From a virus (Duplodnaviria > Caudoviricetes): a stretch of DNA of 64,000 nucleotides. Positions within the stretch are counted from its first letter, which is position 1; every line of letters starts with the position of its first letter. Below the pieces are notes generated by a model. The model worked only from the letters and a program-made list of their open reading frames with translations. It was not told where the DNA came from and did not search any database. Positions 1 to 64,000 of the stretch are shown here, piece after piece. Location: the IMG/VR virus record IMGVR_UViG_3300036778_000062, positions 64,001-128,000 of that record. One strand, written 5' to 3'. A program made the position numbers and the translations under genes.

Positions 1-4
1 GGCC

Positions 5-430
5 ATGTACGAGAACGAGCCGCGCGTCAGCGTCGATAATAGTCCGTCGCTTTATTACGCCTATCGGTGGGGCTACACCGGCCTCTTCTATCACCACGGG
101 CACAAGCGCGACATCAATACGGTTGACGCCACGCTGGCCGGATTGTTCCGAGAAATATTCGGCGCGTGCAGGATTTGCTATGCGCACGTTGGCCACAAGC
201 ACAGCGACGAAGGCAAGAAAACCAATCTCATGTACGTGGAGCGGCACGAGACCTTGGCCGCGCCCGATGCCTTCAATGCTGGCGGCGGCTGGCTGTCCGG
301 TAGGTCAGCCAAGGTCATCACTTATTCGAGGCATGGAGGAGAGGTGTTCAGGTCGACGCTTCGTCCCGAGATGGTTGCTGGTTCATACGTTGCAGCCAAC
401 GACAACGAGCCTGTGCGGAGGGCGGCGTGA
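5..430 (+). CDS. Phage metallophosphoesterase-like protein, C-terminal part (probably begins before the window)
   Basis: HHGH and HVGHKH His motifs resemble calcineurin-like phosphoesterase motifs; ends AANDNEPVRRAA. Confidence 0.55.
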   Translation: MYENEPRVSVDNSPSLYYAYRWGYTGLFYHHGHKRDINTVDATLAGLFREIFGACRICYAHVGHKHSDEGKKTNLMYVERHETLAAPDAFNAGGGWLSGRSAKVITYSRHGGEVFRSTLRPEMVAGSYVAANDNEPVRRAA

Positions 431-573
431 TGGAGGGCTGGCAGATTATTGAAGAGGCGTGGCAAGCGTTTGATAAGTGGCGTGCTGAGCAGACTGACGA
501 GGTTCAAGAGTTGGACATAGTGGCTCAGATCAATTTGTATTACGCCGCCTCTACGCAAGTTGAGGCCGCATGA
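430..573 (+). CDS. Small phage hypothetical protein (47 aa, MEGWQII...QVEAA)
   Basis: Hand-translated; TGATG overlap with the previous stop and ATGA overlap with the next gene. Confidence 0.55.
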   Translation: MEGWQIIEEAWQAFDKWRAEQTDEVQELDIVAQINLYYAASTQVEAA

Positions 574-734
574 TCAGGCTACTGCAATGGCTGGTGTGCG
601 GTCACATCCACAAGTGGAAGACGATCCGAGAATCTAGGTTGTTCGAGCGTGGCCACGACGATCGTCCAGTAGGGTCTGTCTTCATACAGCAGTGCGAACA
701 CTGCGGCATAGTCAAGCGGAGGACGTTAGATTGA
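570..734 (+). CDS. Small putative Zn-binding phage protein (54 aa)
   Basis: Hand-translated MIRLLQWLVCGHIHKW...CEHCG; overlaps coupled at both ends. Confidence 0.55.
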   Translation: MIRLLQWLVCGHIHKWKTIRESRLFERGHDDRPVGSVFIQQCEHCGIVKRRTLD

Positions 735-964
735 CTCCAATCCACTTTGACTCTGTAAACACGATCTACAAAGCCCCACCAGACTGGAACGAAGCCGAGC
801 ATGGCCCGTGCGTAGACCTGCCTGTGCAGCGCACGGATGACTTCGCAATCAGCCGCTGGCGGCCATCCTACGCGGAATTGCAAATCCTGAACGATGGCGG
901 CGCGGTCGAGGTTGCTATTGCCGGCGGCCAGCCTGCAATAGCTGTGGCGGCGCGACGGCCATGA
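731..964 (+). CDS. Phage hypothetical protein
   Basis: TTG start overlapping previous TGA; ATGA overlap with the GNAT gene. Confidence 0.55.
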   Translation: MTPIHFDSVNTIYKAPPDWNEAEHGPCVDLPVQRTDDFAISRWRPSYAELQILNDGGAVEVAIAGGQPAIAVAARRP

Positions 965-1389
965 CCTACACCATCCGAGAAGTCGACGGCGAAGACGAAG
1001 ACATCGCCGAAACGCTAGACGCGCTCCACGACCTTTGCTTCCTGGATGCAGCGCTGCGCGTTAAGTACGACTACGGCCATTGGTGGATTGCATACGCATG
1101 CAAAGAACCGGCCGGATTTGCTGGCATCACGCCAAGCACGATCGGTCCTGGCGTTGGCTATTTGAAGCGCGCTGGCGTTCTGCCGGCGCACCGTGGGCAT
1201 GGCCTACAGCGGCGCTTGCTGAAGGTACGCGAGGCGCGCGCTAGGAAATTGGGTTGGTCATCAGTGATTACGGATACGACGGACAATGTGCCGAGCGCGA
1301 ATAATTTGATTGCGTCTGGGTATCGGTTGTTCAGCCCTGAGCCATGGGCGTTCAAGCATAGCTTGTATTGGATGAAGGAGTTGCAATGA
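961..1389 (+). CDS. GNAT-family acetyltransferase
   Basis: Acetyl-CoA motif V-x-P-x-H-R-G-H-G-L-Q-R-R-L and N-x-x-S-A-N-N-L-x-x-x-G-Y. Confidence 0.85.
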   Translation: MTYTIREVDGEDEDIAETLDALHDLCFLDAALRVKYDYGHWWIAYACKEPAGFAGITPSTIGPGVGYLKRAGVLPAHRGHGLQRRLLKVREARARKLGWSSVITDTTDNVPSANNLIASGYRLFSPEPWAFKHSLYWMKELQ

Positions 1390-1529
1390 GCGACGATGAA
1401 CTAAAGGCTGCACTGCGTGCAGCGTTCAAGGAAGCGATTGAAAAGATTGGCATTGATGCTTTCCGTAGCACGTCTTGGTTTCTTGCCGGGCGCAGGAACC
1501 TCGCTACGCAAGTTGCGGAGGCTGCGTGA
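1386..1529 (+). CDS. Small phage hypothetical protein (47 aa, MSDDELKAA...VAEAA)
   Basis: Hand-translated; AAGGAG RBS and coupled overlaps. Confidence 0.55.
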   Translation: MSDDELKAALRAAFKEAIEKIGIDAFRSTSWFLAGRRNLATQVAEAA

Positions 1530-1750
1530 TGTGGCTGCCATGGAGAAGGGTAGAGGAAACGATATCTAAAGAATGTATCGCGTTGGAAGAGATGCGATAC
1601 AAACAGGTTGGTGATGAGGTGCCGAGAGGTCAGCGCATTTTCATGGAGAAAATCAAGCCAACAGATAATTACCACACAGCCATTGCTCAAAATGGGTTGG
1701 TGATTTGGGCTGGATCGGTTGACGAATTGTGCGAAGCGGTGCGCTCATGA
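1529..1750 (+). CDS. Phage hypothetical protein
   Basis: Coupled TGATG start with GGAGG RBS. Confidence 0.55.
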   Translation: MWLPWRRVEETISKECIALEEMRYKQVGDEVPRGQRIFMEKIKPTDNYHTAIAQNGLVIWAGSVDELCEAVRS

Positions 1751-2031
1751 CCTTCCGCCCCGGCCAACCCGTCACTTTCATCGACGACACCAACCTCGGC
1801 ACGCTCGGCTACGGAGACGAACTGTATCCACAACTGAACCAAACCTACACGGTGCGGGACGTCGTTATTGACCACTTCGGCACGGAAGGATTGCTGTTGA
1901 ACGAGATCCGCAATGATCGCCTGCCTTACCGAGTTGGCGCTGAGATTATTGATTTTGAAAAGCCGTTCGCGTCGTGGCGGTTCAGGCCGGTGGTTGGTGG
2001 GTTGCGCAAGAAAGAGATGGAGGCGGTTTAG
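1747..2031 (+). CDS. Phage hypothetical protein (SH3-like beta fold possible)
   Basis: MTFRPGQPV...YTVRDV...FASWRFRP pattern; ATGA overlap. Confidence 0.6.
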   Translation: MTFRPGQPVTFIDDTNLGTLGYGDELYPQLNQTYTVRDVVIDHFGTEGLLLNEIRNDRLPYRVGAEIIDFEKPFASWRFRPVVGGLRKKEMEAV

Positions 2032-2032
2032 G

Positions 2033-2728
2033 GTGGCAGACCCCATGAGGCATATTGAGGGGCAGATTGCTGCCGCGAAGCGCAGCAAGCCAATAGAGGT
2101 GCGCAGCCTATCCACGGCCGACACAGACACCGAGTATTACACGCCGCCGTATCCGACGCTTGATGGCAACACACTGACTGTTCCGGTCGGTGGGATGGCG
2201 GACAAGGTGCGTGACGCGCGGTGGGGCGGCGCGGAGATCAGGATTAACGGCGCGCGCTATAGCGTTACGGAATTTTACGAGGAGGGCAGATTTTTGGTTG
2301 ATAAGATTGCAGAGGATTTGCCGACGTCAGAGTGGCACCCGACTATTGGCCAGCCGGAGGCGGCCAATAGTGTGGAGTCAATTGGACACGTTCATGGCGT
2401 GGAGTTCGTTTGTGTACCAGCCAACGACAACTACACCACCCTCCGCACCATCCTGGACGCTGCCTTCAACCACGCCGCAGTCGGCAAGGGCAAGGAGCGT
2501 CACGCGCGCGGCCTGCCATTTGATGAGCAGCCCATGATGCAGACCACAAGGCTGGTCGGGCCAGGCTTTCCTTTGGGGCAGGCCATCAAGAAGGCGGGCG
2601 AGGCTGCGGGCATGATCGAGCGCGCGGAACTAGATGCGGCTGAGGCCGAGTGCTTGGGCGCGATCAACTATCTGTCCGGGGCGGTGGCTTGGATGAGGGA
2701 AGTTAAAGAGGGGATGGCGGCGGCGTGA
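2033..2728 (+). CDS. Phage hypothetical protein
   Basis: GGAGG RBS before GTG; C-terminal domain AAVGKGKERHA...GQAIKK...LGAINY typical of phage proteins. Confidence 0.65.
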   Translation: MADPMRHIEGQIAAAKRSKPIEVRSLSTADTDTEYYTPPYPTLDGNTLTVPVGGMADKVRDARWGGAEIRINGARYSVTEFYEEGRFLVDKIAEDLPTSEWHPTIGQPEAANSVESIGHVHGVEFVCVPANDNYTTLRTILDAAFNHAAVGKGKERHARGLPFDEQPMMQTTRLVGPGFPLGQAIKKAGEAAGMIERAELDAAEAECLGAINYLSGAVAWMREVKEGMAAA

Positions 2729-2937
2729 GCGACTATCATCTTGATTTAAGATATATCGCGATAACCGGGCCGGGGGTTGACGCCTTTGAGAACCGGAAAG
2801 AAACCGGATGCAAGCATGAGGTCACGATTGCTGAGGAGAGGGCCAGCATCGATCGAGTCAAGCACAAGGTATTTGCTGGACTGAAGATGCTTCGGCTTGC
2901 GGCGGTTCGGCGCGTTCCAATTGCTGTCGCCGCGTAG
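2725..2937 (+). CDS. Phage hypothetical protein
   Basis: GTGA overlap; ends VPIAVAA. Confidence 0.55.
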   Translation: MSDYHLDLRYIAITGPGVDAFENRKETGCKHEVTIAEERASIDRVKHKVFAGLKMLRLAAVRRVPIAVAA

Positions 2938-2960
2938 CGGCACAGCAATCCACATGCAAC

Positions 2961-2995
2961 AACGCCTCCTACTGCGAAAGCAATAGGAGGCGTTT
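2961..2995. terminator. Hairpin terminator between convergent operons
   Basis: aacgcctcctactgc-gaaa-gcaataggaggcgtt inverted repeat. Confidence 0.7.
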
Positions 2996-3007
2996 CTGTA
3001 GGCGGCA

Positions 3008-3463
3008 TTACGAAGAAAACATATCGTTGATGTCGTCAGGCTTGATGCCATACTCAAGCATCAACTTAATTGCGATGGCGACCGAAACTGGAACTGGAGT
3101 TTCATCATTGGCCCACCTTTGTCCTGTGCGGGGAGAGTAGCCAAAAAATTCTCCGGACTCTTCTTGGGATAACCGCAACTCCGAAATTGCTTTGCGGAAT
3201 TGTGCTGGGGCCATTGGTGGCGGCGTTGTAAAGCCCAAATTATTGCATCGGGGGTTTTCTGTTTGAATCGCGAGCGTCTCTGCCTCAAGCGCAGCATCAC
3301 GAGAGGGATAGTCCGTTATTTCAATCTTGCTAACGAGTTTAGCCCACGGCCTCGATGAATGCCTTCCGTTGCGGTAAAGCGCGTTGTTCGATATGCCAAC
3401 ATAGAGCAGTGAACCATCCTTTGCGAACTGTCTATACAACTGACACTTCTCAATATCGTTCAT
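3008..3463 (-). CDS. GIY-YIG nuclease domain fused to an XRE-like HTH
   Basis: LYRQF...LLYVGISNN..R...H, ALEAE..AI..ENP..N; C-terminal LRLSQEESGEFFGYSPRTGQRWAN. Confidence 0.75.
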   Translation of the reverse strand: MNDIEKCQLYRQFAKDGSLLYVGISNNALYRNGRHSSRPWAKLVSKIEITDYPSRDAALEAETLAIQTENPRCNNLGFTTPPPMAPAQFRKAISELRLSQEESGEFFGYSPRTGQRWANDETPVPVSVAIAIKLMLEYGIKPDDINDMFSS

Positions 3464-3645
3464 TCAACGTCCTCAGGCTTACATTGATATTTGACCATCA
3501 GCCGCAGCAGCATCGCCACCGACTCTGGCGGTCCCTTAGCTGCGTAGTTCTGGCCGGTGCGCTTTGAGACACCGAGCCAAACGCCAGCGGCCTCTTGGGA
3601 GAGGCCGAGGGACTTTATGATTGTGTTGTACTGCTTGGGGGTCAA
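3460..3645 (-). CDS. Small XRE-family HTH regulator
   Basis: LGLSQEAAGVWLGVSKRTGQNY. Confidence 0.8.
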   Translation of the reverse strand: MTPKQYNTIIKSLGLSQEAAGVWLGVSKRTGQNYAAKGPPESVAMLLRLMVKYQCKPEDVE

Positions 3646-3791
3646 CGGCGGGTTTTCTTGGCGGGCTTATTGCGCGTCGTCTTGGTCGGCGCCGCGACCT
3701 TGATATTGGAAAACGGGTTTACCAGTCCAGCATATCGGATCGGCTGGGGTGGCGTCGACATGGCGTTGGCTAGTATCTTGGTCTTGTGCAT
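3642..3791 (-). CDS. Small basic hypothetical protein
   Basis: AGGAG RBS before MHKTKIL; coupled to the HTH gene. Confidence 0.45.
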   Translation of the reverse strand: MHKTKILANAMSTPPQPIRYAGLVNPFSNIKVAAPTKTTRNKPAKKTRR

Positions 3792-3817
3792 TTTGGTTTT
3801 GGCTCCTGTGAATGTTC

Positions 3818-4006
3818 TTAACGCGACCAGCCTTGGCCGAGTCGGCGGGACATCGCGCGACCGACCTGACCGATCAGGATTTCCTTGTGCTTGCTGGTCT
3901 CGAAAGCTTCGACCGAAGCAACGAAGCCGTTTGCAATCGCGAACTTCACCATTTTGTTGTAGGCCTTGAGGGCGCGGGCTTGGCGGTTTGCTTCGGTCTT
4001 GGTCAT
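3818..4006 (-). CDS. Small hypothetical protein, first gene of the autoregulated operon
   Basis: GGAG RBS; directly downstream of the operator/promoter. Confidence 0.55.
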   Translation of the reverse strand: MTKTEANRQARALKAYNKMVKFAIANGFVASVEAFETSKHKEILIGQVGRAMSRRLGQGWSR

Positions 4007-4042
4007 TTGCTTTCTCCGTTGTTTCCGTCTTCGATGAAAACA

Positions 4043-4080
4043 ACATACGCAATTTTTGCGTAATACGCAAGAGTTGCGTA
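4043..4080 (-). promoter_or_regulatory. Sigma70-like promoter covered by two tandem palindromic operators TACGCAA-N3-TTGCGTA
   Basis: Palindromes at 4046-4062 and 4064-4080; minus strand reads TTGCGT-N17-TATGTT. Confidence 0.75.
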
Positions 4081-4258
4081 TATCACGAATTGTTACAGAT
4101 GGTTATTGATCGCCGACATCTAGCCATTGCGACACCAAATATTTGGCTGTAAATCAGCGTGGCCCCCACGCCCAAAACTGGTTTCAACTTCACCCTGTTT
4201 TGCCACCAATTCAGGGTATCCATTGTGGTAAACAATCGTTGATATTGTTGGGGAACTA

Positions 4259-4309
4259 GCCGGCCTGTCACGCCGGAGGTCGCGGGTTCGAGCCCCGTCT
4301 CTCGCGCCA
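4259..4309 (+). other. att site: 3' fragment of tRNA-Asp(GTC) (anticodon arm, T arm, acceptor 3' strand, CCA)
   Basis: gccggcctGTCacgccggaggtcgcggGTTCGagccccgtctctcgcgCCA; no 5' acceptor strand or D arm upstream. Confidence 0.9.
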
Positions 4310-4606
4310 TCATTTCAATGGCTTAGCACCCCTCCCTAAAACCGCTTGTCCAAGGTTGGCCGGCTACCTTGGACTTTCTACCCGGTTTCGTTCCGCGCTC
4401 CCCGGAGCCCAAAACGGGCTTTCCAGGTGCCTATCGACCCGACGGCTCCCCGAACCACGGCCCGGATCGAAATAGCGCCCACGGGGCCGTTCTGGCCGAT
4501 TCCCAGCCGCTTTAAAGCAAACGCAACCAGCAGCGAGCCATCCCTGTTCCGATCCCAAGGGGTAGGGGCATTTGCGCCGGTCGTGGGCGTGCGCTTTGAT
4601 GGTGGG

Positions 4607-5062
4607 ATGTCGCCCCGGATTATCACCCTCCCGCTCTCAGGCCGTGACCGCAAGCATTACATCCGCGAGCTGCGCATGGCCGTGCAGCAGCATCCGGTCG
4701 TCGTGCGCCAGGCTGCGGAGGCGCGCGCTGTCGCCGATCGGCTGGAATGCGAGGAATGGAGTATTCGCCAGTTTATCGGCGGCCCGGCCGAGCCGTCGCC
4801 CTCGATCGCTCAGGCCCTCAATGCTGGCCGGGACCTCCTCGAGGTGCGCTGTCGGCGCTGCAATCACGGCGACTACATTGCGCTCGCCGACTTGGTGCTG
4901 CCGCGAGAGCGGCCGGTCCACACGCTAGCCAAAGTGCTGGCCTGCCAACCCTGCTCGAGGAACGGCCGGCCCAAGCAGCGGCCGGATCTGGTCGCCCTGA
5001 TCGAGCAGCCCGCGAATGATCCGGCCGGGCCGGCCAAGGCGGCACGCGCTCAAAAGGGCTGA
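4607..5062 (+). CDS. Zn-ribbon protein (CxxC...CxxC) upstream of SRAP
   Basis: LLEVRCRRCNH...LACQPCS. Confidence 0.6.
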   Translation: MSPRIITLPLSGRDRKHYIRELRMAVQQHPVVVRQAAEARAVADRLECEEWSIRQFIGGPAEPSPSIAQALNAGRDLLEVRCRRCNHGDYIALADLVLPRERPVHTLAKVLACQPCSRNGRPKQRPDLVALIEQPANDPAGPAKAARAQKG

Positions 5063-5065
5063 ACG

Positions 5066-5731
5066 ATGTGTAATCTCTATTCGATTACCACGAATCAGGC
5101 GGCGATCGCGGCGCTCTTCCGCCGCTTGAACCGGTATGCCGGCAATCTCGCGCCGATGCCGGGGGTGTTTCCAGACTATCCAGCGCCGGTCATCCGCAAT
5201 GCCGGCGGTGACGCCGAAGAGATGGAGATGATGCGTTGGGGCATGCCGCCACCGCCGCGCGCCGGCGGCTTCCCCGTCACCAACATTCGCAACACCGCCT
5301 CGCCGCATTGGCGCGCATGGCTTAAGCGGGAGAACCGTTGCCTGGTCCCGGCAAACAGCTTCGCCGAATACGCACCCGAGCCGAATCCCGCGACGAAGAA
5401 AAAGGATGTCGTGTGGTTCGCGCTTAACGATGATCGCCCGCTTTTCACCTTCGCCGGGATATGGACCGAGTTCAAAGGCGATCGAGGAACGAAATCCAAG
5501 CCGATCGCGGGACCGCATCTGGTCTACGGTTTCCTTACCACCGAGCCGAATGCCGTGGTCGCCCCGATCCATCCCAAGGCCATGCCGGTAATCCTGACCA
5601 CCGAAGAGGAGCGCAACGTCTGGATGCGCGCGCCATGGGACGAAGCCAAATCGTTACAGCGACCATTGCCGGACGATGCGCTGAAGATCGTGATGCGCGG
5701 TGCGGACAAGGAAGACAGGGCCGCAGCATGA
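5066..5731 (+). CDS. SOS response-associated peptidase (SRAP/YedK/HMCES family, abasic-site binding)
   Basis: N-terminal MCNLY (Cys2), [40 protein letters not shown]. Confidence 0.93.
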
Positions 5732-5991
5732 AATTCGTCGAACACAGCCGCTATGCGGATCCCGAGGCCGCGGCTCGCCTCATAATGGAAATCGCAAACT
5801 CGGTTGAACCCGTGCAGGATGGCCGGATCCACGTCGAGAAGATCAACGAGCCTTTTCTGTTTAAACACAAGGGGGCGCCGGCGGAGTATGGCGCTGGCAT
5901 GAAGCTGGCGATCGCGCGCGGCTGGCTCTGGATGCACGAGAGCGGAACCTTTGTGAAGTTCACGCCCGCCGGCGCCGAGCTATTCGCATGA
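5728..5991 (+). CDS. Hypothetical winged-helix-like protein
   Basis: ATGA-coupled to SRAP; ends [23 protein letters not shown]. Confidence 0.65.
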
Positions 5992-6185
5992 AGTGTCATT
6001 TTTGCGCGGATGTGGGCTGGGTCTGCGAGAACCATCCGTACATGCCTTGGGGAGACCATCCGGGCGCTTGCGACTGTAGCGGCGCCGGCATTCCGTGCGC
6101 TCGCTGCAATCCGTGCGACGCGTTGAACCCGCCGCGGCCGCCGGCCGGCTTTGTCGACGGCGAGGACGGCGGAACCCGCCATTAA
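5988..6185 (+). CDS. Small Cys-rich protein
   Basis: CxxC..GWVCE.HP..PW...CxC.GAG.PCxxCN. Confidence 0.65.
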   Translation: MKCHFCADVGWVCENHPYMPWGDHPGACDCSGAGIPCARCNPCDALNPPRPPAGFVDGEDGGTRH

Positions 6186-6249
6186 AGTGCGATTCGTAAT
6201 TGCCTATCCCCGTGCCTATTTGGGCCTGGGGGCCATAGGAAAAATTACC

Positions 6250-6435
6250 ATGTTTAGATTGATTCAGCGCTCCCGGCCGCCCTACGAATTTAGGAAGTCC
6301 CTCTTCAGGGAGCTCGACGAGGCCGTTTGGGCCGCGCGTGAAAGCCATGGCGACTACCTTATCGAGGAAACGTCCGAGACCGGAGCATCTTTGGCGGTCA
6401 AGAAATATCGGCTTGGCAAGTTTGAGATGGGTTGA
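6250..6435 (+). CDS. Small hypothetical protein
   Basis: AGGA RBS before ATG; ORF only. Confidence 0.4.
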   Translation: MFRLIQRSRPPYEFRKSLFRELDEAVWAARESHGDYLIEETSETGASLAVKKYRLGKFEMG

Positions 6436-6506
6436 GTGTCTTGCCGGAGTCAATCGCGCCGATTCAGTTCGCATTCGACGGCATCAGTGAGGCAAAAAGG
6501 ACGAAG

Positions 6507-6773
6507 ATGACATACGACGTTTTTGGTCCATTCCTGCGGGTGGATACGTGGCACACCGATCATCCCGGGGATGAACGATGTTTTTATCGCTGCCTTGCGC
6601 AAGTCGTTGAAGATCCCGACTTCGATCCGCAGGCTATGGGCAATTACATGCGCGCCGCGAAGAAGATTGCGAAAGATGACCATGATCATCATTTTGCGCA
6701 GACAATTCGCGATCTGGTTACAAAGGCCTGTGCCATTCGCGATTTTCTCGAAGTAAAGAAAGAACAGGGGTAA
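6507..6773 (+). CDS. Hypothetical protein
   Basis: AAGGA RBS; FL.VDTWHT.HP.DE..FY motif. Confidence 0.55.
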   Translation: MTYDVFGPFLRVDTWHTDHPGDERCFYRCLAQVVEDPDFDPQAMGNYMRAAKKIAKDDHDHHFAQTIRDLVTKACAIRDFLEVKKEQG

Positions 6774-6786
6774 AATTCGGGTCTTG

Positions 6787-7080
6787 ATGGCGCGCGAGAC
6801 GAGCGGCTGGCAGAAGAAGTTCGCCGCGCCAATTGACGCCGGCGGCAAGTCGCTCCGCACTCTGCGCGATGCAGGCCACTACGTCACGAAGCTCCCGAAG
6901 GCGACCGCCGAACTGCCGCACTGGCAGAACGCCACGAAGTACCTGATCGAAGCGGCCAAACACCCGTTCTTCGTGATGGTTGCCGAGATTGCGATGCGGA
7001 CCGCGCTCAATCACGGCAAGCCGCCGCCGGATCCGGAGCCGCGTCGCAAGAGCACAAAAAAATATCGAGTCATTAGGTAA
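6787..7080 (+). CDS. Small hypothetical protein of a type common in Bradyrhizobium-like genomes
   Basis: W...F..PI.....L.TLRDA..Y..KLP......WQ.A...LI.AA pattern. Confidence 0.65.
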   Translation: MARETSGWQKKFAAPIDAGGKSLRTLRDAGHYVTKLPKATAELPHWQNATKYLIEAAKHPFFVMVAEIAMRTALNHGKPPPDPEPRRKSTKKYRVIR

Positions 7081-7125
7081 AATTGTAGTTGCTCTCGCCT
7101 CTAGGTTGAGGCAACCCTTCGCGCT

Positions 7126-8574
7126 GTGAATTTCAAGGGGGCCGATACTTCGGCGGGGGCGGCGGGGGCCGTTCAGTTCGCAGTCGCGAAACATGACGTA
7201 CAGAGCCGCTTCGACGCGGCTTTGCTCGTGACGCTGGGACTCGTCGCGGCCTATTTCCTCATCTATCCGGTTTGGCGCTCGCAATTCCTGATTGAAATTT
7301 GGTTCACCGAAGGGTGGAACGCCTATTTCCAGGACATGGCAGCGGCTGGCGGTAGGATCTATCCTTCACCCAACGACCTGATCATCAATAACTATCCACC
7401 GCTTTCGTTCTATGCAGTTGGCCTGCTCGGCAAGGCGGCCGGCATTGACAATCTGTTTTTGGGGCGGGCGATATCTCTGGCCTCTCTCATCGGCACGGCC
7501 CTAGGGATTTTTTCCTGCATCCGCACGCTGACCTGCAGCCGAGTGGATGCTGCTCTCGGATCGCTTTGGTTTGTCGCGATCATGTCCCACAACTTCACGT
7601 CCTATGTGGGCGCGAACGATCCCCAGCTTACCGGCGAGGCCATCATGACTGGCGGTCTCGCTTGGATGTTGGCCAGAAACAGAACGGGGCGATCTGCGTT
7701 CGGCCCCTTGCTCATCATGGTGGTCGGCGGATTCTGGAAACACAACATGATCGCAATCCCGCTAACGGCTGTGATCTGGCTGTCGGCACGAAGGGGGCGC
7801 GCAGCGGTGCCGGCGATCGCCGCAAGCGCAGCCGCTGCGGCCGTCGGCCTGGCGGCCTGCGGGTTCATTTTCGGAATGGACTTCTTCCGCAATCTCTTTG
7901 TTGCGCGCAATTATTCGGTCGACCACATCCTCGGCAACATCGGCCACCTGCAATGGTGCGCGCTTGCCGGGCTGATTTGGCTGTCATGGCTGATGACGAG
8001 CAGAAGCATCGGAGCGAAGTTCACGTCACTGCATGTTCCGATCGCTCTGGCGTCGTGCCTGATGCAATGGCTTGGCGACAAGGTGTTTGGCAACGCCGAG
8101 TTCGATCTGATCATCGCTCTGGCGATCGCCGTAGGCGTAACGTGCGCGGAGATCGAGAGCTGCTCCCTCACTCGCTACACGGGAATGGCGGCGGCTAAGG
8201 TCGCTGTCGTCGCAATGCTTGTCGTCAGACTATTGGCCACCGATCGTCAGGAACCGCTACTGGTGATGTTCGATCAGAATTTCCGTTCTCTCTTTCACCA
8301 AGGCGAACAGTCGGTCCGTAACGAGGCGCAGCAAATCGCTGCGATCGAGGGGGACGTCTGGTGCTTTTACAAAGTGGTTTGCCGCGCAGCTGGAAAACCC
8401 TTCGTGGTCGATGATTTCCTGCTCGACGAGTTGGTGGCAACACGGACGATGGGACAATCCGATGTCGACGATCTTCTTCGTGCACGACACATCACCGTTC
8501 TCCACAACAGGCCCGTCGATGCCGTCACGTTGGACACATCTTTGTCGCACGCGGTGGTTCGTGCGAGACCCTAA
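7126..8574 (+). CDS. Polytopic membrane protein, GT-C (ArnT/PMT-like) glycosyltransferase-like; putative surface-conversion moron
   Basis: Many hydrophobic segments; EGWNAY after TM1 and NNYPPL loop typical of GT-C. Confidence 0.6.
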   Translation: MNFKGADTSAGAAGAVQFAVAKHDVQSRFDAALLVTLGLVAAYFLIYPVWRSQFLIEIWFTEGWNAYFQDMAAAGGRIYPSPNDLIINNYPPLSFYAVGLLGKAAGIDNLFLGRAISLASLIGTALGIFSCIRTLTCSRVDAALGSLWFVAIMSHNFTSYVGANDPQLTGEAIMTGGLAWMLARNRTGRSAFGPLLIMVVGGFWKHNMIAIPLTAVIWLSARRGRAAVPAIAASAAAAAVGLAACGFIFGMDFFRNLFVARNYSVDHILGNIGHLQWCALAGLIWLSWLMTSRSIGAKFTSLHVPIALASCLMQWLGDKVFGNAEFDLIIALAIAVGVTCAEIESCSLTRYTGMAAAKVAVVAMLVVRLLATDRQEPLLVMFDQNFRSLFHQGEQSVRNEAQQIAAIEGDVWCFYKVVCRAAGKPFVVDDFLLDELVATRTMGQSDVDDLLRARHITVLHNRPVDAVTLDTSLSHAVVRARP

Positions 8575-8616
8575 AAGAGGAAGCGCCGCTCGAAGGCGCA
8601 AGATCGGAGCTATACT

Positions 8617-8865
8617 TTGGATTTTCATTGGGTGCAGCAGGATGGCGAGTGGCTGCTTAAACCATCCATGATCTCGGTCAGGTCGAACGACAGTTTTTTC
8701 TTCGTGATCCACGTCGGCGATCGTCCCTTGAACGCTCGATACACAAGCGAGCAAGGCGCGAAACTAGATGCGTGGGAGTTCGCCAAGAGCAAGGCACAAG
8801 CGCTGTTCGGCGTCCGGGATATTCGTCTGGTGTCAGAAACGACAAAAAAGCCCCCGGCGCCCTGA
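8617..8865 (+). CDS. Hypothetical protein
   Basis: GGAG RBS before TTG; ends at the terminator. Confidence 0.4.
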   Translation: MDFHWVQQDGEWLLKPSMISVRSNDSFFFVIHVGDRPLNARYTSEQGAKLDAWEFAKSKAQALFGVRDIRLVSETTKKPPAP

Positions 8866-8883
8866 AAGGGGCAACCGGGGGCC
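8844..8883 (-). terminator. Intrinsic terminator ending the late/lysis operon
   Basis: gcccccgg...ccgggggc stem followed by T6 on the minus strand. Confidence 0.75.
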
Positions 8884-8906
8884 TTGAGCGGTCATGGAGC
8901 TCGAGA

Positions 8907-9266
8907 TCAAATATCGGTCTTTGAACTCTTTCGATTGGCGCGCCGTCTTAACAGCGCGGTTATACTGGCAAGCGTCGCAGAGGTCGTGTCCAGTTTGGAG
9001 TTCACCGCAGCGATCGCCGTTTTGATGTTTTCAATATCGAGGTGCATCTCAACCAGGTGCTGGACCAGCCACGGGCTCTCAATCTGAACCGGGACCGGGA
9101 CCGGCGCCGGTTGAGTCACTGGCGATTCCGGCGGCCGCGGCGTCTGACGCCGGATCGCGGCGCCGGCGAGCACCGCCGCGATCACCAGCACCAGGATCGC
9201 GACCGCCCCCTGAACCAGCGGCCACTCGTGAAGAACCTCAAAGGCCTGCTTTATCAAGTCGCCCAT
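8907..9266 (-). CDS. Single-TM, coiled-coil lysis-region protein
   Basis: N-terminal TM, Pro linker, heptad region. Confidence 0.65.
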   Translation of the reverse strand: MGDLIKQAFEVLHEWPLVQGAVAILVLVIAAVLAGAAIRRQTPRPPESPVTQPAPVPVPVQIESPWLVQHLVEMHLDIENIKTAIAAVNSKLDTTSATLASITALLRRRANRKSSKTDI

Positions 9267-9687
9267 AGTCCACCAGCGCGCGGCACATCGCGATCAACTC
9301 GACGATCGTGAGAACGAGATAAACCCAAATGCCGGGCGAAGGTGGATTTCCGGTGTTGCAGTGATAGAGCACGAGTGAGGTGCACATCTGCGCCCACAAT
9401 GAAGCGCCGACAATTGCACCGCACGCGCGGAGCTTTGGGCCATAGATCGGCCATGTACCGTTCGCGACCAGCGCTGCGAACCGCAGGATTCCGCCGATCG
9501 CAAACAGCGGCACCAACCAGACGGGCCCGGTCATCTGGAGCAAGAACCGGAAGATCGATGCTCTGATCGACTCGGGCCATATCGTGATGTGGATGCTAAG
9601 CGCGATCATCATGCCGCTGGTCGCCAGTTCGAAAAGTCGGTTCTCGAAGTGACGCAGCGTGATGTGGATCAGCTTGTCGAGGGTCAT
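9238..9687 (-). CDS. Four-TM membrane protein of the lysis cassette
   Basis: Four hydrophobic helices; position downstream of the endolysin. Confidence 0.7.
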   Translation of the reverse strand: MTLDKLIHITLRHFENRLFELATSGMMIALSIHITIWPESIRASIFRFLLQMTGPVWLVPLFAIGGILRFAALVANGTWPIYGPKLRACGAIVGASLWAQMCTSLVLYHCNTGNPPSPGIWVYLVLTIVELIAMCRALVDYGRLDKAGL

Positions 9688-9723
9688 CGCCAGCGTCTCT
9701 CAGCCGTGATCAGTAGCCCGAAC

Positions 9724-10665
9724 CTATTTAATCGGAGCGAGAATGGCCGCAGCGCCCGCTAGACCAGCGGCTCCTGCTACGCCCGCAACGGCCGGCTGCA
9801 CGGCGCCGTTAACGGTGCCTTGGATCCAGTTCTGGCAGGCAGTCGGACCACCAGCCAGGACGAACTCCCGAAACTTCTGAAACAGTGTAACGAGCCCGGG
9901 ATTGTAGGCAGGGACGGCTGCGACAGCAGAAATCGCCGACGTGGTTGCGGTCGCAGGCTGCTCCGGTACTGCCACGATGGCCGGCTTGGCAATTCCGGCC
10001 TGGATGATCGCCAAGCCCGGCTTGAGACATTGGATCGCCGTCTGATCGCCGCCGCCGTCGAAGGCCTGCGCCGATGCCAGCGCAGTCTCGGTATCAGCAG
10101 CGAGCGTCGAATTCGCGTCTGTGACGCAAGCCTTGATGACCTGCTTAAGATTCTTCGGGTTCAGCAGCAGGAAGATGTTGAAGTCGCACTGGATTGATCC
10201 ATCCTCATTCTTGGTGACGCCGGCTTTGTCCGAGATGCCGAGGTCGGTGCGAATATCCTTGACGATGTTGCCGGTCACTGCCGGCTTCTTGATCTGCGCC
10301 TCGGCATACGCATCGCCGGCGCTGGCGACGAGCACAAACGCCCCCATTACGATCGCGGCGACGACCGCCACGGCCTTGGCCGTGCTCGAGGAGGGGGAAG
10401 GCGCGGGTGTCGTCGGGGTAATAGTCCCGGAAATCAGCGCATCGTCCTTCTTCTCCGAACCCTTGGAGGATCCGAAGAAGAAGGAATAGACGTCTTTGAG
10501 GCATGCGATCAGAACGCCTACGATCGTCATCAGCACGCCGCTTGTCCGCTCATCGATGACGGGCGGGTGCAGGATCAAGATCAGCACGACGACAGCGATC
10601 AACAGGATTATCGCCATCGCAAGGAAGCCCTGGGTATCGGGAAGCCAGAACGGTTTGGGGGTCAC
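9724..10665 (-). CDS. Holin-like N-terminal domain fused to a putative exported Cys-containing domain
   Basis: Two TMs plus YSFFFGSSKGSEKKD motif seen in phage holin-like proteins; third hydrophobic segment ends AYA. Confidence 0.55.
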   Translation of the reverse strand: MTPKPFWLPDTQGFLAMAIILLIAVVVLILILHPPVIDERTSGVLMTIVGVLIACLKDVYSFFFGSSKGSEKKDDALISGTITPTTPAPSPSSSTAKAVAVVAAIVMGAFVLVASAGDAYAEAQIKKPAVTGNIVKDIRTDLGISDKAGVTKNEDGSIQCDFNIFLLLNPKNLKQVIKACVTDANSTLAADTETALASAQAFDGGGDQTAIQCLKPGLAIIQAGIAKPAIVAVPEQPATATTSAISAVAAVPAYNPGLVTLFQKFREFVLAGGPTACQNWIQGTVNGAVQPAVAGVAGAAGLAGAAAILAPIK

Positions 10666-11330
10666 GCTACTTTCTCCTGTGTTGCGACGACCGACAGCGC
10701 GGTCTCGTAAAGATCAATGTGATGCCAGGCGAAGATTCCGTTCTGCACGAACTCATCGTCATGGGGTTTGCAGCACACCGGCACGATGGGGGTCGGGTGC
10801 ACGTATTGCTCCGGCGGAAATGAGAAGGGGACGTCAGTGACCAGGTCATGATGCAGCTCGTCGCCATTGCGATAGCTGCGCGCCGGCACGTCCTTGATCA
10901 CCTTGGCGAAGTCGAGAAGGCCCGGCTTCGGTTCGCCGAGCACGACGCGGGCCGCCGGCGGCGTACCGTCGGCGACCATCAATGCGGTGAGAACATCGGC
11001 GCGCGCGGCGCCGAGTGAATGTCCGGTGACGACAACCGGTTGCGATACCATCGGTCGGATCTCGAACCATGCGTGCTCCATGCCGGCGTAGAATCCGGTA
11101 TGGACGTGGCCGATGCGCGAGGGCAGGGCGAGCGCGCGGAAGTCCCGCAGCCAGTCCTGGATCGTGGTTGAGCCGCGGAAGACCACGAGGTCGACGCCGT
11201 CGAGGCGCTTCAATGCCCAGCAGATGCCGTCATCGAGACCGGCATCATAGTGGTCGAAGCCTTCGACGATCGCCATTGGGCTATAAATGAGCCCGCAATA
11301 GGAGGCGATCAGCGCGTCAGGTGGCGTCAA
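10662..11330 (-). CDS. Class 3 lipase (alpha/beta hydrolase) in the lysis cassette
   Basis: VVFRGS lid/oxyanion motif, VHTGF, GHSLG nucleophile, DLVTDVP Asp, H..DLY His. Confidence 0.9.
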   Translation of the reverse strand: MTPPDALIASYCGLIYSPMAIVEGFDHYDAGLDDGICWALKRLDGVDLVVFRGSTTIQDWLRDFRALALPSRIGHVHTGFYAGMEHAWFEIRPMVSQPVVVTGHSLGAARADVLTALMVADGTPPAARVVLGEPKPGLLDFAKVIKDVPARSYRNGDELHHDLVTDVPFSFPPEQYVHPTPIVPVCCKPHDDEFVQNGIFAWHHIDLYETALSVVATQEKVA

Positions 11331-11509
11331 CGATGCACCTTGCCGTGACGACGCTCCGGATGCGGCCGCGGCGCCGCCAACGGCGTGCGGTGGCTGCCAT
11401 AGATATCCGCGCCGAGCAGCGCGCGGGCGAGATCGGCCTGGGTGAACTTCTTTGCTGAGGCCGGCGATACGAACGCTGCGACGAGCGCGAGAGCGATCAG
11501 TGTTCGCAT
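11327..11509 (-). CDS. Small secreted-type protein
   Basis: MRTLIALALVAAFVSPASA signal peptide; basic tail. Confidence 0.6.
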   Translation of the reverse strand: MRTLIALALVAAFVSPASAKKFTQADLARALLGADIYGSHRTPLAAPRPHPERRHGKVHR

Positions 11510-11510
11510 G

Positions 11511-12194
11511 TCAGTTCACCCATGCCGCGGCGAGCTCGTCACGCGTGCCGGCAAAGTGGTTGATGTCGATGCCCTTGGTCTTGATGCCGGGCAGAATGTG
11601 AGGAGTCGGGCCGACTCCGTCGCCCGTGAATTGCCAGATCGTAAAGTCCGACCAGGGCATCGGCTTATGGTTGTAGTCGAGCACACTCGGCGCCGACGAA
11701 TACTGACATAGCCACCAATGCCTCTTGCTGAAGAGCGCGCGGATTTCCGCTGAGGCATTCGCGAGCAGTTCCTTCGGCCGGTTGCCGCCGTACAGCCATA
11801 ACGGCCGGCCGAGCTTCTCGTCTGCGAGCTGAAGGAATTGGGCGGCCTGTGAAAGCGACATCTGGCTTGCGCGATTGTCTTCGAAGTCGAGGGCCATCAG
11901 CGTATTGGCGTCTGGCTCTGCAGCGTCGAAGAAGTGGTTCACCTGACCGGCGATGCTGTCGCCCGTGTTGAAGTGGTAGGCGCCCGTCAAGAGACCGGCA
12001 TTGCGCGCGGCCTTCACACGCGGTGCGTAAGCGGTATCGGTCATCCTGAGGCCCTGTGTTGCCTTGTGGATCAGGCCCCAGATGCCGACTTCTGCCATCG
12101 CCTTGAAATCAGACACCGGATCGCGATTGGCGATGGTGTCGCTCGTCAGAACGTCGCCGTGATAGATATCGACGACGCGGGGAACGATCTTCAT
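11511..12194 (-). CDS. Endolysin, glycoside hydrolase family 25 muramidase
   Basis: HKATQG, GAYHF, ALDFE (DxE), WLCQY, IWQFT, DIN; GGAGGAG RBS at MKIVP. Confidence 0.92.
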   Translation of the reverse strand: MKIVPRVVDIYHGDVLTSDTIANRDPVSDFKAMAEVGIWGLIHKATQGLRMTDTAYAPRVKAARNAGLLTGAYHFNTGDSIAGQVNHFFDAAEPDANTLMALDFEDNRASQMSLSQAAQFLQLADEKLGRPLWLYGGNRPKELLANASAEIRALFSKRHWWLCQYSSAPSVLDYNHKPMPWSDFTIWQFTGDGVGPTPHILPGIKTKGIDINHFAGTRDELAAAWVN

Positions 12195-12206
12195 AACTCC
12201 TCCAAT

Positions 12207-12230
12207 AAAAAAGCCGCCCGAAGGCGGCTT
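12207..12230 (-). terminator. Intrinsic terminator between tail and lysis genes
   Basis: aagccgcc-ttcg-ggcggctttttt on the minus strand. Confidence 0.8.
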
Positions 12231-12249
12231 GGTTTGCAGATTGATGGTT

Positions 12250-12666
12250 CTAGGCAGTGGGTGGTGGTGCGCCAGCAAGTACGGCGTTGGCGCGTTCTTG
12301 GGTGAGTAGTCCGGCGGAGATGAGCGAAGCGACCCCGCCCGTCACTTCTGGATCGTCCATGTGGACGATGCCGGCCGAGCTTTCATCGTCCATGAAAATC
12401 CGAAGCTGCGGATTCGTCTGGCTCGCCTGCGTGATCGCGACGGTCTCCGCATCAGTGAACAGACGACGAAAATCGAGCGCCGCAAGCGCGAGAGGTGGAG
12501 GAGGGGGCGGAGGAGGATCTTCAACCTCCTTCACCGTGACACCAGCCGCGGCGATCTCGGCATCGCTCGCAGAGGAAAGCCAGAACGGCGGATACTTCTG
12601 ATCGCCGATCTGGAATTGATCTTGCGGTTGAACCGTCGTGCCGTCAGGCAACGTGAAGACCTTCAT
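12250..12666 (-). CDS. Tail fibre assembly chaperone-like protein
   Basis: YPPFWL...EIAAAG, F..LFT.AE, GLLTQERANAVL; follows the fibre gene. Confidence 0.6.
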   Translation of the reverse strand: MKVFTLPDGTTVQPQDQFQIGDQKYPPFWLSSASDAEIAAAGVTVKEVEDPPPPPPPPLALAALDFRRLFTDAETVAITQASQTNPQLRIFMDDESSAGIVHMDDPEVTGGVASLISAGLLTQERANAVLAGAPPPTA

Positions 12667-12677
12667 TCTCAACTCTC

Positions 12678-15284
12678 CTATGGTACAGAAACGATCACGA
12701 CTCCGGAGCCGCCATTGCCGCCCGGTTGACCACCGCCGCCACCGCCGCCTGTATTCGCGGTGCCGGATACTCCCGGATTTGGATTCGCCTGCGCAGCGCC
12801 ACCGCCGCATGTCGCTCCGCCGGGGGTCGAACCCGCGCTCGTACCTGCACCGCCGCCACCCGCGTAGCAAACCGACGCGCCGGAAATACTGGACATCAAG
12901 CCGGCGCCGCCGCTACCCGCCGTTGTTGTGCTGGGAGCAGCTTGACCTGCGCCGCCAGCGCCACCACCACCACCGCCTTGAACAAAGCCCAAGAGGTTGT
13001 CGCCGCCCTTATTGCCTTGCCCGGCAGTGCCACTCGCGCCCGGTCCAGTAAAGCCGCCGCAAGATCCGCCACCAGACCCACCAACGTTTGGACCAATTCC
13101 AGCACCGCAACCTCCACCGCCTCCGATCGCAGTAAAGCCATTGAATGACGAGTTTGAACCGTTAAGGCCAACGGATCCGCTTGCGCCCGCGCCACCAGCG
13201 CCGACGACGACGGGATATGCCCCTGATGTGAGAACTGCCGAGCCGGGCAGCACGCCGCCAGCGCCACCGCCACCACCACCCGCGCCAGCGCCGCCCGCCA
13301 CGATCAGATAGTTGATCAGGCTTGCGCCGACTTGCTGATAGAACGTTCCGCTCGAATTGAAGACATAGATCGTCGGGCTCGTCAGCGGAGTCCAAGTGAT
13401 CCTGATGACGCCTTGCTTGGCATCGCCGCCGGGGCCTCCATTGTTGCCAGAACCGCCGCGTCCACCACCGCCACCGCCGCCACCATATCCAAGTGACGCG
13501 CCGCCAGCTGCACCGGGAAAAGATCCGGCTCCACCGCCACCACCGCCTCCACCGCCGCCGGTGCCAATTCCTGTTGCAAGATCGCTACCCATCGACCCGG
13601 CGCCGCCGTTGGTGCCGGCACCAAGACCGCCGCTTGCGCCGAAGCCAGCAAATCCACCACCGCCGCCGCCGCCGTTGCTGCCATCCGATCCATTCGAATT
13701 GTTGCCACCAGCGCCACCACCGGTGCCGGCCTGATTGTTGCCACCGCTGCCCCCGATCGCGGTGCCACTGACTTGCGTTTGCCCAGTAGAGCCGCCTCCA
13801 TTGCCGCCGCCACCGCTGCCGCCATTGGTGCCAACTGTATTGCCGCCAGCGGCACCAACCCCCAAAGGACCACCAGCGCCTCCGCCGCCGCCACCGCCTG
13901 CAGTGGTAAGGCCACCTGTGCCGCCAATGCCGCCGTTGAAATTTGCGGCAGCACCCGTGCCGCCCGTGCCGCCCGCACCCGCGCCACCGCCGCCGCCGCC
14001 ATTCGACGCACCAGCGATACCAGCGCCACCACCGTTCGCTGTGCATGCGCCCGTGAATGAAGTGCTTGTACCCGCCGTCCCGTTCGTAGCTATCGCACCA
14101 CCGCTGCCGCCCGTGCCGATGGTGAAAGCAACGCTCGTGCTTGGTGTCAGACTGACATTAGCCGACTTGCGGTATTCACCACCACCACCGCCGCCGCCCG
14201 ACGCCGCGCTATTGGTGCCGCCACCACCGCCACCACCGCCACCACCAATGCACTCAATCGAATTGTCGCTGTTGTTAAAGTTGAGCGGGACAGTCCAACT
14301 GCCCGACGAAGTCAGAAGAACGCTGACTTGCGCCGTATAGGCAACGATGACGACACCGGAGCCACCGTTGCCACCTGCTGCTCCTACGACTTGTTGAGAG
14401 CCACCACCTCCGCCGCCGCCGGTGTTTGCCGTTCCAGGCGATCCGGGCTGAGCCGTGCCGCTGATCGAGATGCCGCCTGCACCTCCACCACCTGTACCGC
14501 CCGCACCGTTCGTGCTTCCCGCATTGACACCGTTTTGTCCGCCGCCACCACCACCGCCGTAGGTGAGCGACGTCCCCGTAATGGATGATGCGCATCCATT
14601 ACCGCCGTTGCCCCCATTGCTGGTTGAAGACCCGGTACCACCATTGCTGCCAACTGCGTTGCAGCCGCCACCTCCGGACCCGCCTGTATCGGTGGCCGCG
14701 CCTTGATCGCCACCTTTGTGGCCAGCAGAACCAGCGCCACCACTGAGAGGGCCGCCACTCACCCAGCCGGCAGCACCGCCACCGCTCGCGCCGCCAAGGC
14801 CATTACCGAATGATCCTCCACCACCGCCGCCGATCGCGGACGCGACCCCGGCAATAGATGATGATGAACCGTTCGATCCCGCCACGCTGCTGGAAGAACC
14901 ACCCGCGCCACCACCACCAATAGTGACGCTGTAAGAGCCGGCAATAAGATTTGTCGATCCGGGGTTAACCTGTCCAGCACCACCACCACCACCAGCACCG
15001 ATGTTTGTCGCCCCGGCACCGCCACCACCACCACCGCCGACAACAATATAGTTGACGTTGCCCGAGCCGGTGCATGTCAACGTAGCGCTCGAATTGAAGA
15101 CATGAATGCGGGTCGCGCCGAAGGCGGAGATAGTGCCGCCCGTGCATGAGATATTTTGTGTGCTGCTGCTGAGTTGCGCCATCAGCATGGGTTGAAATGT
15201 GCCGGGCATATTGGCCTGCGCGGCGGACAGGAGCGCCAGCCAGGGCGCGACAACGAACGCGAGAACAGCTCTACGGAACGTCAT
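12678..15284 (-). CDS. Glycine-rich putative adhesin/tail fibre with three tandem Gly-rich domains and an N-terminal signal peptide
   Basis: Three modules from (H/Y)VFNSS or LTSSGSW through GGGG runs to G.GGSGVVIV/QGVIRI; N-terminus MTFRRAVLAFVVAPWLALLSAAQA. Confidence 0.75.
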   Translation of the reverse strand: MTFRRAVLAFVVAPWLALLSAAQANMPGTFQPMLMAQLSSSTQNISCTGGTISAFGATRIHVFNSSATLTCTGSGNVNYIVVGGGGGGGAGATNIGAGGGGGAGQVNPGSTNLIAGSYSVTIGGGGAGGSSSSVAGSNGSSSSIAGVASAIGGGGGGSFGNGLGGASGGGAAGWVSGGPLSGGAGSAGHKGGDQGAATDTGGSGGGGCNAVGSNGGTGSSTSNGGNGGNGCASSITGTSLTYGGGGGGGQNGVNAGSTNGAGGTGGGGAGGISISGTAQPGSPGTANTGGGGGGGSQQVVGAAGGNGGSGVVIVAYTAQVSVLLTSSGSWTVPLNFNNSDNSIECIGGGGGGGGGGTNSAASGGGGGGGEYRKSANVSLTPSTSVAFTIGTGGSGGAIATNGTAGTSTSFTGACTANGGGAGIAGASNGGGGGGAGAGGTGGTGAAANFNGGIGGTGGLTTAGGGGGGGAGGPLGVGAAGGNTVGTNGGSGGGGNGGGSTGQTQVSGTAIGGSGGNNQAGTGGGAGGNNSNGSDGSNGGGGGGGFAGFGASGGLGAGTNGGAGSMGSDLATGIGTGGGGGGGGGGAGSFPGAAGGASLGYGGGGGGGGRGGSGNNGGPGGDAKQGVIRITWTPLTSPTIYVFNSSGTFYQQVGASLINYLIVAGGAGAGGGGGGAGGVLPGSAVLTSGAYPVVVGAGGAGASGSVGLNGSNSSFNGFTAIGGGGGCGAGIGPNVGGSGGGSCGGFTGPGASGTAGQGNKGGDNLLGFVQGGGGGGAGGAGQAAPSTTTAGSGGAGLMSSISGASVCYAGGGGAGTSAGSTPGGATCGGGAAQANPNPGVSGTANTGGGGGGGQPGGNGGSGVVIVSVP

Positions 15285-15287
15285 GTA

Positions 15288-16583
15288 TCACTTCACATTC
15301 TGAAGGAGAGAGGCTGCGCAAAAGTTGACCGTGATGCAGGATCCTTCGAGTACGTCGACCGCACCAGCTATGGTCGACAGCGTCGGGGTAACGCCTCCGG
15401 GAAATTTCAACAGACTGTTCCAGACGGTCGAGCGCCCACCCGTGGAATCTTGAATAAACCTGATCTGGAATGATTTCCCGACCATAGGCGTGAAGTTCAT
15501 CGTGGTGATGTTGCCGGTCAGCGTGACAGCCGCGTTGATGAACGTCGTGGTGTCGATGCTGATGGTCGAACCAAAGGTGATGGTGGCTTCGGCCGAGTAG
15601 ATCACGCTCGCCGGCACGAGCACACTCGACGCGCCACTCTGATACTGCGATCCGGTTGCCACCGCAGCGGTCGCCATATCAGCGAAGGTTACAAGGCCGG
15701 CTGCGCTGAACGAGCTGTGAACTGTGAGGCCGCCGCCGCCAGCGCCGACATCAACCGTCCCGGTCGAACCTCCATTGCCGATAAGAATGATGCCGCTGCC
15801 CTTGGCATTGAGCGAAAGATTTTCATTAGTGGCCGTCGATGTCGTGTTGAGGCCCGTGCCGCTTCCAGCAGCGTTGCCGACGATTTGTAGGCCTGTGGCC
15901 TGATTGGTTCTGGAGCCGTCAACAGTGAGCACGGGATTGGTCGCGCCATTGGCGCCGACCGCGAGCGCGGTCGACGAGTTCGACTGGATGGCTGTCGGTC
16001 CCTTCACCGCGAGCACGTTGCCGCCGATCGTCGCGCCGCCAAGCGAGAGCGATCCGGAGAGCACCGCATTTACGCCGCCGATCGTTCCCGTGAATGTCGG
16101 GCCGGCAGTCATCGCGACGCTGCCAGTGCCGGAGATCGTGTATTCGTCGAGAACACCAGCGTTATCGAAGAGCACACGCGCGCTCGTGCCTCCGATGACG
16201 TCAGTGATGCCGACCGTCATAGACGCCGCAGTCGCGGTCAGCAGGTCGATTGTCGTGCCGTTCACCTGCGCAAAGACGCCGGAAGAAGTCATCCACAGAT
16301 CGCCATCTGCGGGCTGCGCGGGCGTCGTGCCTGGGGTTAGATTGAAACCGGCCGTCTGCGCGCCGGGCGGTGCCGTGACAAGCCGCCCGGTCATGATCCC
16401 GCCGGCGGTGTTCAGCGGGACGTAACCCAAATCATCCTGCTTGGACGCGAAATAGCTATTCCACTGCGCCGCGGTCGGCACCTGACCGTTCTGCAGGTTT
16501 GGCGAGGACCCCGCGATCGCTGGCAAGCCAGCAGCCATCGCTAGTCCGGACGCGAGCGCGACCGACTTCAATAACGTCTTCAT
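15288..16583 (-). CDS. Tail fibre/spike-like beta-rich protein with N-terminal signal peptide
   Basis: G/T/A-rich beta repeats, C-terminal QDSTGGR..W...KFPGG.TPTLST..GAVD fibre domain. Confidence 0.7.
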   Translation of the reverse strand: MKTLLKSVALASGLAMAAGLPAIAGSSPNLQNGQVPTAAQWNSYFASKQDDLGYVPLNTAGGIMTGRLVTAPPGAQTAGFNLTPGTTPAQPADGDLWMTSSGVFAQVNGTTIDLLTATAASMTVGITDVIGGTSARVLFDNAGVLDEYTISGTGSVAMTAGPTFTGTIGGVNAVLSGSLSLGGATIGGNVLAVKGPTAIQSNSSTALAVGANGATNPVLTVDGSRTNQATGLQIVGNAAGSGTGLNTTSTATNENLSLNAKGSGIILIGNGGSTGTVDVGAGGGGLTVHSSFSAAGLVTFADMATAAVATGSQYQSGASSVLVPASVIYSAEATITFGSTISIDTTTFINAAVTLTGNITTMNFTPMVGKSFQIRFIQDSTGGRSTVWNSLLKFPGGVTPTLSTIAGAVDVLEGSCITVNFCAASLLQNVK

Positions 16584-16596
16584 TTCTGATGATCCG

Positions 16597-17247
16597 TTAG
16601 AAGGAAGGCGTCTTCCAGGAACCGATGGTATCGGCGGTTAAGTCCTCGATGTCGTGGGACGCCTGCGCGGCCGCCCGCTCGATGGCGTCGATCTGCTGGC
16701 GCCGCTGCTGTTGATCGTCGAGGAAATGCTGGTCAGATGGAGAGCGATTCTGACGAATGGCCGCCATCACCTGATCGGGCTTGGTGGTTGCCTTGCTGAA
16801 CCATCCAAGCTTGTTCATGGCAGCCTGATAGGCATCATTTTCCACTTTTGCGAGGTCGTTCTCGCGCATGCCGAACAGGCGCCGCTTTCCGGCTGGCAAA
16901 ATCTTCGAAATCGCAATCTGCTCGGCATGGTAAAGCAGGCTCAATAAATTGAGCTTGGCGGCCGCAAGTGCCTGCTGCGGGTCTGGTGGATCGATCGATG
17001 GACTATCGTCGACGATCTCAAAATTTGCTTCGTCATTTTCGTCGATAGACTTCTCGATCGCGATGTGGGCGCGTGGCCGCGGATAAGCAATGTGACGCTG
17101 GAACGGGGCTAACTCGGAGTTCGCCTCATCCTGCTTTACGCGGCTCATGTGCGTGCGCCATGCCTTCAACTCAACTGCGTGAGACGCGGCCTTGCCAGCG
17201 AAGTCTTCAATGCCAACGATTTCCGAGAGCTTGATCTTATGCTTCAT
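16597..17247 (-). CDS. Tail fibre assembly-like protein
   Basis: Helical protein coupled downstream of the collar-fibre gene. Confidence 0.5.
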   Translation of the reverse strand: MKHKIKLSEIVGIEDFAGKAASHAVELKAWRTHMSRVKQDEANSELAPFQRHIAYPRPRAHIAIEKSIDENDEANFEIVDDSPSIDPPDPQQALAAAKLNLLSLLYHAEQIAISKILPAGKRRLFGMRENDLAKVENDAYQAAMNKLGWFSKATTKPDQVMAAIRQNRSPSDQHFLDDQQQRRQQIDAIERAAAQASHDIEDLTADTIGSWKTPSF

Positions 17248-18389
17248 AGCGCAAGGTTCCAAAACGCACCCACAGATCGCTCGACATTGTTGTGTGAGCC
17301 ATTTCCTGTATTCGTGGATGATACCGATCCAGAGACAGAGCCGCTGACGGTACCGGAGACGTTCGCGGTCCCCGAAAAGGTGCCGCTAACGCTCGCATTA
17401 CCTCCTAAGCCGAAGTTGCCCCCGCCGCCGACACCGCCCGAACCCTGCGTGGCACCGAGAATAACCGCACTGGTCGAACCAGAAATCGACCCGGAGCAAC
17501 CACCGGACATCGAGCCTGACATCGAACCCGACATCGAACCGGAGGAGTTAATGCCGGGGATTTGCGAGGCAGCGAGGGTTACAAGATTTCCGCCAAGGAT
17601 CGACCCGGGCGTGGTGGTGTTGCCGGAGACGACGGTGACGCCATTCAAAAGTGCAGTTACCCCGCCGCCCATCGTATCTACGCCAATGAGCCCGGTACCT
17701 TGAAGCGCCGGCGTCGTAAGTCGTCGGTTGGCTGCGAAATCAGCGAATGGATTTGCTCCTCGTGCGACCGGTGCTCCGGCGCTGGTTAGAAGAGGGCATT
17801 GCGAATTGGAGAATTGCAGCCAAACTGCGCAGAACAAGAAAAACGTTGAGGCGTTTGCAACGTTAGCGCCGGACGCGGCGTTGCCGACGGTCTGGCCGTT
17901 CGCGGTGACGAAGCCGCTTGGATTCAGGGTGGACGAAAACGATGGAACGGGCGTTCCGCTAACGATCTGCCCGGGCTTCGTGACCCAATTTGCTGCCGCT
18001 CCGCTTAGATCGTCCGGGTTCGTCAGGTTGTTGTCGACGGTTGACATCCATTCCTTGCCGAGCACAAGGCCCGAACGCAGCACCGCACCCTTCGGATATC
18101 CGCCAATCGCTGAAGCAAAATCGGCGTCATAGCTGTAGCCCATCCCAGCTTCAGCCCATTGCAGGGCCGCCGAAATCTGCTGGAAGATGCCGTTGAAGTC
18201 GGAGCCGAATGGCGGGACGCCGCCGGCAGCGATCGGATCGAAGTTGAGCGGCACCCATCCATCATGCAGCGAGGCCGCACCGTTCTGGATGCCGATTTGC
18301 GAGTCGACGGGAATCGGCCGGATGAATGCGGCGCTGGCGAATTGCGCCCACAGCACGGGAAACTTGCTGGGGATCGACGTGGAGAGCAT
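17244..18389 (-). CDS. Baseplate-anchored tail fibre with collar domain
   Basis: AIGGYPKGAVL...STVDNN..NPD anchor; P.GF..ANGQT collar; SGS repeats; HNNV. Confidence 0.8.
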   Translation of the reverse strand: MLSTSIPSKFPVLWAQFASAAFIRPIPVDSQIGIQNGAASLHDGWVPLNFDPIAAGGVPPFGSDFNGIFQQISAALQWAEAGMGYSYDADFASAIGGYPKGAVLRSGLVLGKEWMSTVDNNLTNPDDLSGAAANWVTKPGQIVSGTPVPSFSSTLNPSGFVTANGQTVGNAASGANVANASTFFLFCAVWLQFSNSQCPLLTSAGAPVARGANPFADFAANRRLTTPALQGTGLIGVDTMGGGVTALLNGVTVVSGNTTTPGSILGGNLVTLAASQIPGINSSGSMSGSMSGSMSGGCSGSISGSTSAVILGATQGSGGVGGGGNFGLGGNASVSGTFSGTANVSGTVSGSVSGSVSSTNTGNGSHNNVERSVGAFWNLAL

Positions 18390-18399
18390 GGGCGATCTT

Positions 18400-19059
18400 T
18401 CAGAGAGGTGTCATGACAGCGACGTCCACGCCGGACGGCCGCGGCAGCACGCCGGACTGTTCGACGATCGCAAGTTCGAGCGGCGATAGGGCGAAATCGA
18501 ATTTTTGGACCATCGTCATATCGCGGTTGTCGACGACGTAGCAGTTGCCGCGTCCCGGAAAGAGGCTGCGCAGGATCTGGTTGATGGACTTGATCGAGCC
18601 GTCCGTGATGTTGAACAGCGCCTTGGCGAAGATCAGGATCCGGTAGGAGCTGTCCGCGAGCACGAAGTTGTTCGTCAGCGGCTGGCCTTGGAAGAACGGC
18701 GCTTGGCCGAACGGTTGCGAACCAGGTTGCGCCTCCTCCATGCCGAGATAGATATCGCTCTCTGGGACGCTGAGTGTGCGCGAGACGTTGACGATATCGC
18801 CCCAGATGTCGAGGCCATAGCCGACTGCGGTTGCAATGTTGAAAATATCGTCAAAGAACGCGGTGATGTTGGATGTCTGGTCGACGCACTGGAAGACGTT
18901 GTAGATTAGCTCGATGATGATCGGGCTGTTTGCGTATTGTGAGATAACCGTCTTCCAGAAGTCGAAATCCGGAATCGGTCCGATCGGCGAGACGCCGATG
19001 ATAAACTTGCCGATCGCATTGGATCCCGGTCGCGGCCGGTTAATATCCGGCCCGCTCAC
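18400..19059 (-). CDS. Baseplate wedge protein (DUF2612-like)
   Basis: SQYANSP, TAVGYGLDIWG.IV.VSR, LPRPSGV. Confidence 0.85.
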   Translation of the reverse strand: MSGPDINRPRPGSNAIGKFIIGVSPIGPIPDFDFWKTVISQYANSPIIIELIYNVFQCVDQTSNITAFFDDIFNIATAVGYGLDIWGDIVNVSRTLSVPESDIYLGMEEAQPGSQPFGQAPFFQGQPLTNNFVLADSSYRILIFAKALFNITDGSIKSINQILRSLFPGRGNCYVVDNRDMTMVQKFDFALSPLELAIVEQSGVLPRPSGVDVAVMTPL

Positions 19060-20477
19060 GTTAGGCTCACCTTGATGTTCGTCGCGTTGATCGTCGGCAC
19101 CTGGTCTATGTTGACCGTGACGTCATTGCGGTTCGCCAACGAACCGAACATCGTGGTAGAGCTTACGGTCTGCGACACGCTCACCGTCCAGGTCGTGCCG
19201 CTTCCGGCGGTGATTACCGTTCCCGGCAGCACGATGCCATCGACATCGGAAACCGTCTGGCCGATCGCGACCGCTCCGGAGGCTGTCGCGCTGACGGTCA
19301 GCGTCGTGTTGGCGATCGCGCCGGTGAACGTCGCGCTCGAATTATTCGATGAGCCGACCTGCAAGGAGATGATCTGCGCCCACGTGCCCAGCGCGATGAT
19401 CGACGGCGCATAGCGCAGCGAGAATACGGTGGAGCCGATCCGCGCGCGCTCGCCACCGTCGCCGCCTGCGAACGCGCTGATGATCGCGTTTTGGATCTGG
19501 GTGACGGCGTCGGCCGGGACTTGGCTGTTGTTGAGGATAGTGACCGCGAACAGGATCGGCAGGCCAGACGGCCGTTCGAAAGTGATGTCCCAAGTCGGCA
19601 GAGGAGGCGCGTAGAGAGCTGAATCACCGACCACGGTAACGTCGGTGTTGCCGTTCATGTCGCAGCCGGGGGGCTTCTTGCTCCAGATGGCGGTTGCTAC
19701 GTCCAAGTCGGTCGCGCCGACCGCGGCGATATAGATCGAATGCGGGAGCAACGAGACGCCGCCGATAGTCTGGTTGGTGCCCTTTGGATTGTCGGTGACA
19801 TATGCGTCGAGCACATCCTTGACGCTCAACACCACGCCCATCACCGCCTCGTTAGTGTTGGACGAGTTGGCCGCGACCGACGCGCGCCGCCGTGCCTCGA
19901 ATTGTTGCCGGCTCTCGACATTGGCACCGAGCACACCATCGTCTGGGTTGGTGATGGTGTCCCAGCCGTTGATGGCGCGATATATCTCGGTCAGCGTGCC
20001 GGCCGGGCAGGCTATCGGCCCCAACGTCTGATTTGCGAACGTCAGGCTGATGCTGCCGGTCTCAGGGATCGTGCCGCCATCGGTGCAGGAATAGATGTTG
20101 CCCGATATGTCTCGCGCGAGCGAGCCGACCGGAATGAGAACGCCGGCGCCTCCTGTGCAGGTGCAGCTGACCGTCGTCGGCTCGGATGGATTCCGGAGCA
20201 GGAAATAGATAGAACCAATGGCGTCCTGATATCGCCCCGACGCGAAGTCGGGGTTCATCTGGTTCGATAGCGTGATGAAGCTGTCGTAGGCGGCCGCGAT
20301 GATTGCGGCGATCGACGACGCTAGCTGGCCTTGCGGCGTTGAGAGGGACGGATTGAGGCCGCCGCCGAACGCTGCATTGATATCGGCCTGTACGCCAGCG
20401 AGGATCTGATCCTGCGTTGGCGCGACAAATCCCTGCGCCGTGAACGTGATCGGCGGAACGTTCGTGGTGATCGCCAT
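19056..20477 (-). CDS. Baseplate J/gp47-like protein
   Basis: TPQGQL, P.FASGR.QDAIG, G...ES...FE.RR, PHSIY..AVG. Confidence 0.9.
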   Translation of the reverse strand: MAITTNVPPITFTAQGFVAPTQDQILAGVQADINAAFGGGLNPSLSTPQGQLASSIAAIIAAAYDSFITLSNQMNPDFASGRYQDAIGSIYFLLRNPSEPTTVSCTCTGGAGVLIPVGSLARDISGNIYSCTDGGTIPETGSISLTFANQTLGPIACPAGTLTEIYRAINGWDTITNPDDGVLGANVESRQQFEARRRASVAANSSNTNEAVMGVVLSVKDVLDAYVTDNPKGTNQTIGGVSLLPHSIYIAAVGATDLDVATAIWSKKPPGCDMNGNTDVTVVGDSALYAPPLPTWDITFERPSGLPILFAVTILNNSQVPADAVTQIQNAIISAFAGGDGGERARIGSTVFSLRYAPSIIALGTWAQIISLQVGSSNNSSATFTGAIANTTLTVSATASGAVAIGQTVSDVDGIVLPGTVITAGSGTTWTVSVSQTVSSTTMFGSLANRNDVTVNIDQVPTINATNIKVSLT

Positions 20478-20478
20478 T

Positions 20479-20829
20479 TCAGAAATTCGCAGCCGCTGTG
20501 TTGCCGGCCTGATCAAGGATCTGGACCTGCCCGTGAACCTCGCGATTGACGATCGAGGTGATGAAGACGTTCGCAGCCTTGACGCCCGGCACTGTCAGAG
20601 CGGCAGCGCCGAACTTCGCTTTCATGAGCGAGATATTCGGAGGCTTGCCGAAAATCTGCTGGAAGTAGGGGATTCCCTGTGTCGTGTCGTACCAAAGCTC
20701 GGCCTGGAAGAGCTTGATTGCGCTGGCCGCATCCTGCGCTAGGGAATACGGATCGGACGCGACCGCAATATTGCCAGCAGCATCCTTCGTGAGGTCCCAG
20801 GTTTGCGGATTGAGCAGAAGCGTCTTCAT
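20479..20829 (-). CDS. Baseplate gp25/W-like protein
   Basis: WDL...GNIA, F.AELWYDTTQGIPY. Confidence 0.75.
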   Translation of the reverse strand: MKTLLLNPQTWDLTKDAAGNIAVASDPYSLAQDAASAIKLFQAELWYDTTQGIPYFQQIFGKPPNISLMKAKFGAAALTVPGVKAANVFITSIVNREVHGQVQILDQAGNTAAANF

Positions 20830-21503
20830 CAGTGCCCCGCGATCGGCGGCTGGTTGTTACCAGCGTGTTCGTGGCCGATTAGCGTGACCTTGGCGGCACC
20901 GGTCTTCGCCTGCACATCCGTACCTGCGAAGACTGTTCCGGCTACCGTCAGGTCGCCGTCGATTGAGCCGTCGGCTTTGATCTTCAAACCATTCAGCGCA
21001 ATGCCGTCGTTGCCGGATTTGACGTCGATGCCGTGCTCGGTGAACCGCAGGTATTGCGTCGGCGCGTCTCCGAACAGGCCACCGATATAGACGCCATCCG
21101 ACATGCTGAATTTGCGTCTCGATCCTGGCTGCGACTCCTTGCCTTTGGTCGACTTCACCACCGATATGTCACGATCGGAGACTGCCATCCAGCCGATATC
21201 ACCGACGACCGGATCGACGATTAGAGCGCCCCATTTGCTCATCACTCGAAAGACGGGAACGTTGAAGACCGTCCCGTGCGAAGAGACATTGTTCTGGCCA
21301 TCAACGATCTTGGTCAGCGGCAGCACATTGACGGTGCCCGGCGCGGCGATGGCGCCGGCGCCACCACCGACCGCGATCACCTTGACCAGCACGATGGTGC
21401 GAACGCGGGCTAACGTTCGGTCGATCTGGAATTGAAGTGCGCGGAAGTCTGATGCGCTATCGTCCGGATCCTGCTGACTATAGCCGGAGGTCGAGTCAGC
21501 CAT
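20829..21503 (-). CDS. Baseplate central spike (Gp138/gpV-like)
   Basis: DPVVGDIG...DRDIS, R.FS.SD, C-terminal HxH metal site (GHEH). Confidence 0.85.
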   Translation of the reverse strand: MADSTSGYSQQDPDDSASDFRALQFQIDRTLARVRTIVLVKVIAVGGGAGAIAAPGTVNVLPLTKIVDGQNNVSSHGTVFNVPVFRVMSKWGALIVDPVVGDIGWMAVSDRDISVVKSTKGKESQPGSRRKFSMSDGVYIGGLFGDAPTQYLRFTEHGIDVKSGNDGIALNGLKIKADGSIDGDLTVAGTVFAGTDVQAKTGAAKVTLIGHEHAGNNQPPIAGH

Positions 21504-22410
21504 TGGTCGTCACCGGGGTTGCGAAGTTGGGGCTTGTACCGAACAGCACGCTTTCCCACTTGCCGCCCGGCGTTTGGCATTCGAGCTCGTGGTTCACACT
21601 GTAGATGTTCCAAGTCGCATTCGCCGGTTGAAGCTGCGAACCCTTGATCGTCACCTGCTTGCCGATAGCGAAACCTGGATTGTACGGCGCCTGGAACATG
21701 ACGCCGGTAGAGGTATAGGCCGGGTAGTCGAACATCGTATTGTCTTGCGGCGAGATGGTGATGACGCCAGCGTTGCGGTTCTTGAACTTCGGCCAGATAG
21801 CAAGCACGCCGCGATCGATCGTCGCGCTGATATCGGCGTGCTGCACGAGCTCGTTGTACTGGTCGCGGGGCGAGCCATAGAGATAGACATTGGATAGCGC
21901 GCCGGTCACGCCGTTGTTCTCGAACGTCAGCCCCATCGCTTGCGCGATCGCCTGCATGGCCGTCGCGATCTGGACGGCGCCGTTGTAGCTCGATGGTGTG
22001 GCAGCAACCGCAGCGAAGGCGGCTGCGGCGTTCGCTGTGATCCGCATCGGCGCGTCAGGCTGATGAAAGTCGATAACGCTCGCGATGATCGATCCGACAT
22101 AGGCTTGCGACAGACCGCTTTCTGAATCGCCCGCCTGCAGGATGATCTGGTTCTTGGGCAAGAGATTGATCTGCTGTCCATACGTCGATAGCTGGCTCAT
22201 CACACTGAGCGGCAGACCCCAGACCGACAGGTCGAGCTTGCCATCGATGCCGCCGGCGTTGTGGATCGAGGCCTTCATGCGGACTGCGCTAGAGCCGGCG
22301 CCGCCAAAGGTGACGGTATTGTCAGAGCTACCGTTGAATGTTGGCGTCGAAGACGACGGGTTGATGGTGATGCTGGCCTGGAGCTGCTTGATGGTGAAGC
22401 CAGCGGTCAC
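21496..22410 (-). CDS. Baseplate hub protein
   Basis: Synteny and length; IAQAMGLTFENNGV. Confidence 0.75.
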   Translation of the reverse strand: MTAGFTIKQLQASITINPSSSTPTFNGSSDNTVTFGGAGSSAVRMKASIHNAGGIDGKLDLSVWGLPLSVMSQLSTYGQQINLLPKNQIILQAGDSESGLSQAYVGSIIASVIDFHQPDAPMRITANAAAAFAAVAATPSSYNGAVQIATAMQAIAQAMGLTFENNGVTGALSNVYLYGSPRDQYNELVQHADISATIDRGVLAIWPKFKNRNAGVITISPQDNTMFDYPAYTSTGVMFQAPYNPGFAIGKQVTIKGSQLQPANATWNIYSVNHELECQTPGGKWESVLFGTSPNFATPVTTNG

Positions 22411-22715
22411 GTCGAGATGTCCGAGGCTTCAATGTATTCGAGCAGCCAGCGAGAGCCGAGGCCGGTGTAGACTGGATCATCCGTTCCCTGCTGGTCGAGA
22501 AACCAGAAATCACCGATAAAGCCGAGGTATGCGTACCGAACAAGGCGGTTGGCGTTCTCGCAGGTTACGTTCTCGACCACCGGCGTGTTGTTCACCGCGA
22601 GACTGAAATAGAACAGCCCGTCGCTTCTGGTCGCCAGCGTGATTTGGCAGGATTGGCCGCCGACCAGAACCGAGAAGGTCTGGTTCGGAACAGGCTGCGT
22701 CGGAACGATCAGCAT
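22407..22715 (-). CDS. Small baseplate protein
   Basis: P.PNQ...DP.YTGLG.RW.L.Y. Confidence 0.75.
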   Translation of the reverse strand: MLIVPTQPVPNQTFSVLVGGQSCQITLATRSDGLFYFSLAVNNTPVVENVTCENANRLVRYAYLGFIGDFWFLDQQGTDDPVYTGLGSRWLLEYIEASDIST

Positions 22716-23452
22716 CAGTCGTTAAACGGGTTGCCGGCCTCGGTAAGGGCCGAAGTAAATTGCGAGTTTTGCGCCGCTGTCGGGGTTTGCGGCTGCACAT
22801 TGCCGCCGTTCAGGACCGGCGAGGCCGCCGGGTCCTGCGGTGCGTTGATCGCCGCGAATCCGTTGTTGATGCGATCCTGTCCGGTCAGCGGACCAACAGA
22901 GGTGTCGCTGGTGCCCGAGACCGGCGTCGTCGTTCCGGTGTTGCCGGTCTGCGTGGCTGCAGCGCTCGAGGTCACGAGGCCCGCAGGCCTGACCTCCTGC
23001 GCTCGTACATCAATGGTGAGGAGGCCCGCTCCTCGTTCCGCCGACCGTAAATAGTTCTGATGAACCAGGTTTAGGTTCGTATAGGTGACCTCCGGCGTCA
23101 CCACATCATAGAGGTTGGTGTCGCCAATGATCGCAGCAATCGAATTGATGAGGTTCTGCCGATCGGCGATCGATCCACCCGTCGCGAAGCGCAGCGTCGT
23201 CTCAAACGGCCGCTGCACCTTATTGTAGGAGGCGAAGCTGCCTTGTTCGACGGGTGCATTGGTAATGCTGAAATCCTGCGTGAACTCGATCGATAGCACG
23301 CTGTCGGCGATCACGACCGGCTCGCCGTTGAGGAAGAGGCCCCATTGCGACGAAACGGCGCCGAAGCCAAGGAGGTCTGAGGCGACCAGCACCACCTCCG
23401 AGAAGACGCCGGCGATATCGCTCGGAAGGCTCGGCAAACCCGGAATGCTCAT
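22715..23452 (-). CDS. Tail tube initiator/Dit-like baseplate protein
   Basis: APVEQGSFASYNKV.RP, YDVVTPE.TY. Confidence 0.75.
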   Translation of the reverse strand: MSIPGLPSLPSDIAGVFSEVVLVASDLLGFGAVSSQWGLFLNGEPVVIADSVLSIEFTQDFSITNAPVEQGSFASYNKVQRPFETTLRFATGGSIADRQNLINSIAAIIGDTNLYDVVTPEVTYTNLNLVHQNYLRSAERGAGLLTIDVRAQEVRPAGLVTSSAAATQTGNTGTTTPVSGTSDTSVGPLTGQDRINNGFAAINAPQDPAASPVLNGGNVQPQTPTAAQNSQFTSALTEAGNPFND

Positions 23453-24852
23453 TCGCCGCCCACCGATGCCTGATTGGCTTCAGCCTGCCGGCGCAAGCCC
23501 AGCTCGCGCAGACGATTGGTGAAGTCCTGCGGATCTCGCACACCGGGCAGGTTGATCGGCCCGTTGATCTCGAACGTGGTCTGCTGGCTCGAGACTGCCG
23601 GCGCGTTGCGATCGACACCGGCCCACTGCGAGAGGTGCGCGCCGTTGGCCGCACCATGAAAATCTGTCCAGCCATGTTTCTGCACCCAATCGAGCGCGAA
23701 GGTGATGGTGCGCGCTTCGTTGGCCGGGTCGGATGGATCGAGCCCGGTCTGTTCGCGGAACTGGTCGCCGACGGCGTGCCCGCGGCGTCCGGGGGTGATG
23801 TGAAGCTGGTAGGCGCCAAACGACGTTCCATTGTCGCCAACGAAGCTGGAGAAGCCCTCGCTGCGGGCAACCGCCATTGCATAGTCCGGGTTTATGCCCC
23901 GGCTCGACGCCTGCTGCCGGATGAACGCTTCTTTCTGTGACGGATTGCGGAATCCGCCGGCCGCCGCATCGACCGGCGTCGAGTTGACGGCTGGGCGGGT
24001 GTACGTTGTCGCTTTCCCCCCGTCCTGCGGCGTCACGAGGAGGTAGTGCGCCAGGTCAATTGCGCCGAAGAGAAGCTTGAGCCCGAAGTTCTCCGTGGAT
24101 ACCTTGAGTGCATCCCAGCGCCGCTGAAGCCGGCCAGCTGCTTCCGCCTCAGAGTCCGTCCAGCCCTGGATTTTCTGAAGCTTCTCGATGAGCTTGTCCG
24201 AACCCTGGATCAGCATGTCAAACATGCCCGCGTCCATGCCCGGGATTTTGCCGGCGAGGTAGGACGCCAGATTCTGGTCCTGCGCAAGGTCGTGGATGAT
24301 CTTCAGGTTCTGCGCCAGCGCGAGGTAGTTTTCCTGCAGCGACTTGGTGCTGTCGATCGTGCGGGCGTTGGCGGCGTCCAGTTTCTGCGCCTCGGTGTTG
24401 ATGGCGCGGAATATCGGCATGATGCCGGGCGCTTCCGGACCACCCACCTGCCAGGATGTGAAGACGTTGGAAAGCTGCTGGAAGGATCCAGCCATCTGCT
24501 CACCCGTCGAGCCGAATTCGCGAGCAAGGCCCTGCCATTTTGATATGTCGCTTGCGCTCTGTCCGATCGCGCGTGACAGCCGGCCGACGGCAGCGCCGGC
24601 CTGTATCGTGTCGGTGACGAAGCCTCTGAGGCTATCGACGCCGGCGAGCACGGCGAACATGCCGACCGCGCGGCGGCCCAACATGGCGATCGATTCCCCG
24701 ACTCGATCTGTCGAATCCTCGACTTCGCTCGATCGCCGGCGGACCTCGTCTGTGGTCTTCTTGGCAGCCTCGACGGCCTTCTTTTGTTGGGCGTCGAATT
24801 TTGTCGCATCCAGGCCGAGTTCGATGACAAGCGAGTCGATGACGTGAGCCAT
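23449..24852 (-). CDS. Short tape measure protein with C-terminal lysozyme/transglycosylase-like domain
   Basis: VIDSLVIELGLD start, helical body, GINPDYAMAVARSEG...GTSFGAYQL. Confidence 0.8.
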   Translation of the reverse strand: MAHVIDSLVIELGLDATKFDAQQKKAVEAAKKTTDEVRRRSSEVEDSTDRVGESIAMLGRRAVGMFAVLAGVDSLRGFVTDTIQAGAAVGRLSRAIGQSASDISKWQGLAREFGSTGEQMAGSFQQLSNVFTSWQVGGPEAPGIMPIFRAINTEAQKLDAANARTIDSTKSLQENYLALAQNLKIIHDLAQDQNLASYLAGKIPGMDAGMFDMLIQGSDKLIEKLQKIQGWTDSEAEAAGRLQRRWDALKVSTENFGLKLLFGAIDLAHYLLVTPQDGGKATTYTRPAVNSTPVDAAAGGFRNPSQKEAFIRQQASSRGINPDYAMAVARSEGFSSFVGDNGTSFGAYQLHITPGRRGHAVGDQFREQTGLDPSDPANEARTITFALDWVQKHGWTDFHGAANGAHLSQWAGVDRNAPAVSSQQTTFEINGPINLPGVRDPQDFTNRLRELGLRRQAEANQASVGGE

Positions 24853-24853
24853 A

Positions 24854-25102
24854 TCAAGGTCTCTTCGGCCGCATCAGCCATCGGTTATAGGCATCGACTT
24901 GTCCGACCTCGATCAGATCGTAGACATCTCGCAGGCTATAGATCGTCTGCGTCTCGTGCAGCGTGGCGAGCTTAAGGCTTACGACTGCGCCAATTGATCG
25001 GGGGATGTTGACGTATTCTGCGAGCTGGCGGTTCGTGCCATCTGAAGCTTGGCCGAGATCGCCTCGTTCAATGTCTGTACGAGCCCGGCCAAAGTAAAAC
25101 CC
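24854..25102 (-). CDS. Tail assembly chaperone frameshift extension (gpT-like)
   Basis: -1 frame ORF beginning at slippery G GGT TTT; LATLHE.QT.YSL.DVYD. Confidence 0.7.
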   Translation of the reverse strand, partial: GFYFGRARTDIERGDLGQASDGTNRQLAEYVNIPRSIGAVVSLKLATLHETQTIYSLRDVYDLIEVGQVDAYNRWLMRPKRP

Positions 25103-25467
25103 GTATGCAAAAACAGCCATTTCTCGCGGAGCAGCTTCAGCGTCGAAATCTCCTCAACGAGCTGCGGATTCCACGGGACGCGAACGTCAGACTGCGGGTG
25201 GCTCCAGACGCATTGCAGCATCTCATCCATCAGCGGTTTCACCGCCGGCGGCGCGGAGCCGATGAAGGTCTGGTAGCCGAGGAGCACCAGGCCGAGCGCG
25301 CCGGCCTGAACCACGTCCGGAGAGACCGGCACGCCTGAGGTTCCCAACGCCTGGAAGGTTCGCACCGCGAACCATTCCAGGTCATAGGCTGACATCTCGA
25401 CGATGAGGAAGGTCTTGTCCTTGTCTCGATTGTCGTCGGTGATCTTGACCACAAGTTCGTTACGCAT
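24979..25467 (-). CDS. Tail assembly chaperone (gpG-like)
   Basis: Between tube and tape measure; RDKDKTF.I.EM.A. Confidence 0.8.
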   Translation of the reverse strand: MRNELVVKITDDNRDKDKTFLIVEMSAYDLEWFAVRTFQALGTSGVPVSPDVVQAGALGLVLLGYQTFIGSAPPAVKPLMDEMLQCVWSHPQSDVRVPWNPQLVEEISTLKLLREKWLFLHTGFTLAGLVQTLNEAISAKLQMARTASSQNTSTSPDQLAQS

Positions 25468-25470
25468 GCA

Positions 25471-25899
25471 TCACACCGGATTCGGAATGGCGCTTTGCCA
25501 TGTGATGGTGTGCTTTCGCTCCTTCAAGGTGCGTTGAGCATCGGAGATCGGCTGATAGGAGGTTAGGAAGCCGCGAGTCATCGAATACTTGGTCCTAAGG
25601 CTGCGCAGCGTCTCGGTGCCACTCGCGATCAAAGTGTCCTGCTGCGCCTTCTGCTGCTGAAACCATTGATCGAAGAAGAAGTTGGCCGGCGAATCTGCCA
25701 TCAAATAGAAGGTCTGCCTGGTCGGAACGTTGATGAAACCGCCGGTCAGGACACCATCCACGCCCATTGCGGTTTCGGCCGCCTCGATCGGTTCGACGCC
25801 AAAGACATTGTCGGCGGCGAACTGTTGGAGCTGAAACGGCTGGTCGAAAAGACCAGGGATCGTCAGCATGATGATCGCATTGGCTGCGGTTATTGACAT
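25471..25899 (-). CDS. Tail tube protein
   Basis: Follows the sheath; LQQFAAD, MGVDG.L.GG, LMADSP. Confidence 0.8.
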   Translation of the reverse strand: MSITAANAIIMLTIPGLFDQPFQLQQFAADNVFGVEPIEAAETAMGVDGVLTGGFINVPTRQTFYLMADSPANFFFDQWFQQQKAQQDTLIASGTETLRSLRTKYSMTRGFLTSYQPISDAQRTLKERKHTITWQSAIPNPV

Positions 25900-25929
25900 T
25901 TTCGATTGGCTCCCAGATCGCGCGATCGA

Positions 25930-27675
25930 TTAGAGGAGAGCGACGGTGGGCAGCGAGATCGTCTGCACCGCTTCGCCGTCGGTGTAGAAGAACTTCATGG
26001 GCGGCGAACCGCGCTGCTGACGCACCTGTGGAGTTGCGGTGCCTATGAAGAGATACCAGCCCTGCACCGACAGCGTTGCGGCCACATTCAGGCCACCAGC
26101 TGCGGCATTGACGGCGGCTGCCTGTGAGCCCGAAACTGCAACACCGGCGCTGTACATGCCGAACGTCAGGCCCTGCTGGATGCGGTCCGACAGCGCTTCT
26201 TCGATAGTGGTATTGCCGGCCGAGGTGTACGGGATCGCGTTAGTGTTCTGCCGCAGCGTCATCAAATCGGACTGGAAGCCGTTCGTCAGCCAGATGGCAT
26301 TGATGAGACTGTCCAGCCAGGTGAAGGCGCCGGAAACTGAGCCGTCGACGTAGAAGATGAACTCGGCATTCGCGGTGCCGTAGGCACCATAGAAGTTGTA
26401 GCCGTTTTCCGACAGATTGTCGGCCACGACTTCGTCGGTGACGCCGGGGGTCAGGCCCGCCTGAGATCGACCATCGAAGGTGATCCGGCCACCGGGCTGG
26501 TCGAAATTTATCGAGGCCGCGGCGCCCGAGACAAACGCTGCAAGATTGGTTTCGCTTGGCTGCCAATTGACCGAGCAGCATGCGTAGCCGAGCGCCTTGA
26601 TCTGTTGACCGAGACAGTTCGGAGCCGGATCTGAGACCGTCGGTGAGACGTCGCTGTCCGCGACCACGTAGACGAAGCGGTTGCTCTGCCGCGATACCCA
26701 TTGTGCGAAGGCGAGCCGGACCGTGATTTCGTCCGGCGCATCCGGATTGAATGTCGTGAAAAACGTCACCCAATTGCGCTGGTTGCGCACGAGCGCATCC
26801 ATGAACGGGCTTGGCGTCGCCGCCACAGCACCAGGCGATACGACGGCGCCGAGGGCCTGCGTCAGCAATAGGTCGGTTGCGAGAGCACCAGAACCGAAGC
26901 TGATGGTCGAATCCTCGCCCGCGGTACCGGAGAAGAAAAGGAAGGCGCCAGACACGCTGTCGAATTGCACCGCCGGCGCATCACCGGTCATCGCCTCGCT
27001 GTTCACCGTCTGAGAGGCGTTGACCGAATAGGTGCCTTTGCCGCCCATTGAGCCGTCGGTCTCGGTGCTCGTGAGCTGCTGCTGGATGAACGTGCCGGCC
27101 GTGACGCTTGCGCCGTTGAGGACGACGCCAACGCCAAGCTTGCCTTCGCCCTCGGTGAAGGCGGTCACGGTTAGCGTGGTCGTCGCGATCGAACAGGTGA
27201 ACGCTGCAACCTGCACGCCTTCGATGCCAAGCTGGTTCGCGATTAGCTCGGCCGCGTTCGTGAACGAAGTGGAGCCCGACAGGTTTACGTTTGCGGTTTT
27301 CAACGTTCCGTCGATCGTGACGTTGAGCGTACCGCTAAAGCTCTGCAGCTCCGTCAGCGTCGTGGACGCTGCGATGTTCCCGCCGCGCAGGAAGGCGGCG
27401 ACATCCTCCTCATTGTACTGCGCCACCTGGAGCGCGCCGGGCTTCACGGTCGAGCCGTCGTAACCGGCGAAATAGGTGGTTGCCATTGAGGCTTCTATCG
27501 AGGTCGCCCCAAAATACTGGCTGACTGCGTCCGGCGTGTCGAACTCCTGCACGGTACCGATCGGCACCCGGATGGCATTTGACAGCATCAAACCATTCGT
27601 GACGATGGCTGAGCCGCCGGCGGGCAATACGCCCGGCGGGACATCCACGAGTTTCCTGGCCGGGATTGTGCTCAT
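25930..27675 (-). CDS. Contractile tail sheath (DUF3383-like)
   Basis: YFG..S.E...A..YF, NFYG.Y, WLD......WL, IPY..AG, R..RGSPP..FFYTDG. Confidence 0.9.
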   Translation of the reverse strand: MSTIPARKLVDVPPGVLPAGGSAIVTNGLMLSNAIRVPIGTVQEFDTPDAVSQYFGATSIEASMATTYFAGYDGSTVKPGALQVAQYNEEDVAAFLRGGNIAASTTLTELQSFSGTLNVTIDGTLKTANVNLSGSTSFTNAAELIANQLGIEGVQVAAFTCSIATTTLTVTAFTEGEGKLGVGVVLNGASVTAGTFIQQQLTSTETDGSMGGKGTYSVNASQTVNSEAMTGDAPAVQFDSVSGAFLFFSGTAGEDSTISFGSGALATDLLLTQALGAVVSPGAVAATPSPFMDALVRNQRNWVTFFTTFNPDAPDEITVRLAFAQWVSRQSNRFVYVVADSDVSPTVSDPAPNCLGQQIKALGYACCSVNWQPSETNLAAFVSGAAASINFDQPGGRITFDGRSQAGLTPGVTDEVVADNLSENGYNFYGAYGTANAEFIFYVDGSVSGAFTWLDSLINAIWLTNGFQSDLMTLRQNTNAIPYTSAGNTTIEEALSDRIQQGLTFGMYSAGVAVSGSQAAAVNAAAGGLNVAATLSVQGWYLFIGTATPQVRQQRGSPPMKFFYTDGEAVQTISLPTVALL

Positions 27676-27682
27676 TGGTTCC

Positions 27683-28402
27683 TCATGGCGATGGCGGGAA
27701 ATCGACGTTGTAGAGATCGATGGTCAAGGAGCTTGCGAACTCCTGCGAGACTGCCACGGTCGGATCGACCTGCAGATGGGCCTCTACAATCCATCGGTCC
27801 TCGTATTGAACTGCGGCCGTATTGAATGGCATCTGCCGCGGATCGTCTGCGTAGAGGGGTGATAGGCCGGTTCCCTCGAGATGTTCGACCGCGAACGGAT
27901 CTCGGAAGAGGGTCGATATCGTCTGTGCATTCTCGGCTGACGCCGGCCCGTGCACGTCGATCTGAACCACGACTTCCGTCGGCTGCATCACGATCGCCTG
28001 TCCGGCCGAGATAATCGTCGCGGCGACATCCTGCGCCGGAGTCACCGCGTAGACGCCGACACCGCCAGGCGTCCCCGAAATCTGCTCTGAGACGGTTGTG
28101 CCAATCGCGATGCCGACGCCGAAGACCGTCGCATCGATGTTCATGACGCCGCGGATGACGTCGGTGATTGTCATCTGATCGCCGTCGATCGAGCCCTCAA
28201 ACTCGGCATCGGCCATCGTGTCGAGATTGGTTCCGAGGCGTGGGCGGCGCAGCGGCCACATCACGATGAAGTCACCTTCTGGGGCGGGCACCCGATTGAC
28301 CTGTCCGACGACGATCTTGCCCGGCCGGAGCTGCGGTAGCATCGCTTTCAGCAGATCGCCAAGCGCAATGTTGATGCTGTCCTGGGTGATCGAAATGTTC
28401 AT
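27683..28402 (-). CDS. Neck/tail terminator protein with inserted beta domain
   Basis: GQVNRVP.P, QIDVHG, PLYADDP.Q, QYE.RW. Confidence 0.75.
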   Translation of the reverse strand: MNISITQDSINIALGDLLKAMLPQLRPGKIVVGQVNRVPAPEGDFIVMWPLRRPRLGTNLDTMADAEFEGSIDGDQMTITDVIRGVMNIDATVFGVGIAIGTTVSEQISGTPGGVGVYAVTPAQDVAATIISAGQAIVMQPTEVVVQIDVHGPASAENAQTISTLFRDPFAVEHLEGTGLSPLYADDPRQMPFNTAAVQYEDRWIVEAHLQVDPTVAVSQEFASSLTIDLYNVDFPPSP

Positions 28403-28740
28403 CGGTAGAAGAGGGCGTTCACCTTGCCGCCCGAGGTCTGCGAGATGAAGCGAAGCGCCGAGATCGTGCCCTCGTAGTTCAGCACCTGACCGACAGCCAG
28501 CGGCATGCCAACGGCGGCGGTCGGCGCAGTACGGTCATCACGGTAGCGAACGGCCTGGCCCTCTGCCGTAATGACGACCATGCTCGGTGTGCCCGCACAT
28601 GCAGCCGGGATTGTCAGCGGTGTCGCTGTATCGACCGCAACCTGCTGGTACCCGCAGGGTACCCGGCGGATACCGCTATCGGCGCGCGCGCAGCTCATCG
28701 CGAGCGCGATCGTCAGCGCCGCGGTCAATCCTCGAAGCAT
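28399..28740 (-). CDS. Small beta-sandwich-like protein with signal peptide, in the neck module
   Basis: MLRGLTAALTIALAMSCARA; EGQAVRYRDD.TAPTA.VG.PL. Confidence 0.65.
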   Translation of the reverse strand: MLRGLTAALTIALAMSCARADSGIRRVPCGYQQVAVDTATPLTIPAACAGTPSMVVITAEGQAVRYRDDRTAPTAAVGMPLAVGQVLNYEGTISALRFISQTSGGKVNALFYR

Positions 28741-28753
28741 TGTATGATCCCTC

Positions 28754-29149
28754 TTACGATGGGTCTGGGATGTCGTCCTGCAGCACCACAGCAACCTTGC
28801 ACCAGTCCGCCCATTGCTCCACGGACGCCAGCACCAGCCACGTATTGCCCTCTGGAAGGGTGCCGTCAGGGAACACGACCAGATCGCCGCCCAGCTTCTT
28901 GATGCGGCTGATCGCAAGTGCGGCGCCGTTCAGATAGATGGCCTTCTGGGCTCCCTGAACATTGAGGGCGTCGAGCTGGCGGATATCGCCCGAGGTGATG
29001 GGCTGAACCTGTGCCTGCACCGGCGCCTTGTCGTAGGTCGGTACCTGCACATAGTTGACGAGCGTGTATCCGGTGCTGATGAACAGCGTGGCGGCAACGT
29101 TTGGGTTAACCGCACGCGTCACGCCGTTGGCTATCGCCCGAAGGTTCAT
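28754..29149 (-). CDS. Head-tail adaptor/closure protein
   Basis: MNL..IA...VNP, QVQP, GGDL..F, W.V....EQW.DW. Confidence 0.75.
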   Translation of the reverse strand: MNLRAIANGVTRAVNPNVAATLFISTGYTLVNYVQVPTYDKAPVQAQVQPITSGDIRQLDALNVQGAQKAIYLNGAALAISRIKKLGGDLVVFPDGTLPEGNTWLVLASVEQWADWCKVAVVLQDDIPDPS

Positions 29150-29154
29150 CGTGG

Positions 29155-29757
29155 CTACCGCGGCGCCAGGCAAGCCGTGACGACCAGGTTCGCCGTCGCA
29201 GTGGCGGTGCCGGTGAATTTCAGCGCGAGGCGGTCGCCAGCGGCAAGGGCCACGCTCGCTGCTGTTCCAACGAGCGCGCCGGCCTGAACCGTGTTGGCGG
29301 TGGCGTTAAGATTGAAGCCGGCGTTCGTATTGTTGGTCAGGAGAGCGGTGCCTGAGCCCGGCGCAGTGGTCCCGGTGTCCTTCTCGACCTGCATCGTCTC
29401 GGTGGCGCCGGCAGCCGTAGAATGCACCTCACTGACGCTGACGAGCTTGTAGGGCCTGGTTGCGACGAAGAAAGCCGCATTGGCCGGTGAGGCCAGGGTC
29501 CCCATTTGCGCGAAGGTGGTGCAGACCAGACCGTCGGAAGACTTCAGCGTCGTGAAGTTGCCGGGTGCTGGTGTGGTCCCCCCGATTGTCATGTCGTCGA
29601 TAGTACCGGGCGTCGCACCATTGCTTTTCGGCGGCGCGATCGGGAAAGCCAGGTCGCCGATGTTGGTGAAGAAGGTGGTGCTCGCAGCGCGCGCGGCGAT
29701 CGCAGGCGCGAGCAAGGCGGCAATGACGATCACAACTTTCGTTGTCACGGTTCGCAT
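29155..29757 (-). CDS. Beta-rich virion-module protein with signal peptide
   Basis: MRTVTTKVVIVIAALLAPAIAARA; IGGTTPAPG.FTTL fibre motif; AAGDRLAL jelly-roll-like end. Confidence 0.65.
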   Translation of the reverse strand: MRTVTTKVVIVIAALLAPAIAARAASTTFFTNIGDLAFPIAPPKSNGATPGTIDDMTIGGTTPAPGNFTTLKSSDGLVCTTFAQMGTLASPANAAFFVATRPYKLVSVSEVHSTAAGATETMQVEKDTGTTAPGSGTALLTNNTNAGFNLNATANTVQAGALVGTAASVALAAGDRLALKFTGTATATANLVVTACLAPR

Positions 29758-29774
29758 GGTTGGACTCCTCGTTG

Positions 29775-30215
29775 TCAGGATTTCACTTCGAACGAGACGG
29801 CGCGGATCATGTCACCGTGCTCGATGAGGGGCTTGTCGAAGCCCTTGCGCTTGACCGTCGATTCCGCCAGCGGCGGCGAATTCGTTTGCTGGATGCTCAT
29901 CTGCAGGTCGCTCGCGATCCCTTCGCCAACGCGTTGCAGGGTGAGGTCCTGATCGTAATCGGTCGCCTTCAGGTTCTCGGCGACCGCGACCGGCCACGTC
30001 GACTCCTTCTCCGCGATCATGTTGCGGAAGAAAGGCCGTGGCGGAATTTTGCTGGTTCCGAACTCGTTGGCGGCGGCGCGAACGGCGATGGGCTGACCGT
30101 CCGGCCCGGTTGCGTTCTCGAGGAAGCCGACGCGGACCGATCCTGGCCGCGAGAGTTGCTCCGCGATCTGACTGAGCGCCAGCGCGAACTTGTCGCCGCC
30201 CTTGATGGTCGCCAT
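29775..30215 (-). CDS. Neck/tail completion protein (HK97 gp10-like)
   Basis: NEFGT..IPPRPFFR, PPLAEST..RKGFDKPLI..G.M. Confidence 0.8.
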   Translation of the reverse strand: MATIKGGDKFALALSQIAEQLSRPGSVRVGFLENATGPDGQPIAVRAAANEFGTSKIPPRPFFRNMIAEKESTWPVAVAENLKATDYDQDLTLQRVGEGIASDLQMSIQQTNSPPLAESTVKRKGFDKPLIEHGDMIRAVSFEVKS

Positions 30216-30607
30216 CAGGTGATCGCGTCAGCGAGGCTCTTGGGCTGCTCCTTCGGGGCTTCTTGCTGCGGCGGCCCCTTCGGCTCTTCCTTCGTCTTTG
30301 CGGCCTCGGCAGCCGCCGCTGCGGCTGCGGCGTCGGCCGCGTCGGACTCCGCCTTCTTCTTGGCCTGCATCCATTCGATGACCGGAGCGAGGTCTCTGCG
30401 GATCATCTCGATATCGCCGGCCAGGGCCTCGACATTCAGTACTGCCCGACGCGTATCGGCGATCGCTTCCTCGAACTGAGGAATGAAGGACATCAGCCGT
30501 CGGATGTCGGACTCAGACAACTGCGGAACGTTGTCGAGCCGCTTCAGGGCCTCCTCGACCATAGCCTTCGATTTCCAGAGGGCATTGACTTTGGCGTCCA
30601 AATCCAT
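30215..30607 (-). CDS. Coiled-coil hypothetical protein
   Basis: GGAG RBS; coupled to the next gene. Confidence 0.55.
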   Translation of the reverse strand: MDLDAKVNALWKSKAMVEEALKRLDNVPQLSESDIRRLMSFIPQFEEAIADTRRAVLNVEALAGDIEMIRRDLAPVIEWMQAKKKAESDAADAAAAAAAAEAAKTKEEPKGPPQQEAPKEQPKSLADAIT

Positions 30608-30625
30608 GGGCTGGTTCTCCTCGAG

Positions 30626-31066
30626 CTATACGCCCCAGCCCGGAGGGCCGACGACGCCGCGGTTCTTGTTCGGGATGTAGCGCATGGTTCGGAACGGCGC
30701 GGTTGCCATCCAGTACATCGCGCCGTATTTGGTCTGGATGAACCACGCCATCTGCTCTGAGACGCTGTTCGAATAGGCGGCTTGGACCGACACCGAACCT
30801 TCGCTGGCGCTGTTGATGCGGCCTACGATGGTCGATGCCTGCTGCCCCGGCGCCGGCGGCGCGAACAGTGCCGCGATATGCGCGGTGAGCATGTTGAGCA
30901 GTGCGAGCTGCTGTTCAGGACTATGGACCGGCCCGCCGCCGTCGTTGCGGTGGATCGTCGTGGCAAGCTGGAAATACTGCTGCGCCTGCGCCTGGTTCAC
31001 CGTGGCGGTGAACTCGGGATAGATCGCGATCCATTGGGCATAATTGAGCTGAACAACGACACCCAT
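30626..31066 (-). CDS. Head-tail connector (DUF4054-like)
   Basis: YPEF, L.AHIA, GRI.SASEGSVSV, QTKYG..YW. Confidence 0.85.
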   Translation of the reverse strand: MGVVVQLNYAQWIAIYPEFTATVNQAQAQQYFQLATTIHRNDGGGPVHSPEQQLALLNMLTAHIAALFAPPAPGQQASTIVGRINSASEGSVSVQAAYSNSVSEQMAWFIQTKYGAMYWMATAPFRTMRYIPNKNRGVVGPPGWGV

Positions 31067-31090
31067 AGCGCGCTCCTCGCAACGGAACAA

Positions 31091-31600
31091 TCAAGCGCCT
31101 TGCGTATCGAAGTCGGCATTGGCTCTTTCCATTGCCGCGCTGACTCCGTTGGTCACGAGCCGTTCGTCGGAAATGATCATGCGGCCTTCTTTCGACTTCA
31201 TAGTCACATCGAGTGGCTCGACACCAGTCTTCTGCCTTTCGTGCTCGCGCGCCCAGGAGATGACTCGGCCGCGTTGCTTGTGACCATAGATCATGTTGTT
31301 TTTGACAAACTCGGAGTCCTTATTGTGCTCCATGAAATGCTCAAAGACATCGGCCGGAACGTTCGACGTCAGCGCGTAGCCGCCGATGACTTCGACAAGT
31401 GCGCGGTATTGCGCCGGCACATTAGGTCCCTTGATGCGGATATACTTTCCTGTCGGGCGCCAAATCGTCACGTCACGAACACCGCCGCCCAAGACCTGTT
31501 CCCGCTCCTCCCGCTTGGCGTACATGCGGATCTTGATGCCGTGCGGCAGCTTGCAGGCAACGGTCACTACCTCTGGAACTAAGGGCTGGGCATCGGTCAT
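31091..31600 (-). CDS. Conserved head-region protein
   Basis: VTVACKLPHG, GYALT.NV, TG.EPLD. Confidence 0.75.
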   Translation of the reverse strand: MTDAQPLVPEVVTVACKLPHGIKIRMYAKREEREQVLGGGVRDVTIWRPTGKYIRIKGPNVPAQYRALVEVIGGYALTSNVPADVFEHFMEHNKDSEFVKNNMIYGHKQRGRVISWAREHERQKTGVEPLDVTMKSKEGRMIISDERLVTNGVSAAMERANADFDTQGA

Positions 31601-31633
31601 CGTCAGGAACTCCTGGTTAAAATGAGAGCTGTG

Positions 31634-31661
31634 TTCGGCCGCGGATTTGACCGCGGCCGAA
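31634..31661 (-). terminator. Hairpin downstream of the major capsid gene
   Basis: ttcggccgcgg-N6-ccgcggccgaa. Confidence 0.55.
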
Positions 31662-31666
31662 AAACG

Positions 31667-32767
31667 TCAGATGCCAACCATCGACGAAAAGCCGATTGGC
31701 ATCCGGATGATGGCGCCAAAGGTGCCAGCCATCTTCTTCTGCTTGTAGGACGAGGCCGCGCGGATAATCGGAAACGCCTTCAACTTCTCGGTGAAGGAGC
31801 AATAGGCTGTCTTCTGCCCTTGGATCTTCTCCGCAATCAGCTGCATGAAATTTCCTGCAGGGACGCCCTGCGGGTTGTCGGGTGTCAAAGCGCCGTATTG
31901 AACCGCGGTCTGAATGCGGAGATTTGGGAAATTCTTTTTGAGGAGATCTTCCACATTGACGTTGAAGGAGTTGGTGAACGTCAGCGCCACCTCCGAACCG
32001 GGAGACATCGCGAGCACCATCGGCGTCCTTTTGTTGACGAGACCGATGTTGTTCTGGATCAGATTCTCATAGACGGCGACGACGTCGTTGTAGACCTCGT
32101 TCGCTGTCGCGTTCGGCGCGCCACTATCGGTAAACCAGGACGTTCCGCCATTCACCTTCACAGACGGTGCAAGCGGAGCGCCAAGGTTCGGATCATTGAA
32201 AAGACCGAAGTTTTCCAGCCCCGCAACGCCGTAGAAGTACGATAGGTTGCTGAACCTATTGAGGCCGTCGGCCGCAGCAGCCTCGAGACCACTAATCCAG
32301 TTTACACGGCCGAGGCCCGCGCGTTCGATTTCGAGGTCGCCGTATTCGAGCATCACCTGGAAATTGTACGATTGCCGCTGGGGCCAGTTGGTATTGAGTG
32401 AGGCTCGGCCATTCTCATTGAAATCGCCATACGTCGAGACCTCGACGGTATGTTCGACGGTCGGGAACATCGCCGTCGATGTGGTCCAATTGCCCTTACG
32501 CTCCTCACCTACGATTTCCGCTCCTTCAGTCGGAGCGAACAGGATATCGAAAATATCCGGATCGATGAACGTGGTGAGCCAGGATGGAATGCCGGTGTTC
32601 GGATCCGTCTGCAAAGCGGGTTGAGCATCCATCGCGAGATAGTTCGTCGCGATTGCATCGGTCGCATAGCAGCGAACCGTGTCCAGTAGCGAAACGCCTT
32701 TGGATTCGAAGAACTCTTTCTCGGAGGCAAAGGCCTGCATCGCCTGCTCAAGAGTACCATTGTACAT
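31667..32767 (-). CDS. Major capsid protein (DUF2184-like)
   Basis: LAMDAQP, GIP..LTTFIDP, E.RKG.W, N..YFYGV.GL..FG..NDPNL, KQK..AGT.GAII. Confidence 0.9.
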   Translation of the reverse strand: MYNGTLEQAMQAFASEKEFFESKGVSLLDTVRCYATDAIATNYLAMDAQPALQTDPNTGIPSWLTTFIDPDIFDILFAPTEGAEIVGEERKGNWTTSTAMFPTVEHTVEVSTYGDFNENGRASLNTNWPQRQSYNFQVMLEYGDLEIERAGLGRVNWISGLEAAAADGLNRFSNLSYFYGVAGLENFGLFNDPNLGAPLAPSVKVNGGTSWFTDSGAPNATANEVYNDVVAVYENLIQNNIGLVNKRTPMVLAMSPGSEVALTFTNSFNVNVEDLLKKNFPNLRIQTAVQYGALTPDNPQGVPAGNFMQLIAEKIQGQKTAYCSFTEKLKAFPIIRAASSYKQKKMAGTFGAIIRMPIGFSSMVGI

Positions 32768-32837
32768 GCTAATGCTCCTTCGGCCGAGGAAGGCTCGGCT
32801 CAAGTTACGTTTGGTTTGAAGGGAAGGGCGCTCGGGA

Positions 32838-33800
32838 TCAGCCGAGCGGGTGATCGCTGATCTTGACGAGCTCGGTGGACAGGCCGGGGCTCATCGCGGA
32901 CCACTTGGTTTCGACATCGAGCGCGGTATTGATCGCCTGACCGGGCGTTATCGACTGCGTCAGGTTGACGATGTAGGTACCAGCGGCGCCGGTGCCGGTG
33001 CCGAGGTCTGTAATCACGGTGCCATCACTGATCCCGCTGCCGTTGGCCGGCTGACCGACTGCGAACGTGCCTGCTACGGTGCCGCCGATTGTCATGAGAC
33101 CATAGCTGCCGGTCATAGCTTCCGTGTCGATATCCTGCTCGGAGAGATTGAGCGCGTAGCGGCCGGCACCGCGCAGCGCTTCGCCATCCTGCAGGGGCAG
33201 CACCTGGTTAACGATGTGGGCGCCCGTCGGAACGCCAGAGCCCGCGACCACGGTACCGTTGTAGAGCGTACCGGTGACAGCCGAAGCGGTCAGGATGTTC
33301 CCCTCGATCGAACCAGTGAAGGAGCTGGTTTCGGCAGCGATCGTGGAGGAGGTCGATGTACCGCCGGAATCCGGAGCGCCAGCCGGCCCAAAGCGGACCG
33401 AGCCATCCTGGAAGTTGGCGTAAGCCTTCATGCCGATCAGCGCCTGGTTAGAGCCGGCGTTCTTTACGACAAAGTCGCCGCCGTTCATCAGCGTGATTGG
33501 CTGGCCGGCCGGCACGAGCATGCTGGATTCTTGCAGATACTGCGTAAGCATGCCCTGCTGTTCGCGGTGGACGAACCCGGTCACGGGCCCGGAGCCGAAG
33601 TTGTTCACGACGGCCGGACCGCCGACATCGTCTTCGTGCTGGTCGGCTGCCCAAGCAAACCGCGCAACTCGTACGCCGAAGTCGCCACAGACGAAGGCGC
33701 CGGCGCCGGCGATCACAGAAAAGCGCGGGTTGGCGCTTGCGAAATCACCTTCTACGCCGATCGCCGGCTGAACGGTGACCCTGGTTTGAAAGCCGCCCAT
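32838..33800 (-). CDS. Head decoration/cement protein with inserted beta domains
   Basis: FQ..V..QPA.GVEGDFASANP, GFVHREQQ, ETKW, ELVKIS. Confidence 0.8.
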   Translation of the reverse strand: MGGFQTRVTVQPAIGVEGDFASANPRFSVIAGAGAFVCGDFGVRVARFAWAADQHEDDVGGPAVVNNFGSGPVTGFVHREQQGMLTQYLQESSMLVPAGQPITLMNGGDFVVKNAGSNQALIGMKAYANFQDGSVRFGPAGAPDSGGTSTSSTIAAETSSFTGSIEGNILTASAVTGTLYNGTVVAGSGVPTGAHIVNQVLPLQDGEALRGAGRYALNLSEQDIDTEAMTGSYGLMTIGGTVAGTFAVGQPANGSGISDGTVITDLGTGTGAAGTYIVNLTQSITPGQAINTALDVETKWSAMSPGLSTELVKISDHPLG

Positions 33801-33889
33801 TGAGTGTTCCTTTCAGGGGTAAAACGGGGTTGTCGCCGGCCGCGGTTCGCCGCCGGCGGTGTTCGACGTTTGGATGATGGGGAAACCTG

Positions 33890-35356
33890 TTAGGCGCTGA
33901 CCTTGATGCTGGCCGCGTGTGGGAAGCGCGCGGCCAGGCTCTTGGCGACCGCGGCGTCAGTCGCGATCGGCGGCCTCGGCGGTGGGTTGCCGTTGCCCGG
34001 CTGCTTATGGGAACGCAACACTGCCTTGGCGGCTGGAATGCTGTCGATCTTGTCGGCATCTTCGACACCGAGCACACCGAGGGCAGCCTGATAGACGCTG
34101 ATCGCGCTATCGAAGGCGCCCTTAAGAGTGCCGACATACGGCCTGACTTCCTCGCGGGCGTCCACGGCGGCCTGCACGCGATCGCGCTCGGCTTTGACCG
34201 CGGCGCTGATCGCCTGGTCCATGGCCTTCTTGTCGACCATGTCCTTGGTCTTCTCGGCAACAGCCTTCTCGACATCGCCCGCCATCTTCTCCTCGGCCTC
34301 CTTCGCCTTGCGCTTCTTCTCTTCGTCGTCTTCCTCGTCATCCTCATCGGCGGCGCCTCGCGGACCGGCCTTGAGCATGTCGCAGGCCTTCAGGTAGTCA
34401 TCCTCGCCGAGCTTGCCCTTGAGGAAAGCGTGGATGTCGGACTCGCCGCCCTCGGCGTCCATCGTCTCTTCCGGCATATCCTCGACGTCGATCTCGTCAT
34501 CACCTTCCGCGATCGGGGCCTTTTCCAAGGCATCGATCAGGCCGGCGACGTCCTCGATCGAGGCGTCAGCCGCAAGCTTGCCCTTGGTCGCGGTCTTGAT
34601 GCCGGCAATGATTGTCGGTTTCTGCGTGGCGAAATTCTTGGCCGTCAGCTTCGCCAGGATCGTTCGAAGATCGACCTTGGCGTCAAGAGCCAGGCGCGGA
34701 GCGAGGTGGAGGGCGATGACGCTGCGGACAGCGGCACCGGTACGCGTCATCTTAACTTTCGCCATCTTGATGGTCTCCATGGTGTCGCCGACCACAACAT
34801 CGGGTCCGGCTCGTCCTTCTTTCACAAGCGCAACGTGATTGCCGACAATGTCTCGCATGACGCCGTCGTATTCCTCGCCGTCGGGCGTGTGGCCCGGCGT
34901 CATGTCAGCGCGATAGCGGTACGCGCTCGACAATTCCTTTTTCAGCTCATCCTCGATATCGCCGATGCCTTCGCCGGCCCAGACGACCAGCGAATTGTCG
35001 AGGTAGGGCGCGTCGAACTCGGAGTCGGTACCGAGGGACCCGATCACGAGCTCAGGCCTGTGGTCGCGCGCATCGACCGGGACATGGCGGGAGAGCAGCG
35101 GCAGGTTATTGAAAGTCTCTGCCGCTTTCTTCAATTCGTCCGGATGCCGCCAGAGCTTATAAAGCTTGCGAGGATCAAGCCCCAGCTTTTCGAACTCAGG
35201 AATCTCGACGCCGAGATATTCGCAGACGTTTGCCTTCGAGATGTGCGTCTTCGCAACATGCAGGCGACCGTCGGCGTCATAGTTGCGCACTGACGCGCGG
35301 TCGAAGGCGAGGATCTCGCGCGCATCGAATGCGGGGTGCGGCGATACGCCCGACAT
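33890..35356 (-). CDS. Prohead protease/scaffold (DUF2213-like)
   Basis: R..DADG.L, ELS..Y, NHVALV..GRAG; acidic scaffold C-terminus. Confidence 0.9.
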   Translation of the reverse strand: MSGVSPHPAFDAREILAFDRASVRNYDADGRLHVAKTHISKANVCEYLGVEIPEFEKLGLDPRKLYKLWRHPDELKKAAETFNNLPLLSRHVPVDARDHRPELVIGSLGTDSEFDAPYLDNSLVVWAGEGIGDIEDELKKELSSAYRYRADMTPGHTPDGEEYDGVMRDIVGNHVALVKEGRAGPDVVVGDTMETIKMAKVKMTRTGAAVRSVIALHLAPRLALDAKVDLRTILAKLTAKNFATQKPTIIAGIKTATKGKLAADASIEDVAGLIDALEKAPIAEGDDEIDVEDMPEETMDAEGGESDIHAFLKGKLGEDDYLKACDMLKAGPRGAADEDDEEDDEEKKRKAKEAEEKMAGDVEKAVAEKTKDMVDKKAMDQAISAAVKAERDRVQAAVDAREEVRPYVGTLKGAFDSAISVYQAALGVLGVEDADKIDSIPAAKAVLRSHKQPGNGNPPPRPPIATDAAVAKSLAARFPHAASIKVSA

Positions 35357-35370
35357 AGTTATCCTCGCGG

Positions 35371-35643
35371 CTATTTCGCTGGCTTGGTGGTGGTCTTTTC
35401 GTCGAGAGTCGATTTATCTGCGGCGGCCTTATCGGCCGCCGCTTTGGCGTCTATGGCGTTGAGTTGCTGCTGAAGGATCGTCAGCACGGGCGCGGACGTC
35501 TTGTAGGGCAGCTCCATCAGGCCCTGGCCGATGATCTGCAGCTCCGCGCGCGTCACGTCGAGTTTGAGATGATCCGTTGGGGTCTGTGCAATCGCACTGC
35601 CTGCCCCGACGAACATAAGTAATGCCACAAGCAAGATTCTCAT
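35371..35643 (-). CDS. Small protein with signal peptide in the head module
   Basis: MRILLVALLMFVGAGSAIA|Q; L.ELPYK..AP. Confidence 0.65.
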   Translation of the reverse strand: MRILLVALLMFVGAGSAIAQTPTDHLKLDVTRAELQIIGQGLMELPYKTSAPVLTILQQQLNAIDAKAAADKAAADKSTLDEKTTTKPAK

Positions 35644-35808
35644 ATTCTGATTTCCTTTAGCGTGGACAAACCTGCTCGGCTGAGTTGAGGGCGGCCTTGG
35701 GTCGCGCAGGGCGTGTGGTGCACGTTGTGGATGAGCATCTCGCACGCTGGACGTGAACAGGAAGGGACGCCTAGGTTCCAGCCGACACTTTGGTCACGGG
35801 AGATTTTG

Positions 35809-36276
35809 ATGAAGTTCGCTCTGATGACGAAAGCCGTGGTTGCCGCGGCATTTCTTTCCTTAAGCTATGACGCAGTCTTCGCTGACCCCATAAGAGCAGT
35901 CGGTCGAGCCGATTGCAGTCAACTTTGTTGGTTTCACCAACCTACAGAGGTGGGAATCGATTACTCGTGCTCGATGAAGCTTCAAACTCAGAAGGAAGCA
36001 GACTTTTGGAAGCAAGGCTTTAAGACGATTGGAGGACCTCGAACCAATCTGACAATGGATTTGGTTAGCCTCGACTCGGATAGCTCGGCTCCCAAATGTC
36101 CGGCGATAACCTGGCAGTCGTTCGACGCAGTGCGGCAGTTGCAGTCGACCCCTGTAACCGGCGTAGTTCACTCGGGCGAGAACTGCTCCCTATCCGGCAA
36201 CATCGCACCAGGAGAATCGGTCGTGTTTTCGTGCACGCATGGTTCTTCGACGCAGGCAACTGTTTTCCCCAAATAG
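35809..36276 (+). CDS. Secreted Cys-containing protein (antisense moron)
   Basis: GGAG RBS, signal peptide ending VFA, 6 Cys, lower GC. Confidence 0.6.
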   Translation: MKFALMTKAVVAAAFLSLSYDAVFADPIRAVGRADCSQLCWFHQPTEVGIDYSCSMKLQTQKEADFWKQGFKTIGGPRTNLTMDLVSLDSDSSAPKCPAITWQSFDAVRQLQSTPVTGVVHSGENCSLSGNIAPGESVVFSCTHGSSTQATVFPK

Positions 36277-36298
36277 CCCGTCACCGGGTGACCCGCGG

Positions 36299-37096
36299 CT
36301 ATAAGAAGCCCGGGATCACCGGGCGCGCGATACATCGGCAATTGATCAACTCGCCGGGCAGAACGTGCTTGTCGACCGCGGGATCGAACCAGCCTTTGGA
36401 AAGCTGGAATTTCTCCTTGTTGCGACCGGCGGCAACGTGTGTGGGTCGCGGATGCTTGCCGCCACCGCTGTGAACCCAGATAGCCTCTGTGATGCCGGCC
36501 TGCACCTGGCGCGCGCGGGTCATCACCGCGGTCGCCTTGTTGTTCTGGTCTCGCGCGATAGTCGTCGCGCGCCGCTTCGTCACTCCGAACTGTTCTTGCA
36601 GGGCCTTGGTGAGCTGGCCGAGATCGCGCCCGGTCTGCACCGAACGCATCACCATGCCCTCGACCTGGATCAGATACTGCTGCGGGATCGACTTGATGAG
36701 GGATACCTGCTCATTGATCGTTGCGTCGATGACGTCGCGCATCGCCGGCGTCATGTTGAATTTGACGGTGAAGCCGCCATCGCGAAGGATCTTCTTCAGA
36801 GCCGCATCGCTGCGCGCATGAACTGTAGTCGCAAAATATTCCGCGAGCTTGGGTGCGGCTCGATCGAAATTCCGCTTCCATCGACGCGCCAGTTGGCGAA
36901 CCGCTAGCCGCAACTCTTCGGCCGGATTTCGGTCCTGGGCCATGATCGGCGGGTTCTGCCGATATGCCGCCTTGAGCCAGTAGACGAACGAGGCGTTCAT
37001 CTCCTCAATCAGCTCGATGAGCTTCCGACGGTATGCCGACTCGATACCGGCGTTCGGGTGAACCGGCCGCAGCGTCTTTGCTTTCGGCCGCTTCAC
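36299..37096 (-). CDS. Head morphogenesis protein (MuF/SPP1 gp7 family), short form
   Basis: RA..IARDQ..K, W.HS.....RP.H, PG..INCRC. Confidence 0.92.
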   Translation of the reverse strand: MKRPKAKTLRPVHPNAGIESAYRRKLIELIEEMNASFVYWLKAAYRQNPPIMAQDRNPAEELRLAVRQLARRWKRNFDRAAPKLAEYFATTVHARSDAALKKILRDGGFTVKFNMTPAMRDVIDATINEQVSLIKSIPQQYLIQVEGMVMRSVQTGRDLGQLTKALQEQFGVTKRRATTIARDQNNKATAVMTRARQVQAGITEAIWVHSGGGKHPRPTHVAAGRNKEKFQLSKGWFDPAVDKHVLPGELINCRCIARPVIPGFL

Positions 37097-39741
37097 TTCA
37101 ATCGCCCGAACGCGCTGTCCGTCAGCGACTTGTCCGAAGCCCCGCCGCCCGGCCGCTTGACGCCGTTGCGTTTCAAGAAGTCATTGAGCTGCTTTGCTCC
37201 GGTTGGCGAAGCGGAGGCGATGCGAACATCTTCCAGCTCGTTGGGCACCACGACCTCGCCGGCCGAGTTGAACTTCGGCTTCCAGCCGCCAGCAAGCGCC
37301 TTTTCGAAAGCAGTCTCGCGTTCGTTGGATCGAGCCCGCTGCTTTTCACGTTCAGCCCGCCTTTGGGCATCCTGTTCGGCCTTGCGCTCGGTGGCCGACA
37401 TCTTGCCCCACCGGCTCATTTCCGTGGCGAATTCCTGCTCCTCTTCACCGACCTCATCGTGTTCGCGCGCCATGATTTGGTCCATCTCAGCGATGGCGCT
37501 TTCGGAGCCTGATTTCAACTCGATCACCGCGGACTGCAGTCTGTCCAGGGCCTCCTGCACGTCGTCCTCATCGGCGTCCGGATCGTCAAGGTGATCCCGC
37601 AGGTTCTCAGTCGCATCGTCCACTTCAGACGCCAGTCCTTCGAGGTGGTCCGCCAGGTTCGCCATCTTCGCGGCGCCGATGTGCGTCACCGTCTGCGATT
37701 TCTGTCCCGCTTCGATAGGGGCGGCTCCCAGCAGATCGGCCGCTCGATTGTGCATGTCTTGCGCCGCTTTTCGCAAAGCGTCGGCTGCCGCCGGCGCTTC
37801 ACCGATCGCATCGCGGAAATCCGACTCTGCTGTGAACTCTTCACCATCCTCCAGCTCGGCACGATCCTCCGGCGTGATATCCATGATGTCGTCAGCGGCA
37901 GTCCCGATCTGCTCTCGAACCGATTCCAGATTGTCGCGAGCCTCGGATATCCCTTTCGATGCTTCACCGAACTTAGCTGCGCGAGCCTTGCTCGCCGCTT
38001 TTTCGGCGCCACCGCCGCCAGCTTCCCAGCGGCCGGAGTCATCGCGAGGATGATCAGCTTCGGTGAAATCTTCGTCGGAGGCTAAGCTGCTCGACGGCTC
38101 TCCGCGCGCCGCGCCGCCCTTAGGCTCGAGACCTTCGTCCTCTTCCTCTTTCAGGTCGGGCATGTCCTCGGTATTGAGGCCCGGATAGAGCGTGTCCGGC
38201 GCGTTGGCGACGCGCTTGCGCTCTTCTTCGGGTGAGATGACACCGCTGTCGATCTGGATCTGCGCCGTCTCCGAGTTGACTTTGCGGACGTCTGCCTGCC
38301 CCTTTTCGTCCAGCTCCCACAGAGGCTCGTAAGTGTAGAAAAGATCAGGATCGACGCGCCCCCAGATATTGATTTGTGCGAACCGGAATACGCGGTCGAG
38401 GTTTGGCGAAAAGAACTGTTCCTGTTTCGCATGGATGTGGTCGTAGAACGCGCGCAGCTCAGGCTCTGCTGTCGCGTTCAAGCCGTGTGGCGAGATGCCG
38501 AGCAGCTTGACCAATGGGATACGTGATACCGATGCTTGATGCTCCTGCGCCTGGGCCTGCAGCATATCCAACGACGCGAGCGACGTGGATACGTTCTGGA
38601 ATTCCTCCGATTCCGCGTCGATGACCATCACACCGCGGTTGTCGCGAGTGTTGTTGAATAGGTCTACGCGTTTGAAGAGCTGATCGCCGCCAGGCGTCAG
38701 CGTCTCGCCCATGTTGGTCGATAGCACGAAGACCGAGAAGGCCTGCACGATGTCGGCAACACTCTGCCGAATGTTCAGGAAGTTCTCGACGTACGGCTTC
38801 GCCATCTGCGTCAACGACAAGCCGCCGAACGAGTAGGCGGGTTTGAGCGCGTCAGGGACCGGTCGACCGACGAACTTCAGCAGCCTCGATACGTGGACTT
38901 CCCGGTCCATCACGAACCACGACTGCGGATTATACCAATCCGGCCGAAGCGGATTGTTCGAGTTGTAGCTCGTCGGGTACGTCCACATCGGTTCGACGAC
39001 GGCTAACCGCTTCAGGTCTCCTCGTCCGAACTTCTGTTCCGTGACGCCGTTCTTGCCGTTGCCGATCGGCATCTTCAGCTCGTTCCAATCGTCGGTGTCC
39101 CCGGTATCGAGATAGAGATGCGCACGGCCAAAGAACCCATCGACCTCGCAAGATTGGCAGAAGGTCTCACGAACCTTCAGACGCTCGAACTCTTCGTTGA
39201 GTTGCGCGATCTTCTTCGTTTTGTCCTTGTCGCCCTTCGCCTGGATGCGGATCCACTTGCGAGTCATCTCGGTCGCGATCGTCTCGACCATGACGCGATA
39301 TTCTGGACGCTGCGCGAGCTCGGCGAGGTACTGATAGCCGAGGAACGCGATACCCTCGAAAGCGGCGTGGGAGCCCAGGGCATTCCAGGCACCGCCCGCC
39401 CAAGCCGAGATACCCGTTATCGCCTCGTCAGACGCCATCCTCCGATCGACGGGGATGTTGTCCATAAGCTGGACCGGGAAGTCAGGCAGCTTGAACGGGT
39501 TGACGCGGGTGTAGCGTTCGGCCTTCTGCCTCGACCGTTGGAGAACGTCGTCCGAAACGACGATCGGTTTCCGCTCGGCGCGATCGGCCGCTACCTTGAT
39601 CTCCTCCGGCTGCAGCGTCTTCTTGGCGATCTTCCTTGCGACCCTACGCGTCGGTGCGCGGCGCGCGCGTGCGGGCTTCTGCAGCTCTATGAACTCCAGC
39701 ACCATCTGCCGGGCGAGCTGTTTGACGTCCTTCTTCTTCAC
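37093..39741 (-). CDS. Portal protein (DUF1073-like) with a ~325-aa C-terminal extension
   Basis: TRKWI, FFGRA, VH.SRL, G.SL.Q, IPL.KLLG.SP.GLNAT.E, PLW.L, GVI.PEE.R; extension follows. Confidence 0.9.
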   Translation of the reverse strand: MKKKDVKQLARQMVLEFIELQKPARARRAPTRRVARKIAKKTLQPEEIKVAADRAERKPIVVSDDVLQRSRQKAERYTRVNPFKLPDFPVQLMDNIPVDRRMASDEAITGISAWAGGAWNALGSHAAFEGIAFLGYQYLAELAQRPEYRVMVETIATEMTRKWIRIQAKGDKDKTKKIAQLNEEFERLKVRETFCQSCEVDGFFGRAHLYLDTGDTDDWNELKMPIGNGKNGVTEQKFGRGDLKRLAVVEPMWTYPTSYNSNNPLRPDWYNPQSWFVMDREVHVSRLLKFVGRPVPDALKPAYSFGGLSLTQMAKPYVENFLNIRQSVADIVQAFSVFVLSTNMGETLTPGGDQLFKRVDLFNNTRDNRGVMVIDAESEEFQNVSTSLASLDMLQAQAQEHQASVSRIPLVKLLGISPHGLNATAEPELRAFYDHIHAKQEQFFSPNLDRVFRFAQINIWGRVDPDLFYTYEPLWELDEKGQADVRKVNSETAQIQIDSGVISPEEERKRVANAPDTLYPGLNTEDMPDLKEEEDEGLEPKGGAARGEPSSSLASDEDFTEADHPRDDSGRWEAGGGGAEKAASKARAAKFGEASKGISEARDNLESVREQIGTAADDIMDITPEDRAELEDGEEFTAESDFRDAIGEAPAAADALRKAAQDMHNRAADLLGAAPIEAGQKSQTVTHIGAAKMANLADHLEGLASEVDDATENLRDHLDDPDADEDDVQEALDRLQSAVIELKSGSESAIAEMDQIMAREHDEVGEEEQEFATEMSRWGKMSATERKAEQDAQRRAEREKQRARSNERETAFEKALAGGWKPKFNSAGEVVVPNELEDVRIASASPTGAKQLNDFLKRNGVKRPGGGASDKSLTDSAFGRLK

Positions 39742-41171
39742 GCGAGCGGCTTCCGTCGTCGGACCGGGATGGCTGACTTCGCGAGGACCTCGTCAGAAAT
39801 GATGAGCGGCGCGCGCGCGACAAACGCGAGATAGTCCAAAGCCCACACGAGCGCATCCATCCGATCGGGCGAACCTTCGAGCGCATAGCCGTCGCGGGTC
39901 ATTGCGCACATCTGGTCCTCGAGCTCAATGAAGTCGCCGATATGAGAAATCTTGTTCTGCTCGTACAGAGCTGCGATCGGCTCGGCTCTCACGACCTTGC
40001 CGCGCGATGCGACGACTTCCTCATAGGGCACGCTTCTGTCGATCGTCCGGATGACGTGCTCGACCATGGCGCCGCCGTAGTTACGTTCGGCGACAATTCG
40101 ATCAGCCTTGAATTCGTGATAGGCGGCAACCGCTCGCCGTCCCCAGCCATCCGGCGAGAGCTTGCAACTGCGATCCGCCAGGACGTAGCCGCGACCGTCT
40201 ATACCCTTGCCGGCAACGATGATGCCGATCTCGTCGCCGTCGTCCTCGTCGCCGCCGGTGCCCGACGGGTCCACTGATACGACGATGCGCCGAAGGTCCG
40301 GAATCGTGACCGGCTTCCGAGCCTCATCGATCATGAGGCGCGTCCAGAGCGCGCCTGGCACGTCGTCGAGGATCTCGGCGTTCAGCTCCTGCCGGCCGAG
40401 CCGCGTCCCGCCATACCGATCCACGATCGACTGGATGAACGACGGCGGCAGGTTCGAGGCATTCGCCAGCGTGCTCCCGCTGGTGATACGGGTGAGCGCA
40501 TCCTTGATCAGATATCGGATCAGCGGAATGGGGCGCGGCGTGGTGGTGATGCAGGCTCGCGGATGCAATCCAAGCCGCAGGCCGAATTGTAGTTGGTCCC
40601 AGGTGTCTTGCGCATAGCGCCACTTCGCCAGCTCATCGCACCACGCCGCATCATGTTGCGGGCCGCGGAGCTGGTCCGGCTCAGTTGCGTTGTACAGCGT
40701 GGCGATCGCACCATTGGGCCATGTGAGGCGGCGTTTGGACGGCTCGTAGTCCGGCCGGAAATCTTTCGGGTGAACCTGTAGAAGGCCAGAGCCTTCGTCT
40801 TCGGCTTTGCCGTCACCGACCATCACTTCGCGCGCATCGGCAGCAGTTTCCGCGATCAGCGCTAGCTGGCGATATCGACCGCGGCCGAGGGGCGTCGAAC
40901 CGCAAACGTTGTCGCGAACCCACTCGGCGCCAGTGCGTGTTTTGCCGAAGCCGCGGCCGGCCATGAGCAGCCAGTATTTCCAGGCCGGATCGGCGGGCTC
41001 GATCTGGTCGGGGCGGGCCCAGAACTTCCAGTCCCAGCGAAGCGCCTCGAGCTGGCCGTCAGTCAGACCCGCCAGTATCTCCGCCCGTTCGCTTTCGGGC
41101 AGCGATGCTAGCAATTCGGCTTGCGATGAGTTCACGAGGACTGACGTTCTTGGTTTCGATGGGGCCGCCAC
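39738..41171 (-). CDS. terL: Terminase large subunit (start codon uncertain)
   Basis: Walker A AGRGFGKT, LRGPQ, Walker B AWCDE, TTTP, nuclease VDP, SPDRMDA. Confidence 0.95.
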   Translation of the reverse strand: MAAPSKPRTSVLVNSSQAELLASLPESERAEILAGLTDGQLEALRWDWKFWARPDQIEPADPAWKYWLLMAGRGFGKTRTGAEWVRDNVCGSTPLGRGRYRQLALIAETAADAREVMVGDGKAEDEGSGLLQVHPKDFRPDYEPSKRRLTWPNGAIATLYNATEPDQLRGPQHDAAWCDELAKWRYAQDTWDQLQFGLRLGLHPRACITTTPRPIPLIRYLIKDALTRITSGSTLANASNLPPSFIQSIVDRYGGTRLGRQELNAEILDDVPGALWTRLMIDEARKPVTIPDLRRIVVSVDPSGTGGDEDDGDEIGIIVAGKGIDGRGYVLADRSCKLSPDGWGRRAVAAYHEFKADRIVAERNYGGAMVEHVIRTIDRSVPYEEVVASRGKVVRAEPIAALYEQNKISHIGDFIELEDQMCAMTRDGYALEGSPDRMDALVWALDYLAFVARAPLIISDEVLAKSAIPVRRRKPLA

Positions 41172-41502
41172 CCTTGCCGGTCAGCTCGACTGCGGCCTTG
41201 TCCGTCTCGTTGAGCCAGTGCTTCGCAAGGTGGATGGTCATGTTGACGGCGCTCGAACCTGTGCCTTGCGCGTGGCGCAGCTGCAGGCGACGCAGGTTCA
41301 GCTTGCCCTTCTGCTTGCCGTTCGCGTAGGCAAGTTGAAGCGCAGGTTCCTTCAGTCGATTGATGATGGTGCGCTTCTCGCAATCGAAAAAAGCAGCGAC
41401 CTCATCGTAAGTCGCATGTAGAGCGCCCAGCTTTTCTAGTTGAACCGGGTCGATCTCAACTTTCGGCCGCCCAGGCCCGCGCTCCGGTTTACTTCGCGCC
41501 AT
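41059..41502 (-). CDS. terS: Terminase small subunit
   Basis: GRP + HTH, I.LAK.WL, ELTGKGGGPI; directly upstream of terL. Confidence 0.8.
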   Translation of the reverse strand: MARSKPERGPGRPKVEIDPVQLEKLGALHATYDEVAAFFDCEKRTIINRLKEPALQLAYANGKQKGKLNLRRLQLRHAQGTGSSAVNMTIHLAKHWLNETDKAAVELTGKGGGPIETKNVSPRELIASRIASIAARKRTGGDTGGSD

Positions 41503-41615
41503 AGCAGAACTGCACTCGCCTCAAGGTTTCAGAAAAAGATTTGTGAAATCAGACCGTTGGAGGCAAAATCTGAGTCGCGACTTCAACTCGCCACCCAGAA
41601 AGCAAAGCACCTTCC

Positions 41616-42425
41616 ATGTCGATCATTCAGCTCAACGATGACGGCGTTTCCGTCAAAGGCTGTTCCCACATTTACGCGCCACGCGGCCAGGCCGGCGAAT
41701 ACTCGGCGCTCGCCGCCAATCCGTATCGGGGCTGCGGCCACAAGTGCGCCTATTGCTACGTTCCGCGTGTCACCAAGCAGGACCGCGGCGAGTTCAACGC
41801 CGGCGCCGTCGCACGCGGCGGCTATCTCGACCAGCTCCGGAAGGATGCGGTCAGATACGAACTTGCGGGCGTCACCGAGCAGGTCATGCTCAGTTTCACG
41901 TCTGACGTCTACAATCCAACGGACACGTCACTGACGCGGCCCAGCCTGCAGATCATCAAGGCGCACGGCATGGGCATCTGCACGCTGACCAAGGGCGGCA
42001 CGCGGGCGCTTGCGGACATCGAACTGTTCCGGCCGTCACGCGATGCCTTCGCCTCGACACTGACCAGCCTGGACGATCGCTTCTCACAGAAGTGGGAGAG
42101 CGGAGCGGCGCTCCCCGGCGATCGGCTTGCTGCGCTGCGCGCCTTTCACGAGCGCGGCATCTTCACTTGGGTCAGCCTCGAGCCGACCATCGATGTCGAG
42201 GCTTCTCTTGCAATCGTCGATGCGACGCATCCGTTCGTCGACCTCTACAAGGTCGGCCGCGTCAACTACATCGAAATCACTAAGACCACCGACTGGCGCG
42301 ACTACACGCTGCGGATGATCGACAAGCTCCAGAAGCTGGGGAAAAGGCACTACATCAAGCAGGACCTGCAGAAGTTTCTGCCGGCTGGGTACTATAATCC
42401 GCTCCGCGTCCCACAGCATCATTAG
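41616..42425 (+). CDS. Radical SAM protein (SPL-like)
   Basis: NPYRGCGHKCAYCY (CxxxCxxC), SDVY, LTKG, TWVSLEP. Confidence 0.9.
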   Translation: MSIIQLNDDGVSVKGCSHIYAPRGQAGEYSALAANPYRGCGHKCAYCYVPRVTKQDRGEFNAGAVARGGYLDQLRKDAVRYELAGVTEQVMLSFTSDVYNPTDTSLTRPSLQIIKAHGMGICTLTKGGTRALADIELFRPSRDAFASTLTSLDDRFSQKWESGAALPGDRLAALRAFHERGIFTWVSLEPTIDVEASLAIVDATHPFVDLYKVGRVNYIEITKTTDWRDYTLRMIDKLQKLGKRHYIKQDLQKFLPAGYYNPLRVPQHH

Positions 42426-42433
42426 GAGCGGTC

Positions 42434-42625
42434 ATGCCAAGTCGGTTCATAGAGCTTCAGATCGACAACATCGACGAAAAAGAAGTGATCAACTTCGATC
42501 TTGTTCGGAGATTCTATCGTAGGCCTGGAACGAACTACACCATTGTCGAATTTCCGGACGCTAACTCAATAACTGTCAAAGAGACACCTGCACAGATCGC
42601 AGAGATTTTGGCCCGACGCGGTTAA
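42434..42625 (+). CDS. Small FlbD-like protein
   Basis: FI.L...IN.D.V...T.V......I.VKETP.QI pattern; AGGAG RBS. Confidence 0.55.
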   Translation: MPSRFIELQIDNIDEKEVINFDLVRRFYRRPGTNYTIVEFPDANSITVKETPAQIAEILARRG

Positions 42626-43230
42626 CCCTTTCCCTTGAGCACCAGGCCGATGTACCGCATGGACGCTCCCGTGCGGCCTTCGGCCTGCCAGCGCTTCTCA
42701 ACCGTGCAGCTCATCCGTCGCGCAAGGCCAGCAATGGCCTTGTCGATGACGGCGTCCTGTTTCTTCGATAGCCCGACAATGCCAGTGCGCAGCCCGGTCA
42801 GCACCGCAATCGCTTCCGGGACGATGTTGGACTTGTAGGCGAAGCCGGCGCCTTCGGTCAGCGCTAGGCCGAGCAACTCGCCCGGCGCAACCCGCCGCCG
42901 ATCGGCGATGATGATCGCCTGAACCCAGGGCGAGCCGTAGCTGTCCAGATCGAAGATCGAGAAGGACGCCAGATCGATCGCGCGCATCACGCGGCGATTG
43001 TCGGCGCAGAACATCAAGCGGCTGTCGCGCTGCGGCTTCATATCGCAACCGGTGTACCCGGTCGCGTCTTTCCAGACCGCGGAATACATCTGCCCGAAAC
43101 CGGCGAAGGCATCGAACACCGCCTTATCGCGACCGACGGCATCGAGCACGCTACGCCTAATCGCGACCTTCGCGCGGAAGGCCTGCGGGTTGTTGTCGGT
43201 CTTGACGCCCAGGCCCTTGAACGACATCAC
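42622..43230 (-). CDS. Class I SAM-dependent methyltransferase-like protein
   Basis: Motif I VFDAFAGFG, acidic GCD, motif IV-like FDLDSYGSPW. Confidence 0.7.
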   Translation of the reverse strand: MMSFKGLGVKTDNNPQAFRAKVAIRRSVLDAVGRDKAVFDAFAGFGQMYSAVWKDATGYTGCDMKPQRDSRLMFCADNRRVMRAIDLASFSIFDLDSYGSPWVQAIIIADRRRVAPGELLGLALTEGAGFAYKSNIVPEAIAVLTGLRTGIVGLSKKQDAVIDKAIAGLARRMSCTVEKRWQAEGRTGASMRYIGLVLKGKG

Positions 43231-43460
43231 GCCAACGCGACGTTGATGGCCTTCTTGCCGTTGCCTTTGGTGCCGTTCTTGCCTCTCGACTCGCCCATCT
43301 GAAAGCTGACTTTCTGATCGGTGATCAGCATCGTGAGCGAGCCGGCTAGATCGGTTCGGTGCACGAAGACCTCGTCACCGCCTTCGTCGGGGCGAATGAA
43401 GCCGTAGCCCTTTTCGTCGTTGAAGAATTTGACCTTGCCGGTGAGACGCACGCCTGACAT
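43227..43460 (-). CDS. Cold-shock domain protein
   Basis: GKVKFFNDEKGYGFI (RNP1), VFVH (RNP2). Confidence 0.92.
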   Translation of the reverse strand: MSGVRLTGKVKFFNDEKGYGFIRPDEGGDEVFVHRTDLAGSLTMLITDQKVSFQMGESRGKNGTKGNGKKAINVALA

Positions 43461-43490
43461 GACTTGCTGGATCCTTGGGAGGGATTGGGG

Positions 43491-43832
43491 ATGTGGAACT
43501 GGATTTCTGCTTTTGGTGTGCTGATCGAGTTCGTTGGCTTCGGCACGCTGGCCTGTGAGCTTTGGCAGACCACGCAAACGTCAATCGTTGAGGCGGTGGA
43601 TCTAGCTAGCGAGACGTCGGCGTTTGACAGCCTCGTTATCTATGATGGATCGGATGGCGAGCCTGGTGGCGCCGAGATCATCGGTGGCGCCATCGGCAAG
43701 CAGCTCGACGCCCTCAAGAGAGCGGAGGCCAACCTTCACGAGCGAATGGGTTTGATCATGCGCGGTGTCGTCATCAGCGCAGTCGGTGCGTTGCTGCAGG
43801 TGATCGGCAGCTTTGGTCAGGCCCTGAACTGA
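43491..43832 (+). CDS. Two-TM membrane protein (antisense moron)
   Basis: Hydrophobic N- and C-terminal helices; GGAGG RBS; GC hairpin downstream at ~43836-43865. Confidence 0.55.
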   Translation: MWNWISAFGVLIEFVGFGTLACELWQTTQTSIVEAVDLASETSAFDSLVIYDGSDGEPGGAEIIGGAIGKQLDALKRAEANLHERMGLIMRGVVISAVGALLQVIGSFGQALN

Positions 43833-44058
43833 AAGCGGCCGGCGGACCCGAAGGTGCCGGCCGCAGTGCTTGCGCAGTCCTTTCGCAGACCGCCTCGCGG
43901 CCGGTCCGGTATCGTCGGTTCACAGACGGTGACGACTTGGTCTGTGTCAGGCAGGCGCGCTTGCTCGTGTAAGTAGTGGAAAAACGACATATCGCCATTG
44001 CGGGAAACGAGCCCCAGTTGAGAAACTTCGGGCGAACCGATTCGCTGAGTTTGGACCG

Positions 44059-44277
44059 ATGACGAAAGATGATGCGCGCCGACAGATACTCGCCGAATGG
44101 CGAACATGGGCACCGAACCACGCCAGAGCCGCGCCAAAACCCAACGGCATGGATGGCTTGATGTTCTTCGCCGACCTGCAGCGGACGAACAGCCACCTCC
44201 TAAATTTTAAAGATCGCGGCGACAAGTGGCAGACAGTGCACGGATGGCTGCTACGAGATGGACTGGTTTCCGATTAA
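44059..44277 (+). CDS. Small hypothetical protein (antisense moron)
   Basis: FF..LQ.....LL.F...GDKWQTVHGWL. Confidence 0.6.
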   Translation: MTKDDARRQILAEWRTWAPNHARAAPKPNGMDGLMFFADLQRTNSHLLNFKDRGDKWQTVHGWLLRDGLVSD

Positions 44278-44876
44278 CCGATGTTGATCGTGCCTTGCTC
44301 GACTGTGACGCCGGCGAAAGGCTTCATGGCCTGTTCGAGTGCGCGCAGCGCGTTGGCCTGCTGCGCGAGCGGACCCCGTATCGAAATCCAGAACTCGTCT
44401 TCCACGGCGCCGGTCTCGATCTCTTTGACTTCGAGATCGTCAGGCTCGTCCAGGAGCTTCTTGAGCTCGCCCTGCGAGAAGCCGAGAGACAGTGCGTTCT
44501 CGCCATCATCCTGCAGCTCGAGGATCACATCGCGCAGGATGTCGTCATCCCAGCGGGAGTTCTCCGGAATCCGGTTGAGCGCGATGGCGAGCGCCTTGTA
44601 GCCGGCTTCCGAGAGGCCGGCGACGACGCGGCATTCGGCCTCAACACGGCCGAGGCGTTTCAGGGCTTCAAGTCGGCCTTCGCCGCCGACCAGGACTCCA
44701 GTCGGGCGGATGACGAGCTTGTCGATATAGCCGAAGCGTTCGATCGATTGCGCGATCTGCGCAATCTGCGATTCCGAGTGCCGGCGCGCATTCTTCGGAT
44801 CTGGCTTGATGTCGGCCAGCTTGCGCACTTCGTCGGTGATGACGGGCTCACCGGCGGCTTTGGGCTGTTTCGCCAT
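44274..44876 (-). CDS. ParB/Srx N-terminal domain protein (terminase-linked type)
   Basis: P.PKNARRH...QI.QIA.SI.RFG, GEGRL.A, A.NRI.E.S.WD; no HTH evident. Confidence 0.85.
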   Translation of the reverse strand: MAKQPKAAGEPVITDEVRKLADIKPDPKNARRHSESQIAQIAQSIERFGYIDKLVIRPTGVLVGGEGRLEALKRLGRVEAECRVVAGLSEAGYKALAIALNRIPENSRWDDDILRDVILELQDDGENALSLGFSQGELKKLLDEPDDLEVKEIETGAVEDEFWISIRGPLAQQANALRALEQAMKPFAGVTVEQGTINIG

Positions 44877-45067
44877 CAGCTCGTTCCGACCTTCTTCAAA
44901 CGGAAATTGTGCACCCACGTTTCCTTCAGCTCGGCGTCCTTCCACCAGGAAACGAGGATCTGTAGGCCATGCGGATAGACCGCGAACCCGACGACCGTCG
45001 CCGTGATGTCGCCGCCGTCGATCTGCACTTTGTCGCCAAAACCAAATTCTGAATTGTACTGCGGCAC
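44876..45067 (-). CDS. Small YodC/DUF2158-like protein
   Basis: F.FGDKVQI...ATV....VSWW...W; AGGAG RBS before GTG. Confidence 0.55.
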   Translation of the reverse strand: MPQYNSEFGFGDKVQIDGGDITATVVGFAVYPHGLQILVSWWKDAELKETWVHNFRLKKVGTS

Positions 45068-45083
45068 TGGAACTGCACTCCTG

Positions 45084-45245
45084 TCAGGCGAACACGCCCA
45101 CTGCGACGATGGCGACCACTGCGGCGCCGATCGCGATGTACGGCCACACCAGCTCCCGCCGGTTGTCGTTGGCGGGCTCTCCCCAATAGCTGCGGAACAG
45201 CTCCTCGCCGAAGAGGTTGCGGCGGACGCCGAAGTTGCGGGGCAT
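45084..45245 (-). CDS. Small membrane-anchored protein with a PANDN motif
   Basis: Hand-translated MPRNFG...GEPANDNRRELVWPYIAIGAAVVAIVAVGVFA. Confidence 0.5.
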   Translation of the reverse strand: MPRNFGVRRNLFGEELFRSYWGEPANDNRRELVWPYIAIGAAVVAIVAVGVFA

Positions 45246-45311
45246 AAGTCACTTCCGACGGTTGTACCGCCGTTTCGCGATCGGTAGTTTCGCCTTCCTG
45301 GGGAGGGTGGA

Positions 45312-45896
45312 ATGCGGTCTATCCTGCGGAATGTAGCGGCATCGCTACTAACGGCTGTCGGGCTTGGCCCGTTGATCTCCAAAGCGATTGAGCGCTGGGC
45401 GGAGCGAAACGGCTATCTCGACGATCCGACAAAAGGACTTCACTGGCTGGTCAGCACGATCGCATCGGTCACTGATTGGCAGTTTTTCTATCCCTTGATC
45501 AGTTTCTTCGCCGGTCTCGTGATTGGTCTCTGGCTTGATTGGATCTTCCGAAAGATCGACGCGAACAGGAGGGACCAAATCATCATCATTGGCGGAGATA
45601 TGGAAAGTCTCGGCAAACAGATCGTTGCGCGGACTTCGACCCACACCATTGCAGCATGGCCGAACTGTATAAGTGATTTAGTGCCGGAGTTGATGTCGCT
45701 GCTTTTGCGGACCAACAAAGTTGGGCTTTGGACTCCTCCGCGCGATATTTTGAATCTGAACGACGGCGGAAATTTGCTTCTCAACTATCTGCTTTTCGTC
45801 GGCAAGCTTCTTAAGGACGGTCATCTCGAAGAGGCAAAGCAGCAAGCTTCTTCATACAGTGCTCACCTCAAGAAACCCGAAAACGCGTCGCCGTAA
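45312..45896 (+). CDS. Membrane protein (antisense moron)
   Basis: GGAGG RBS, TM segments, lower GC. Confidence 0.6.
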   Translation: MRSILRNVAASLLTAVGLGPLISKAIERWAERNGYLDDPTKGLHWLVSTIASVTDWQFFYPLISFFAGLVIGLWLDWIFRKIDANRRDQIIIIGGDMESLGKQIVARTSTHTIAAWPNCISDLVPELMSLLLRTNKVGLWTPPRDILNLNDGGNLLLNYLLFVGKLLKDGHLEEAKQQASSYSAHLKKPENASP

Positions 45897-46000
45897 TTGC
45901 TACGTCAGCGTCACGAGCAACCACAGGAAGCGACTGGCCGGGAAGGCACCTGCCGCCACCGCGATCGCCGTCTAGCCAGGCGTCCCCGGCCGCTGACCTA

Positions 46001-46111
46001 TCACCAGAACTTCAGAACGAAATGGATCACCGAGACCAGCTCGCCACCGAAGACCATCAGCGCGAGGATCCCGCCGAACGCGACGAAGCGGTATGCCCAG
46101 CGCTCGGACAT
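46001..46111 (-). CDS. Tiny membrane peptide (36 aa)
   Basis: Hand-translated MSERWAYRFVAFGGILALMVFGGELVSVIHFVLKFW; TGATG coupled. Confidence 0.4.
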   Translation of the reverse strand: MSERWAYRFVAFGGILALMVFGGELVSVIHFVLKFW

Positions 46112-46281
46112 CAGGCCGCGTCCGTGTCGGGAGCGACGTAATCGGATTTCTGGAACTCGGAGCGCCGTTCGATCGGAGCCGGCGGCGCAGGACGTTCAAG
46201 CCCACCGCCGAATTGCTTCCAGCGAGAGAGATCGTTGTAGCCGCCCTTGTGTGGGATCGCGGGTTCGAGATGAGATGACAT
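46111..46281 (-). CDS. Small hypothetical protein, probable first late-operon gene
   Basis: MSSHLEP...PDTDAA; coupled to the next ORF. Confidence 0.4.
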   Translation of the reverse strand: MSSHLEPAIPHKGGYNDLSRWKQFGGGLERPAPPAPIERRSEFQKSDYVAPDTDAA

Positions 46282-46321
46282 CCAAGTCTCTCGCGTTAAG
46301 GGACGGTGAAAGAATTGAGGC

Positions 46322-46655
46322 CGGGACGAATGGGACAAATGGGACAAGACGCGAGCGCCGACAGGCGCGCGAGCGTTTCGCTGCCGTGTCACATCGCAGC
46401 ACCGAATCAGGATGTTCTTTGTTGAGGAGAGATCAGTGAGGGACGGGTCGCTCTTGCCGCTTGTCAGCGGCTTCGCGCCCCTCAGGACGCAGTTTGCCCA
46501 TCACGTCTGCGCGCGATGGAGGCCGCGAAATTTTCGGCATGTCAAGGGACAAATGGGACAAAGAGCCGGAGACCGGTCCTAACGCAATGATGTTACGAGT
46601 GAAAAAAATTTGCTGAGACATTTGGGACATTGCGGGACATTTGCGAAATGTCTCA
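46322..46655. repeat. GGGACA iteron-like array I
   Basis: gggacgaa-tgggacaaa-tgggacaa (46323-46348), gggacaaa-tgggacaaa (46546-46562), tgagacatt-tgggacatt-gcgggacatt plus inverted aaatgtctca (46614-46655). Confidence 0.8.
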
Positions 46656-46784
46656 CGTTTTCGACCATCTTAACGATTGTCAACACGTTGAGTCGGTGCC
46701 CCAATCGATCGCTTTTGTTGTTCTAGAGCCGATGTCGCCCGGCTTCGATTTTGATCGATGCGATTTCAATTAGAGGGGCGTGTT

Positions 46785-47147
46785 ATGCGAAAAGTCGTTG
46801 CTGGTTCGATCATTGCATTCGCTCTCTGCGCGCAGGTCGAGGCAAGAGAACAGTGCCAAGCCTGTATGTGCGACCCAAATCTCTACGGGACGTTCCCGGT
46901 GTCTTCGCTGGGAGAGTGCCTTCAGCAATGCAGCACGCTCATATGGTCGTGCAGCGATACATTCACCCCAGACAAAATCTGGGGACCGAAGCACTTTTTC
47001 CCCAAAGGCACCGTCGCGCCAAAGGGCTGTATCGTCATAATCATGCCGGATGGAGGAAAGCTGGTCGGTCCAGCGGCTTGCCGTCCGGTGAACCGTGAAT
47101 CTCACTTACCAGATTGCCATTTTGGTCCGACTGCAAATCGCTGCTAA
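46785..47147 (+). CDS. Small secreted Cys-rich protein (moron)
   Basis: MRKVVAGSIIAFALCAQVEA signal peptide, about 10 Cys in the mature part. Confidence 0.6.
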   Translation: MRKVVAGSIIAFALCAQVEAREQCQACMCDPNLYGTFPVSSLGECLQQCSTLIWSCSDTFTPDKIWGPKHFFPKGTVAPKGCIVIIMPDGGKLVGPAACRPVNRESHLPDCHFGPTANRC

Positions 47148-47160
47148 CGCCGATCGAACT

Positions 47161-47691
47161 CTAACCTGGCCTGACATTCTGCGCGGCGAGGATGACGAGA
47201 CCGCGCGTGAAATTCGCGAGGTGAGCAGAGTAGGGGATTGCCTTCTCACCGCGTTGGGCCTGGCGCTGGCGATAGAGTTTGTACTCGGCGTTGACCTGTT
47301 TCAGCTCGCCCTTGCGCCGCGCCTCTTCGACATCGCGCGTAATCCGGGCGACGGCATTTTGTGCATCCCGTGAGACCTCATTTGCAGATCGAAACGAGGC
47401 GCCGAGATAGCCGGCGACGTTCGCCAGCGTGTCGCGGACTTCTCGCCCCGGCATATCGATCCAGCCTTCCGGCCGGGTCGCGCCGATCGCTTCCAGATCA
47501 GTGAGGGTATGGCTCAGAACAAGTTCGGCGTGCTGCGGTTTGGCGAACCAAAGCGCATCGACCAGCACGACGTTTTTTTCCTGATCGGTCGAGATTTTCG
47601 AGGGCTGCTTGCCGTCAACCGCAAAGACCATCAGCGCGCGGATTTCGAGCGCGGCGAGGTAGGCCTGAACGAGGGAATCGCGGGTACTCAC
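47161..47691 (-). CDS. Hypothetical protein divergent from the early accessory operon
   Basis: 176-aa ORF with high-GC coding pattern; G.LK.VN.EYK.YR. Confidence 0.65.
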   Translation of the reverse strand: MSTRDSLVQAYLAALEIRALMVFAVDGKQPSKISTDQEKNVVLVDALWFAKPQHAELVLSHTLTDLEAIGATRPEGWIDMPGREVRDTLANVAGYLGASFRSANEVSRDAQNAVARITRDVEEARRKGELKQVNAEYKLYRQRQAQRGEKAIPYSAHLANFTRGLVILAAQNVRPG

Positions 47692-47732
47692 AGCGGGATT
47701 TAGCTACCCGATCAGCAATTTAGGCCGGATTA

Positions 47733-47745
47733 ACAGCTATTCTGT
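47733..47745. promoter_or_regulatory. Repressor operator ACAG-N5-CTGT
   Basis: ACAGctattCTGT matches the four sites flanking cI. Confidence 0.7.
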
Positions 47746-47758
47746 TTCACGTGAAACC
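47743..47758. promoter_or_regulatory. parS: Chromosomal-type parS site
   Basis: TGTTTCACGTGAAACC, 15/16 to consensus TGTTTCACGTGAAACA; perfect 14-bp palindrome. Confidence 0.75.
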
Positions 47759-47830
47759 GGGAAAAGGAGCCAAATTAGGCGTATTTTTGCCTATCCATTT
47801 GATTTTAGGAGATATTTCGCGTCAAAAGAC

Positions 47831-47859
47831 TTTACAGAAACTCTGTTACTTGGCATAAC
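47831..47859 (+). promoter_or_regulatory. Early promoter TTTACA-N17-CATAAC with operator ACAG-N5-CTGT at 47834-47846
   Basis: Same architecture as the promoter at 60029-60057. Confidence 0.7.
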
Positions 47860-47909
47860 GATCTCACTGCAACGGGGCACCGCCCCACGTCCACAACGGA
47901 GAATGTGAA

Positions 47910-48146
47910 ATGGCCTTCGCTTTTGATACCCTCGGTTACTCGAAGCACCTGCAGGGTGCAGGCGTCACGGCAAAGGAAGCCGATGCGCATGCGGAAGCCG
48001 CCCGGAATTTCATCATGAACGAGCTCGTCACCAAGTCTGACCTCGCGCTGGCACTCGAAAACGTCACCTCGGCACTGACCATCCGCCTCGGCGGTATGAT
48101 CGCGGCCGGTATCGCGGCGCTCGCCGTCCTTCAGCGCTTCCACTGA
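47910..48146 (+). CDS. DUF1640/CCDC90-like small protein
   Basis: FDTL.Y.K.L..AG....A.A, LVTKSDL, C-terminal hydrophobic helix. Confidence 0.8.
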   Translation: MAFAFDTLGYSKHLQGAGVTAKEADAHAEAARNFIMNELVTKSDLALALENVTSALTIRLGGMIAAGIAALAVLQRFH

Positions 48147-48227
48147 TCAACGACCGGCGCGGCCTTCGGGTCGCGCCACCTATCCACGGGGCAACGCCCC
48201 ACCATCGCACAAGGGAGAACGTGCAAA

Positions 48228-49316
48228 ATGTCTACCACCCTCACGCAAGCCAACGCCCAATGGTCCCGCCGCCCGGCCGATGAACGGTTTTCGTCGATCG
48301 AGGCTATGGACCGCGCCGCGCGCGCCTTCAAAACCTCGGCCATTGTCGAAGAGATCAAGACCAACGCGCTCCGCATCGCGGCGCAGGGCAATGACCTGGT
48401 GCTCGAAACCCCGAAGGGCGCGCCCGCACTCCTGACCAACTGGTCTTTCAGCCAGATCGCAAGCCGCGCCTCCGCGCCGGCGGCATATCTGAAAGACCTT
48501 CCGGCCTCGCTCGCGGCCGACTGTCTCAACCACGGGCTCAAGCAAGCCGGAGACGACGAGAAGGGCGCGCAGCTGCTGCTTGGCAATGCCGGCAAGGCCG
48601 TGGCGCCGATCGCACGGGCTATCACCTCCGACAAGTACAGCCGCATTTGGAATGCGGACATCACGTCGCGCTTGCTCGAGCTGGAAGCCCGCGGCCCTTG
48701 GCAACCGGCGCCGGCGGCCTTCGATGGCTCGCGCGGCCTCTATCTCGGCGACCGCGATATGTTTGCGTTCCTTGTCGACAACGAACGCCGCATTTTCGAG
48801 ACCGGTCCCGGCGGTGGTCTGTCCCGTGGCTTCTTCGTTTCCAACTCCGAGGTCGGTGACGCTTCATTCCAGATCATGACGTTCTTTTACGAGTACGTAT
48901 GCGGCAACCATCGGGTTTGGGGCGCGCAGGGTATCGCCGAAGCCAAGGTCATCCACATCGGCAACGATCAGTCGTCGAAGGCTTTCGACATCATGGCGGT
49001 CGAGGTCAAGAAATATGCCGAGGCCTCGGCGAAGGACGACGAGCAGATGGTCGAGCGCTGCCGGCGCTACGTCATCGCCGCCAAGAAGGAAGACGTCCTT
49101 GATGCCATCTTCAAGTTGAAGGTGTCGGGCCTCGGCAAGACCGTCGCGGGCAAGGCGTACGATCTCGCCGCGCAGCGCGAAGACTGGTACGGCGCGCCGA
49201 ACACGGCTTGGGGTTATGCCGGCGGCCTGACCGAGATCGCCCGCGATCTGCCGAACGCCTCCGACCGTCACGCGCTCGACTGCGCGGCCACCAAGATCAT
49301 GGAAATGGCTGCCTGA
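48228..49316 (+). CDS. DUF932-like protein
   Basis: WSFSQ.A....PA.Y, S.KY.RI.N, RGFFVSNSEVG, VCGN, H.G, W..AGG.TE.A. Confidence 0.75.
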   Translation: MSTTLTQANAQWSRRPADERFSSIEAMDRAARAFKTSAIVEEIKTNALRIAAQGNDLVLETPKGAPALLTNWSFSQIASRASAPAAYLKDLPASLAADCLNHGLKQAGDDEKGAQLLLGNAGKAVAPIARAITSDKYSRIWNADITSRLLELEARGPWQPAPAAFDGSRGLYLGDRDMFAFLVDNERRIFETGPGGGLSRGFFVSNSEVGDASFQIMTFFYEYVCGNHRVWGAQGIAEAKVIHIGNDQSSKAFDIMAVEVKKYAEASAKDDEQMVERCRRYVIAAKKEDVLDAIFKLKVSGLGKTVAGKAYDLAAQREDWYGAPNTAWGYAGGLTEIARDLPNASDRHALDCAATKIMEMAA

Positions 49317-49388
49317 TCAATCCGGAGCGGCAGCGACGCCGCTCCCTTTCACCTTGGGGCATCGCCCCGCCTTATCGAGGATCATACG

Positions 49389-49616
49389 ATGCGAAAGCGA
49401 TCATCCATTGCGCCACAGGACCGCATTCTCTCCGAAGAGGAGGGCATCCGCCGATCGGCCGCGTGCCATTCCTTCTGGTCGGACCACCCGCTTAACCTTG
49501 CCTTTCGCGCAGAGCGCCAGGCCGACGGCTTCACGCTGAAAGACTTCGCTGGCTTTGTGATCGCGATGCCGGCCGCCCGCTTCGACGAGCTGACGGGAGG
49601 CCGCAATGCTGACTGA
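49389..49616 (+). CDS. Small hypothetical protein
   Basis: GAGGA RBS; overlaps the next gene. Confidence 0.5.
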   Translation: MRKRSSIAPQDRILSEEEGIRRSAACHSFWSDHPLNLAFRAERQADGFTLKDFAGFVIAMPAARFDELTGGRNAD

Positions 49617-50049
49617 TACCGTCAAGCCGATGAACGCCGCGCAAAAGGCATGGGCCACGCGCCGGGCGCGCGATGCAGCTCGCGCCGACATCGTGAGGCT
49701 GAACGCCGGGGTCGAGACGCCGGCGGTGGCTTACCGCGAGAACAAGCCGGTGGTCGACATCAACATCGATGACGCCAAAGTCGGCTGCGGCACGCGGCGC
49801 TTTGTGGTCCTCGACTGCGGTCCGCGCGTGGTGCGCCTGTTCTATTATCCGACGTTGGTCACCATCACCGTCGATCGGCTCACCTTCGATCGCAAGGCGA
49901 AGTACGCGCGCGATTCCAAGCGCGAAAAGATCGCGGCCATCATTCGGAAAAACCAGAAGCTCGCCGACACGATCAACGGGGAGGCCCGCAAGATCGTCGT
50001 GCCTGACGGTGGCGCCGATGCAGTCAAGGCATTGGAGATGCTGCGGTGA
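49606..50049 (+). CDS. Hypothetical protein with AAxKAWxTRR motif
   Basis: GGAGG RBS; NAAQKAWATRRAR. Confidence 0.65.
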   Translation: MLTDTVKPMNAAQKAWATRRARDAARADIVRLNAGVETPAVAYRENKPVVDINIDDAKVGCGTRRFVVLDCGPRVVRLFYYPTLVTITVDRLTFDRKAKYARDSKREKIAAIIRKNQKLADTINGEARKIVVPDGGADAVKALEMLR

Positions 50050-50339
50050 CATCGCTCGATCGTATCCTTAGCACGCGGCTTCGCCCCGAGAGGCGAGGCG
50101 GCAACGCCGCGGTGAAGGTGGCGGCCGACGGCTATCATGTCGCAACGGTCAGTCCCGGTATGAACGACGCCGGCGACTACGCTCGGCTTTTCGCTGCATC
50201 GCCTGATCTTCTGATCGCCCTGAAAAATCTGCGCGCAGAGATCGAGGCGATTTCCGGCTATTGGACCGAAGGTCTCGATAACTTCGCAATGCAGGCAGAC
50301 GCGGCGATCGCGAAGGCGGAGCGCGGCGATGTCCGTTAA
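50046..50339 (+). CDS. Phage hypothetical protein
   Basis: ARL.AASPDLL.AL...A.AAIAKA motif common in phage early proteins. Confidence 0.65.
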   Translation: MTSLDRILSTRLRPERRGGNAAVKVAADGYHVATVSPGMNDAGDYARLFAASPDLLIALKNLRAEIEAISGYWTEGLDNFAMQADAAIAKAERGDVR

Positions 50340-51132
50340 GCGCTCCGATATCCTGTTGAACACGGTCGCGCATCGGGAGGCGCGCGACCAATTCATCCAC
50401 CACCTGAACGAGGCCTGCCGCCGTGAGGGCTGGAGACCTTACGAGGCTCTCGGCAATTGGCTCGATGCGGCCTTCCGTTCCATGCGCAGCGCGACGTTGC
50501 AATTCCGTCCGGAGGATCTCGCGAAGAACGAGGCCGAATACGCGCGCATCGTCAAGCGCTGCCGCTATCCGCAGGAGACGGTGGGCGACCTGGCCAAGAT
50601 GCTGGGGGCGTGCGTACTCGCGCTCGAGGCGGCTCCGGTAGATTTCATCGGACCGATTTTCGGTGAGGTCGCGGCCAGCTCACAGCTCGGACAATTCTTC
50701 ACGCCCTGGCATCTTTCGAGGGTGATCGCGGAATTGATAATCGAAGACCCGCGACAGATGCTCCAGAAGAGCGGGCGCAAATTCCTGTTGCTGCAGGAGC
50801 CGGCATGTGGTGTCGGCGGGATGACCTTAGCCGCATGCGAGGTGCTTCGTGAGAAGGGTTTCGATCTTGCTCGGCAAGTCCACTGGTCGATGGTCGACAT
50901 CGACTATCAGGCGCATTGCGCGGCGTACATCCAGATCAATCTCTGCGGCATCTCTGCCAGCGTCTTCCACGGAAACACGCTATCGCTGCAAACCTGGCTG
51001 GCGACGCCGACGCTCTCAGCGGTCGTGTTTGCGAAACGGCTGACAGGTCAGCCGCAACATGAGCCGCCGACGCCGGTGCCGAGCACCACCGAGGAACCGG
51101 CGCAGCTCTCGCTTTTCTTGGAGGCCCCATGA
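50329..51132 (+). CDS. N6-adenine methyltransferase-like protein (HsdM-like N-terminal half, no NPPF motif)
   Basis: GQFFTP, EPACG.GGM, VDID, GNTL; ends before any NPPY/F. Confidence 0.75.
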   Translation: MSVKRSDILLNTVAHREARDQFIHHLNEACRREGWRPYEALGNWLDAAFRSMRSATLQFRPEDLAKNEAEYARIVKRCRYPQETVGDLAKMLGACVLALEAAPVDFIGPIFGEVAASSQLGQFFTPWHLSRVIAELIIEDPRQMLQKSGRKFLLLQEPACGVGGMTLAACEVLREKGFDLARQVHWSMVDIDYQAHCAAYIQINLCGISASVFHGNTLSLQTWLATPTLSAVVFAKRLTGQPQHEPPTPVPSTTEEPAQLSLFLEAP

Positions 51133-51755
51133 ACATCATCGTCAGCGATCTCGCAGCGCGCCGATCTGCGGCGGCGCTCAAGGCCTGGGAAACGAGGCGG
51201 GCGCAAGGATGGTCGCCATCGGTGCAAGAAAAGGATGGATCGGCGCATGAGACGGGGGCGTCCTTGCATGCCGAAGCCCTTGAAGCGTTCGAGCGGGAGG
51301 CCGCATCGGCGGCACCGGACTGGCACGCCGCGGCGCTGGCACTGCGCGCCGCTTTATCGGCCAATCAGATTAAGCGTCCCACACAAATCGAGCAGAAAAC
51401 CAAAGCGTTGCTGGCGCCGGCGTGGCAAGATTACCCGGTCGACCGTGTCAGTTCGTTCCGCCTTTTGAATCCGACGATCGTCGTGACCTTCGCCGACGGC
51501 GAGGTGGTCCGGGCGCCGGCGGTGTCGATCCGGGGCCGCCCGCTCAACATCGGTCGCGGTCTTCGCGTTGCCATTGGCTTCTATCAATCCCGCATGGCGT
51601 GGCGCGCGGGCGTGCCGAACAGGCCCGGGTTCTGGCCCGCGGTGCCGGCGATCGCGCTGTGCGTTCGCGAGGATACCGGCGAGACTTTCGATTCCCAGCA
51701 GTGTAGCGTTCGGACCGACGAAACGAGGAGGGCGCAGGATCGGCGCCTCAAATGA
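51129..51755 (+). CDS. Hypothetical protein with AAxKAWxTRR motif
   Basis: GGAGG RBS, ATGA coupling; AAALKAWETRRAQ. Confidence 0.6.
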   Translation: MNIIVSDLAARRSAAALKAWETRRAQGWSPSVQEKDGSAHETGASLHAEALEAFEREAASAAPDWHAAALALRAALSANQIKRPTQIEQKTKALLAPAWQDYPVDRVSSFRLLNPTIVVTFADGEVVRAPAVSIRGRPLNIGRGLRVAIGFYQSRMAWRAGVPNRPGFWPAVPAIALCVREDTGETFDSQQCSVRTDETRRAQDRRLK

Positions 51756-51994
51756 TCATGACGCGACCGACCACGACCGTGTACCGATACAAAGTTTATG
51801 ATGTCACGATTGACGACTATCGCTATTCGACGAGGATGGCGACGACCGTCCACATTGATAAAATTGGCGAGATGCTGCCGGAGACTCGCTTCGAGGTTTT
51901 TTCGGATTTGCTGATCGACAACGCCTATACCGAGAAGGATTTCACACCAACGCCGGAGCACGGTTTCGATCCTAAAATCGGAAAAGTCCGGTGA
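51752..51994 (+). CDS. Small hypothetical protein
   Basis: VYRYK.YD...D....S.RMAT; coupled overlaps. Confidence 0.55.
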   Translation: MIMTRPTTTVYRYKVYDVTIDDYRYSTRMATTVHIDKIGEMLPETRFEVFSDLLIDNAYTEKDFTPTPEHGFDPKIGKVR

Positions 51995-52326
51995 CCGGCG
52001 CCGAACTCAAACAGCTCCGCACGGATCTCGGCGACGCAATCGGCCGTCGTCTGTCGGTGGCCGATATGGCAAAGATCGTCGGGCTGGCGCCGGCGAATGG
52101 CGCTGAGACCTGGCGCAAGTGGGAAGACGGGGCGGGGCCGAGCGGTCCGGTGGCAGCGCTTATGTCGGTTCTATCTTATGCCAGTGATAGGCATCCGATT
52201 CCACCGCTCGTCGGATCAGCTGGCGGCCGTCTCATGCCTCGTCCGCAAGATGACGATGCGATCGAGGCAGCGGAGGAAATCTTTCGCTCCATGCTGCGCG
52301 AGGAGGTCAGGCGGAGGCTGGGATGA
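51991..52326 (+). CDS. XRE-like HTH protein
   Basis: MTGAELKQLR..LG...LS..DMA..VG...WRKWEDG..PSGPV. Confidence 0.7.
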   Translation: MTGAELKQLRTDLGDAIGRRLSVADMAKIVGLAPANGAETWRKWEDGAGPSGPVAALMSVLSYASDRHPIPPLVGSAGGRLMPRPQDDDAIEAAEEIFRSMLREEVRRRLG

Positions 52327-53063
52327 CAGACCACATCATTTCTTGGTTGATTCAGACCGGCCTCGCGGCGCTTGCCGTTGCTGGCCTTCTGTCGACGAAG
52401 TTTGGCGAACGCCTTATCGGGTTCAGATTTGAAAGAGCTCTCCTAAGACAGCGAGAGTCTCACGACAAGCAGATCGAAGAGCTAAAGGAGCGCCTTTCCC
52501 ATTTTGGCGATCGCGGCAAGCGATCGAACGAGATGGAATTTCAGGCCATCAAGATGGTGTGGGAAGCATTCGTCGAAGCTTGGCTTTCAACGAACAGTGC
52601 CGCCATTCTCAGTATTGAGATTCCAGACTTCAACCATCTGAAAGATGAAAATCTCGACCAATTCTTGCTAGACCAGGGGGTCTCTCCGTTGCAGGCAAAG
52701 GAATTGAGGGAATCTAAAGATCGAGATAAAACCTATAGTCGAATGCTCACTTGGAAGCTGATTGCTCGAGCGGGGAGGGAGATCAACGATGCTCGTGTTC
52801 TTCTCCGTAAACAAGGGATATTCATGCCTAGAGACCTGCACGATATTTTTGAAGAGGGCATCAATTCGATGACCATGGCCTTTGTTGGCCGAAGACTTCA
52901 ATTTCAGAATCCAAGAGCATTTCAGGAAGACGTCATCACACAATACCTTAGCACAAACATAGAAACGTACGATCGCACAGCTAAGGCAGCGAACATACGC
53001 TTATCGAGAAGCGAGAGCGCCGCTAGTTCACCGTCACCCGTCGCGCAGTCAACGTCGCTGTGA
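52323..53063 (+). CDS. N-terminally anchored helical protein (lower-GC moron)
   Basis: N-terminal TM plus coiled coil; AT-richer codon usage. Confidence 0.6.
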   Translation: MTDHIISWLIQTGLAALAVAGLLSTKFGERLIGFRFERALLRQRESHDKQIEELKERLSHFGDRGKRSNEMEFQAIKMVWEAFVEAWLSTNSAAILSIEIPDFNHLKDENLDQFLLDQGVSPLQAKELRESKDRDKTYSRMLTWKLIARAGREINDARVLLRKQGIFMPRDLHDIFEEGINSMTMAFVGRRLQFQNPRAFQEDVITQYLSTNIETYDRTAKAANIRLSRSESAASSPSPVAQSTSL

Positions 53064-53682
53064 CGACCTTCAGGCCCTCCTGCCACTGACGATTGAACAG
53101 CTTGTGGTCGAGGCCTCGGCGCTGGCAGCTCCGGCGGATGTCGGCACGGATTACCGCCCATAGCGCGCGGAGGCTGATCGCCTTCGCCAAGTCGGGTCGA
53201 TCGGCGAGATATTCCATCGGCCATGCCAGGGCCTGGTCCATGCGGGTGATCTGCGCGGTGGTTGGCGCCAGACGAACGCGGTTGCGATCTTCCTCGAAGC
53301 TTTCGCCGGCTTCAGCCATCTCCAGAAGGTCTTTGAGCGCGGGGCGCTCTTGAACCGGGGTCGGCATGGCATTGCCGTACTGTTTTGGCCGCGTCCGTGC
53401 GGGCAGCGCCAGCAGAACCTCGTATGCCTCTTCCAAGCGGTCCAGGACGTGCACCATCGTCCAGGTCGACGGCACCTCCCGAACACTACTGCGACGACCG
53501 GCAGGCGCCTCCATGCGCCCCACAACGCCCAGCAAATGGCCTCGCAGGCCGTCATCTCCGTCCAGCTCGATCAGGGCGGCGAGTCGGGCGCGCTTGGTCA
53601 GGGACATTTCGGACAATTCGGGGAATGTCCCGTTTGTCCCTTTTGTCCCTGGGTGCCGCGATTTCTTTGATTTTTCAGCCAT
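53023..53682 (-). CDS. DUF6362-like protein, candidate late-gene regulator (Q position); start uncertain
   Basis: WT...V.DRLEEA..VL..LP, R..PT..QITRMDQALAW, C-terminal HTH-like region. Confidence 0.6.
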   Translation of the reverse strand: MAEKSKKSRHPGTKGTNGTFPELSEMSLTKRARLAALIELDGDDGLRGHLLGVVGRMEAPAGRRSSVREVPSTWTMVHVLDRLEEAYEVLLALPARTRPKQYGNAMPTPVQERPALKDLLEMAEAGESFEEDRNRVRLAPTTAQITRMDQALAWPMEYLADRPDLAKAISLRALWAVIRADIRRSCQRRGLDHKLFNRQWQEGLKVVTATLTARRVTVN

Positions 53683-53738
53683 TTCTCGACTTCGCGTCAG
53701 GGACAATCTCTGGGACATTTGGGACAAACGGGACAAAA
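53600..53738. repeat. GGGACA iteron-like array II (direct and inverted), candidate replication origin
   Basis: gggacattt-cggacaatt, inverted tgtccc x3 (53626-53649), AT-rich ttctttgatttttc, then gggacaatc..tgggacatt-tgggacaaa-cgggacaaa; directly downstream of the helicase gene. Confidence 0.8.
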
Positions 53739-55580
53739 TCACTCATCCGGAAACTCTTGCTGATCCGGGATTCTGTCGGCCGCATCGGTGCTCCCCCGCG
53801 CAACGTCGAGAGGCGATTCGACCGTGGCGCGGCCGGTGAGCCAGACGTACGGATTGACCTTGCCGATGACACCGAGAGCGTAGAGACGCTCCCCGGCGCG
53901 GGTCATGGCTTTGTTGATGGAGTTCGGCTCGGCGTCGGCGGCGATCGCCGCGTAAGCATCCCGCCAGAACTTGTACTGGACGACGCGGGTGATTTGGCGC
54001 GGCAACTTCAGGCTTGCTGGTGTCGGCTCCCCATGCTCGGCGAGCGCATCTTTGAGCGCGGTGAGGATGTTCTTTTGCTGACTGGTCAGGTTGATGGTGC
54101 GATCCTTGGCGGTACCCTTCACCTGCATCTCGAGCTGCTCGCCGATCGGCACGGTGACGCAGGAGGTGATGGGCTTGCCATCGATCGCACGACGACCGAC
54201 CTCGATCACCATCAACTCGAACTGGATATTGACGCCGTCGGCATCGTCCTTCTGTTTGTCCAGGACTGCTGACCGAACCTTCGTCTCCGGGTCTTTCTTG
54301 ACGAGGATGACCTGGTCGACGCCGGCATAGACCGAAGTGTGTCCTCGCAGCTTCGTGCCGCCGGCATTGAGATGATGAACGAGGCAGACGTGACAGCCAG
54401 GCACGGCTGCGGCGATGCGATCTACGTTCGCCATCACGACGCCCATATCACGGCCGGAGTTCTCGTCTGCCACGCCTGACGCTTTGGCCAGGGTATCGAT
54501 GAACAGCGCGACCACTGGCATGCCGTAGAGCAGCGATATTCCTTTCACCTCTTCGATCAGCTTTGAGGTGTCGCCCTCAGGGCTGTAGATATCGACCTTG
54601 GATTGCAGGATGTAGAGAGGCACCTGCTTGCCGCCTGGAACGCCGAAATGCTGACGCCAAGCTCGGAAGCGCTTCTTAATACCGCGACCACCTTCGCCAG
54701 CCTGATAGATCACGAGTCCGGGGGTGAGGATCTTGTTTCCGAAGAATGGGCGAGCGGTCGAGATGCACATAGCCATGTGGATGGCCAGAAAGGATTTTCC
54801 TGATTGGGACTCGCCGCCCAGGATGCTCTTGTCGCCGACGGTGATCAGATTGTCGACGACATGGGCATGTTCGGGCCCGGGCTCGTCCAGTTGCTCGAAG
54901 GTGATGCCGCCGAACTGAGAGACGAACGGCGGCGGCTCCGGCTCGAGGTCGTATTCGTCTTCCACATCGCCATCCCGATTGGCAGCGGTGCGAACCTGGG
55001 CGGCGAGGGTGCGTGCGAGATGGGCGGCGTCCGGCGCGATCGGAGCTTCGGCGACAATCATCGCGACATAGCGCGAGAGCGTATAGCCCTCGAACAAAGG
55101 CATCAAAGGATCGCCGCCGGCGCCGGCAATCAAAGCCGAAAGGCTGGTGGGGCGACCAGCCTCGATAGGCGCCTCGGCGATCGCCGCGAACATCTGCTTG
55201 TGCACGGACTCCGCGAAGTGGTCGATGGTGACCTCTTCTTCGATCGAGGCAATCAAGGTCGGCTGCGATGCGAGCATCCCGATCAATGCACGCTCGGCGG
55301 CTGTCTCCTGTGGCAGCGGTCCAGCCTTGAAGTCGAATACGTTTTCCTTCAGCCAGGTCTCGGCCTGACCATTCTGCAGGTTCTTGAAGCGGCGGATCAG
55401 ATCGAGGTGCGTGCCGCTGATCTCGTCCTCGAAATCGAAGAACCGGCCCGTGGTTATATTGACGGTTATCTCTCCGAAGCGGATCTCACCTTTGTCGGGA
55501 TCGACGCCCGACGGCGCACCAAGCAGAAGCCTCGCAACTCTCTCGGTTAGTGCTCCCTCCTTGGTGCGCAGAATTGTCAC
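53739..55580 (-). CDS. Replicative helicase: DnaB-N-like domain plus RepA/AAA_25 ATPase
   Basis: AERALIG.L...F...H..MF.AI; Walker A GESQSGKS, Walker B LFIDT, DEN...DM, LVHH, RG.TS, KQKD. Confidence 0.85.
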   Translation of the reverse strand: MTILRTKEGALTERVARLLLGAPSGVDPDKGEIRFGEITVNITTGRFFDFEDEISGTHLDLIRRFKNLQNGQAETWLKENVFDFKAGPLPQETAAERALIGMLASQPTLIASIEEEVTIDHFAESVHKQMFAAIAEAPIEAGRPTSLSALIAGAGGDPLMPLFEGYTLSRYVAMIVAEAPIAPDAAHLARTLAAQVRTAANRDGDVEDEYDLEPEPPPFVSQFGGITFEQLDEPGPEHAHVVDNLITVGDKSILGGESQSGKSFLAIHMAMCISTARPFFGNKILTPGLVIYQAGEGGRGIKKRFRAWRQHFGVPGGKQVPLYILQSKVDIYSPEGDTSKLIEEVKGISLLYGMPVVALFIDTLAKASGVADENSGRDMGVVMANVDRIAAAVPGCHVCLVHHLNAGGTKLRGHTSVYAGVDQVILVKKDPETKVRSAVLDKQKDDADGVNIQFELMVIEVGRRAIDGKPITSCVTVPIGEQLEMQVKGTAKDRTINLTSQQKNILTALKDALAEHGEPTPASLKLPRQITRVVQYKFWRDAYAAIAADAEPNSINKAMTRAGERLYALGVIGKVNPYVWLTGRATVESPLDVARGSTDAADRIPDQQEFPDE

Positions 55581-55924
55581 TTGTCGATGACCGCCCCGAA
55601 GATCTGATCCGTGGCAACAATCTCGGCAACACGGGAGATGAGGGTTGAAGCCTTCCATCCGCGGCGCAGAGCTTCGCTGCGGATCAGCTCCATTGCCTTG
55701 GCGTTAATCGGCACGTCGACGACGACATCAGGTTGTACAAGCTTTCGCTTCAACGGCGCGTCGTCGGCCTTGGCGAGCTCGATCCCATGCTTGTTACAGA
55801 TCGTCTCGATGGTGCCGGCGGAACAATTGAGCAGACGCCCGATGCGCTCAGCGTTCAGCCGGTCTCTGGCATATCGCCGGATCAGGTCCAGCGCTCGCGG
55901 TGTCAGTCGAAATTCGCGCCTCAC
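55577..55924 (-). CDS. Small DNA-binding protein (HTH plus RHH-like)
   Basis: IGRLLNCSAGTI; EALRRG.KASTLI. Confidence 0.55.
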   Translation of the reverse strand: MRREFRLTPRALDLIRRYARDRLNAERIGRLLNCSAGTIETICNKHGIELAKADDAPLKRKLVQPDVVVDVPINAKAMELIRSEALRRGWKASTLISRVAEIVATDQIFGAVIDK

Positions 55925-56214
55925 AACACGGCCGCCCGCGTGAGGAGTGACATCAAGCCGCCGCGCTTCTTGTGCGCAACCGCGCGCATCTCGTTCTCGA
56001 CGCCCGCATTGTCCTTGAAGAAGTGATGGGCGTGCGCAAGCAGGTCTAGGTTTCGTTGCAGCTCCGCCTCAGCAAGCATGATGCCCATGTTGCTCATCTC
56101 GAAGCGAGCCCCCAGCATCTGCACTTGCTCGAGGTCAAGGCGCAGCTTTGAAGCAGCAAGCTTCAACGCAACGGCGATATCGTCGAAGGACGGCGGTGAT
56201 GCAGCGTCAGGCAC
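55921..56214 (-). CDS. Hypothetical protein
   Basis: GGAG RBS before GTG; coupled. Confidence 0.5.
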   Translation of the reverse strand: MPDAASPPSFDDIAVALKLAASKLRLDLEQVQMLGARFEMSNMGIMLAEAELQRNLDLLAHAHHFFKDNAGVENEMRAVAHKKRGGLMSLLTRAAVL

Positions 56215-56764
56215 GTTTCTTCTCCCCAAACAAGTGCAACGCTTCGGGGATACGCCCCATAAAGGTTGCCCCAGCCCAATCCCAAATTCCTGCGGCGTCA
56301 GCTTGATTGTCGTCTTCTGGCGACCAGCCGAGGATTTGACAGCGCTCGATGACCAGGCGCTTGCCTTCCTTGCGTCGCTGATGACGGTTTTCAATATGCG
56401 TCAGTCGACCCTTGCCGATGAAATGCTTCTTCCAGGTGGATATCGGCGCGATCTCGAGTCGTATGCTCTTGCAGCGCACGATCCCTGTCAGGATGCCGAA
56501 CATCCCGATGGTGATCATCGTGGTGTCGTAGTTCGTGTGGCCCTGCGCGCCCGAGGGCGCCACGACCTGTTCGATAACGACCATGTCGGGCGGTTCGTCG
56601 CGCAACACCGTTGCCATCCACTCGACGGCTCGGGCGTAGAGACCCGGAAAGCCATCATCACCGCGAAAGTCGATTGTATGCAGGCGAGGGACTTCGCCAG
56701 GTCGTCCACGAGCCACCCCCGTTTTGGTGGCAACATCCAAAGCTAGAATATCCCCCGCCGGCAT
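56207..56764 (-). CDS. RuvC-like Holliday junction resolvase
   Basis: ILALD.A..TG, VVIEQ, P..WKK...G.G, DNQADA. Confidence 0.85.
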   Translation of the reverse strand: MPAGDILALDVATKTGVARGRPGEVPRLHTIDFRGDDGFPGLYARAVEWMATVLRDEPPDMVVIEQVVAPSGAQGHTNYDTTMITIGMFGILTGIVRCKSIRLEIAPISTWKKHFIGKGRLTHIENRHQRRKEGKRLVIERCQILGWSPEDDNQADAAGIWDWAGATFMGRIPEALHLFGEKKRA

Positions 56765-56773
56765 GATCAGCCG

Positions 56774-57454
56774 TCAGTGCGTTGGGACGAGGCTATCGGC
56801 AGCGGCCGATGCGCCAGTCTTGGTGCCGAGCTGATGAACGGTGCCGGTCTTGATTGCCTTCTCGACGGCTTCGTTGTCCTCGCGGGTACGTTGTTGCCAT
56901 TGGTCGCGAGGAACAGAGCCCTTGGGGGTATCGTCAACCTTCTGCTTGAAGCCGGCGCGCAAGGTCGCTTGACCTTCTTCGTAGCCGTCGTTGTGCATGC
57001 GATGAGCTTCGGTGGCATGGTGGTGCGGATTGTTGCAGCTCTCGCCGGCGAGTCCTTGGCGCTTGCCTTCGGCGTATGCGCGATCGGCAAGGGGAGTGCG
57101 ATCGTTGCTCGGGAACATATCGGCCTGGGTGCCGATCGGTACGCCAAGCCATCGAAGCACCTGAGCATCACTCTCGATCCGCGCCTTGATCGCCGCTTCG
57201 CCTTCCGGCGTGCTTCCCTCGATCAGGGTCTTGATTTGCATCATGCCCTGCGGACCGAGATCGGCCTTGATGATCTTGCCAATATCCTGCAGCGCTTTGT
57301 CGGCTGCCTTCTTTGCCGCCAGCCGGACCTCGTATGTTTTGCGATGCTGTTCGGTTAGCGAATAAAGCTGGTCGTCCGATAGCGATTCCACGGTCGTCTT
57401 CGGTTTCTGCGGAGCTTGCGCACCACCGTCGCCTTGCTTGCCTTTGCGTCCCAT
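56774..57454 (-). CDS. Phage hypothetical protein
   Basis: GAGGAG RBS; helical, A.AEG...GL.G...NP...GY.EG. Confidence 0.7.
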   Translation of the reverse strand: MGRKGKQGDGGAQAPQKPKTTVESLSDDQLYSLTEQHRKTYEVRLAAKKAADKALQDIGKIIKADLGPQGMMQIKTLIEGSTPEGEAAIKARIESDAQVLRWLGVPIGTQADMFPSNDRTPLADRAYAEGKRQGLAGESCNNPHHHATEAHRMHNDGYEEGQATLRAGFKQKVDDTPKGSVPRDQWQQRTREDNEAVEKAIKTGTVHQLGTKTGASAAADSLVPTH

Positions 57455-57479
57455 CTTGGGCTCCTCTGGTTGAAAATGC

Positions 57480-58025
57480 TCAGTCGCCTGCCGCTCGCTC
57501 GGCGCTCCGCTGGAAGGCCTTCGGATTGCGGATCGCGGTTGGATCGACGCCGCGCCGGTGATGAAAGGGGCAATAGGGCCGGTGCTCGAAGAGGTTCGCC
57601 GTCGGTTCGCCGCAAAAAATCTCGGCCGGCAATAGCGTAGGGCCGAGCGGCCAGCGGCAGGTTTCGTTCGTCAGCTCGAGGAGGGCGACGCCTTTACAGT
57701 CGGCATCATCGGTCAAGACATCCGCGAGTCCTGGATCGCTCCCGTTCTTGATCGACTGAAGCCGTGTGATGTTGTGGGTAGTGGGCTTTTTCCGCAAATC
57801 GCCTTTCGCGATCTTGGCGGCAGTCTTGCCGTTCTTAATTCGCTCGCCGCCGCTCCCGACATCCTTTCGGCTGGCCAGGTTCAGTCGATGGGCCTTTCCC
57901 ACGACGGCGTTGCGTGTTGCGCCTCGGATGCAGCTTGCGATTTCACTCGCTGGCGCGCCAGCCGCATACATTCGCTTCAGCGTCTCGGTGTTCTCATCGT
58001 TCCAATCGACCGCTTGAATGGTCAT
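57480..58025 (-). CDS. gcrA: Phage-encoded GcrA-like cell-cycle regulator
   Basis: W.DE....LK.....G..ASEIA....TRNAVVGKAHRL; LLEL....CRWPLG, FCG, PYC..H. Confidence 0.9.
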   Translation of the reverse strand: MTIQAVDWNDENTETLKRMYAAGAPASEIASCIRGATRNAVVGKAHRLNLASRKDVGSGGERIKNGKTAAKIAKGDLRKKPTTHNITRLQSIKNGSDPGLADVLTDDADCKGVALLELTNETCRWPLGPTLLPAEIFCGEPTANLFEHRPYCPFHHRRGVDPTAIRNPKAFQRSAERAAGD

Positions 58026-58219
58026 TGTCCCCGCCTTTCCTTCGTCGTCTGGTCGAACGAAACGAGGCGTGTGTGTTCAGGGCTTCGCTGATGTCGGCAA
58101 AGAACTCGGCGCAATGGACGCACCGCTGCGACAGCGTGTTGAATGCCGAAATTAGAAGTTGCCTGATCACGCCTGCCCGTCCCGACCGCAGAAGCGCTGC
58201 GGCGCCGCACACGTGATGC

Positions 58220-58666
58220 TTACTGGTCGAAAAGGTCGATCTGGCTCTGCCGAGCTTTCAAAGCGTCGATACGGCGCTGCGCCGCCGCGATCTCGCGACG
58301 CGTCTTGCGAAGGTCATGCGCGTTCTGAGTGGTCAGCCACCATTCGGCCTGGCTGTTGCCCATCAGGGCCTTGAGGATCTCGTAACCCTCATCCGATCGC
58401 AGCAGAGCGATGACGTTTTCCAGCGATAGACCCGTCTGTCGCGCAAACCAGAACTGTACGGCGCGCTCGGAAACGCCGATCTCGTGGTGAACACAAGCTG
58501 CGGTTTTCTTTGGCCACCGCGCCATGAGAACATTCAGGATTTTCTCGAAAATCCCGAAGAGTTCTTCGTTTTTGGCGAAGGGCGCTACAGCCACGGAATT
58601 TGCTTTTTTGGAACCGGTCGGCGATGGTTCCGGCGTCGATAACGACGGAGTTGTTCGCACCTTCAT
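58220..58666 (-). CDS. CII-position HTH protein
   Basis: IGVSERAVQFW HTH; coupled to cro. Confidence 0.6.
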   Translation of the reverse strand: MKVRTTPSLSTPEPSPTGSKKANSVAVAPFAKNEELFGIFEKILNVLMARWPKKTAACVHHEIGVSERAVQFWFARQTGLSLENVIALLRSDEGYEILKALMGNSQAEWWLTTQNAHDLRKTRREIAAAQRRIDALKARQSQIDLFDQ

Positions 58667-58890
58667 GCCGCGGCCTCTTCCTGGTGCATCATCATCAGGG
58701 AATCGGAGTTCACACCCTCGATTCCCTTTTCGGCTGCCGCGGCAATGATCTTGGGCCAGTAGCGAGGCCGGATTGAACCGGTCCGTTTCATCTCGCTGGC
58801 TGTACTGGGGATTTTCTCGATGACCTTGGCGAAATCGGTTGGTCCGCCGAAGGCATCAATCAATTCAGAAATGGTTCTGGGTCCGGCCAT
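58663..58890 (-). CDS. cro: Cro-like regulator
   Basis: LIDAFGG.T.FA......STAS.MK..GSI...YW; divergent from cI. Confidence 0.8.
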   Translation of the reverse strand: MAGPRTISELIDAFGGPTDFAKVIEKIPSTASEMKRTGSIRPRYWPKIIAAAAEKGIEGVNSDSLMMMHQEEAAA

Positions 58891-58896
58891 GAGCCG

Positions 58897-58938
58897 CATT
58901 TACAGAACATCTGTTAATTCTGTCAACAGGATTTCTGT
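58897..58938. promoter_or_regulatory. OR-like region: operators ACAG-N5-CTGT (58902-58914, 58926-58938) and leftward TTGACA promoter
   Basis: Palindromes in the cro/cI intergenic region. Confidence 0.8.
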
Positions 58939-58963
58939 GTCTGAGGCGTGGCAGCGTCAAAAC

Positions 58964-59710
58964 ATGGATGAAAGCAATACTCGCCTCAGGCAGGCCCGCA
59001 TCAAAGCCGGGTTCAGATCCGCCCGTGCTGCTGCGCTCCGGCACAACTGGGTAGTGTCAACCTATGCCAGTCACGAGAACGGGCAGACACCTGTACCGAA
59101 GGAGACAGCCGACCAGTACGCAAAGGCGTTCAAGGTGTCGCGTGCTTGGCTACTCGCCGTCGATGGTTCGGTTAACCAGGCGCGAAAGAAGGAGCAATCC
59201 CGCGTTGCAACGTCTATTGGCGACGATGGCGGCTTGGAGTTGTATCCTCATACCGAGGTCCCAGAGATCGACGTACTAGCGGGTGCAGGATATGCCGGCG
59301 GATTCAATCAAGAAGAAAATACAATCGACCAATTTGGCAATCATGTCTCCAGGGACGCCATTCGAGCTAGTTGGGGAATCCCTGAGCCCTTTCTGACAAA
59401 CGAGCTCCATATCCGGCCGGGTAGGGCTCACATCCTTCCTGTTCGGGGCGACTCGATGACAGATGCCCTTTTCGATGGAGACAGGGCAATCATCAATCTC
59501 GACGACGTCGATATCAGCCAGGGCGGCATCTTTGCTCTGCTCGACGACAACGCCTCGTTGATCATCAAGCAGGTCGAGTTCGTGCGCGGCACGAAAGCGA
59601 AGAGGATCCGCTGTACGTCGCGCAACTCGTCATACGAACCATTCGAATTGGATTTGGAAGAACCTGTTCGGATTATCGGGCGGGTGGCCAGCAAGATCAC
59701 GAGGCTCTGA
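58964..59710 (+). CDS. cI: CI-like repressor (XRE HTH plus S24 autopeptidase)
   Basis: RL.QAR..AG...STY.SHENG; AG cleavage-type site, VRGDSM, IK, S.N..Y, IIGRV. Confidence 0.93.
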   Translation: MDESNTRLRQARIKAGFRSARAAALRHNWVVSTYASHENGQTPVPKETADQYAKAFKVSRAWLLAVDGSVNQARKKEQSRVATSIGDDGGLELYPHTEVPEIDVLAGAGYAGGFNQEENTIDQFGNHVSRDAIRASWGIPEPFLTNELHIRPGRAHILPVRGDSMTDALFDGDRAIINLDDVDISQGGIFALLDDNASLIIKQVEFVRGTKAKRIRCTSRNSSYEPFELDLEEPVRIIGRVASKITRL

Positions 59711-60016
59711 GGTCGGCACTCGCGCTGCACATGGGCCAGTGAGACCCGAATCAGCCAAGCCGAATCGGTTGGAGGCCGACGCCCTTTCAGAGGGCGTCGG
59801 GACCGTGGAAGCAAGCAGCGAAATATTTTCGGAATGGGGAAAACATGCCTCTCTGGGCGCTGTTAGTGCGCGCCTCGAAAGCGCTATGGCCCGGTTTTTG
59901 CTCCTATATAGAATAAACTACTACTATCACCTGTATAGGGGAGGGTGCTTTAGGCACCCTCCCTCGGATAGTCTATCTGTGGAAACGTACGCGCGCGACC
60001 TCGTTCTGTTGAATTA

Positions 60017-60057
60017 ACAGAAACACTGTTGACAGTAATTCTGTTAATAGCTACAAC
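60017..60057 (+). promoter_or_regulatory. OL/PL-like region: operators at 60017-60029 and 60032-60044; TTGACA-N17-TACAAC
   Basis: Two ACAG-N5-CTGT palindromes over a consensus -35. Confidence 0.85.
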
Positions 60058-60081
60058 CCTTCCAGACCTTGGGAGGGTTCA

Positions 60082-60534
60082 TTGCAACTTCACCTCGTTT
60101 CCAGCACCGCCGCGCCCGCCTATCGGCCGCATCTGACAGCCCTCGTCCGGGCGGATTTCACCTTCGACATTCCAGCGATCAAAGCGGGGGCTCGGGCGCG
60201 GTACGCGCTCAAGCAGGAATTCATCAACCGCTACACCGGCGAGCCGCGCCGCTACTGGCAGCGAGCGATCTCGCGCCGCGTGCTCGGTCAGGCGTGGAAG
60301 GAAGCGCGCGAGCAGCGCCATCGGGCGATCTGGTCGCACCTGCCGCGCCCGTTGCCGTACACGACCGACGAGCTACGCCGCATGGTGGTCCTGCTTGACC
60401 TGATGCGAGCTGCGCCGATCTCGGGGCAGGGCAATGCTGACTACCGCGAAGCGGCCTCCGAATACGGTGCCATCAGCGAGCGCGCACAGAAGCGCGCATA
60501 TGCCGCCATCCTCGCGCGGGTGAGCGGACGCTGA
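60082..60534 (+). CDS. Early hypothetical protein
   Basis: GGAGG RBS before TTG; L.QAWKEAR. Confidence 0.6.
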   Translation: MQLHLVSSTAAPAYRPHLTALVRADFTFDIPAIKAGARARYALKQEFINRYTGEPRRYWQRAISRRVLGQAWKEAREQRHRAIWSHLPRPLPYTTDELRRMVVLLDLMRAAPISGQGNADYREAASEYGAISERAQKRAYAAILARVSGR

Positions 60535-60734
60535 TGGCGAAGATCATCACCATGCACGTCTACCCGCCGATTCCAGTTCGGACGTTCGACTGGGAGGCAC
60601 ATTTCGACGGCGACGAGCCGAACGACAACGGCCAGATGGAAGTCGGCTACGGCCGCACCGAGCGTGAGGCAATCGCCGATCTTCTCGAAAACACCGAGCG
60701 CTTCACCGGTCTCGATGCGGGGAGGGCATGCTGA
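60534..60734 (+). CDS. Early hypothetical protein
   Basis: PPIP.R.FDW.A, GYG.TE.EAI.DL. Confidence 0.7.
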   Translation: MAKIITMHVYPPIPVRTFDWEAHFDGDEPNDNGQMEVGYGRTEREAIADLLENTERFTGLDAGRAC

Positions 60735-61045
60735 TGGGCGAGATCGCTGACATGATGCTCGACGGCATGCTCTGCGAAGGCTGCGGCGATTTTATCGGAG
60801 AGGCCATCGGCCATCTACGCAGATGTAGCCGCCCGGCCTGCAGGCCATCGCTCCTGCAAAATGCGCTTAAGCGGCCGCTACATCCGACTCCGAATGCGCG
60901 GCTCGCAGAACGCCACAATCGCGCGCGGCACGAGAAGGCGCGCGAACGGAAGCCCTTTGAGTGCAGCAAATGCCCACGTCTCTTCCGAACGGAAGCCGGC
61001 AGAAATCAGCACACGCACGACGTTCATAACAAGGCGGTGCGCTGA
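60728..61045 (+). CDS. Zn-finger protein (CxxC plus C2H2)
   Basis: MGEIADMMLDG.LCEGCG; FECSKCPR.F......QH..DVH. Confidence 0.7.
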   Translation: MLMGEIADMMLDGMLCEGCGDFIGEAIGHLRRCSRPACRPSLLQNALKRPLHPTPNARLAERHNRARHEKARERKPFECSKCPRLFRTEAGRNQHTHDVHNKAVR

Positions 61046-61383
61046 TGGGCATGGATGTCTGCGGCAAAGCGCCACGATCGCAGCAAGGCGAATACTTCCG
61101 CAACAATATCTGGTGGTGGCATCCGCTCGCCGACTTCTGTCTGCAGCTCGCACCTGAGGTCTGCGCGCCGTGTCGTTACTGGCACTCCAATGACGGCGAT
61201 GGTCTCGACAATGACGGCGCGATTGCTCTTTCGCTCTCACTGCAAGCCGCGGTCAATACCAATGCCGCGATGATGCATCAGCGCAAGGTCGAGCGCGGGG
61301 ATTCCGAAGGTCCCTTCTCGGTCGAGAACGTCATCAGCTTCATTGCCTTTTTGCGCGACTGCGGAGGGTTCTCGATATGCTGA
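61045..61383 (+). CDS. Early hypothetical protein
   Basis: MGMDV.G, YFRNN.W.W.PL, NDG, F..ENV..FI.FL..CGGF.I. Confidence 0.7.
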   Translation: MGMDVCGKAPRSQQGEYFRNNIWWWHPLADFCLQLAPEVCAPCRYWHSNDGDGLDNDGAIALSLSLQAAVNTNAAMMHQRKVERGDSEGPFSVENVISFIAFLRDCGGFSIC

Positions 61384-61619
61384 GCACCATCATCGCATGG
61401 GCCATCAACCATCAGTTCGCAACCGGCTTGCTGATCGGCGGTTGTCTTGTCGGCGGCATCCTCGGAATCGCCGGTTGGTTCTTGGGATACGAGAGCGCGC
61501 TGCGCTCGATCAACAGCTGCATCCGCAGGAGAGCTGAATCGGATTTCGGCGAGATTCCGAACCTGCCGCCGGTACGCGACCGTCGTCATTTTCCGACAAC
61601 TCCGGGAAGGTGGGGATGA
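61377..61619 (+). CDS. Small membrane protein
   Basis: One or two TM segments; coupled. Confidence 0.5.
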   Translation: MLSTIIAWAINHQFATGLLIGGCLVGGILGIAGWFLGYESALRSINSCIRRRAESDFGEIPNLPPVRDRRHFPTTPGRWG

Positions 61620-61909
61620 CATTGCGTCACATCGAACCAGCTTGCCGTGTCTGCGGCTGCACCGAGGATCACGCCTGCGAAGGTGGTTGCTCTTGGGTGA
61701 AAGTGCCGAAGGGCGGGGAGCCGCTTTGCTCGGCTTGCGCCGGCACGCCTGGCGACCTCGAAGAGGTCCTCGTCTCGGTAAAGTCGATGCTGTCGCATCA
61801 GGGGCCCGCCAAGAGTTGCATCAGCCAGATCAGGGCAGTCCTTAAGCGGCGCGCTGATCGGATCGTGCTGCGCGAGCGCAACATCGATCCTGCGTGGGGT
61901 GGTCGCTGA
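61616..61909 (+). CDS. Cys-rich Zn-binding protein
   Basis: CRVCGCTE..AC.GGC.WV...LCSAC. Confidence 0.7.
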   Translation: MTLRHIEPACRVCGCTEDHACEGGCSWVKVPKGGEPLCSACAGTPGDLEEVLVSVKSMLSHQGPAKSCISQIRAVLKRRADRIVLRERNIDPAWGGR

Positions 61910-62217
61910 TGTCGCCGCTTACCCGCTTCATGAATACGGCGAGCGCAATCCTGAACGAGCAGGACGCGCGGCGACTGCCGCCAGAGCCGACCAGACCGCC
62001 GATCTTTGTGCGGACCAATTACCTGTTCGTCGAGATCGACGACGCGCTTGCCCTAGCCGCGGCGATCGCCGCGAAGATCAAGATCGCCCGTATCGAGAAC
62101 AACGTCACCGAAACGGTGCGGCTGAACGCCGATCTCGGCCGCGCCTCGCGTCAGCTCGCGCAGTTGAGCGCGTGGGTCGAGGAACAGTTCGACAAGGAGC
62201 GCCCCGATGGAAATTGA
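61909..62217 (+). CDS. Hypothetical protein
   Basis: TGATG-coupled helical ORF. Confidence 0.55.
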   Translation: MSPLTRFMNTASAILNEQDARRLPPEPTRPPIFVRTNYLFVEIDDALALAAAIAAKIKIARIENNVTETVRLNADLGRASRQLAQLSAWVEEQFDKERPDGN

Positions 62218-63166
62218 GCGCTACCCAATCGATCCAACGAAAGATCGCGCGACCTGGCTCGCGCTACGCCAACGCGACATCACGGCAAGCGACGTTCCGG
62301 CGGTCTGCGGCGAGGGCATGTTCGGCTCTGCCACGAAGGTGTGGGCCGAAAAACTCGGCAAGGTCGGTCCGCAGGAAATGACCGAAGCAATGAAACGCGG
62401 CCTGTGGGGTGAGGCGGCCGTGTTCGAGGCGATCGGCTGGGAATTTCCGGATTGGGAGGTTCGCCGGGCAAAGATCTATCTGCGCGATCCCGAGCTGCGA
62501 CTCGGCGCCACGCCCGACGGCGCCGCGATCATTCCAGGTCTACCCGGCATCACCGTCATCCAGACGAAGGTTATCGCGCGGCCAGTTTTCAGGACGATGT
62601 GGCTCGAAAATCCCGATGATGATTACAGCCCCGTGGTCGCACCGCTTGCCTATCAGCTCCAGACGCTGACGGAAGGCATGCTTGCCGATGCGGCGCGCTC
62701 GATGATCGTTGCTCTGGTCGTTGATACCTTCAAATGGGAATTGAAGGTCGTGCCGGTCGAGCGGCACGCCGACGCAGAGGCGGTGATCCGCGACCGAGTG
62801 GGCGCCTTCTGGCGCAATCACCTCGACACCGGCATTCAGCCGCCGGTCGATCCGGAGCGTGACAGCGAAATCGTCAAGCTCCTTTTTCCGAAAGACAACG
62901 GACTCGAGATCGATCTGTCACACGACAACGAGCTGCCTGGGCTGGTCCAGAACCTTCAGGACGCTCGGCAAGCAAAGAAGTCCGCGGAGGAGTCCGAGGA
63001 AATCGCGAAGACCGCTATCGCTGGCAAGATGGGCGAAGTCGCCTTGGGGCAGCTCGCTGATGGCCGGCGCATCAGCTTCAAAACGCAGGAGCGGGAGGGC
63101 TTCACCGTCGCTCCGACCAGCATGCGTGTCCTGCGCATCCTGAAGGCCAAGAAGGGGAGGCGCTAA
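62207..63166 (+). CDS. YqaJ/lambda-exonuclease family recombination nuclease
   Basis: WL..R...ITASD, G...E, GATPDG, QTK, Y..QLQ. Confidence 0.9.
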   Translation: MEIERYPIDPTKDRATWLALRQRDITASDVPAVCGEGMFGSATKVWAEKLGKVGPQEMTEAMKRGLWGEAAVFEAIGWEFPDWEVRRAKIYLRDPELRLGATPDGAAIIPGLPGITVIQTKVIARPVFRTMWLENPDDDYSPVVAPLAYQLQTLTEGMLADAARSMIVALVVDTFKWELKVVPVERHADAEAVIRDRVGAFWRNHLDTGIQPPVDPERDSEIVKLLFPKDNGLEIDLSHDNELPGLVQNLQDARQAKKSAEESEEIAKTAIAGKMGEVALGQLADGRRISFKTQEREGFTVAPTSMRVLRILKAKKGRR

Positions 63167-63936
63167 TGGTCGCCGCAGCTCGCAAGGTCGAGAAAACCGA
63201 CAATCTTCCGCCGCCGCTTGTCAGCGCCGAACAGCTCGTAGCGGACTTCAAGCATCTGGTCGATGAGGTCGATGCGATCGAGGCCGAATGCGCCGATTTA
63301 CCGAACGTCGCCGAAGACGAGGAGGATTTGGCGCTGATCACCGCAGCGGCAACCAAAATCATCAAGCAGACGAAAGTTAACGAGGAAAAGCGCAAGGACG
63401 AAAAGCGCCCATACCTCGATGCAGAAGAGGTGCTGGATGATTTCTTCAAGCACGGGCTCAACGCGCGTCTACAGGTGATCAAGAGCGGCCTGGAGCAAGT
63501 CTCTACTGCCTACCAGAAAAAGAAAGCGCAGCGCGAGCAGGCTGCACGCGACAAAGCGGCTGCAGAAGCCGCAGCGCGCGCAGAGGCGGCGCAGAAGACT
63601 GTTGTCCAGGCGGTGCAGTCCGGCGATGTCGGCGCGACAACTGCGGCAGTGACGCAAGCCAATTCTCTGACCGCATTCGCGAACCGGGCGATGGCGGCAG
63701 CTGCAGCGCCAACCTCGTCGATGGCGACCGTGAAGACGGACACCGGCAGTGCGTCACTGGTCGACAACTGGACATTCGAAGACGTCGACATGAACACGAT
63801 CGACCTCGAAGCGTTGCGGCCGTTCCTCGCCCAAGCGTCGGTTGAGCAGGCGCTGCGGGCATTCATCAAGTCCGGTCGCCGCCAGATCAGGGGCGCGGTC
63901 ATCTTCAACGACAGCAAGTCCCGCTTCCGCGGCTGA
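63166..63936 (+). CDS. Coiled-coil recombination-module protein
   Basis: E.KRK.EK.PYL......D.FF; R.I.G..I C-terminus. Confidence 0.7.
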   Translation: MVAAARKVEKTDNLPPPLVSAEQLVADFKHLVDEVDAIEAECADLPNVAEDEEDLALITAAATKIIKQTKVNEEKRKDEKRPYLDAEEVLDDFFKHGLNARLQVIKSGLEQVSTAYQKKKAQREQAARDKAAAEAAARAEAAQKTVVQAVQSGDVGATTAAVTQANSLTAFANRAMAAAAAPTSSMATVKTDTGSASLVDNWTFEDVDMNTIDLEALRPFLAQASVEQALRAFIKSGRRQIRGAVIFNDSKSRFRG

Positions 63937-63951
63937 GAACAGGAGAATCGA

Positions 63952-64000
63952 ATGCCAGACATGGATGTTAACGATCGTCGCAACGCCTTGGACGCGTTCG
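63952..64000 (+). CDS. Start of the next early gene (possibly an ssDNA-annealing recombinase), truncated by the window
   Basis: AGGAG RBS plus MPDMDVNDRRNALDAF; function inferred from position only. Confidence 0.45.
   Translation, partial: MPDMDVNDRRNALDAF

What the first reader, a model, noticed from the sequence alone, without database searches (positions are those of the whole stretch)
12678..35643. Multiple virion-module genes carry classical cleavable signal peptides
Seen: five co-oriented genes embedded in the head, neck and tail operon start with a basic n-region, hydrophobic h-region and AxA cleavage site. They are 12678-15284 (..LLSAAQA), 15288-16583 (..GLPAIA), 28399-28740 (..MSCARA), 29155-29757 (..AIAARA) and 35371-35643 (..GSAIA), plus 11327-11509 in the lysis cassette. 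Two look like tail fibres or adhesins and two like beta-rich decorations. Known: tailed-phage virions assemble in the cytoplasm and structural proteins normally lack signal peptides. Inference: a set of fibres and decorations is exported, folded in the periplasm (several contain Cys pairs) and attached to particles only at or after lysis. Alternatively they act as secreted receptor decoys or adhesins. Either would be an unusual morphogenesis pathway.
Basis: partly seen in the sequence, partly recalled or inferred. Interest (0 to 1): 0.78.

Follow-up and report, generated by a model that had tools for sequence, protein, structure and literature searches.

The report
Signal peptides on phage fibre-like proteins
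A temperate contractile-tailed phage, and many of its uncultured relatives, put classic export signals on proteins that look like tail fibres, adhesins and decorations, which suggests these parts pass through the periplasm, something not described for tailed phages in the literature I could search.

Summary
All six ORFs exist as stated, on the minus strand, tightly packed in the late operon of a temperate myovirus, and each starts with an n/h/c signal-peptide-like segment.

Comparative evidence shows these are real, selected Sec/signal-peptidase-I signals:
- In the g431 family (2116 clusters), 126 of 129 N-terminal modules follow a hypervariable peptide of about 22 aa, with Ala at -3 (111/122) and at -1 (115/122).
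- Rare SP-less relatives of g431, g200 and g113 start at or within a few residues of the predicted mature N-terminus and occupy the same gene slots.
- SP-bearing g113 and g200 relatives carry a Cys pair; SP-less ones mostly do not. This trend was not significant after phylogenetic control.

The proteins are virion-type:
- g431 is a modular fibre in the baseplate/fibre slot.
- g868 is a glycine-rich adhesin-like partner.
- g200 has a cement/fibre-tip jelly-roll.
- g113 is a small jelly-roll among the neck genes.
- g90 (variable island) and g60 (lysis cassette) are probably not virion parts.

Export is well supported (about 0.85-0.9). Attachment to particles at lysis is inferred only (about 0.45). 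An envelope or decoy role is the main rival. I found no precedent in eight literature searches.

The parts
15288..16583 (-). g431: signal peptide (residues 1-24), conserved N-terminal module (G/Q-SSPNL..GQVPTAAQWNSYF), repeat stem and a C-terminal tip shared with annotated tail fibres. Cys416 and Cys422 lie near the C-terminus.
   Evidence: tip homology to the Caulobacter phage S2B and Bradyrhizobium phage BDU-MI-1 tail fibres; 24 viral loci; the gene lies directly after or inside the baseplate genes in 18; 2116 clusters; 126/129 with SP; cleavage-site statistics.
12678..15284 (-). g868: signal peptide (1-24) followed by three glycine-rich domains (39% Gly) and 10 Cys in spaced pairs. It is the adhesin-like partner gene of g431, starting 3 nt downstream.
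   Evidence: PF21722 Gly_rich_2, 3 stretches, 3.2e-32; phrog_2295; P0185 and P0191 share the SP plus the NMPGT start; GC3 0.57, foreign composition; an SP-bearing Gly-rich gene follows the SP fibre in L087, L091, L092, L094.
29155..29757 (-). g200: signal peptide (1-24), conserved N-terminal strand motif (T-x-F-F-T-x-x-G-D-L-x-F-P) and IGxTTP motif, and a C-terminal TNF/C1q-like jelly-roll. Cys79 and Cys196. It lies between the Neck1 gene and the phrog_1912 gene.
   Evidence: KHP40 cement protein Z 9.4, GP4 capsid chain Z 9.0, phage 7-7-1 fibre tip Z 8.6.
28399..28740 (-). g113: signal peptide (1-20) followed by a 93-aa jelly-roll/cupin-like domain with the conserved pair Cys29/Cys48. It lies between the phrog_1912 gene and the neck terminator, and its stop overlaps the terminator's start by 4 nt.
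   Evidence: (pLDDT 90).
35371..35643 (-). g90: signal peptide (1-19) followed by a 71-aa helical, Cys-free protein. It sits in the variable island between the MuF-like minor head gene and the prohead protease, and is probably an accessory exported protein rather than a virion part.
   Evidence: (island of 48 bp to 2.3 kb in relatives; relatives L102-L104, L001 and L009 also bear an SP).
11327..11509 (-). g60: signal peptide (1-19) followed by a 41-aa basic peptide (net +6). It lies between the GH25 endolysin and the class-3 lipase, so it is a lysis-cassette component, not a virion part.
17244..18389 (-). SP-less tail fibre (N-terminal domain phrog_12796), followed by p221 (16597-17262). These are the conventional cytoplasmic fibre genes just upstream of g431.
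27683..28402 (-). Neck/tail terminator (PF23961), the downstream neighbour of g113.
28754..29173 (-). Conserved phrog_1912 neck-region protein, used as the anchor for synteny. It is flanked by g200 and g113.
29775..30215 (-). Neck1/tail-completion protein (phrog_222), the upstream neighbour of g200.
11511..12278 (-). GH25 endolysin. It appears soluble, with no SAR-like N-terminus at the likely start.

Best explanation
The six N-termini are genuine Sec-type signal peptides cleaved by signal peptidase I.

Four of the genes are virion-type modules of a temperate myovirus lineage from soil-type diderm hosts (the nearest genome relative is a Bradyrhizobium prophage). These are the g431 fibre, its glycine-rich partner g868, the g200 short fibre or decoration with a trimeric-type jelly-roll, and the small jelly-roll g113 in the neck cluster.

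Proposed mechanism:
1. The genes are co-transcribed with the late operon.
2. The proteins are exported to the periplasm and their signal peptides are removed. This exposes a conserved N-terminal docking motif.
3. Their paired cysteines are oxidised in the periplasm.
4. The proteins meet the cytoplasmically assembled particle only when holin and endolysin abolish the compartment boundary. They then attach as accessory fibres or decorations.

g90 and g60 are also exported, but they act as an accessory protein and a lysis-cassette protein.

Shown here (computationally): the gene anatomy, family-wide conservation of signal-peptide features and cleavage site, SP-less homologues that start at or within a few residues of the cleavage point in the same slots, and the fibre/decoration identity.

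Inferred: actual export, disulfide formation and attachment to virions.
For: (1) Canonical and selected signal peptides.
- g431 family: -3 is Ala in 111/122, -1 is Ala in 115/122 and +1 is Gln in 119/122. Median SP length is 22 aa and n-region charge about +1.9. Pairwise identity is 28% in the SP against 66% in the first 40 mature residues.
- 126/129 N-terminal modules are preceded by an SP.
- g113 family: -1 is Ala in 41/41 and -3 is Ala or Val in 41/41.

(2) SP-less relatives begin at or within a few residues of the predicted mature N-terminus and sit in the same slot.
- g113: L014, L016, L017 and P0045-P0056.
- g200: L014, L017.
- g431: P0325 and P0330, with P0325 lying behind baseplate wedge and DUF4376 genes.
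- A function shared by cytoplasmic and periplasmic versions must be exerted after the compartments mix.

(3) Cys pairs go with the SP: g113 44/45 against 2/14, and g200 88/95 against 5/25. Cys counts in all mature proteins are even.

(4) Virion-type identity.
- The g431 tip is homologous to annotated tail fibres.
- In 18 of 24 viral loci the g431 relative lies directly after or inside the baseplate/fibre genes.
- Its Atlas neighbours are all viral fibre clusters.
- The top structural matches of g200 are phage cement proteins and a fibre tip, Z 8.6-9.4, with 53 BFVD hits.

(5) Not typical morons.
- There are 1-17 nt gaps or overlaps with the neighbouring genes.
- Promoter- and terminator-like sites are no more frequent than chance.
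- GC3 and codon usage of g113, g200, g431 and g60 match the late genes.

(6) Partners match in export status. The SP fibre is followed by an SP Gly-rich protein here and in L087, L091, L092 and L094. In the cultured phages S2B and BDU-MI-1, both the fibre and the Gly-rich neighbour lack a convincing SP (the heuristic flagged the S2B fibre, which I judged a false positive).

(7) The mature proteins have no further hydrophobic segment, so they should be soluble.
Against: - There is no direct evidence that any of these proteins is in a virion. No cultured phage carries the g431 N-module, g200 or g113 families, so no proteome or cryo-EM data exist.
- The SP/Cys association is not significant after phylogenetic control: only 4 supported independent contrasts, with Cys changing in the same direction in about 1.7 of them and in the opposite direction in essentially none.
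- Disulfides in virions can also form after release, so Cys pairs do not require export.
- The neck slots are empty in most distant relatives, and in L009-L011 they hold unrelated large SP proteins. This is insertion-hot-spot behaviour typical of accessory cargo.
- g868 has foreign composition.
- The phage is temperate, with a CI-like HTH plus S24 repressor, so lysogenic conversion is possible.
- The phage also has a conventional SP-less fibre (17244-18389).
- SP prediction used my own heuristic, not SignalP.
Confidence: 0.45

Rival explanations
1. The proteins are exported but are not virion parts. They would be paralogues of fibres or decorations that gained signal peptides and act in the envelope of the infected cell or on its debris. 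Possible roles are masking or binding the receptor or nascent surface polysaccharide from the periplasmic side, excluding superinfecting phages, or being released at lysis as soluble decoys that keep progeny from adsorbing to debris (functionally like T5 Llp or Cor).
For: - The signal-peptide evidence is the same as for the main explanation.
- g431 and g868 sit next to a conventional SP-less fibre, as receptor-blocking genes sit next to receptor-binding genes in T5-like phages (own knowledge).
- The slots are insertion hot spots with variable SP cargo.
- About half of Gly_rich_2 proteins are secreted or surface proteins of bacteria.
- Soluble release at lysis is also a function open to both SP-less and SP-bearing versions.
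Against: - No lipobox is conserved (g113's Cys17 is not conserved), and nothing suggests a route across the outer membrane.
- The N-terminal motifs just after the cleavage site are strongly conserved while the C-termini vary. That pattern is typical of a docking end on a particle, not of a decoy.
- In L091, L092, L095 and L096 the SP fibre gene lies between core baseplate genes.
- The g431 family is almost uniformly SP-bearing over about 1000 clusters, so it is not an occasional derivative of a cytoplasmic fibre.
Confidence: 0.3
2. They are classical morons, meaning lysogenic-conversion genes (adhesins or surface and periplasmic factors). They would be expressed from the prophage for the benefit of the lysogen and merely lodged in the late operon.
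For: - The phage is temperate.
- The genes show presence/absence polymorphism among relatives.
- g868 and the opposite-strand ORF 35809-36276 have foreign composition.
- Precedents are lambda lom and bor and HK97 gp15 within tail modules (own knowledge).
Against: - There is no room for, and no signal of, separate promoters or terminators.
- The composition of g113, g200, g431 and g60 matches the late genes.
- SP-less homologues occupy the same slots.
- The folds and modules are shared with virion proteins.
Confidence: 0.12
3. The hydrophobic N-termini are not export signals. Either the true starts lie downstream, or the segments are uncleaved tethers or assembly elements of cytoplasmic structural proteins.
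For: - SignalP was not run.
- g431's h-region is Ala/Gly-rich and only weakly hydrophobic (hmax 2.0).
- g113 and g431 contain an internal Met within the segment.
Against: - n/h/c features and AxA are conserved across hundreds of divergent homologues, without conserved internal starts.
- Shine-Dalgarno sequences lie in front of the upstream ATGs.
- AlphaFold places residues 3-18 of g113 as a detached helix of lower confidence.
- SP-less homologues lack the whole segment rather than part of it.
Confidence: 0.05

Closest known systems
Sec-exported phage lysis proteins (signal-peptide endolysin Lys44 of phage fOg44, SAR endolysins such as P1 Lyz, o-spanin lipoproteins)
   Same: They are late-operon proteins of tailed phages, made with N-terminal export signals, accumulated outside the cytoplasm during morphogenesis, and acting only at lysis (PMC6116005).
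   Different: Those are enzymes or membrane-fusion proteins of the lysis cassette. Here the signals sit on fibre-, adhesin- and decoration-type modules in the neck and baseplate/fibre gene clusters. The conserved AxA cleavage site argues against SAR-type anchors.
Morons and receptor-blocking genes inside virion modules (lambda lom and bor, HK97 gp15, T5 llp, phi80/N15 cor)
   Same: They are exported or membrane proteins encoded among tail genes of (mostly temperate) phages, often beside the receptor-binding gene, with presence/absence polymorphism (own knowledge).
   Different: Those have their own transcription signals, often foreign composition, lipoboxes or beta-barrels, and no homology to virion proteins. 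Here the genes are tightly coupled, compositionally native (except g868), lack a lipobox, and share folds, modules and slots with SP-less virion-type homologues.
Filamentous-phage coat proteins (M13 g3p, g8p)
   Same: They are virion proteins synthesised as Sec preproteins with cleavable signal peptides, with disulfides formed in the periplasm (PMC8310372 listed; own knowledge).
   Different: Inoviruses assemble at the membrane without lysis, and their coat proteins keep a membrane anchor. Here the particle is a head-tail myovirus assembled in the cytoplasm, and the mature proteins have no anchor.
T-even long-tail-fibre plus gp38-type glycine-rich adhesin pair
   Same: A fibre gene is followed by a glycine-rich adhesin-like gene. 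The same pairing is seen in Caulobacter phage S2B and Bradyrhizobium phage BDU-MI-1 (resemblance to gp38 from own knowledge).
   Different: Those pairs are cytoplasmic and lack signal peptides. Homology of g868 to gp38 was not tested, and the Pfam hit of the BDU-MI-1 neighbour is below threshold.
Phage cement/decoration proteins and fibre-tip jelly-rolls (KHP40 cement protein 7dou, Pam1 7eel chain H, GP4 capsid chain 8h89_J, phage 7-7-1 fibre tip 9rkv)
   Same: The fold of the g200 C-terminal domain: Z 9.4, 8.6, 9.0 and 8.6, with 112-132 residues aligned.
   Different: Sequence identity is only 8-12%. None of those proteins is known to carry a signal peptide. The trimeric state of g200 was not tested.

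Membership tests
Sec-type (SPase I) signal peptide | Positively charged n-region, an uncharged hydrophobic h-region of about 7-15 residues, and a total length of about 18-30 residues | tested here: met
   All six pass. In the g431 family the median length is 22 and the net charge of the first 8 residues is +1.9.
Sec-type (SPase I) signal peptide | Small neutral residues at -3 and -1 (AxA rule), conserved across homologues while the rest of the peptide diverges | tested here: met
   g431 family: -3 Ala 111/122 and -1 Ala 115/122. g113 family: -1 Ala 41/41. Identity is 28% in the SP against 66% in the mature part.
Sec-type (SPase I) signal peptide | Positive score from a trained predictor (SignalP/DeepSig), and experimental cleavage | not testable with these tools
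   No such predictor and no proteome data were available.
Lipoprotein (SPase II) signal peptide | Lipobox with an invariant Cys at +1 | tested here: not met
   Only g113 has a lipobox-like AMSC, and that Cys is absent in most homologues, which end in AxA|D.
Tat signal peptide | Conserved twin-arginine motif (S/T-R-R-x-F-L-K) | tested here: not met
   g868 has T-F-R-R-A-V-L, but its close homologue P0191 has R-N at that place. The other five have no RR.
SAR (signal-anchor-release) domain | Weakly hydrophobic N-terminal TMD that is not cleaved | tested here: not met
   g431's own h-region is Ala/Gly-rich, but the family has a nearly invariant AxA|Q site.
Moron (independently transcribed accessory gene) | Own promoter and terminator flanking the gene | tested here: inconclusive
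   Gaps are 1-17 nt or the genes overlap. There was 1 promoter-like site against 2.5 expected and 12 terminator-like sites against 10.2, none flanking the genes. The consensus scans are crude for an alphaproteobacterial-type host.
Moron (independently transcribed accessory gene) | Base composition differing from neighbouring phage genes | tested here: not met
   g113, g200, g431 and g60 have GC3 0.73-0.78 against 0.75 +/- 0.04 for other late genes. This feature is met only by g868 (0.57) and the + strand ORF 35809-36276 (0.58).
Moron (independently transcribed accessory gene) | Present or absent between otherwise syntenic relatives | tested here: met
   The neck slots are empty in most distant relatives. 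The island holding g90 ranges from 48 bp to 2.3 kb.
Tail fibre / receptor-binding protein | Encoded at the distal end of the baseplate cluster, with a conserved N-terminal part and a variable C-terminal part | tested here: met
   g431: 18 of 24 viral loci place the gene directly after or inside the baseplate/fibre genes. The conserved module is followed by C-terminal parts giving ORFs of about 110-1365 aa, some cut by contig ends.
Tail fibre / receptor-binding protein | Homology to proven or annotated fibre domains | tested here: met
   g431 residues about 300-430 match the tail fibre proteins of Caulobacter phage S2B (E 5e-6) and Bradyrhizobium phage BDU-MI-1 (E 2e-7), and minor tail proteins. 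These are annotations, not experiments.
Tail fibre / receptor-binding protein | Physical presence on the virion and trimeric assembly | not testable with these tools
   There is no cultured carrier of the family. Oligomer prediction was not run.
Phage cement/decoration protein | Trimeric jelly-roll fold like the KHP40/Pam1 cement proteins | tested here: inconclusive
   The fold matches at Z 8.6-9.4 and Foldseek E 1.6e-3. Trimerisation and capsid binding were not tested, and the same fold also serves as a fibre tip.

The most novel reading that the evidence does not exclude
A widespread lineage of tailed phages of diderm soil bacteria builds part of its host-recognition and decoration apparatus in a different compartment from the particle. 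Fibres, their glycine-rich adhesins and neck or head decorations would be Sec-exported, signal-peptide-cleaved and disulfide-bonded in the periplasm. They would then dock through their newly exposed N-termini onto cytoplasmically assembled virions only during lysis. That would be a two-compartment morphogenesis pathway for Caudoviricetes.
Probability: 0.4. Interest if true: 0.9.

Novelty: new variant of a known kind. Interest (0 to 1): 0.72.

Why it matters
Textbook morphogenesis of tailed phages is entirely cytoplasmic. This finding identifies large, uncharacterised protein families that have the architecture and gene position of fibres and decorations yet carry conserved cleavable export signals. 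The g431 N-module has about 2100 clusters at 50% identity, g200 about 490 proteins and g113 about 56.

If they join the virion, this is a new assembly route. It would explain how environmental phages obtain disulfide-stabilised appendages. It would also matter for host-range prediction, for phage engineering (fibres that must be exported to fold), and for virion proteomics and annotation pipelines, which discard SP-bearing proteins as non-structural.

If they do not join the virion, they form a large new class of fibre-derived periplasmic or released factors such as receptor maskers or decoys.

Either outcome can be tested directly with one inducible Bradyrhizobium prophage.

Tried and rejected
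- Megablast of the 25-kb module against 50,697 phage genomes found no match.
- tblastn of g868 and g200 found no match, and mature g113 gave one weak hit at E 1e-2. No cultured carrier exists, so no proteomic precedent is available.
- The search for related loci with g868 found no relatives in viral contigs.
- NCBIfam found no family for any of the six proteins or their neighbours.
- Foldseek of g113 against the PDB gave only weak jelly-roll/cupin matches (Ena3A at E 9e-3). With VIA-align the best match was the PM2 spike P1 at Z 7.7, within the range of common arrangements. No specific assignment is possible.
- The complex prediction of mature g113 with its two conserved neighbours (phrog_1912 protein and neck terminator) gave no verdict (score 0.00, controls not run). 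It says nothing either way.
- The phylogenetically controlled test of the SP/Cys association in g200 had too few independent contrasts to reach significance. The raw Fisher tests (p 1e-9 and 1e-12) overstate the evidence because the SP-bearing members are largely clades.
- Rejected ideas: a lipoprotein reading of g113 (the Cys is not conserved); a Tat reading of g868 (RR not conserved); downstream alternative starts giving cytoplasmic isoforms (the internal Met is not conserved); and the eCIS 'N-terminal signal peptides' found in the literature, which are cargo-loading tags rather than Sec signals.
- Eight literature searches found no report of Sec signal peptides on tailed-phage fibres or decorations. 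The library lacks most subscription journals, so absence is not proof.

Full report
**What is there**

The finding's six ORFs all exist on the minus strand at the stated coordinates, and their N-termini read as described. They lie inside the late region of a phage. PHROGs and Pfam identify, in order:
- terminase (39738-41171)
- portal (37093-39741)
- a MuF-like minor head protein
- prohead protease (33890-35356)
- a DUF2184-type major capsid protein (31667-32803)
- head-tail connector genes
- Neck1 (29775-30215)
- a conserved phrog_1912 protein (28754-29173)
- the neck terminator PF23961 (27683-28402)
- sheath, tube, chaperone and tape measure
- baseplate hub and wedges
- a 381-aa tail fibre (17244-18389)
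- a lysis cassette with a GH25 endolysin and a class-3 lipase

A CI-like repressor (HTH plus peptidase S24) at 58820-59710 marks the phage as temperate. The window is part of a 140,645-base IMG/VR virus record, so no host chromosome is available. The nearest genomic relative is a prophage of Bradyrhizobium sp. LjRoot220, with 73% identity for the anchor protein.

**Is it more than chance?**

I wrote a simple heuristic. It requires a positively charged n-region, an uncharged stretch whose best 8-residue Kyte-Doolittle mean is at least 1.9, and the (-3,-1) rule.
- It flags all six ORFs at their annotated starts.
- Over the whole 140-kb record, convincing calls at annotated starts are otherwise rare.
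- In the head-neck-tail modules of 66 distant relatives, only 1.6% of ORFs are flagged even when alternative starts are allowed. In the nine close relatives the figure is 7.6% (odds ratio 5.1, p 1.6e-5).
- Against the 1.6% background, 6 of 36 late genes has a binomial P of about 2e-5, and 4 of 36 under the stricter threshold about 3e-3.

g113, g200 and g90 have good Shine-Dalgarno sequences in front of the upstream ATG. All six genes abut or overlap their neighbours.

**Are the segments real signal peptides?**

SignalP was not available, so the strongest evidence is comparative.

The first 120 residues of g431 find 2116 cluster representatives (966 at E <= 1e-10) among 1.84 billion proteins.
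- Among the best 150, 129 have the module at their N-terminus, and 126 of those are preceded by a signal peptide.
- When aligned on the conserved start of the mature part (Q-S-S-P-N/G-L), position -3 is Ala in 111/122, -1 is Ala in 115/122, -2 is bulky, and +1 is Gln in 119/122.
- The peptide has a median length of 22 residues and a net n-region charge of +1.9.
- Sequence identity is 28% within the peptide and 66% in the next 40 residues.

The g113 family behaves the same way. It has -1 Ala in 41/41 and -3 Ala or Val in 41/41, followed by an almost invariant D-S-G-I-R-R-V-P-C-G-Y-Q-Q.

This pattern, with features conserved and sequence free up to an AxA site, is the signature of signal peptidase I substrates.
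- The lipobox-like AMSC of g113 is not conserved.
- The RR of g868 is not conserved.
- None of the mature proteins has a further hydrophobic segment.

**Relatives without the extension**

The most informative result is that each of three families also has members without the extension. These start at or within a few residues of the predicted mature N-terminus and occupy the same gene slot.
- g113-like proteins of 91-108 aa lie between the phrog_1912 gene and the terminator in L014, L016 and L017. They begin within a few residues of the V-P-L-G-Y/F-Q-Q motif.
- g200-like proteins in L014 and L017 begin M-S-G-T-T, followed by the F-S-S-x-x-G-D-I-x-F-P motif. In the window protein the same motif follows the AxA site.
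- The SP-less g431 relatives P0325 and P0330 begin G-S-N/T-P-G-L, and P0325 lies behind baseplate-wedge and DUF4376 genes.

The extension is therefore a detachable N-terminal add-on whose boundary coincides with the predicted cleavage site. Whatever these proteins do can be done by versions made in either compartment.

**Cysteines**
- SP-bearing g113 relatives have the conserved pair C29/C48 in 44 of 45 cases. SP-less ones have fewer than two Cys in 12 of 14.
- In the g200 family, 88 of 95 members with a hydrophobic N-terminus have two or more Cys. Of the 25 without one, 20 have fewer than two.
- In the window, the mature proteins have 10, 2, 2, 2, 0 and 0 Cys, all even numbers.

These counts are inflated by relatedness. 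A tree of the g200 C-terminal domain needs 8 changes of SP state and 10 of Cys state. It yields only four supported independent contrasts. Cys changes in the same direction in about 1.7 of them and in the opposite direction in essentially none, which is not significant. I treat the association as suggestive, not demonstrated.

**What the proteins are**

g431 has the architecture of a fibre.
- It has a conserved N-terminal module, a repeat region (residues 55-117 recur up to 13 times in relatives) and a variable C-terminus.
- Its last 100 or so residues match annotated tail fibres of Caulobacter phage S2B and Bradyrhizobium phage BDU-MI-1, and minor tail proteins of actinophages.
- In 18 of 24 viral contigs, its relatives lie directly after homologues of this phage's hub, wedge and fibre genes. 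In L091, L092, L095 and L096 they lie between two baseplate genes.
- Its nearest ESM Atlas clusters are all viral fibre clusters. These are leads only.

g868 starts 3 nt after g431 and has three Gly_rich_2 domains (39% Gly).
- An SP-bearing, glycine-rich gene also follows the SP fibre in L087, L091, L092 and L094.
- In S2B and BDU-MI-1, both the fibre and its glycine-rich neighbour lack a convincing SP (the heuristic flagged the S2B fibre, which I judged a false positive).
- Putative partners therefore share their export status.

g200 (AlphaFold pLDDT 79) has a C-terminal jelly-roll.
- Its best structural matches are virion proteins: the KHP40 cement protein (Z 9.4), a Ralstonia phage GP4 capsid chain (Z 9.0), the Agrobacterium phage 7-7-1 fibre tip (Z 8.6) and the Pam1 cement protein (Z 8.6). 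TNF/C1q-type trimers follow.
- There are 53 BFVD matches at E <= 1e-3, including collagen-like fibres and Mtd_N proteins.

g113 (pLDDT 90) is a detached N-terminal helix followed by a small jelly-roll/cupin-like domain without a specific match.

g90 lies in an island between the MuF-like gene and the protease. This island ranges from 48 bp to 2.3 kb among relatives and carries assorted cargo. The g90 relatives there also bear signal peptides.

g60 is a signal peptide followed by a 41-residue basic peptide, and it lies between the endolysin and the lipase.

**Morons or operon members?**
- The genes leave no room for their own promoters or terminators, and consensus scans find none above chance.
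- GC3 and codon usage of g113, g200, g431 and g60 are those of the late genes.
- g868 (GC3 0.57) and an opposite-strand ORF at 35809-36276 (GC3 0.58) look foreign.
- On the other hand, the neck slots are empty in most distant relatives, and in L009-L011 they hold unrelated large SP proteins. These positions therefore do behave as insertion hot spots.

**Mechanism**

I consider export and cleavage well supported, at roughly 0.85-0.9.

For the function, the decisive observation is that SP-less and SP-bearing versions share slot, domain and N-terminal motif. A common function must then be exerted where cytoplasmic and periplasmic contents meet, which is at or after lysis. Two readings fit.
- Attachment to the released or releasing particle (my best explanation, 0.45). 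This is favoured by the fibre-like modularity, the strongly conserved motif exposed by cleavage, the gene positions inside baseplate clusters, and the matched export status of fibre and adhesin.
- Action as soluble or envelope-located factors such as receptor maskers or decoys (0.30).

Classical lysogenic-conversion morons (0.12) and non-export (0.05) are less likely. Nothing here shows virion association directly.

**Comparison with what is known**

Known Sec-exported late proteins of tailed phages are lysis proteins: SP and SAR endolysins and o-spanins (PMC6116005).

Known exported proteins inside virion modules are morons or receptor blockers (own knowledge).

Virion proteins made as Sec preproteins are known from filamentous phages (PMC8310372).

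Eight full-text searches found no report of Sec signal peptides on fibres or decorations of tailed phages. The library lacks most subscription journals, so this is not proof of absence.

**Verdict**

I rate the finding as a new variant of known kinds (exported phage proteins, and tail fibres). There is about a 0.4 chance that it reflects a genuinely new two-compartment morphogenesis route.

The scan had noted the same stretch before, in another reading of the same genome (e1-5824679). That note gave only a title and did not enter my evidence.

Noticed in passing
window 35809-36276 (+): An opposite-strand ORF of 155 aa sits in the island between the MuF-like gene and g90. It has a signal peptide (…AVFA|DPIR), 6 Cys, and foreign composition (GC 0.53, GC3 0.58, low codon adaptation). 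It looks like a classical moron encoding a secreted Cys-rich protein. The overlapping minus-strand ORF 35860-36171 looks spurious. No family hit in Pfam, PHROGs or NCBIfam.
   Followed up: partly
window 46785-47147 (+): A small ORF (120 aa from the second Met) with a signal peptide (…AQVEA|REQ) and many Cys (C-x2-C-x-C motifs), lying outside the late module. No family hit.
   Followed up: partly
window 8907-12278 (-): The lysis cassette holds a GH25 endolysin, g60 (SP plus a 41-aa basic peptide, net +6), a class-3 lipase, a 313-aa multi-TM protein with a long Ala-rich extracytoplasmic part, and two small membrane proteins. I saw no lipobox o-spanin. g60 might act like a cationic outer-membrane-disrupting peptide. 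Not tested.
   Followed up: partly
window 12250-12666 (-): An unlisted 138-aa gene lies between g868 and the endolysin, starting 11 nt after the g868 stop. It has a poly-Pro linker and hits phrog_25252 (unknown function, E 1.9e-10). It has no signal peptide and could be a fibre-associated chaperone.
   Followed up: partly
window 27683-28402, 25930-27675, 32838-33800, 19056-20516 (-): The neck terminator, sheath, a minor head protein and the baseplate wedge J-like protein all contain a stretch of about 55-75 aa matching the same PHROGs (phrog_38233 and phrog_21413). One small beta domain appears to be inserted in four structural proteins.
   Followed up: no
L009:10474-14261, L010:10447-13169: In these relatives, the slot between the phrog_1912 gene and the terminator holds other, unrelated large SP-bearing proteins (560, 464, 198 and 709 aa) instead of a g113 homologue.
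   Followed up: no
L107:3482-4911 (Caulobacter phage S2B), L108:3068-4983 (Bradyrhizobium phage BDU-MI-1): In both cultured phages, the tail fibre that shares g431's tip domain is followed directly by a small (177-198 aa) glycine-rich protein without a signal peptide. This suggests a conserved fibre plus Gly-rich partner pair. The Pfam Gly_rich_2 hit of the BDU-MI-1 protein is below threshold (E 0.008).
   Followed up: partly
L001:2348-2725, L102:2631-2996, L103:2519-2923: The variable island between the MuF-like gene and the protease often begins with a small protein carrying an H-W-C-P-x-C…H motif (zinc-ribbon-like). The window lacks a recognisable copy.
   Followed up: no
window 41616-42425 (+): A radical SAM protein (PF04055, E 3.9e-10) is encoded divergently, next to the terminase.
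   Followed up: no

Follow-up and report, generated by a model that had tools for sequence, protein, structure and literature searches.

A conserved parS-type site in a divergent control region of temperate Hyphomicrobiales phages and its association with a phage-encoded orphan ParB

What does a single copy of a bacterial centromere sequence do in the middle of a phage genome, and which protein reads it? We ask this for a 16-bp site in a 64-kb stretch of DNA (hereafter the window, positions 64001–128000 of a 140,645-bp IMG/VR record), which an initial annotation had taken for a host-type parS overlapping a repressor operator, and by which the phage would hijack or titrate host ParB. Judged by sequence comparison, the site is a genuine and selected parS-type element of a clade of roughly 60–72-kb temperate phages of Hyphomicrobiales, and it appears to be coupled to an orphan ParB that is encoded by the phages themselves. 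The site and the genes around it are as follows.

47743–47758, no strand assigned: parS-like 16-mer TGTTTCACGTGAAACC with one mismatch to the consensus (15/16) and a perfect palindrome of 14 bp, the sole such site in the record.
47161–47691, minus strand: orf176, a conserved 176-aa protein of no family, with its start codon 51 bp from the parS-like site.
44274–44945, minus strand: stand-alone ParB_N-only protein of 223 aa without HTH, in the late operon (phrog_620, E 4e-41).
39738–41171, minus strand: large terminase, left of the parS-like site.
37093–39741, minus strand: portal, left of the parS-like site.
47873–47886, plus strand: leader hairpin CGGGGCACCGCCCC before orf78, with more copies at 48187–48200 and 49355–49368.
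47910–48146, plus strand: orf78 (78 aa), a rightward accessory-early gene.
48228–49316, plus strand: DUF932-like gene, rightward accessory-early (phrog_1362).

The 16-mer differs from the parS consensus TGTTTCACGTGAAACA in its last base only, and GTTTCACGTGAAAC at 47744–47757 forms the perfect palindrome. Across 47729–47761 the sequence reads ATTAACAGCTATTCTGTTTCACGTGAAACCGGG, in which the TGT of the parS-like site (47743–47745) doubles as the last three bases of ACAGCTATTCTGT (47733–47745). The palindrome and the 3 bp that it shares with a site of the form ACAG-N5-CTGT, the two observations from which the initial annotation set out, are thus both present. No other match to parS is found in the window at up to three mismatches (0.09 expected from shuffles), nor in the whole record at up to two. 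At the base composition of the window, 2.6e-4 sites with at most one mismatch are expected per 64 kb, which agrees with the earlier assertion that such a site is improbable by chance. We also considered the palindrome as a transcription terminator and ruled this out, since it lacks a T-run and the terminator calls did not include it.

The parS-like site sits within a 218-bp divergent spacer, with orf176 to its left on the minus strand and orf78 to its right on the plus strand. The orf176 gene is the first of the minus-strand genes towards the ParB_N-only gene, the terminase and the portal; the ParB_N-only protein was discounted as a reader of parS, being without an HTH. To the right, the DUF932-like gene is followed by small ORFs and a methyltransferase-like gene (50329–51132), all on the plus strand. 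A consensus promoter scan of 47500–48300 returned no sigma-70-type promoter, and promoter positions were for this reason taken from alignment alone. In a five-phage alignment of the spacer, the leader hairpin is invariant, and one ACAG-N5-CTGT copy of the window's phage (the right operator below) aligns with a CTTGCGG...TATAAT promoter block of the relatives. The hairpin, of the form CGGGGC-ANC-GCCCC, precedes three consecutive early genes, with CAAC before it and an RBS and start about 20 nt after it, and may be an RNA-level expression or processing signal.

Two further observations concern the surrounding regions. Of the 26 copies of the hexamer GGGACA in the window, 14 fall in two short arrays (46332–46639 and 53601–53735), often with a spacing of 9 bp, the first close to the start of the late region and the second just past a DnaB-like helicase gene; the arrays look like iterons or regulator-binding arrays bracketing the accessory operon. 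A homologue of the cell-cycle regulator GcrA (57480–58025, minus strand; Pfam GcrA, E 2.5e-25) is encoded in the same early region as the methyltransferase-like gene.

Gene-by-gene comparison with three related records places the phage proper at about 74.6–136.2 kb of the record, that is, from 10.6 kb of the window to past the window's end. Record positions 1–74,000 (window 1–10,600 and the DNA upstream of it) are other, partly phage-like DNA. As only about 62–66 kb of the 140.6-kb record is collinear with related phages of 69–72 kb, the record probably represents two adjacent elements, or a phage with flanking DNA. A search of the record for a tyrosine integrase gave no match. Integration is seen in the relatives: G001, G004 and G006 are listed as proviruses in IMG/VR, and Bradyrhizobium sp. 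CCBAU 51753 has a relative of the phage ParB described below at 4.06 Mb on its chromosome of 9.12 Mb, with genes of the host at a distance of 5 kb. A role of the site in partition, in the sense of plasmid maintenance, is unlikely for this reason.

The motif that overlaps the parS-like site belongs to a set of predicted operators, which is listed here together with the repressor gene.

47733–47745, no strand assigned: left ACAG-N5-CTGT operator, overlapping the parS-like site by 3 bp on its orf176-facing side.
47834–47846, no strand assigned: right ACAG-N5-CTGT operator, over the -35 and spacer of the probable rightward orf78–DUF932 promoter.
58820–59710, plus strand: cI-like repressor gene with HTH_31 and Peptidase_S24 domains.
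58902–58914 and 58926–58938, no strand assigned: two ACAG-N5-CTGT operators between a cro-like minus-strand gene and cI.
60017–60029 and 60032–60044, no strand assigned: two ACAG-N5-CTGT operators at the head of a long rightward operon.

The window holds six copies of ACAG-N5-CTGT against 0.52 expected, a count reached in none of 100 shuffles, and the copies, starting at 47733, 47834, 58902, 58926, 60017 and 60032, form three pairs. The last four flank the gene with HTH and Peptidase_S24 domains, the true start of which is probably the ATG at 58964. In motif and position the set has the layout of lambda-type CI operators, with palindromes flanking the repressor gene and lying at promoters. The proposal that the parS-like site overlaps a repressor-operator motif is well supported by these counts.

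The initial annotation had made its reading depend on conservation of the site in homologous phages, and this conservation is found. A parS-like site lies 37–61 bp upstream of an orf176 homologue in nine lineages, in which the identity of orf176 ranges from 27 to 65%, and the spacers around it are diverged except for the rightward promoter block and the leader hairpin. The site is a perfect parS in G001, has one mismatch in G011, G013, G023 and G024, and two in G002, G004, G006 and a prophage of Bradyrhizobium LjRoot220; contigs L415, L418 and L420, together with the Bradyrhizobium sp. LjRoot220 prophage, have it at the same place with 1–3 mismatches. L421, with a distant relative of orf176, has no parS-like site. 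Among the listed site-bearing phages with a full-length ParB relative there is exactly one parS-like site per record, and a reversed control pattern gave no match in 50 records. GTTTCAC/GTGAAAC is, moreover, the only palindrome with 7-bp arms common to five of seven phage genomes, which leaves no other conserved candidate for a ParB site.

Five of these phages (G011, G013, G023, G024 and G002) have the site without an adjoining orf176 homologue. It lies between structural genes in G023 and G002, in a different intergenic spacer in G011, and over the start of a lipoprotein gene in G024 and G013. That distant ParB-encoding phages hold the site in other contexts argues for a function in cis that is independent of context. 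In the two lipoprotein cases (L188 1495–1560 for G024, L189 1460–1520 for G013) the parS-like site overlaps the Shine-Dalgarno region and the GTG start (GTG AAA CA...) of a small lipoprotein gene, and ParB bound there would occupy the translation start region.

A search of the whole record uncovered a ParB gene in the phage itself, 22 kb to the right of the parS-like site and 5.8 kb past the window's end.

Record 133763–135493 (L005 7763–9493), plus strand: HTH-bearing ParB gene, with ParB_N and HTH_ParB domains.

The statement that neither ParA nor an HTH-bearing ParB is visible in the window thus stands as far as ParA is concerned, and for ParB it is true of the window and false for the phage. 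The open frame is of 576 aa (P0001), and the protein probably starts at the second Met and has 545 aa (P0002). In addition to ParB_N it matches Pfam HTH_ParB (E 5.5e-10), and it matches Thermus Spo0J with a phmmer E of 2e-18. The AF2 model has a pLDDT of 84, and its first 200 residues match ParB, Noc and KorB (Foldseek E 1e-8 to 1e-6); as modelled, these residues form a bona fide ParB, with N-domain, HTH and clamp fold. In the nucleotide pocket, GGKRLAA (GxxRxxA) and N..R are conserved across the family, and L or T takes the place of the Glu of ENxxR where sampled, a pattern that suggests nucleotide binding with altered or lost hydrolysis. The ParB part (residues 1–220) is followed by an extra C-terminal region of about 330 aa, modelled over residues 225–510, in which a linker joins an alpha/beta domain to a helical region; neither Pfam nor the PDB has a match to it.

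A ParA partner is not apparent. A search of the whole record with PF13614 (AAA_31) found nothing, and all 25 members of the phage ParB family lack the ParA-binding motif (L/F/I)G(K/R)G(L/F/I), as defined at the ParB N-terminus (PMC12704722). The phage ParB gene lies in an uninterrupted plus-strand operon that starts after the operators at 60017–60044 and runs out of the window, and from this position we infer that it is CI-repressed in the lysogen and made only after loss of CI.

Presence of the site goes together with presence of this ParB. With completeness set at ≥90% and sites counted at ≤2 mismatches, six of nine complete records that encode the ParB have the site against one of eight terminase relatives without it (Fisher p = 0.036, and p = 0.020 once incomplete records are added), modest statistics in which shared ancestry confounds and the control phages are without host assignment. 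The one ParB-less record with a site has it at two mismatches, and six of nine would arise under random sequence with a probability of about 1e-11. The complete ParB-encoding records without the site are G015, G027 and G082, the first two of which were also checked at three mismatches. Mesorhizobium phage Cp1R7A-A1 has a DUF932 gene and neither this ParB nor the site. When the recognition helices of 22 ParB relatives were grouped by presence of the site, no distinguishing residues emerged. We consider the association of site and ParB suggestive, short of decisive.

We favor the explanation that the site is a selected parS-type element at which the phage's own orphan ParB loads, and would give it an even chance of being correct. 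The parS would then lie in a divergent control region between the late genes, headed by orf176, and the CI-repressed accessory-early operon. Once CI is lost, phage ParB would be made from the operon behind 60017–60044, and its clamp would load at the single parS and slide into the flanking late and early genes, where it would have a regulatory or organising effect on phage DNA, as is the case for BisD and KorB on their elements. Host ParB would also bind the site whenever it is free, and in the lineage of the window's phage the overlapping CI operator would hinder this binding in the lysogen.

Alternatively, host ParB could be the sole reader of the site, with phage DNA being handled by host ParA/SMC, or host ParB being soaked up by it. 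Lytic replication would then disturb segregation and division, and the long ParB of the phage would have some other target. Such a hijack is what the initial annotation had in mind; since the phage has a ParB of its own, it is no longer the only reading, or the simplest one, and we think it somewhat unlikely, if the main rival of the explanation that we favor. The identical 16-mer TGTTTCACGTGAAACC occurs in the native parS cluster of Aminobacter ciceronei, and its core in the 4–5 clustered parS sites of the same consensus found in Bradyrhizobium, Devosia and Afipia genomes. By its sequence the site is accordingly, as had been claimed, a host-type parS of the likely host group (Hyphomicrobiales), and its identity with a host centromere sequence implies that it can be bound by host ParB as well whenever it is free.

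The residues with which ParB contacts DNA also speak for a host reader. In Caulobacter ParB, parS is contacted by Q162, G170, K171, S172, R173, N178, G201 and R204, and two of these, R173 and G201, are reported not to vary among true ParB orthologues (PMC7383237). Aligned with Spo0J, the phage ParB keeps only the equivalents of G170 and R204; the other six are P, L, K, K, Q and K, and those of R173 and G201 are both Lys. Its recognition helix, K-x-V-x-Q-x-L-A-L-G, is conserved in the family and unlike the canonical R-S-x-V-A-N-x-L-R-L-L. With six of eight parS-contact residues changed, binding of the phage ParB to the 16-mer is not to be assumed. There is also a precedent in phi29, the five host-type parS sites of which are used via host Spo0J (PMC2731898). 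In Caulobacter, an extra parS in mid-arm lowers fitness and a plasmid with a strong parS is lethal (PMC5815017), and a free host-type parS on a prophage or a replicating phage should therefore matter to the host, which many phage copies could perturb. If host ParB were the only reader, however, it would be difficult to see why the site is enriched in phages with the long ParB and rare in terminase relatives without it. In addition, one half-site is degenerate in G002, G004, G006 and L418, which would weaken binding of host ParB, and as a sink one site would count for little beside the 4–5 clustered native sites.

A CI-gated centromere is a further proposal of the initial annotation: CI bound at 47733–47745 would mask parS, and its cleavage would expose the site, by which the phage would recruit or titrate ParB and SMC. 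As the explanation of the site we find this doubtful, and as an extra layer in the lineage of the window's phage it is possible. The operator motif that overlaps parS by 3 bp is a real one, the overlap and both ACAG operators are retained in G003/L012, which is of the same immunity type and has the site TGTTTCACGTGAAACG, and an ectopic parS that is left unmasked can carry a cost for an alphaproteobacterium. In G004 and the Bradyrhizobium LjRoot220 prophage, TTAACCGCA touches parS on the same side; it is half of GGTTA-N2-TAACC, an operator-like palindrome of these two phages themselves, and the operator is present there as a half-site only. On the other hand, in G001, G006, L415 and L420 the parS is retained in the same position and no operator can be recognised over it. 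The search for parS beside operators in relatives, which had been put forward as a check, thus recovered the parS and, outside the window's phage, the operator overlap in G003 only. Two ways of finding operators that overlap parS in the relatives, enrichment of inverted 4–5-mers and k-mers common to the parS and immunity regions, were both too noisy; what the operator search did yield was limited to TAACCGCA / GGTTA-N2-TAACC, a motif of G004 and G054, and beside parS these two have no more than half of their own operator.

The left operator may also be present simply to repress the orf176 promoter, as this promoter must lie within or beside the same 50 bp. A role in segregation is unsupported, there being no ParA, integrated relatives and one site only. 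Masking of parS by CI is sterically plausible in the window's phage, and it would be specific to this lineage and no conserved design of the clade. With respect to the relatives, GGTTA-N2-TAACC marks a second immunity type, in which it lies between cI and cro and also covers the -10 of the promoter for the accessory operon, an arrangement that parallels the ACAG-N5-CTGT layout of the window's phage. It is seen in the following regions.

L422 (Bradyrhizobium sp. LjRoot220) 3100–3330: GGTTA-N2-TAACC evidence region.
G004 30290–30400 and 18966–18979: GGTTA-N2-TAACC evidence regions.

It is very unlikely, in our view, that the palindrome is the operator of another phage regulator, for instance in autoregulation of orf176, and resembles parS incidentally. 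The fixed spacing of 37–61 bp upstream of orf176 in the nine lineages would fit such a role, and orf176 is a protein without known function: it has no Pfam, PHROG or NCBIfam family match and no Foldseek PDB match. The AF2 model (me629d0771a97, pLDDT 91) consists of an alpha/beta N-terminal part and long helices, and the C-terminal helices have a weak likeness to sigma region 2; many VIA-align hits, at Z values of 5–6, are to this region of ECF sigma factors, and no hit to it or to other helical proteins is above 6.2, which is within noise. A possible role of orf176 in transcription of the late genes behind it is on this model a weak lead. Against an operator of this kind, identity with parS over 14–16 bp is far beyond chance, the same sequence is found in the five phages without an adjacent orf176 homologue, and neither an HTH nor any other DNA-binding fold is seen in the confident model of orf176. 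A chance occurrence without function can be considered effectively refuted by the conservation of the site in its position across many diverged relatives, and by the small number of sites expected per window, even though isolated matches to the exact 14-mer do arise in collections as large as IMG/VR, where among the matches listed (mostly short, unrelated contigs) none of 19 long contigs encodes an HTH ParB.

Both host-type parS sites on phages (phi29, PMC2731898) and orphan ParB clamps with loading sites (BisD) were known before. As far as our searches show, there is no prior description in the literature searched in which a phage ParB is combined with the parS of its host at a junction under repressor control. 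Orphan CTP clamps of the ParB fold are frequent on mobile elements, and very few (BisD, KorB, VirB) have a known DNA target or role; the ParB family of the Hyphomicrobiales phages now has a single, precisely located candidate site. As this candidate is the host centromere sequence, and misplaced or plasmid-borne parS is known to be harmful in Alphaproteobacteria, the question arises of cross-talk between prophage and host ParABS/SMC. In a phage of root-nodule-type bacteria, the conserved site would be a real phage-host interface and not a chance match, in a system as compact as one site, one protein and one overlapping repressor operator. The complete combination, in which a phage family loads a ParA-less ParB clamp at the host centromere sequence under the control of a prophage repressor, we consider more doubtful still than CI gating as such. 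If it holds, induction would turn a CI-covered site into a point of competition between phage and host ParB, and control of the late genes would be coupled to interference with host segregation and division.

Four known systems bear comparison with the arrangement that we favor, the loading of the phage's orphan ParB at its single parS. The chromosomal parS/ParB of the Caulobacter type (PMC7383237, PMC5815017) has the same 16-bp site, with the consensus given above, and the phage ParB shares with its ParB the N-domain, the HTH fold and the GxxR and NxxR motifs. Instead of an origin-proximal cluster next to parAB, however, the phage record has a single site, with no ParA (PF13614) and no ParA-binding peptide, and the phage ParB is without R173, G201 and four more of the contact residues and has the extra C-terminal region of 330 aa. 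In the Bacillus phages phi29 and Nf, host-type parS is bound by host Spo0J and exploited by the phage (PMC2731898). Here too a phage genome carries binding sites for the chromosomal ParB of its host, as predicted for the window's phage; phi29 is, however, lytic and infects Firmicutes, and its five sites serve in spore entrapment without a phage-encoded ParB, whereas ours is temperate and alphaproteobacterial, with one site and its own ParB.

KorB of RK2, for which OB is the loading site and KorA provides the lock at promoters, is the repressor counterpart of BisD (PMC11790492). The likeness lies in a ParB-fold clamp at a palindrome near promoters with a second repressor close by, in the phage the CI operator that overlaps the site, and KorB structures 8qa8 and 8qa9 are among the Foldseek matches of the phage ParB. 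KorB differs in having 12 OB sites, an IncC (ParA) partner and a short C-terminal domain, and in the phage nothing indicates a contact between CI and ParB. BisD of ICEclc in Pseudomonas putida is a 550-aa ParB-like CTP clamp with an activation domain, which loads at two bisS sites, slides about 50 kb and switches on promoters (PMC12409273). Both BisD and the phage protein are orphan ParB-like proteins of about 550 aa with a C-terminal region, encoded on an integrated element without ParA, the clamp being predicted in the case of the phage; both have one or two loading sites in a regulatory region of the element, and for both, expression is expected only upon activation of the element. The matches of the phage ParB to ICE-type relatives of Beta- and Gammaproteobacteria cover only residues 1–280, the likeness of the C-terminal regions being one of architecture, and the Glu of ENxxR is L or T in the phage protein. 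The main difference lies in the DNA: bisS is a private 23-bp palindrome unlike host parS, and BisD, KorB and VirB all use private sites of this sort, whereas the candidate site of the phage ParB is identical to the parS of the host.
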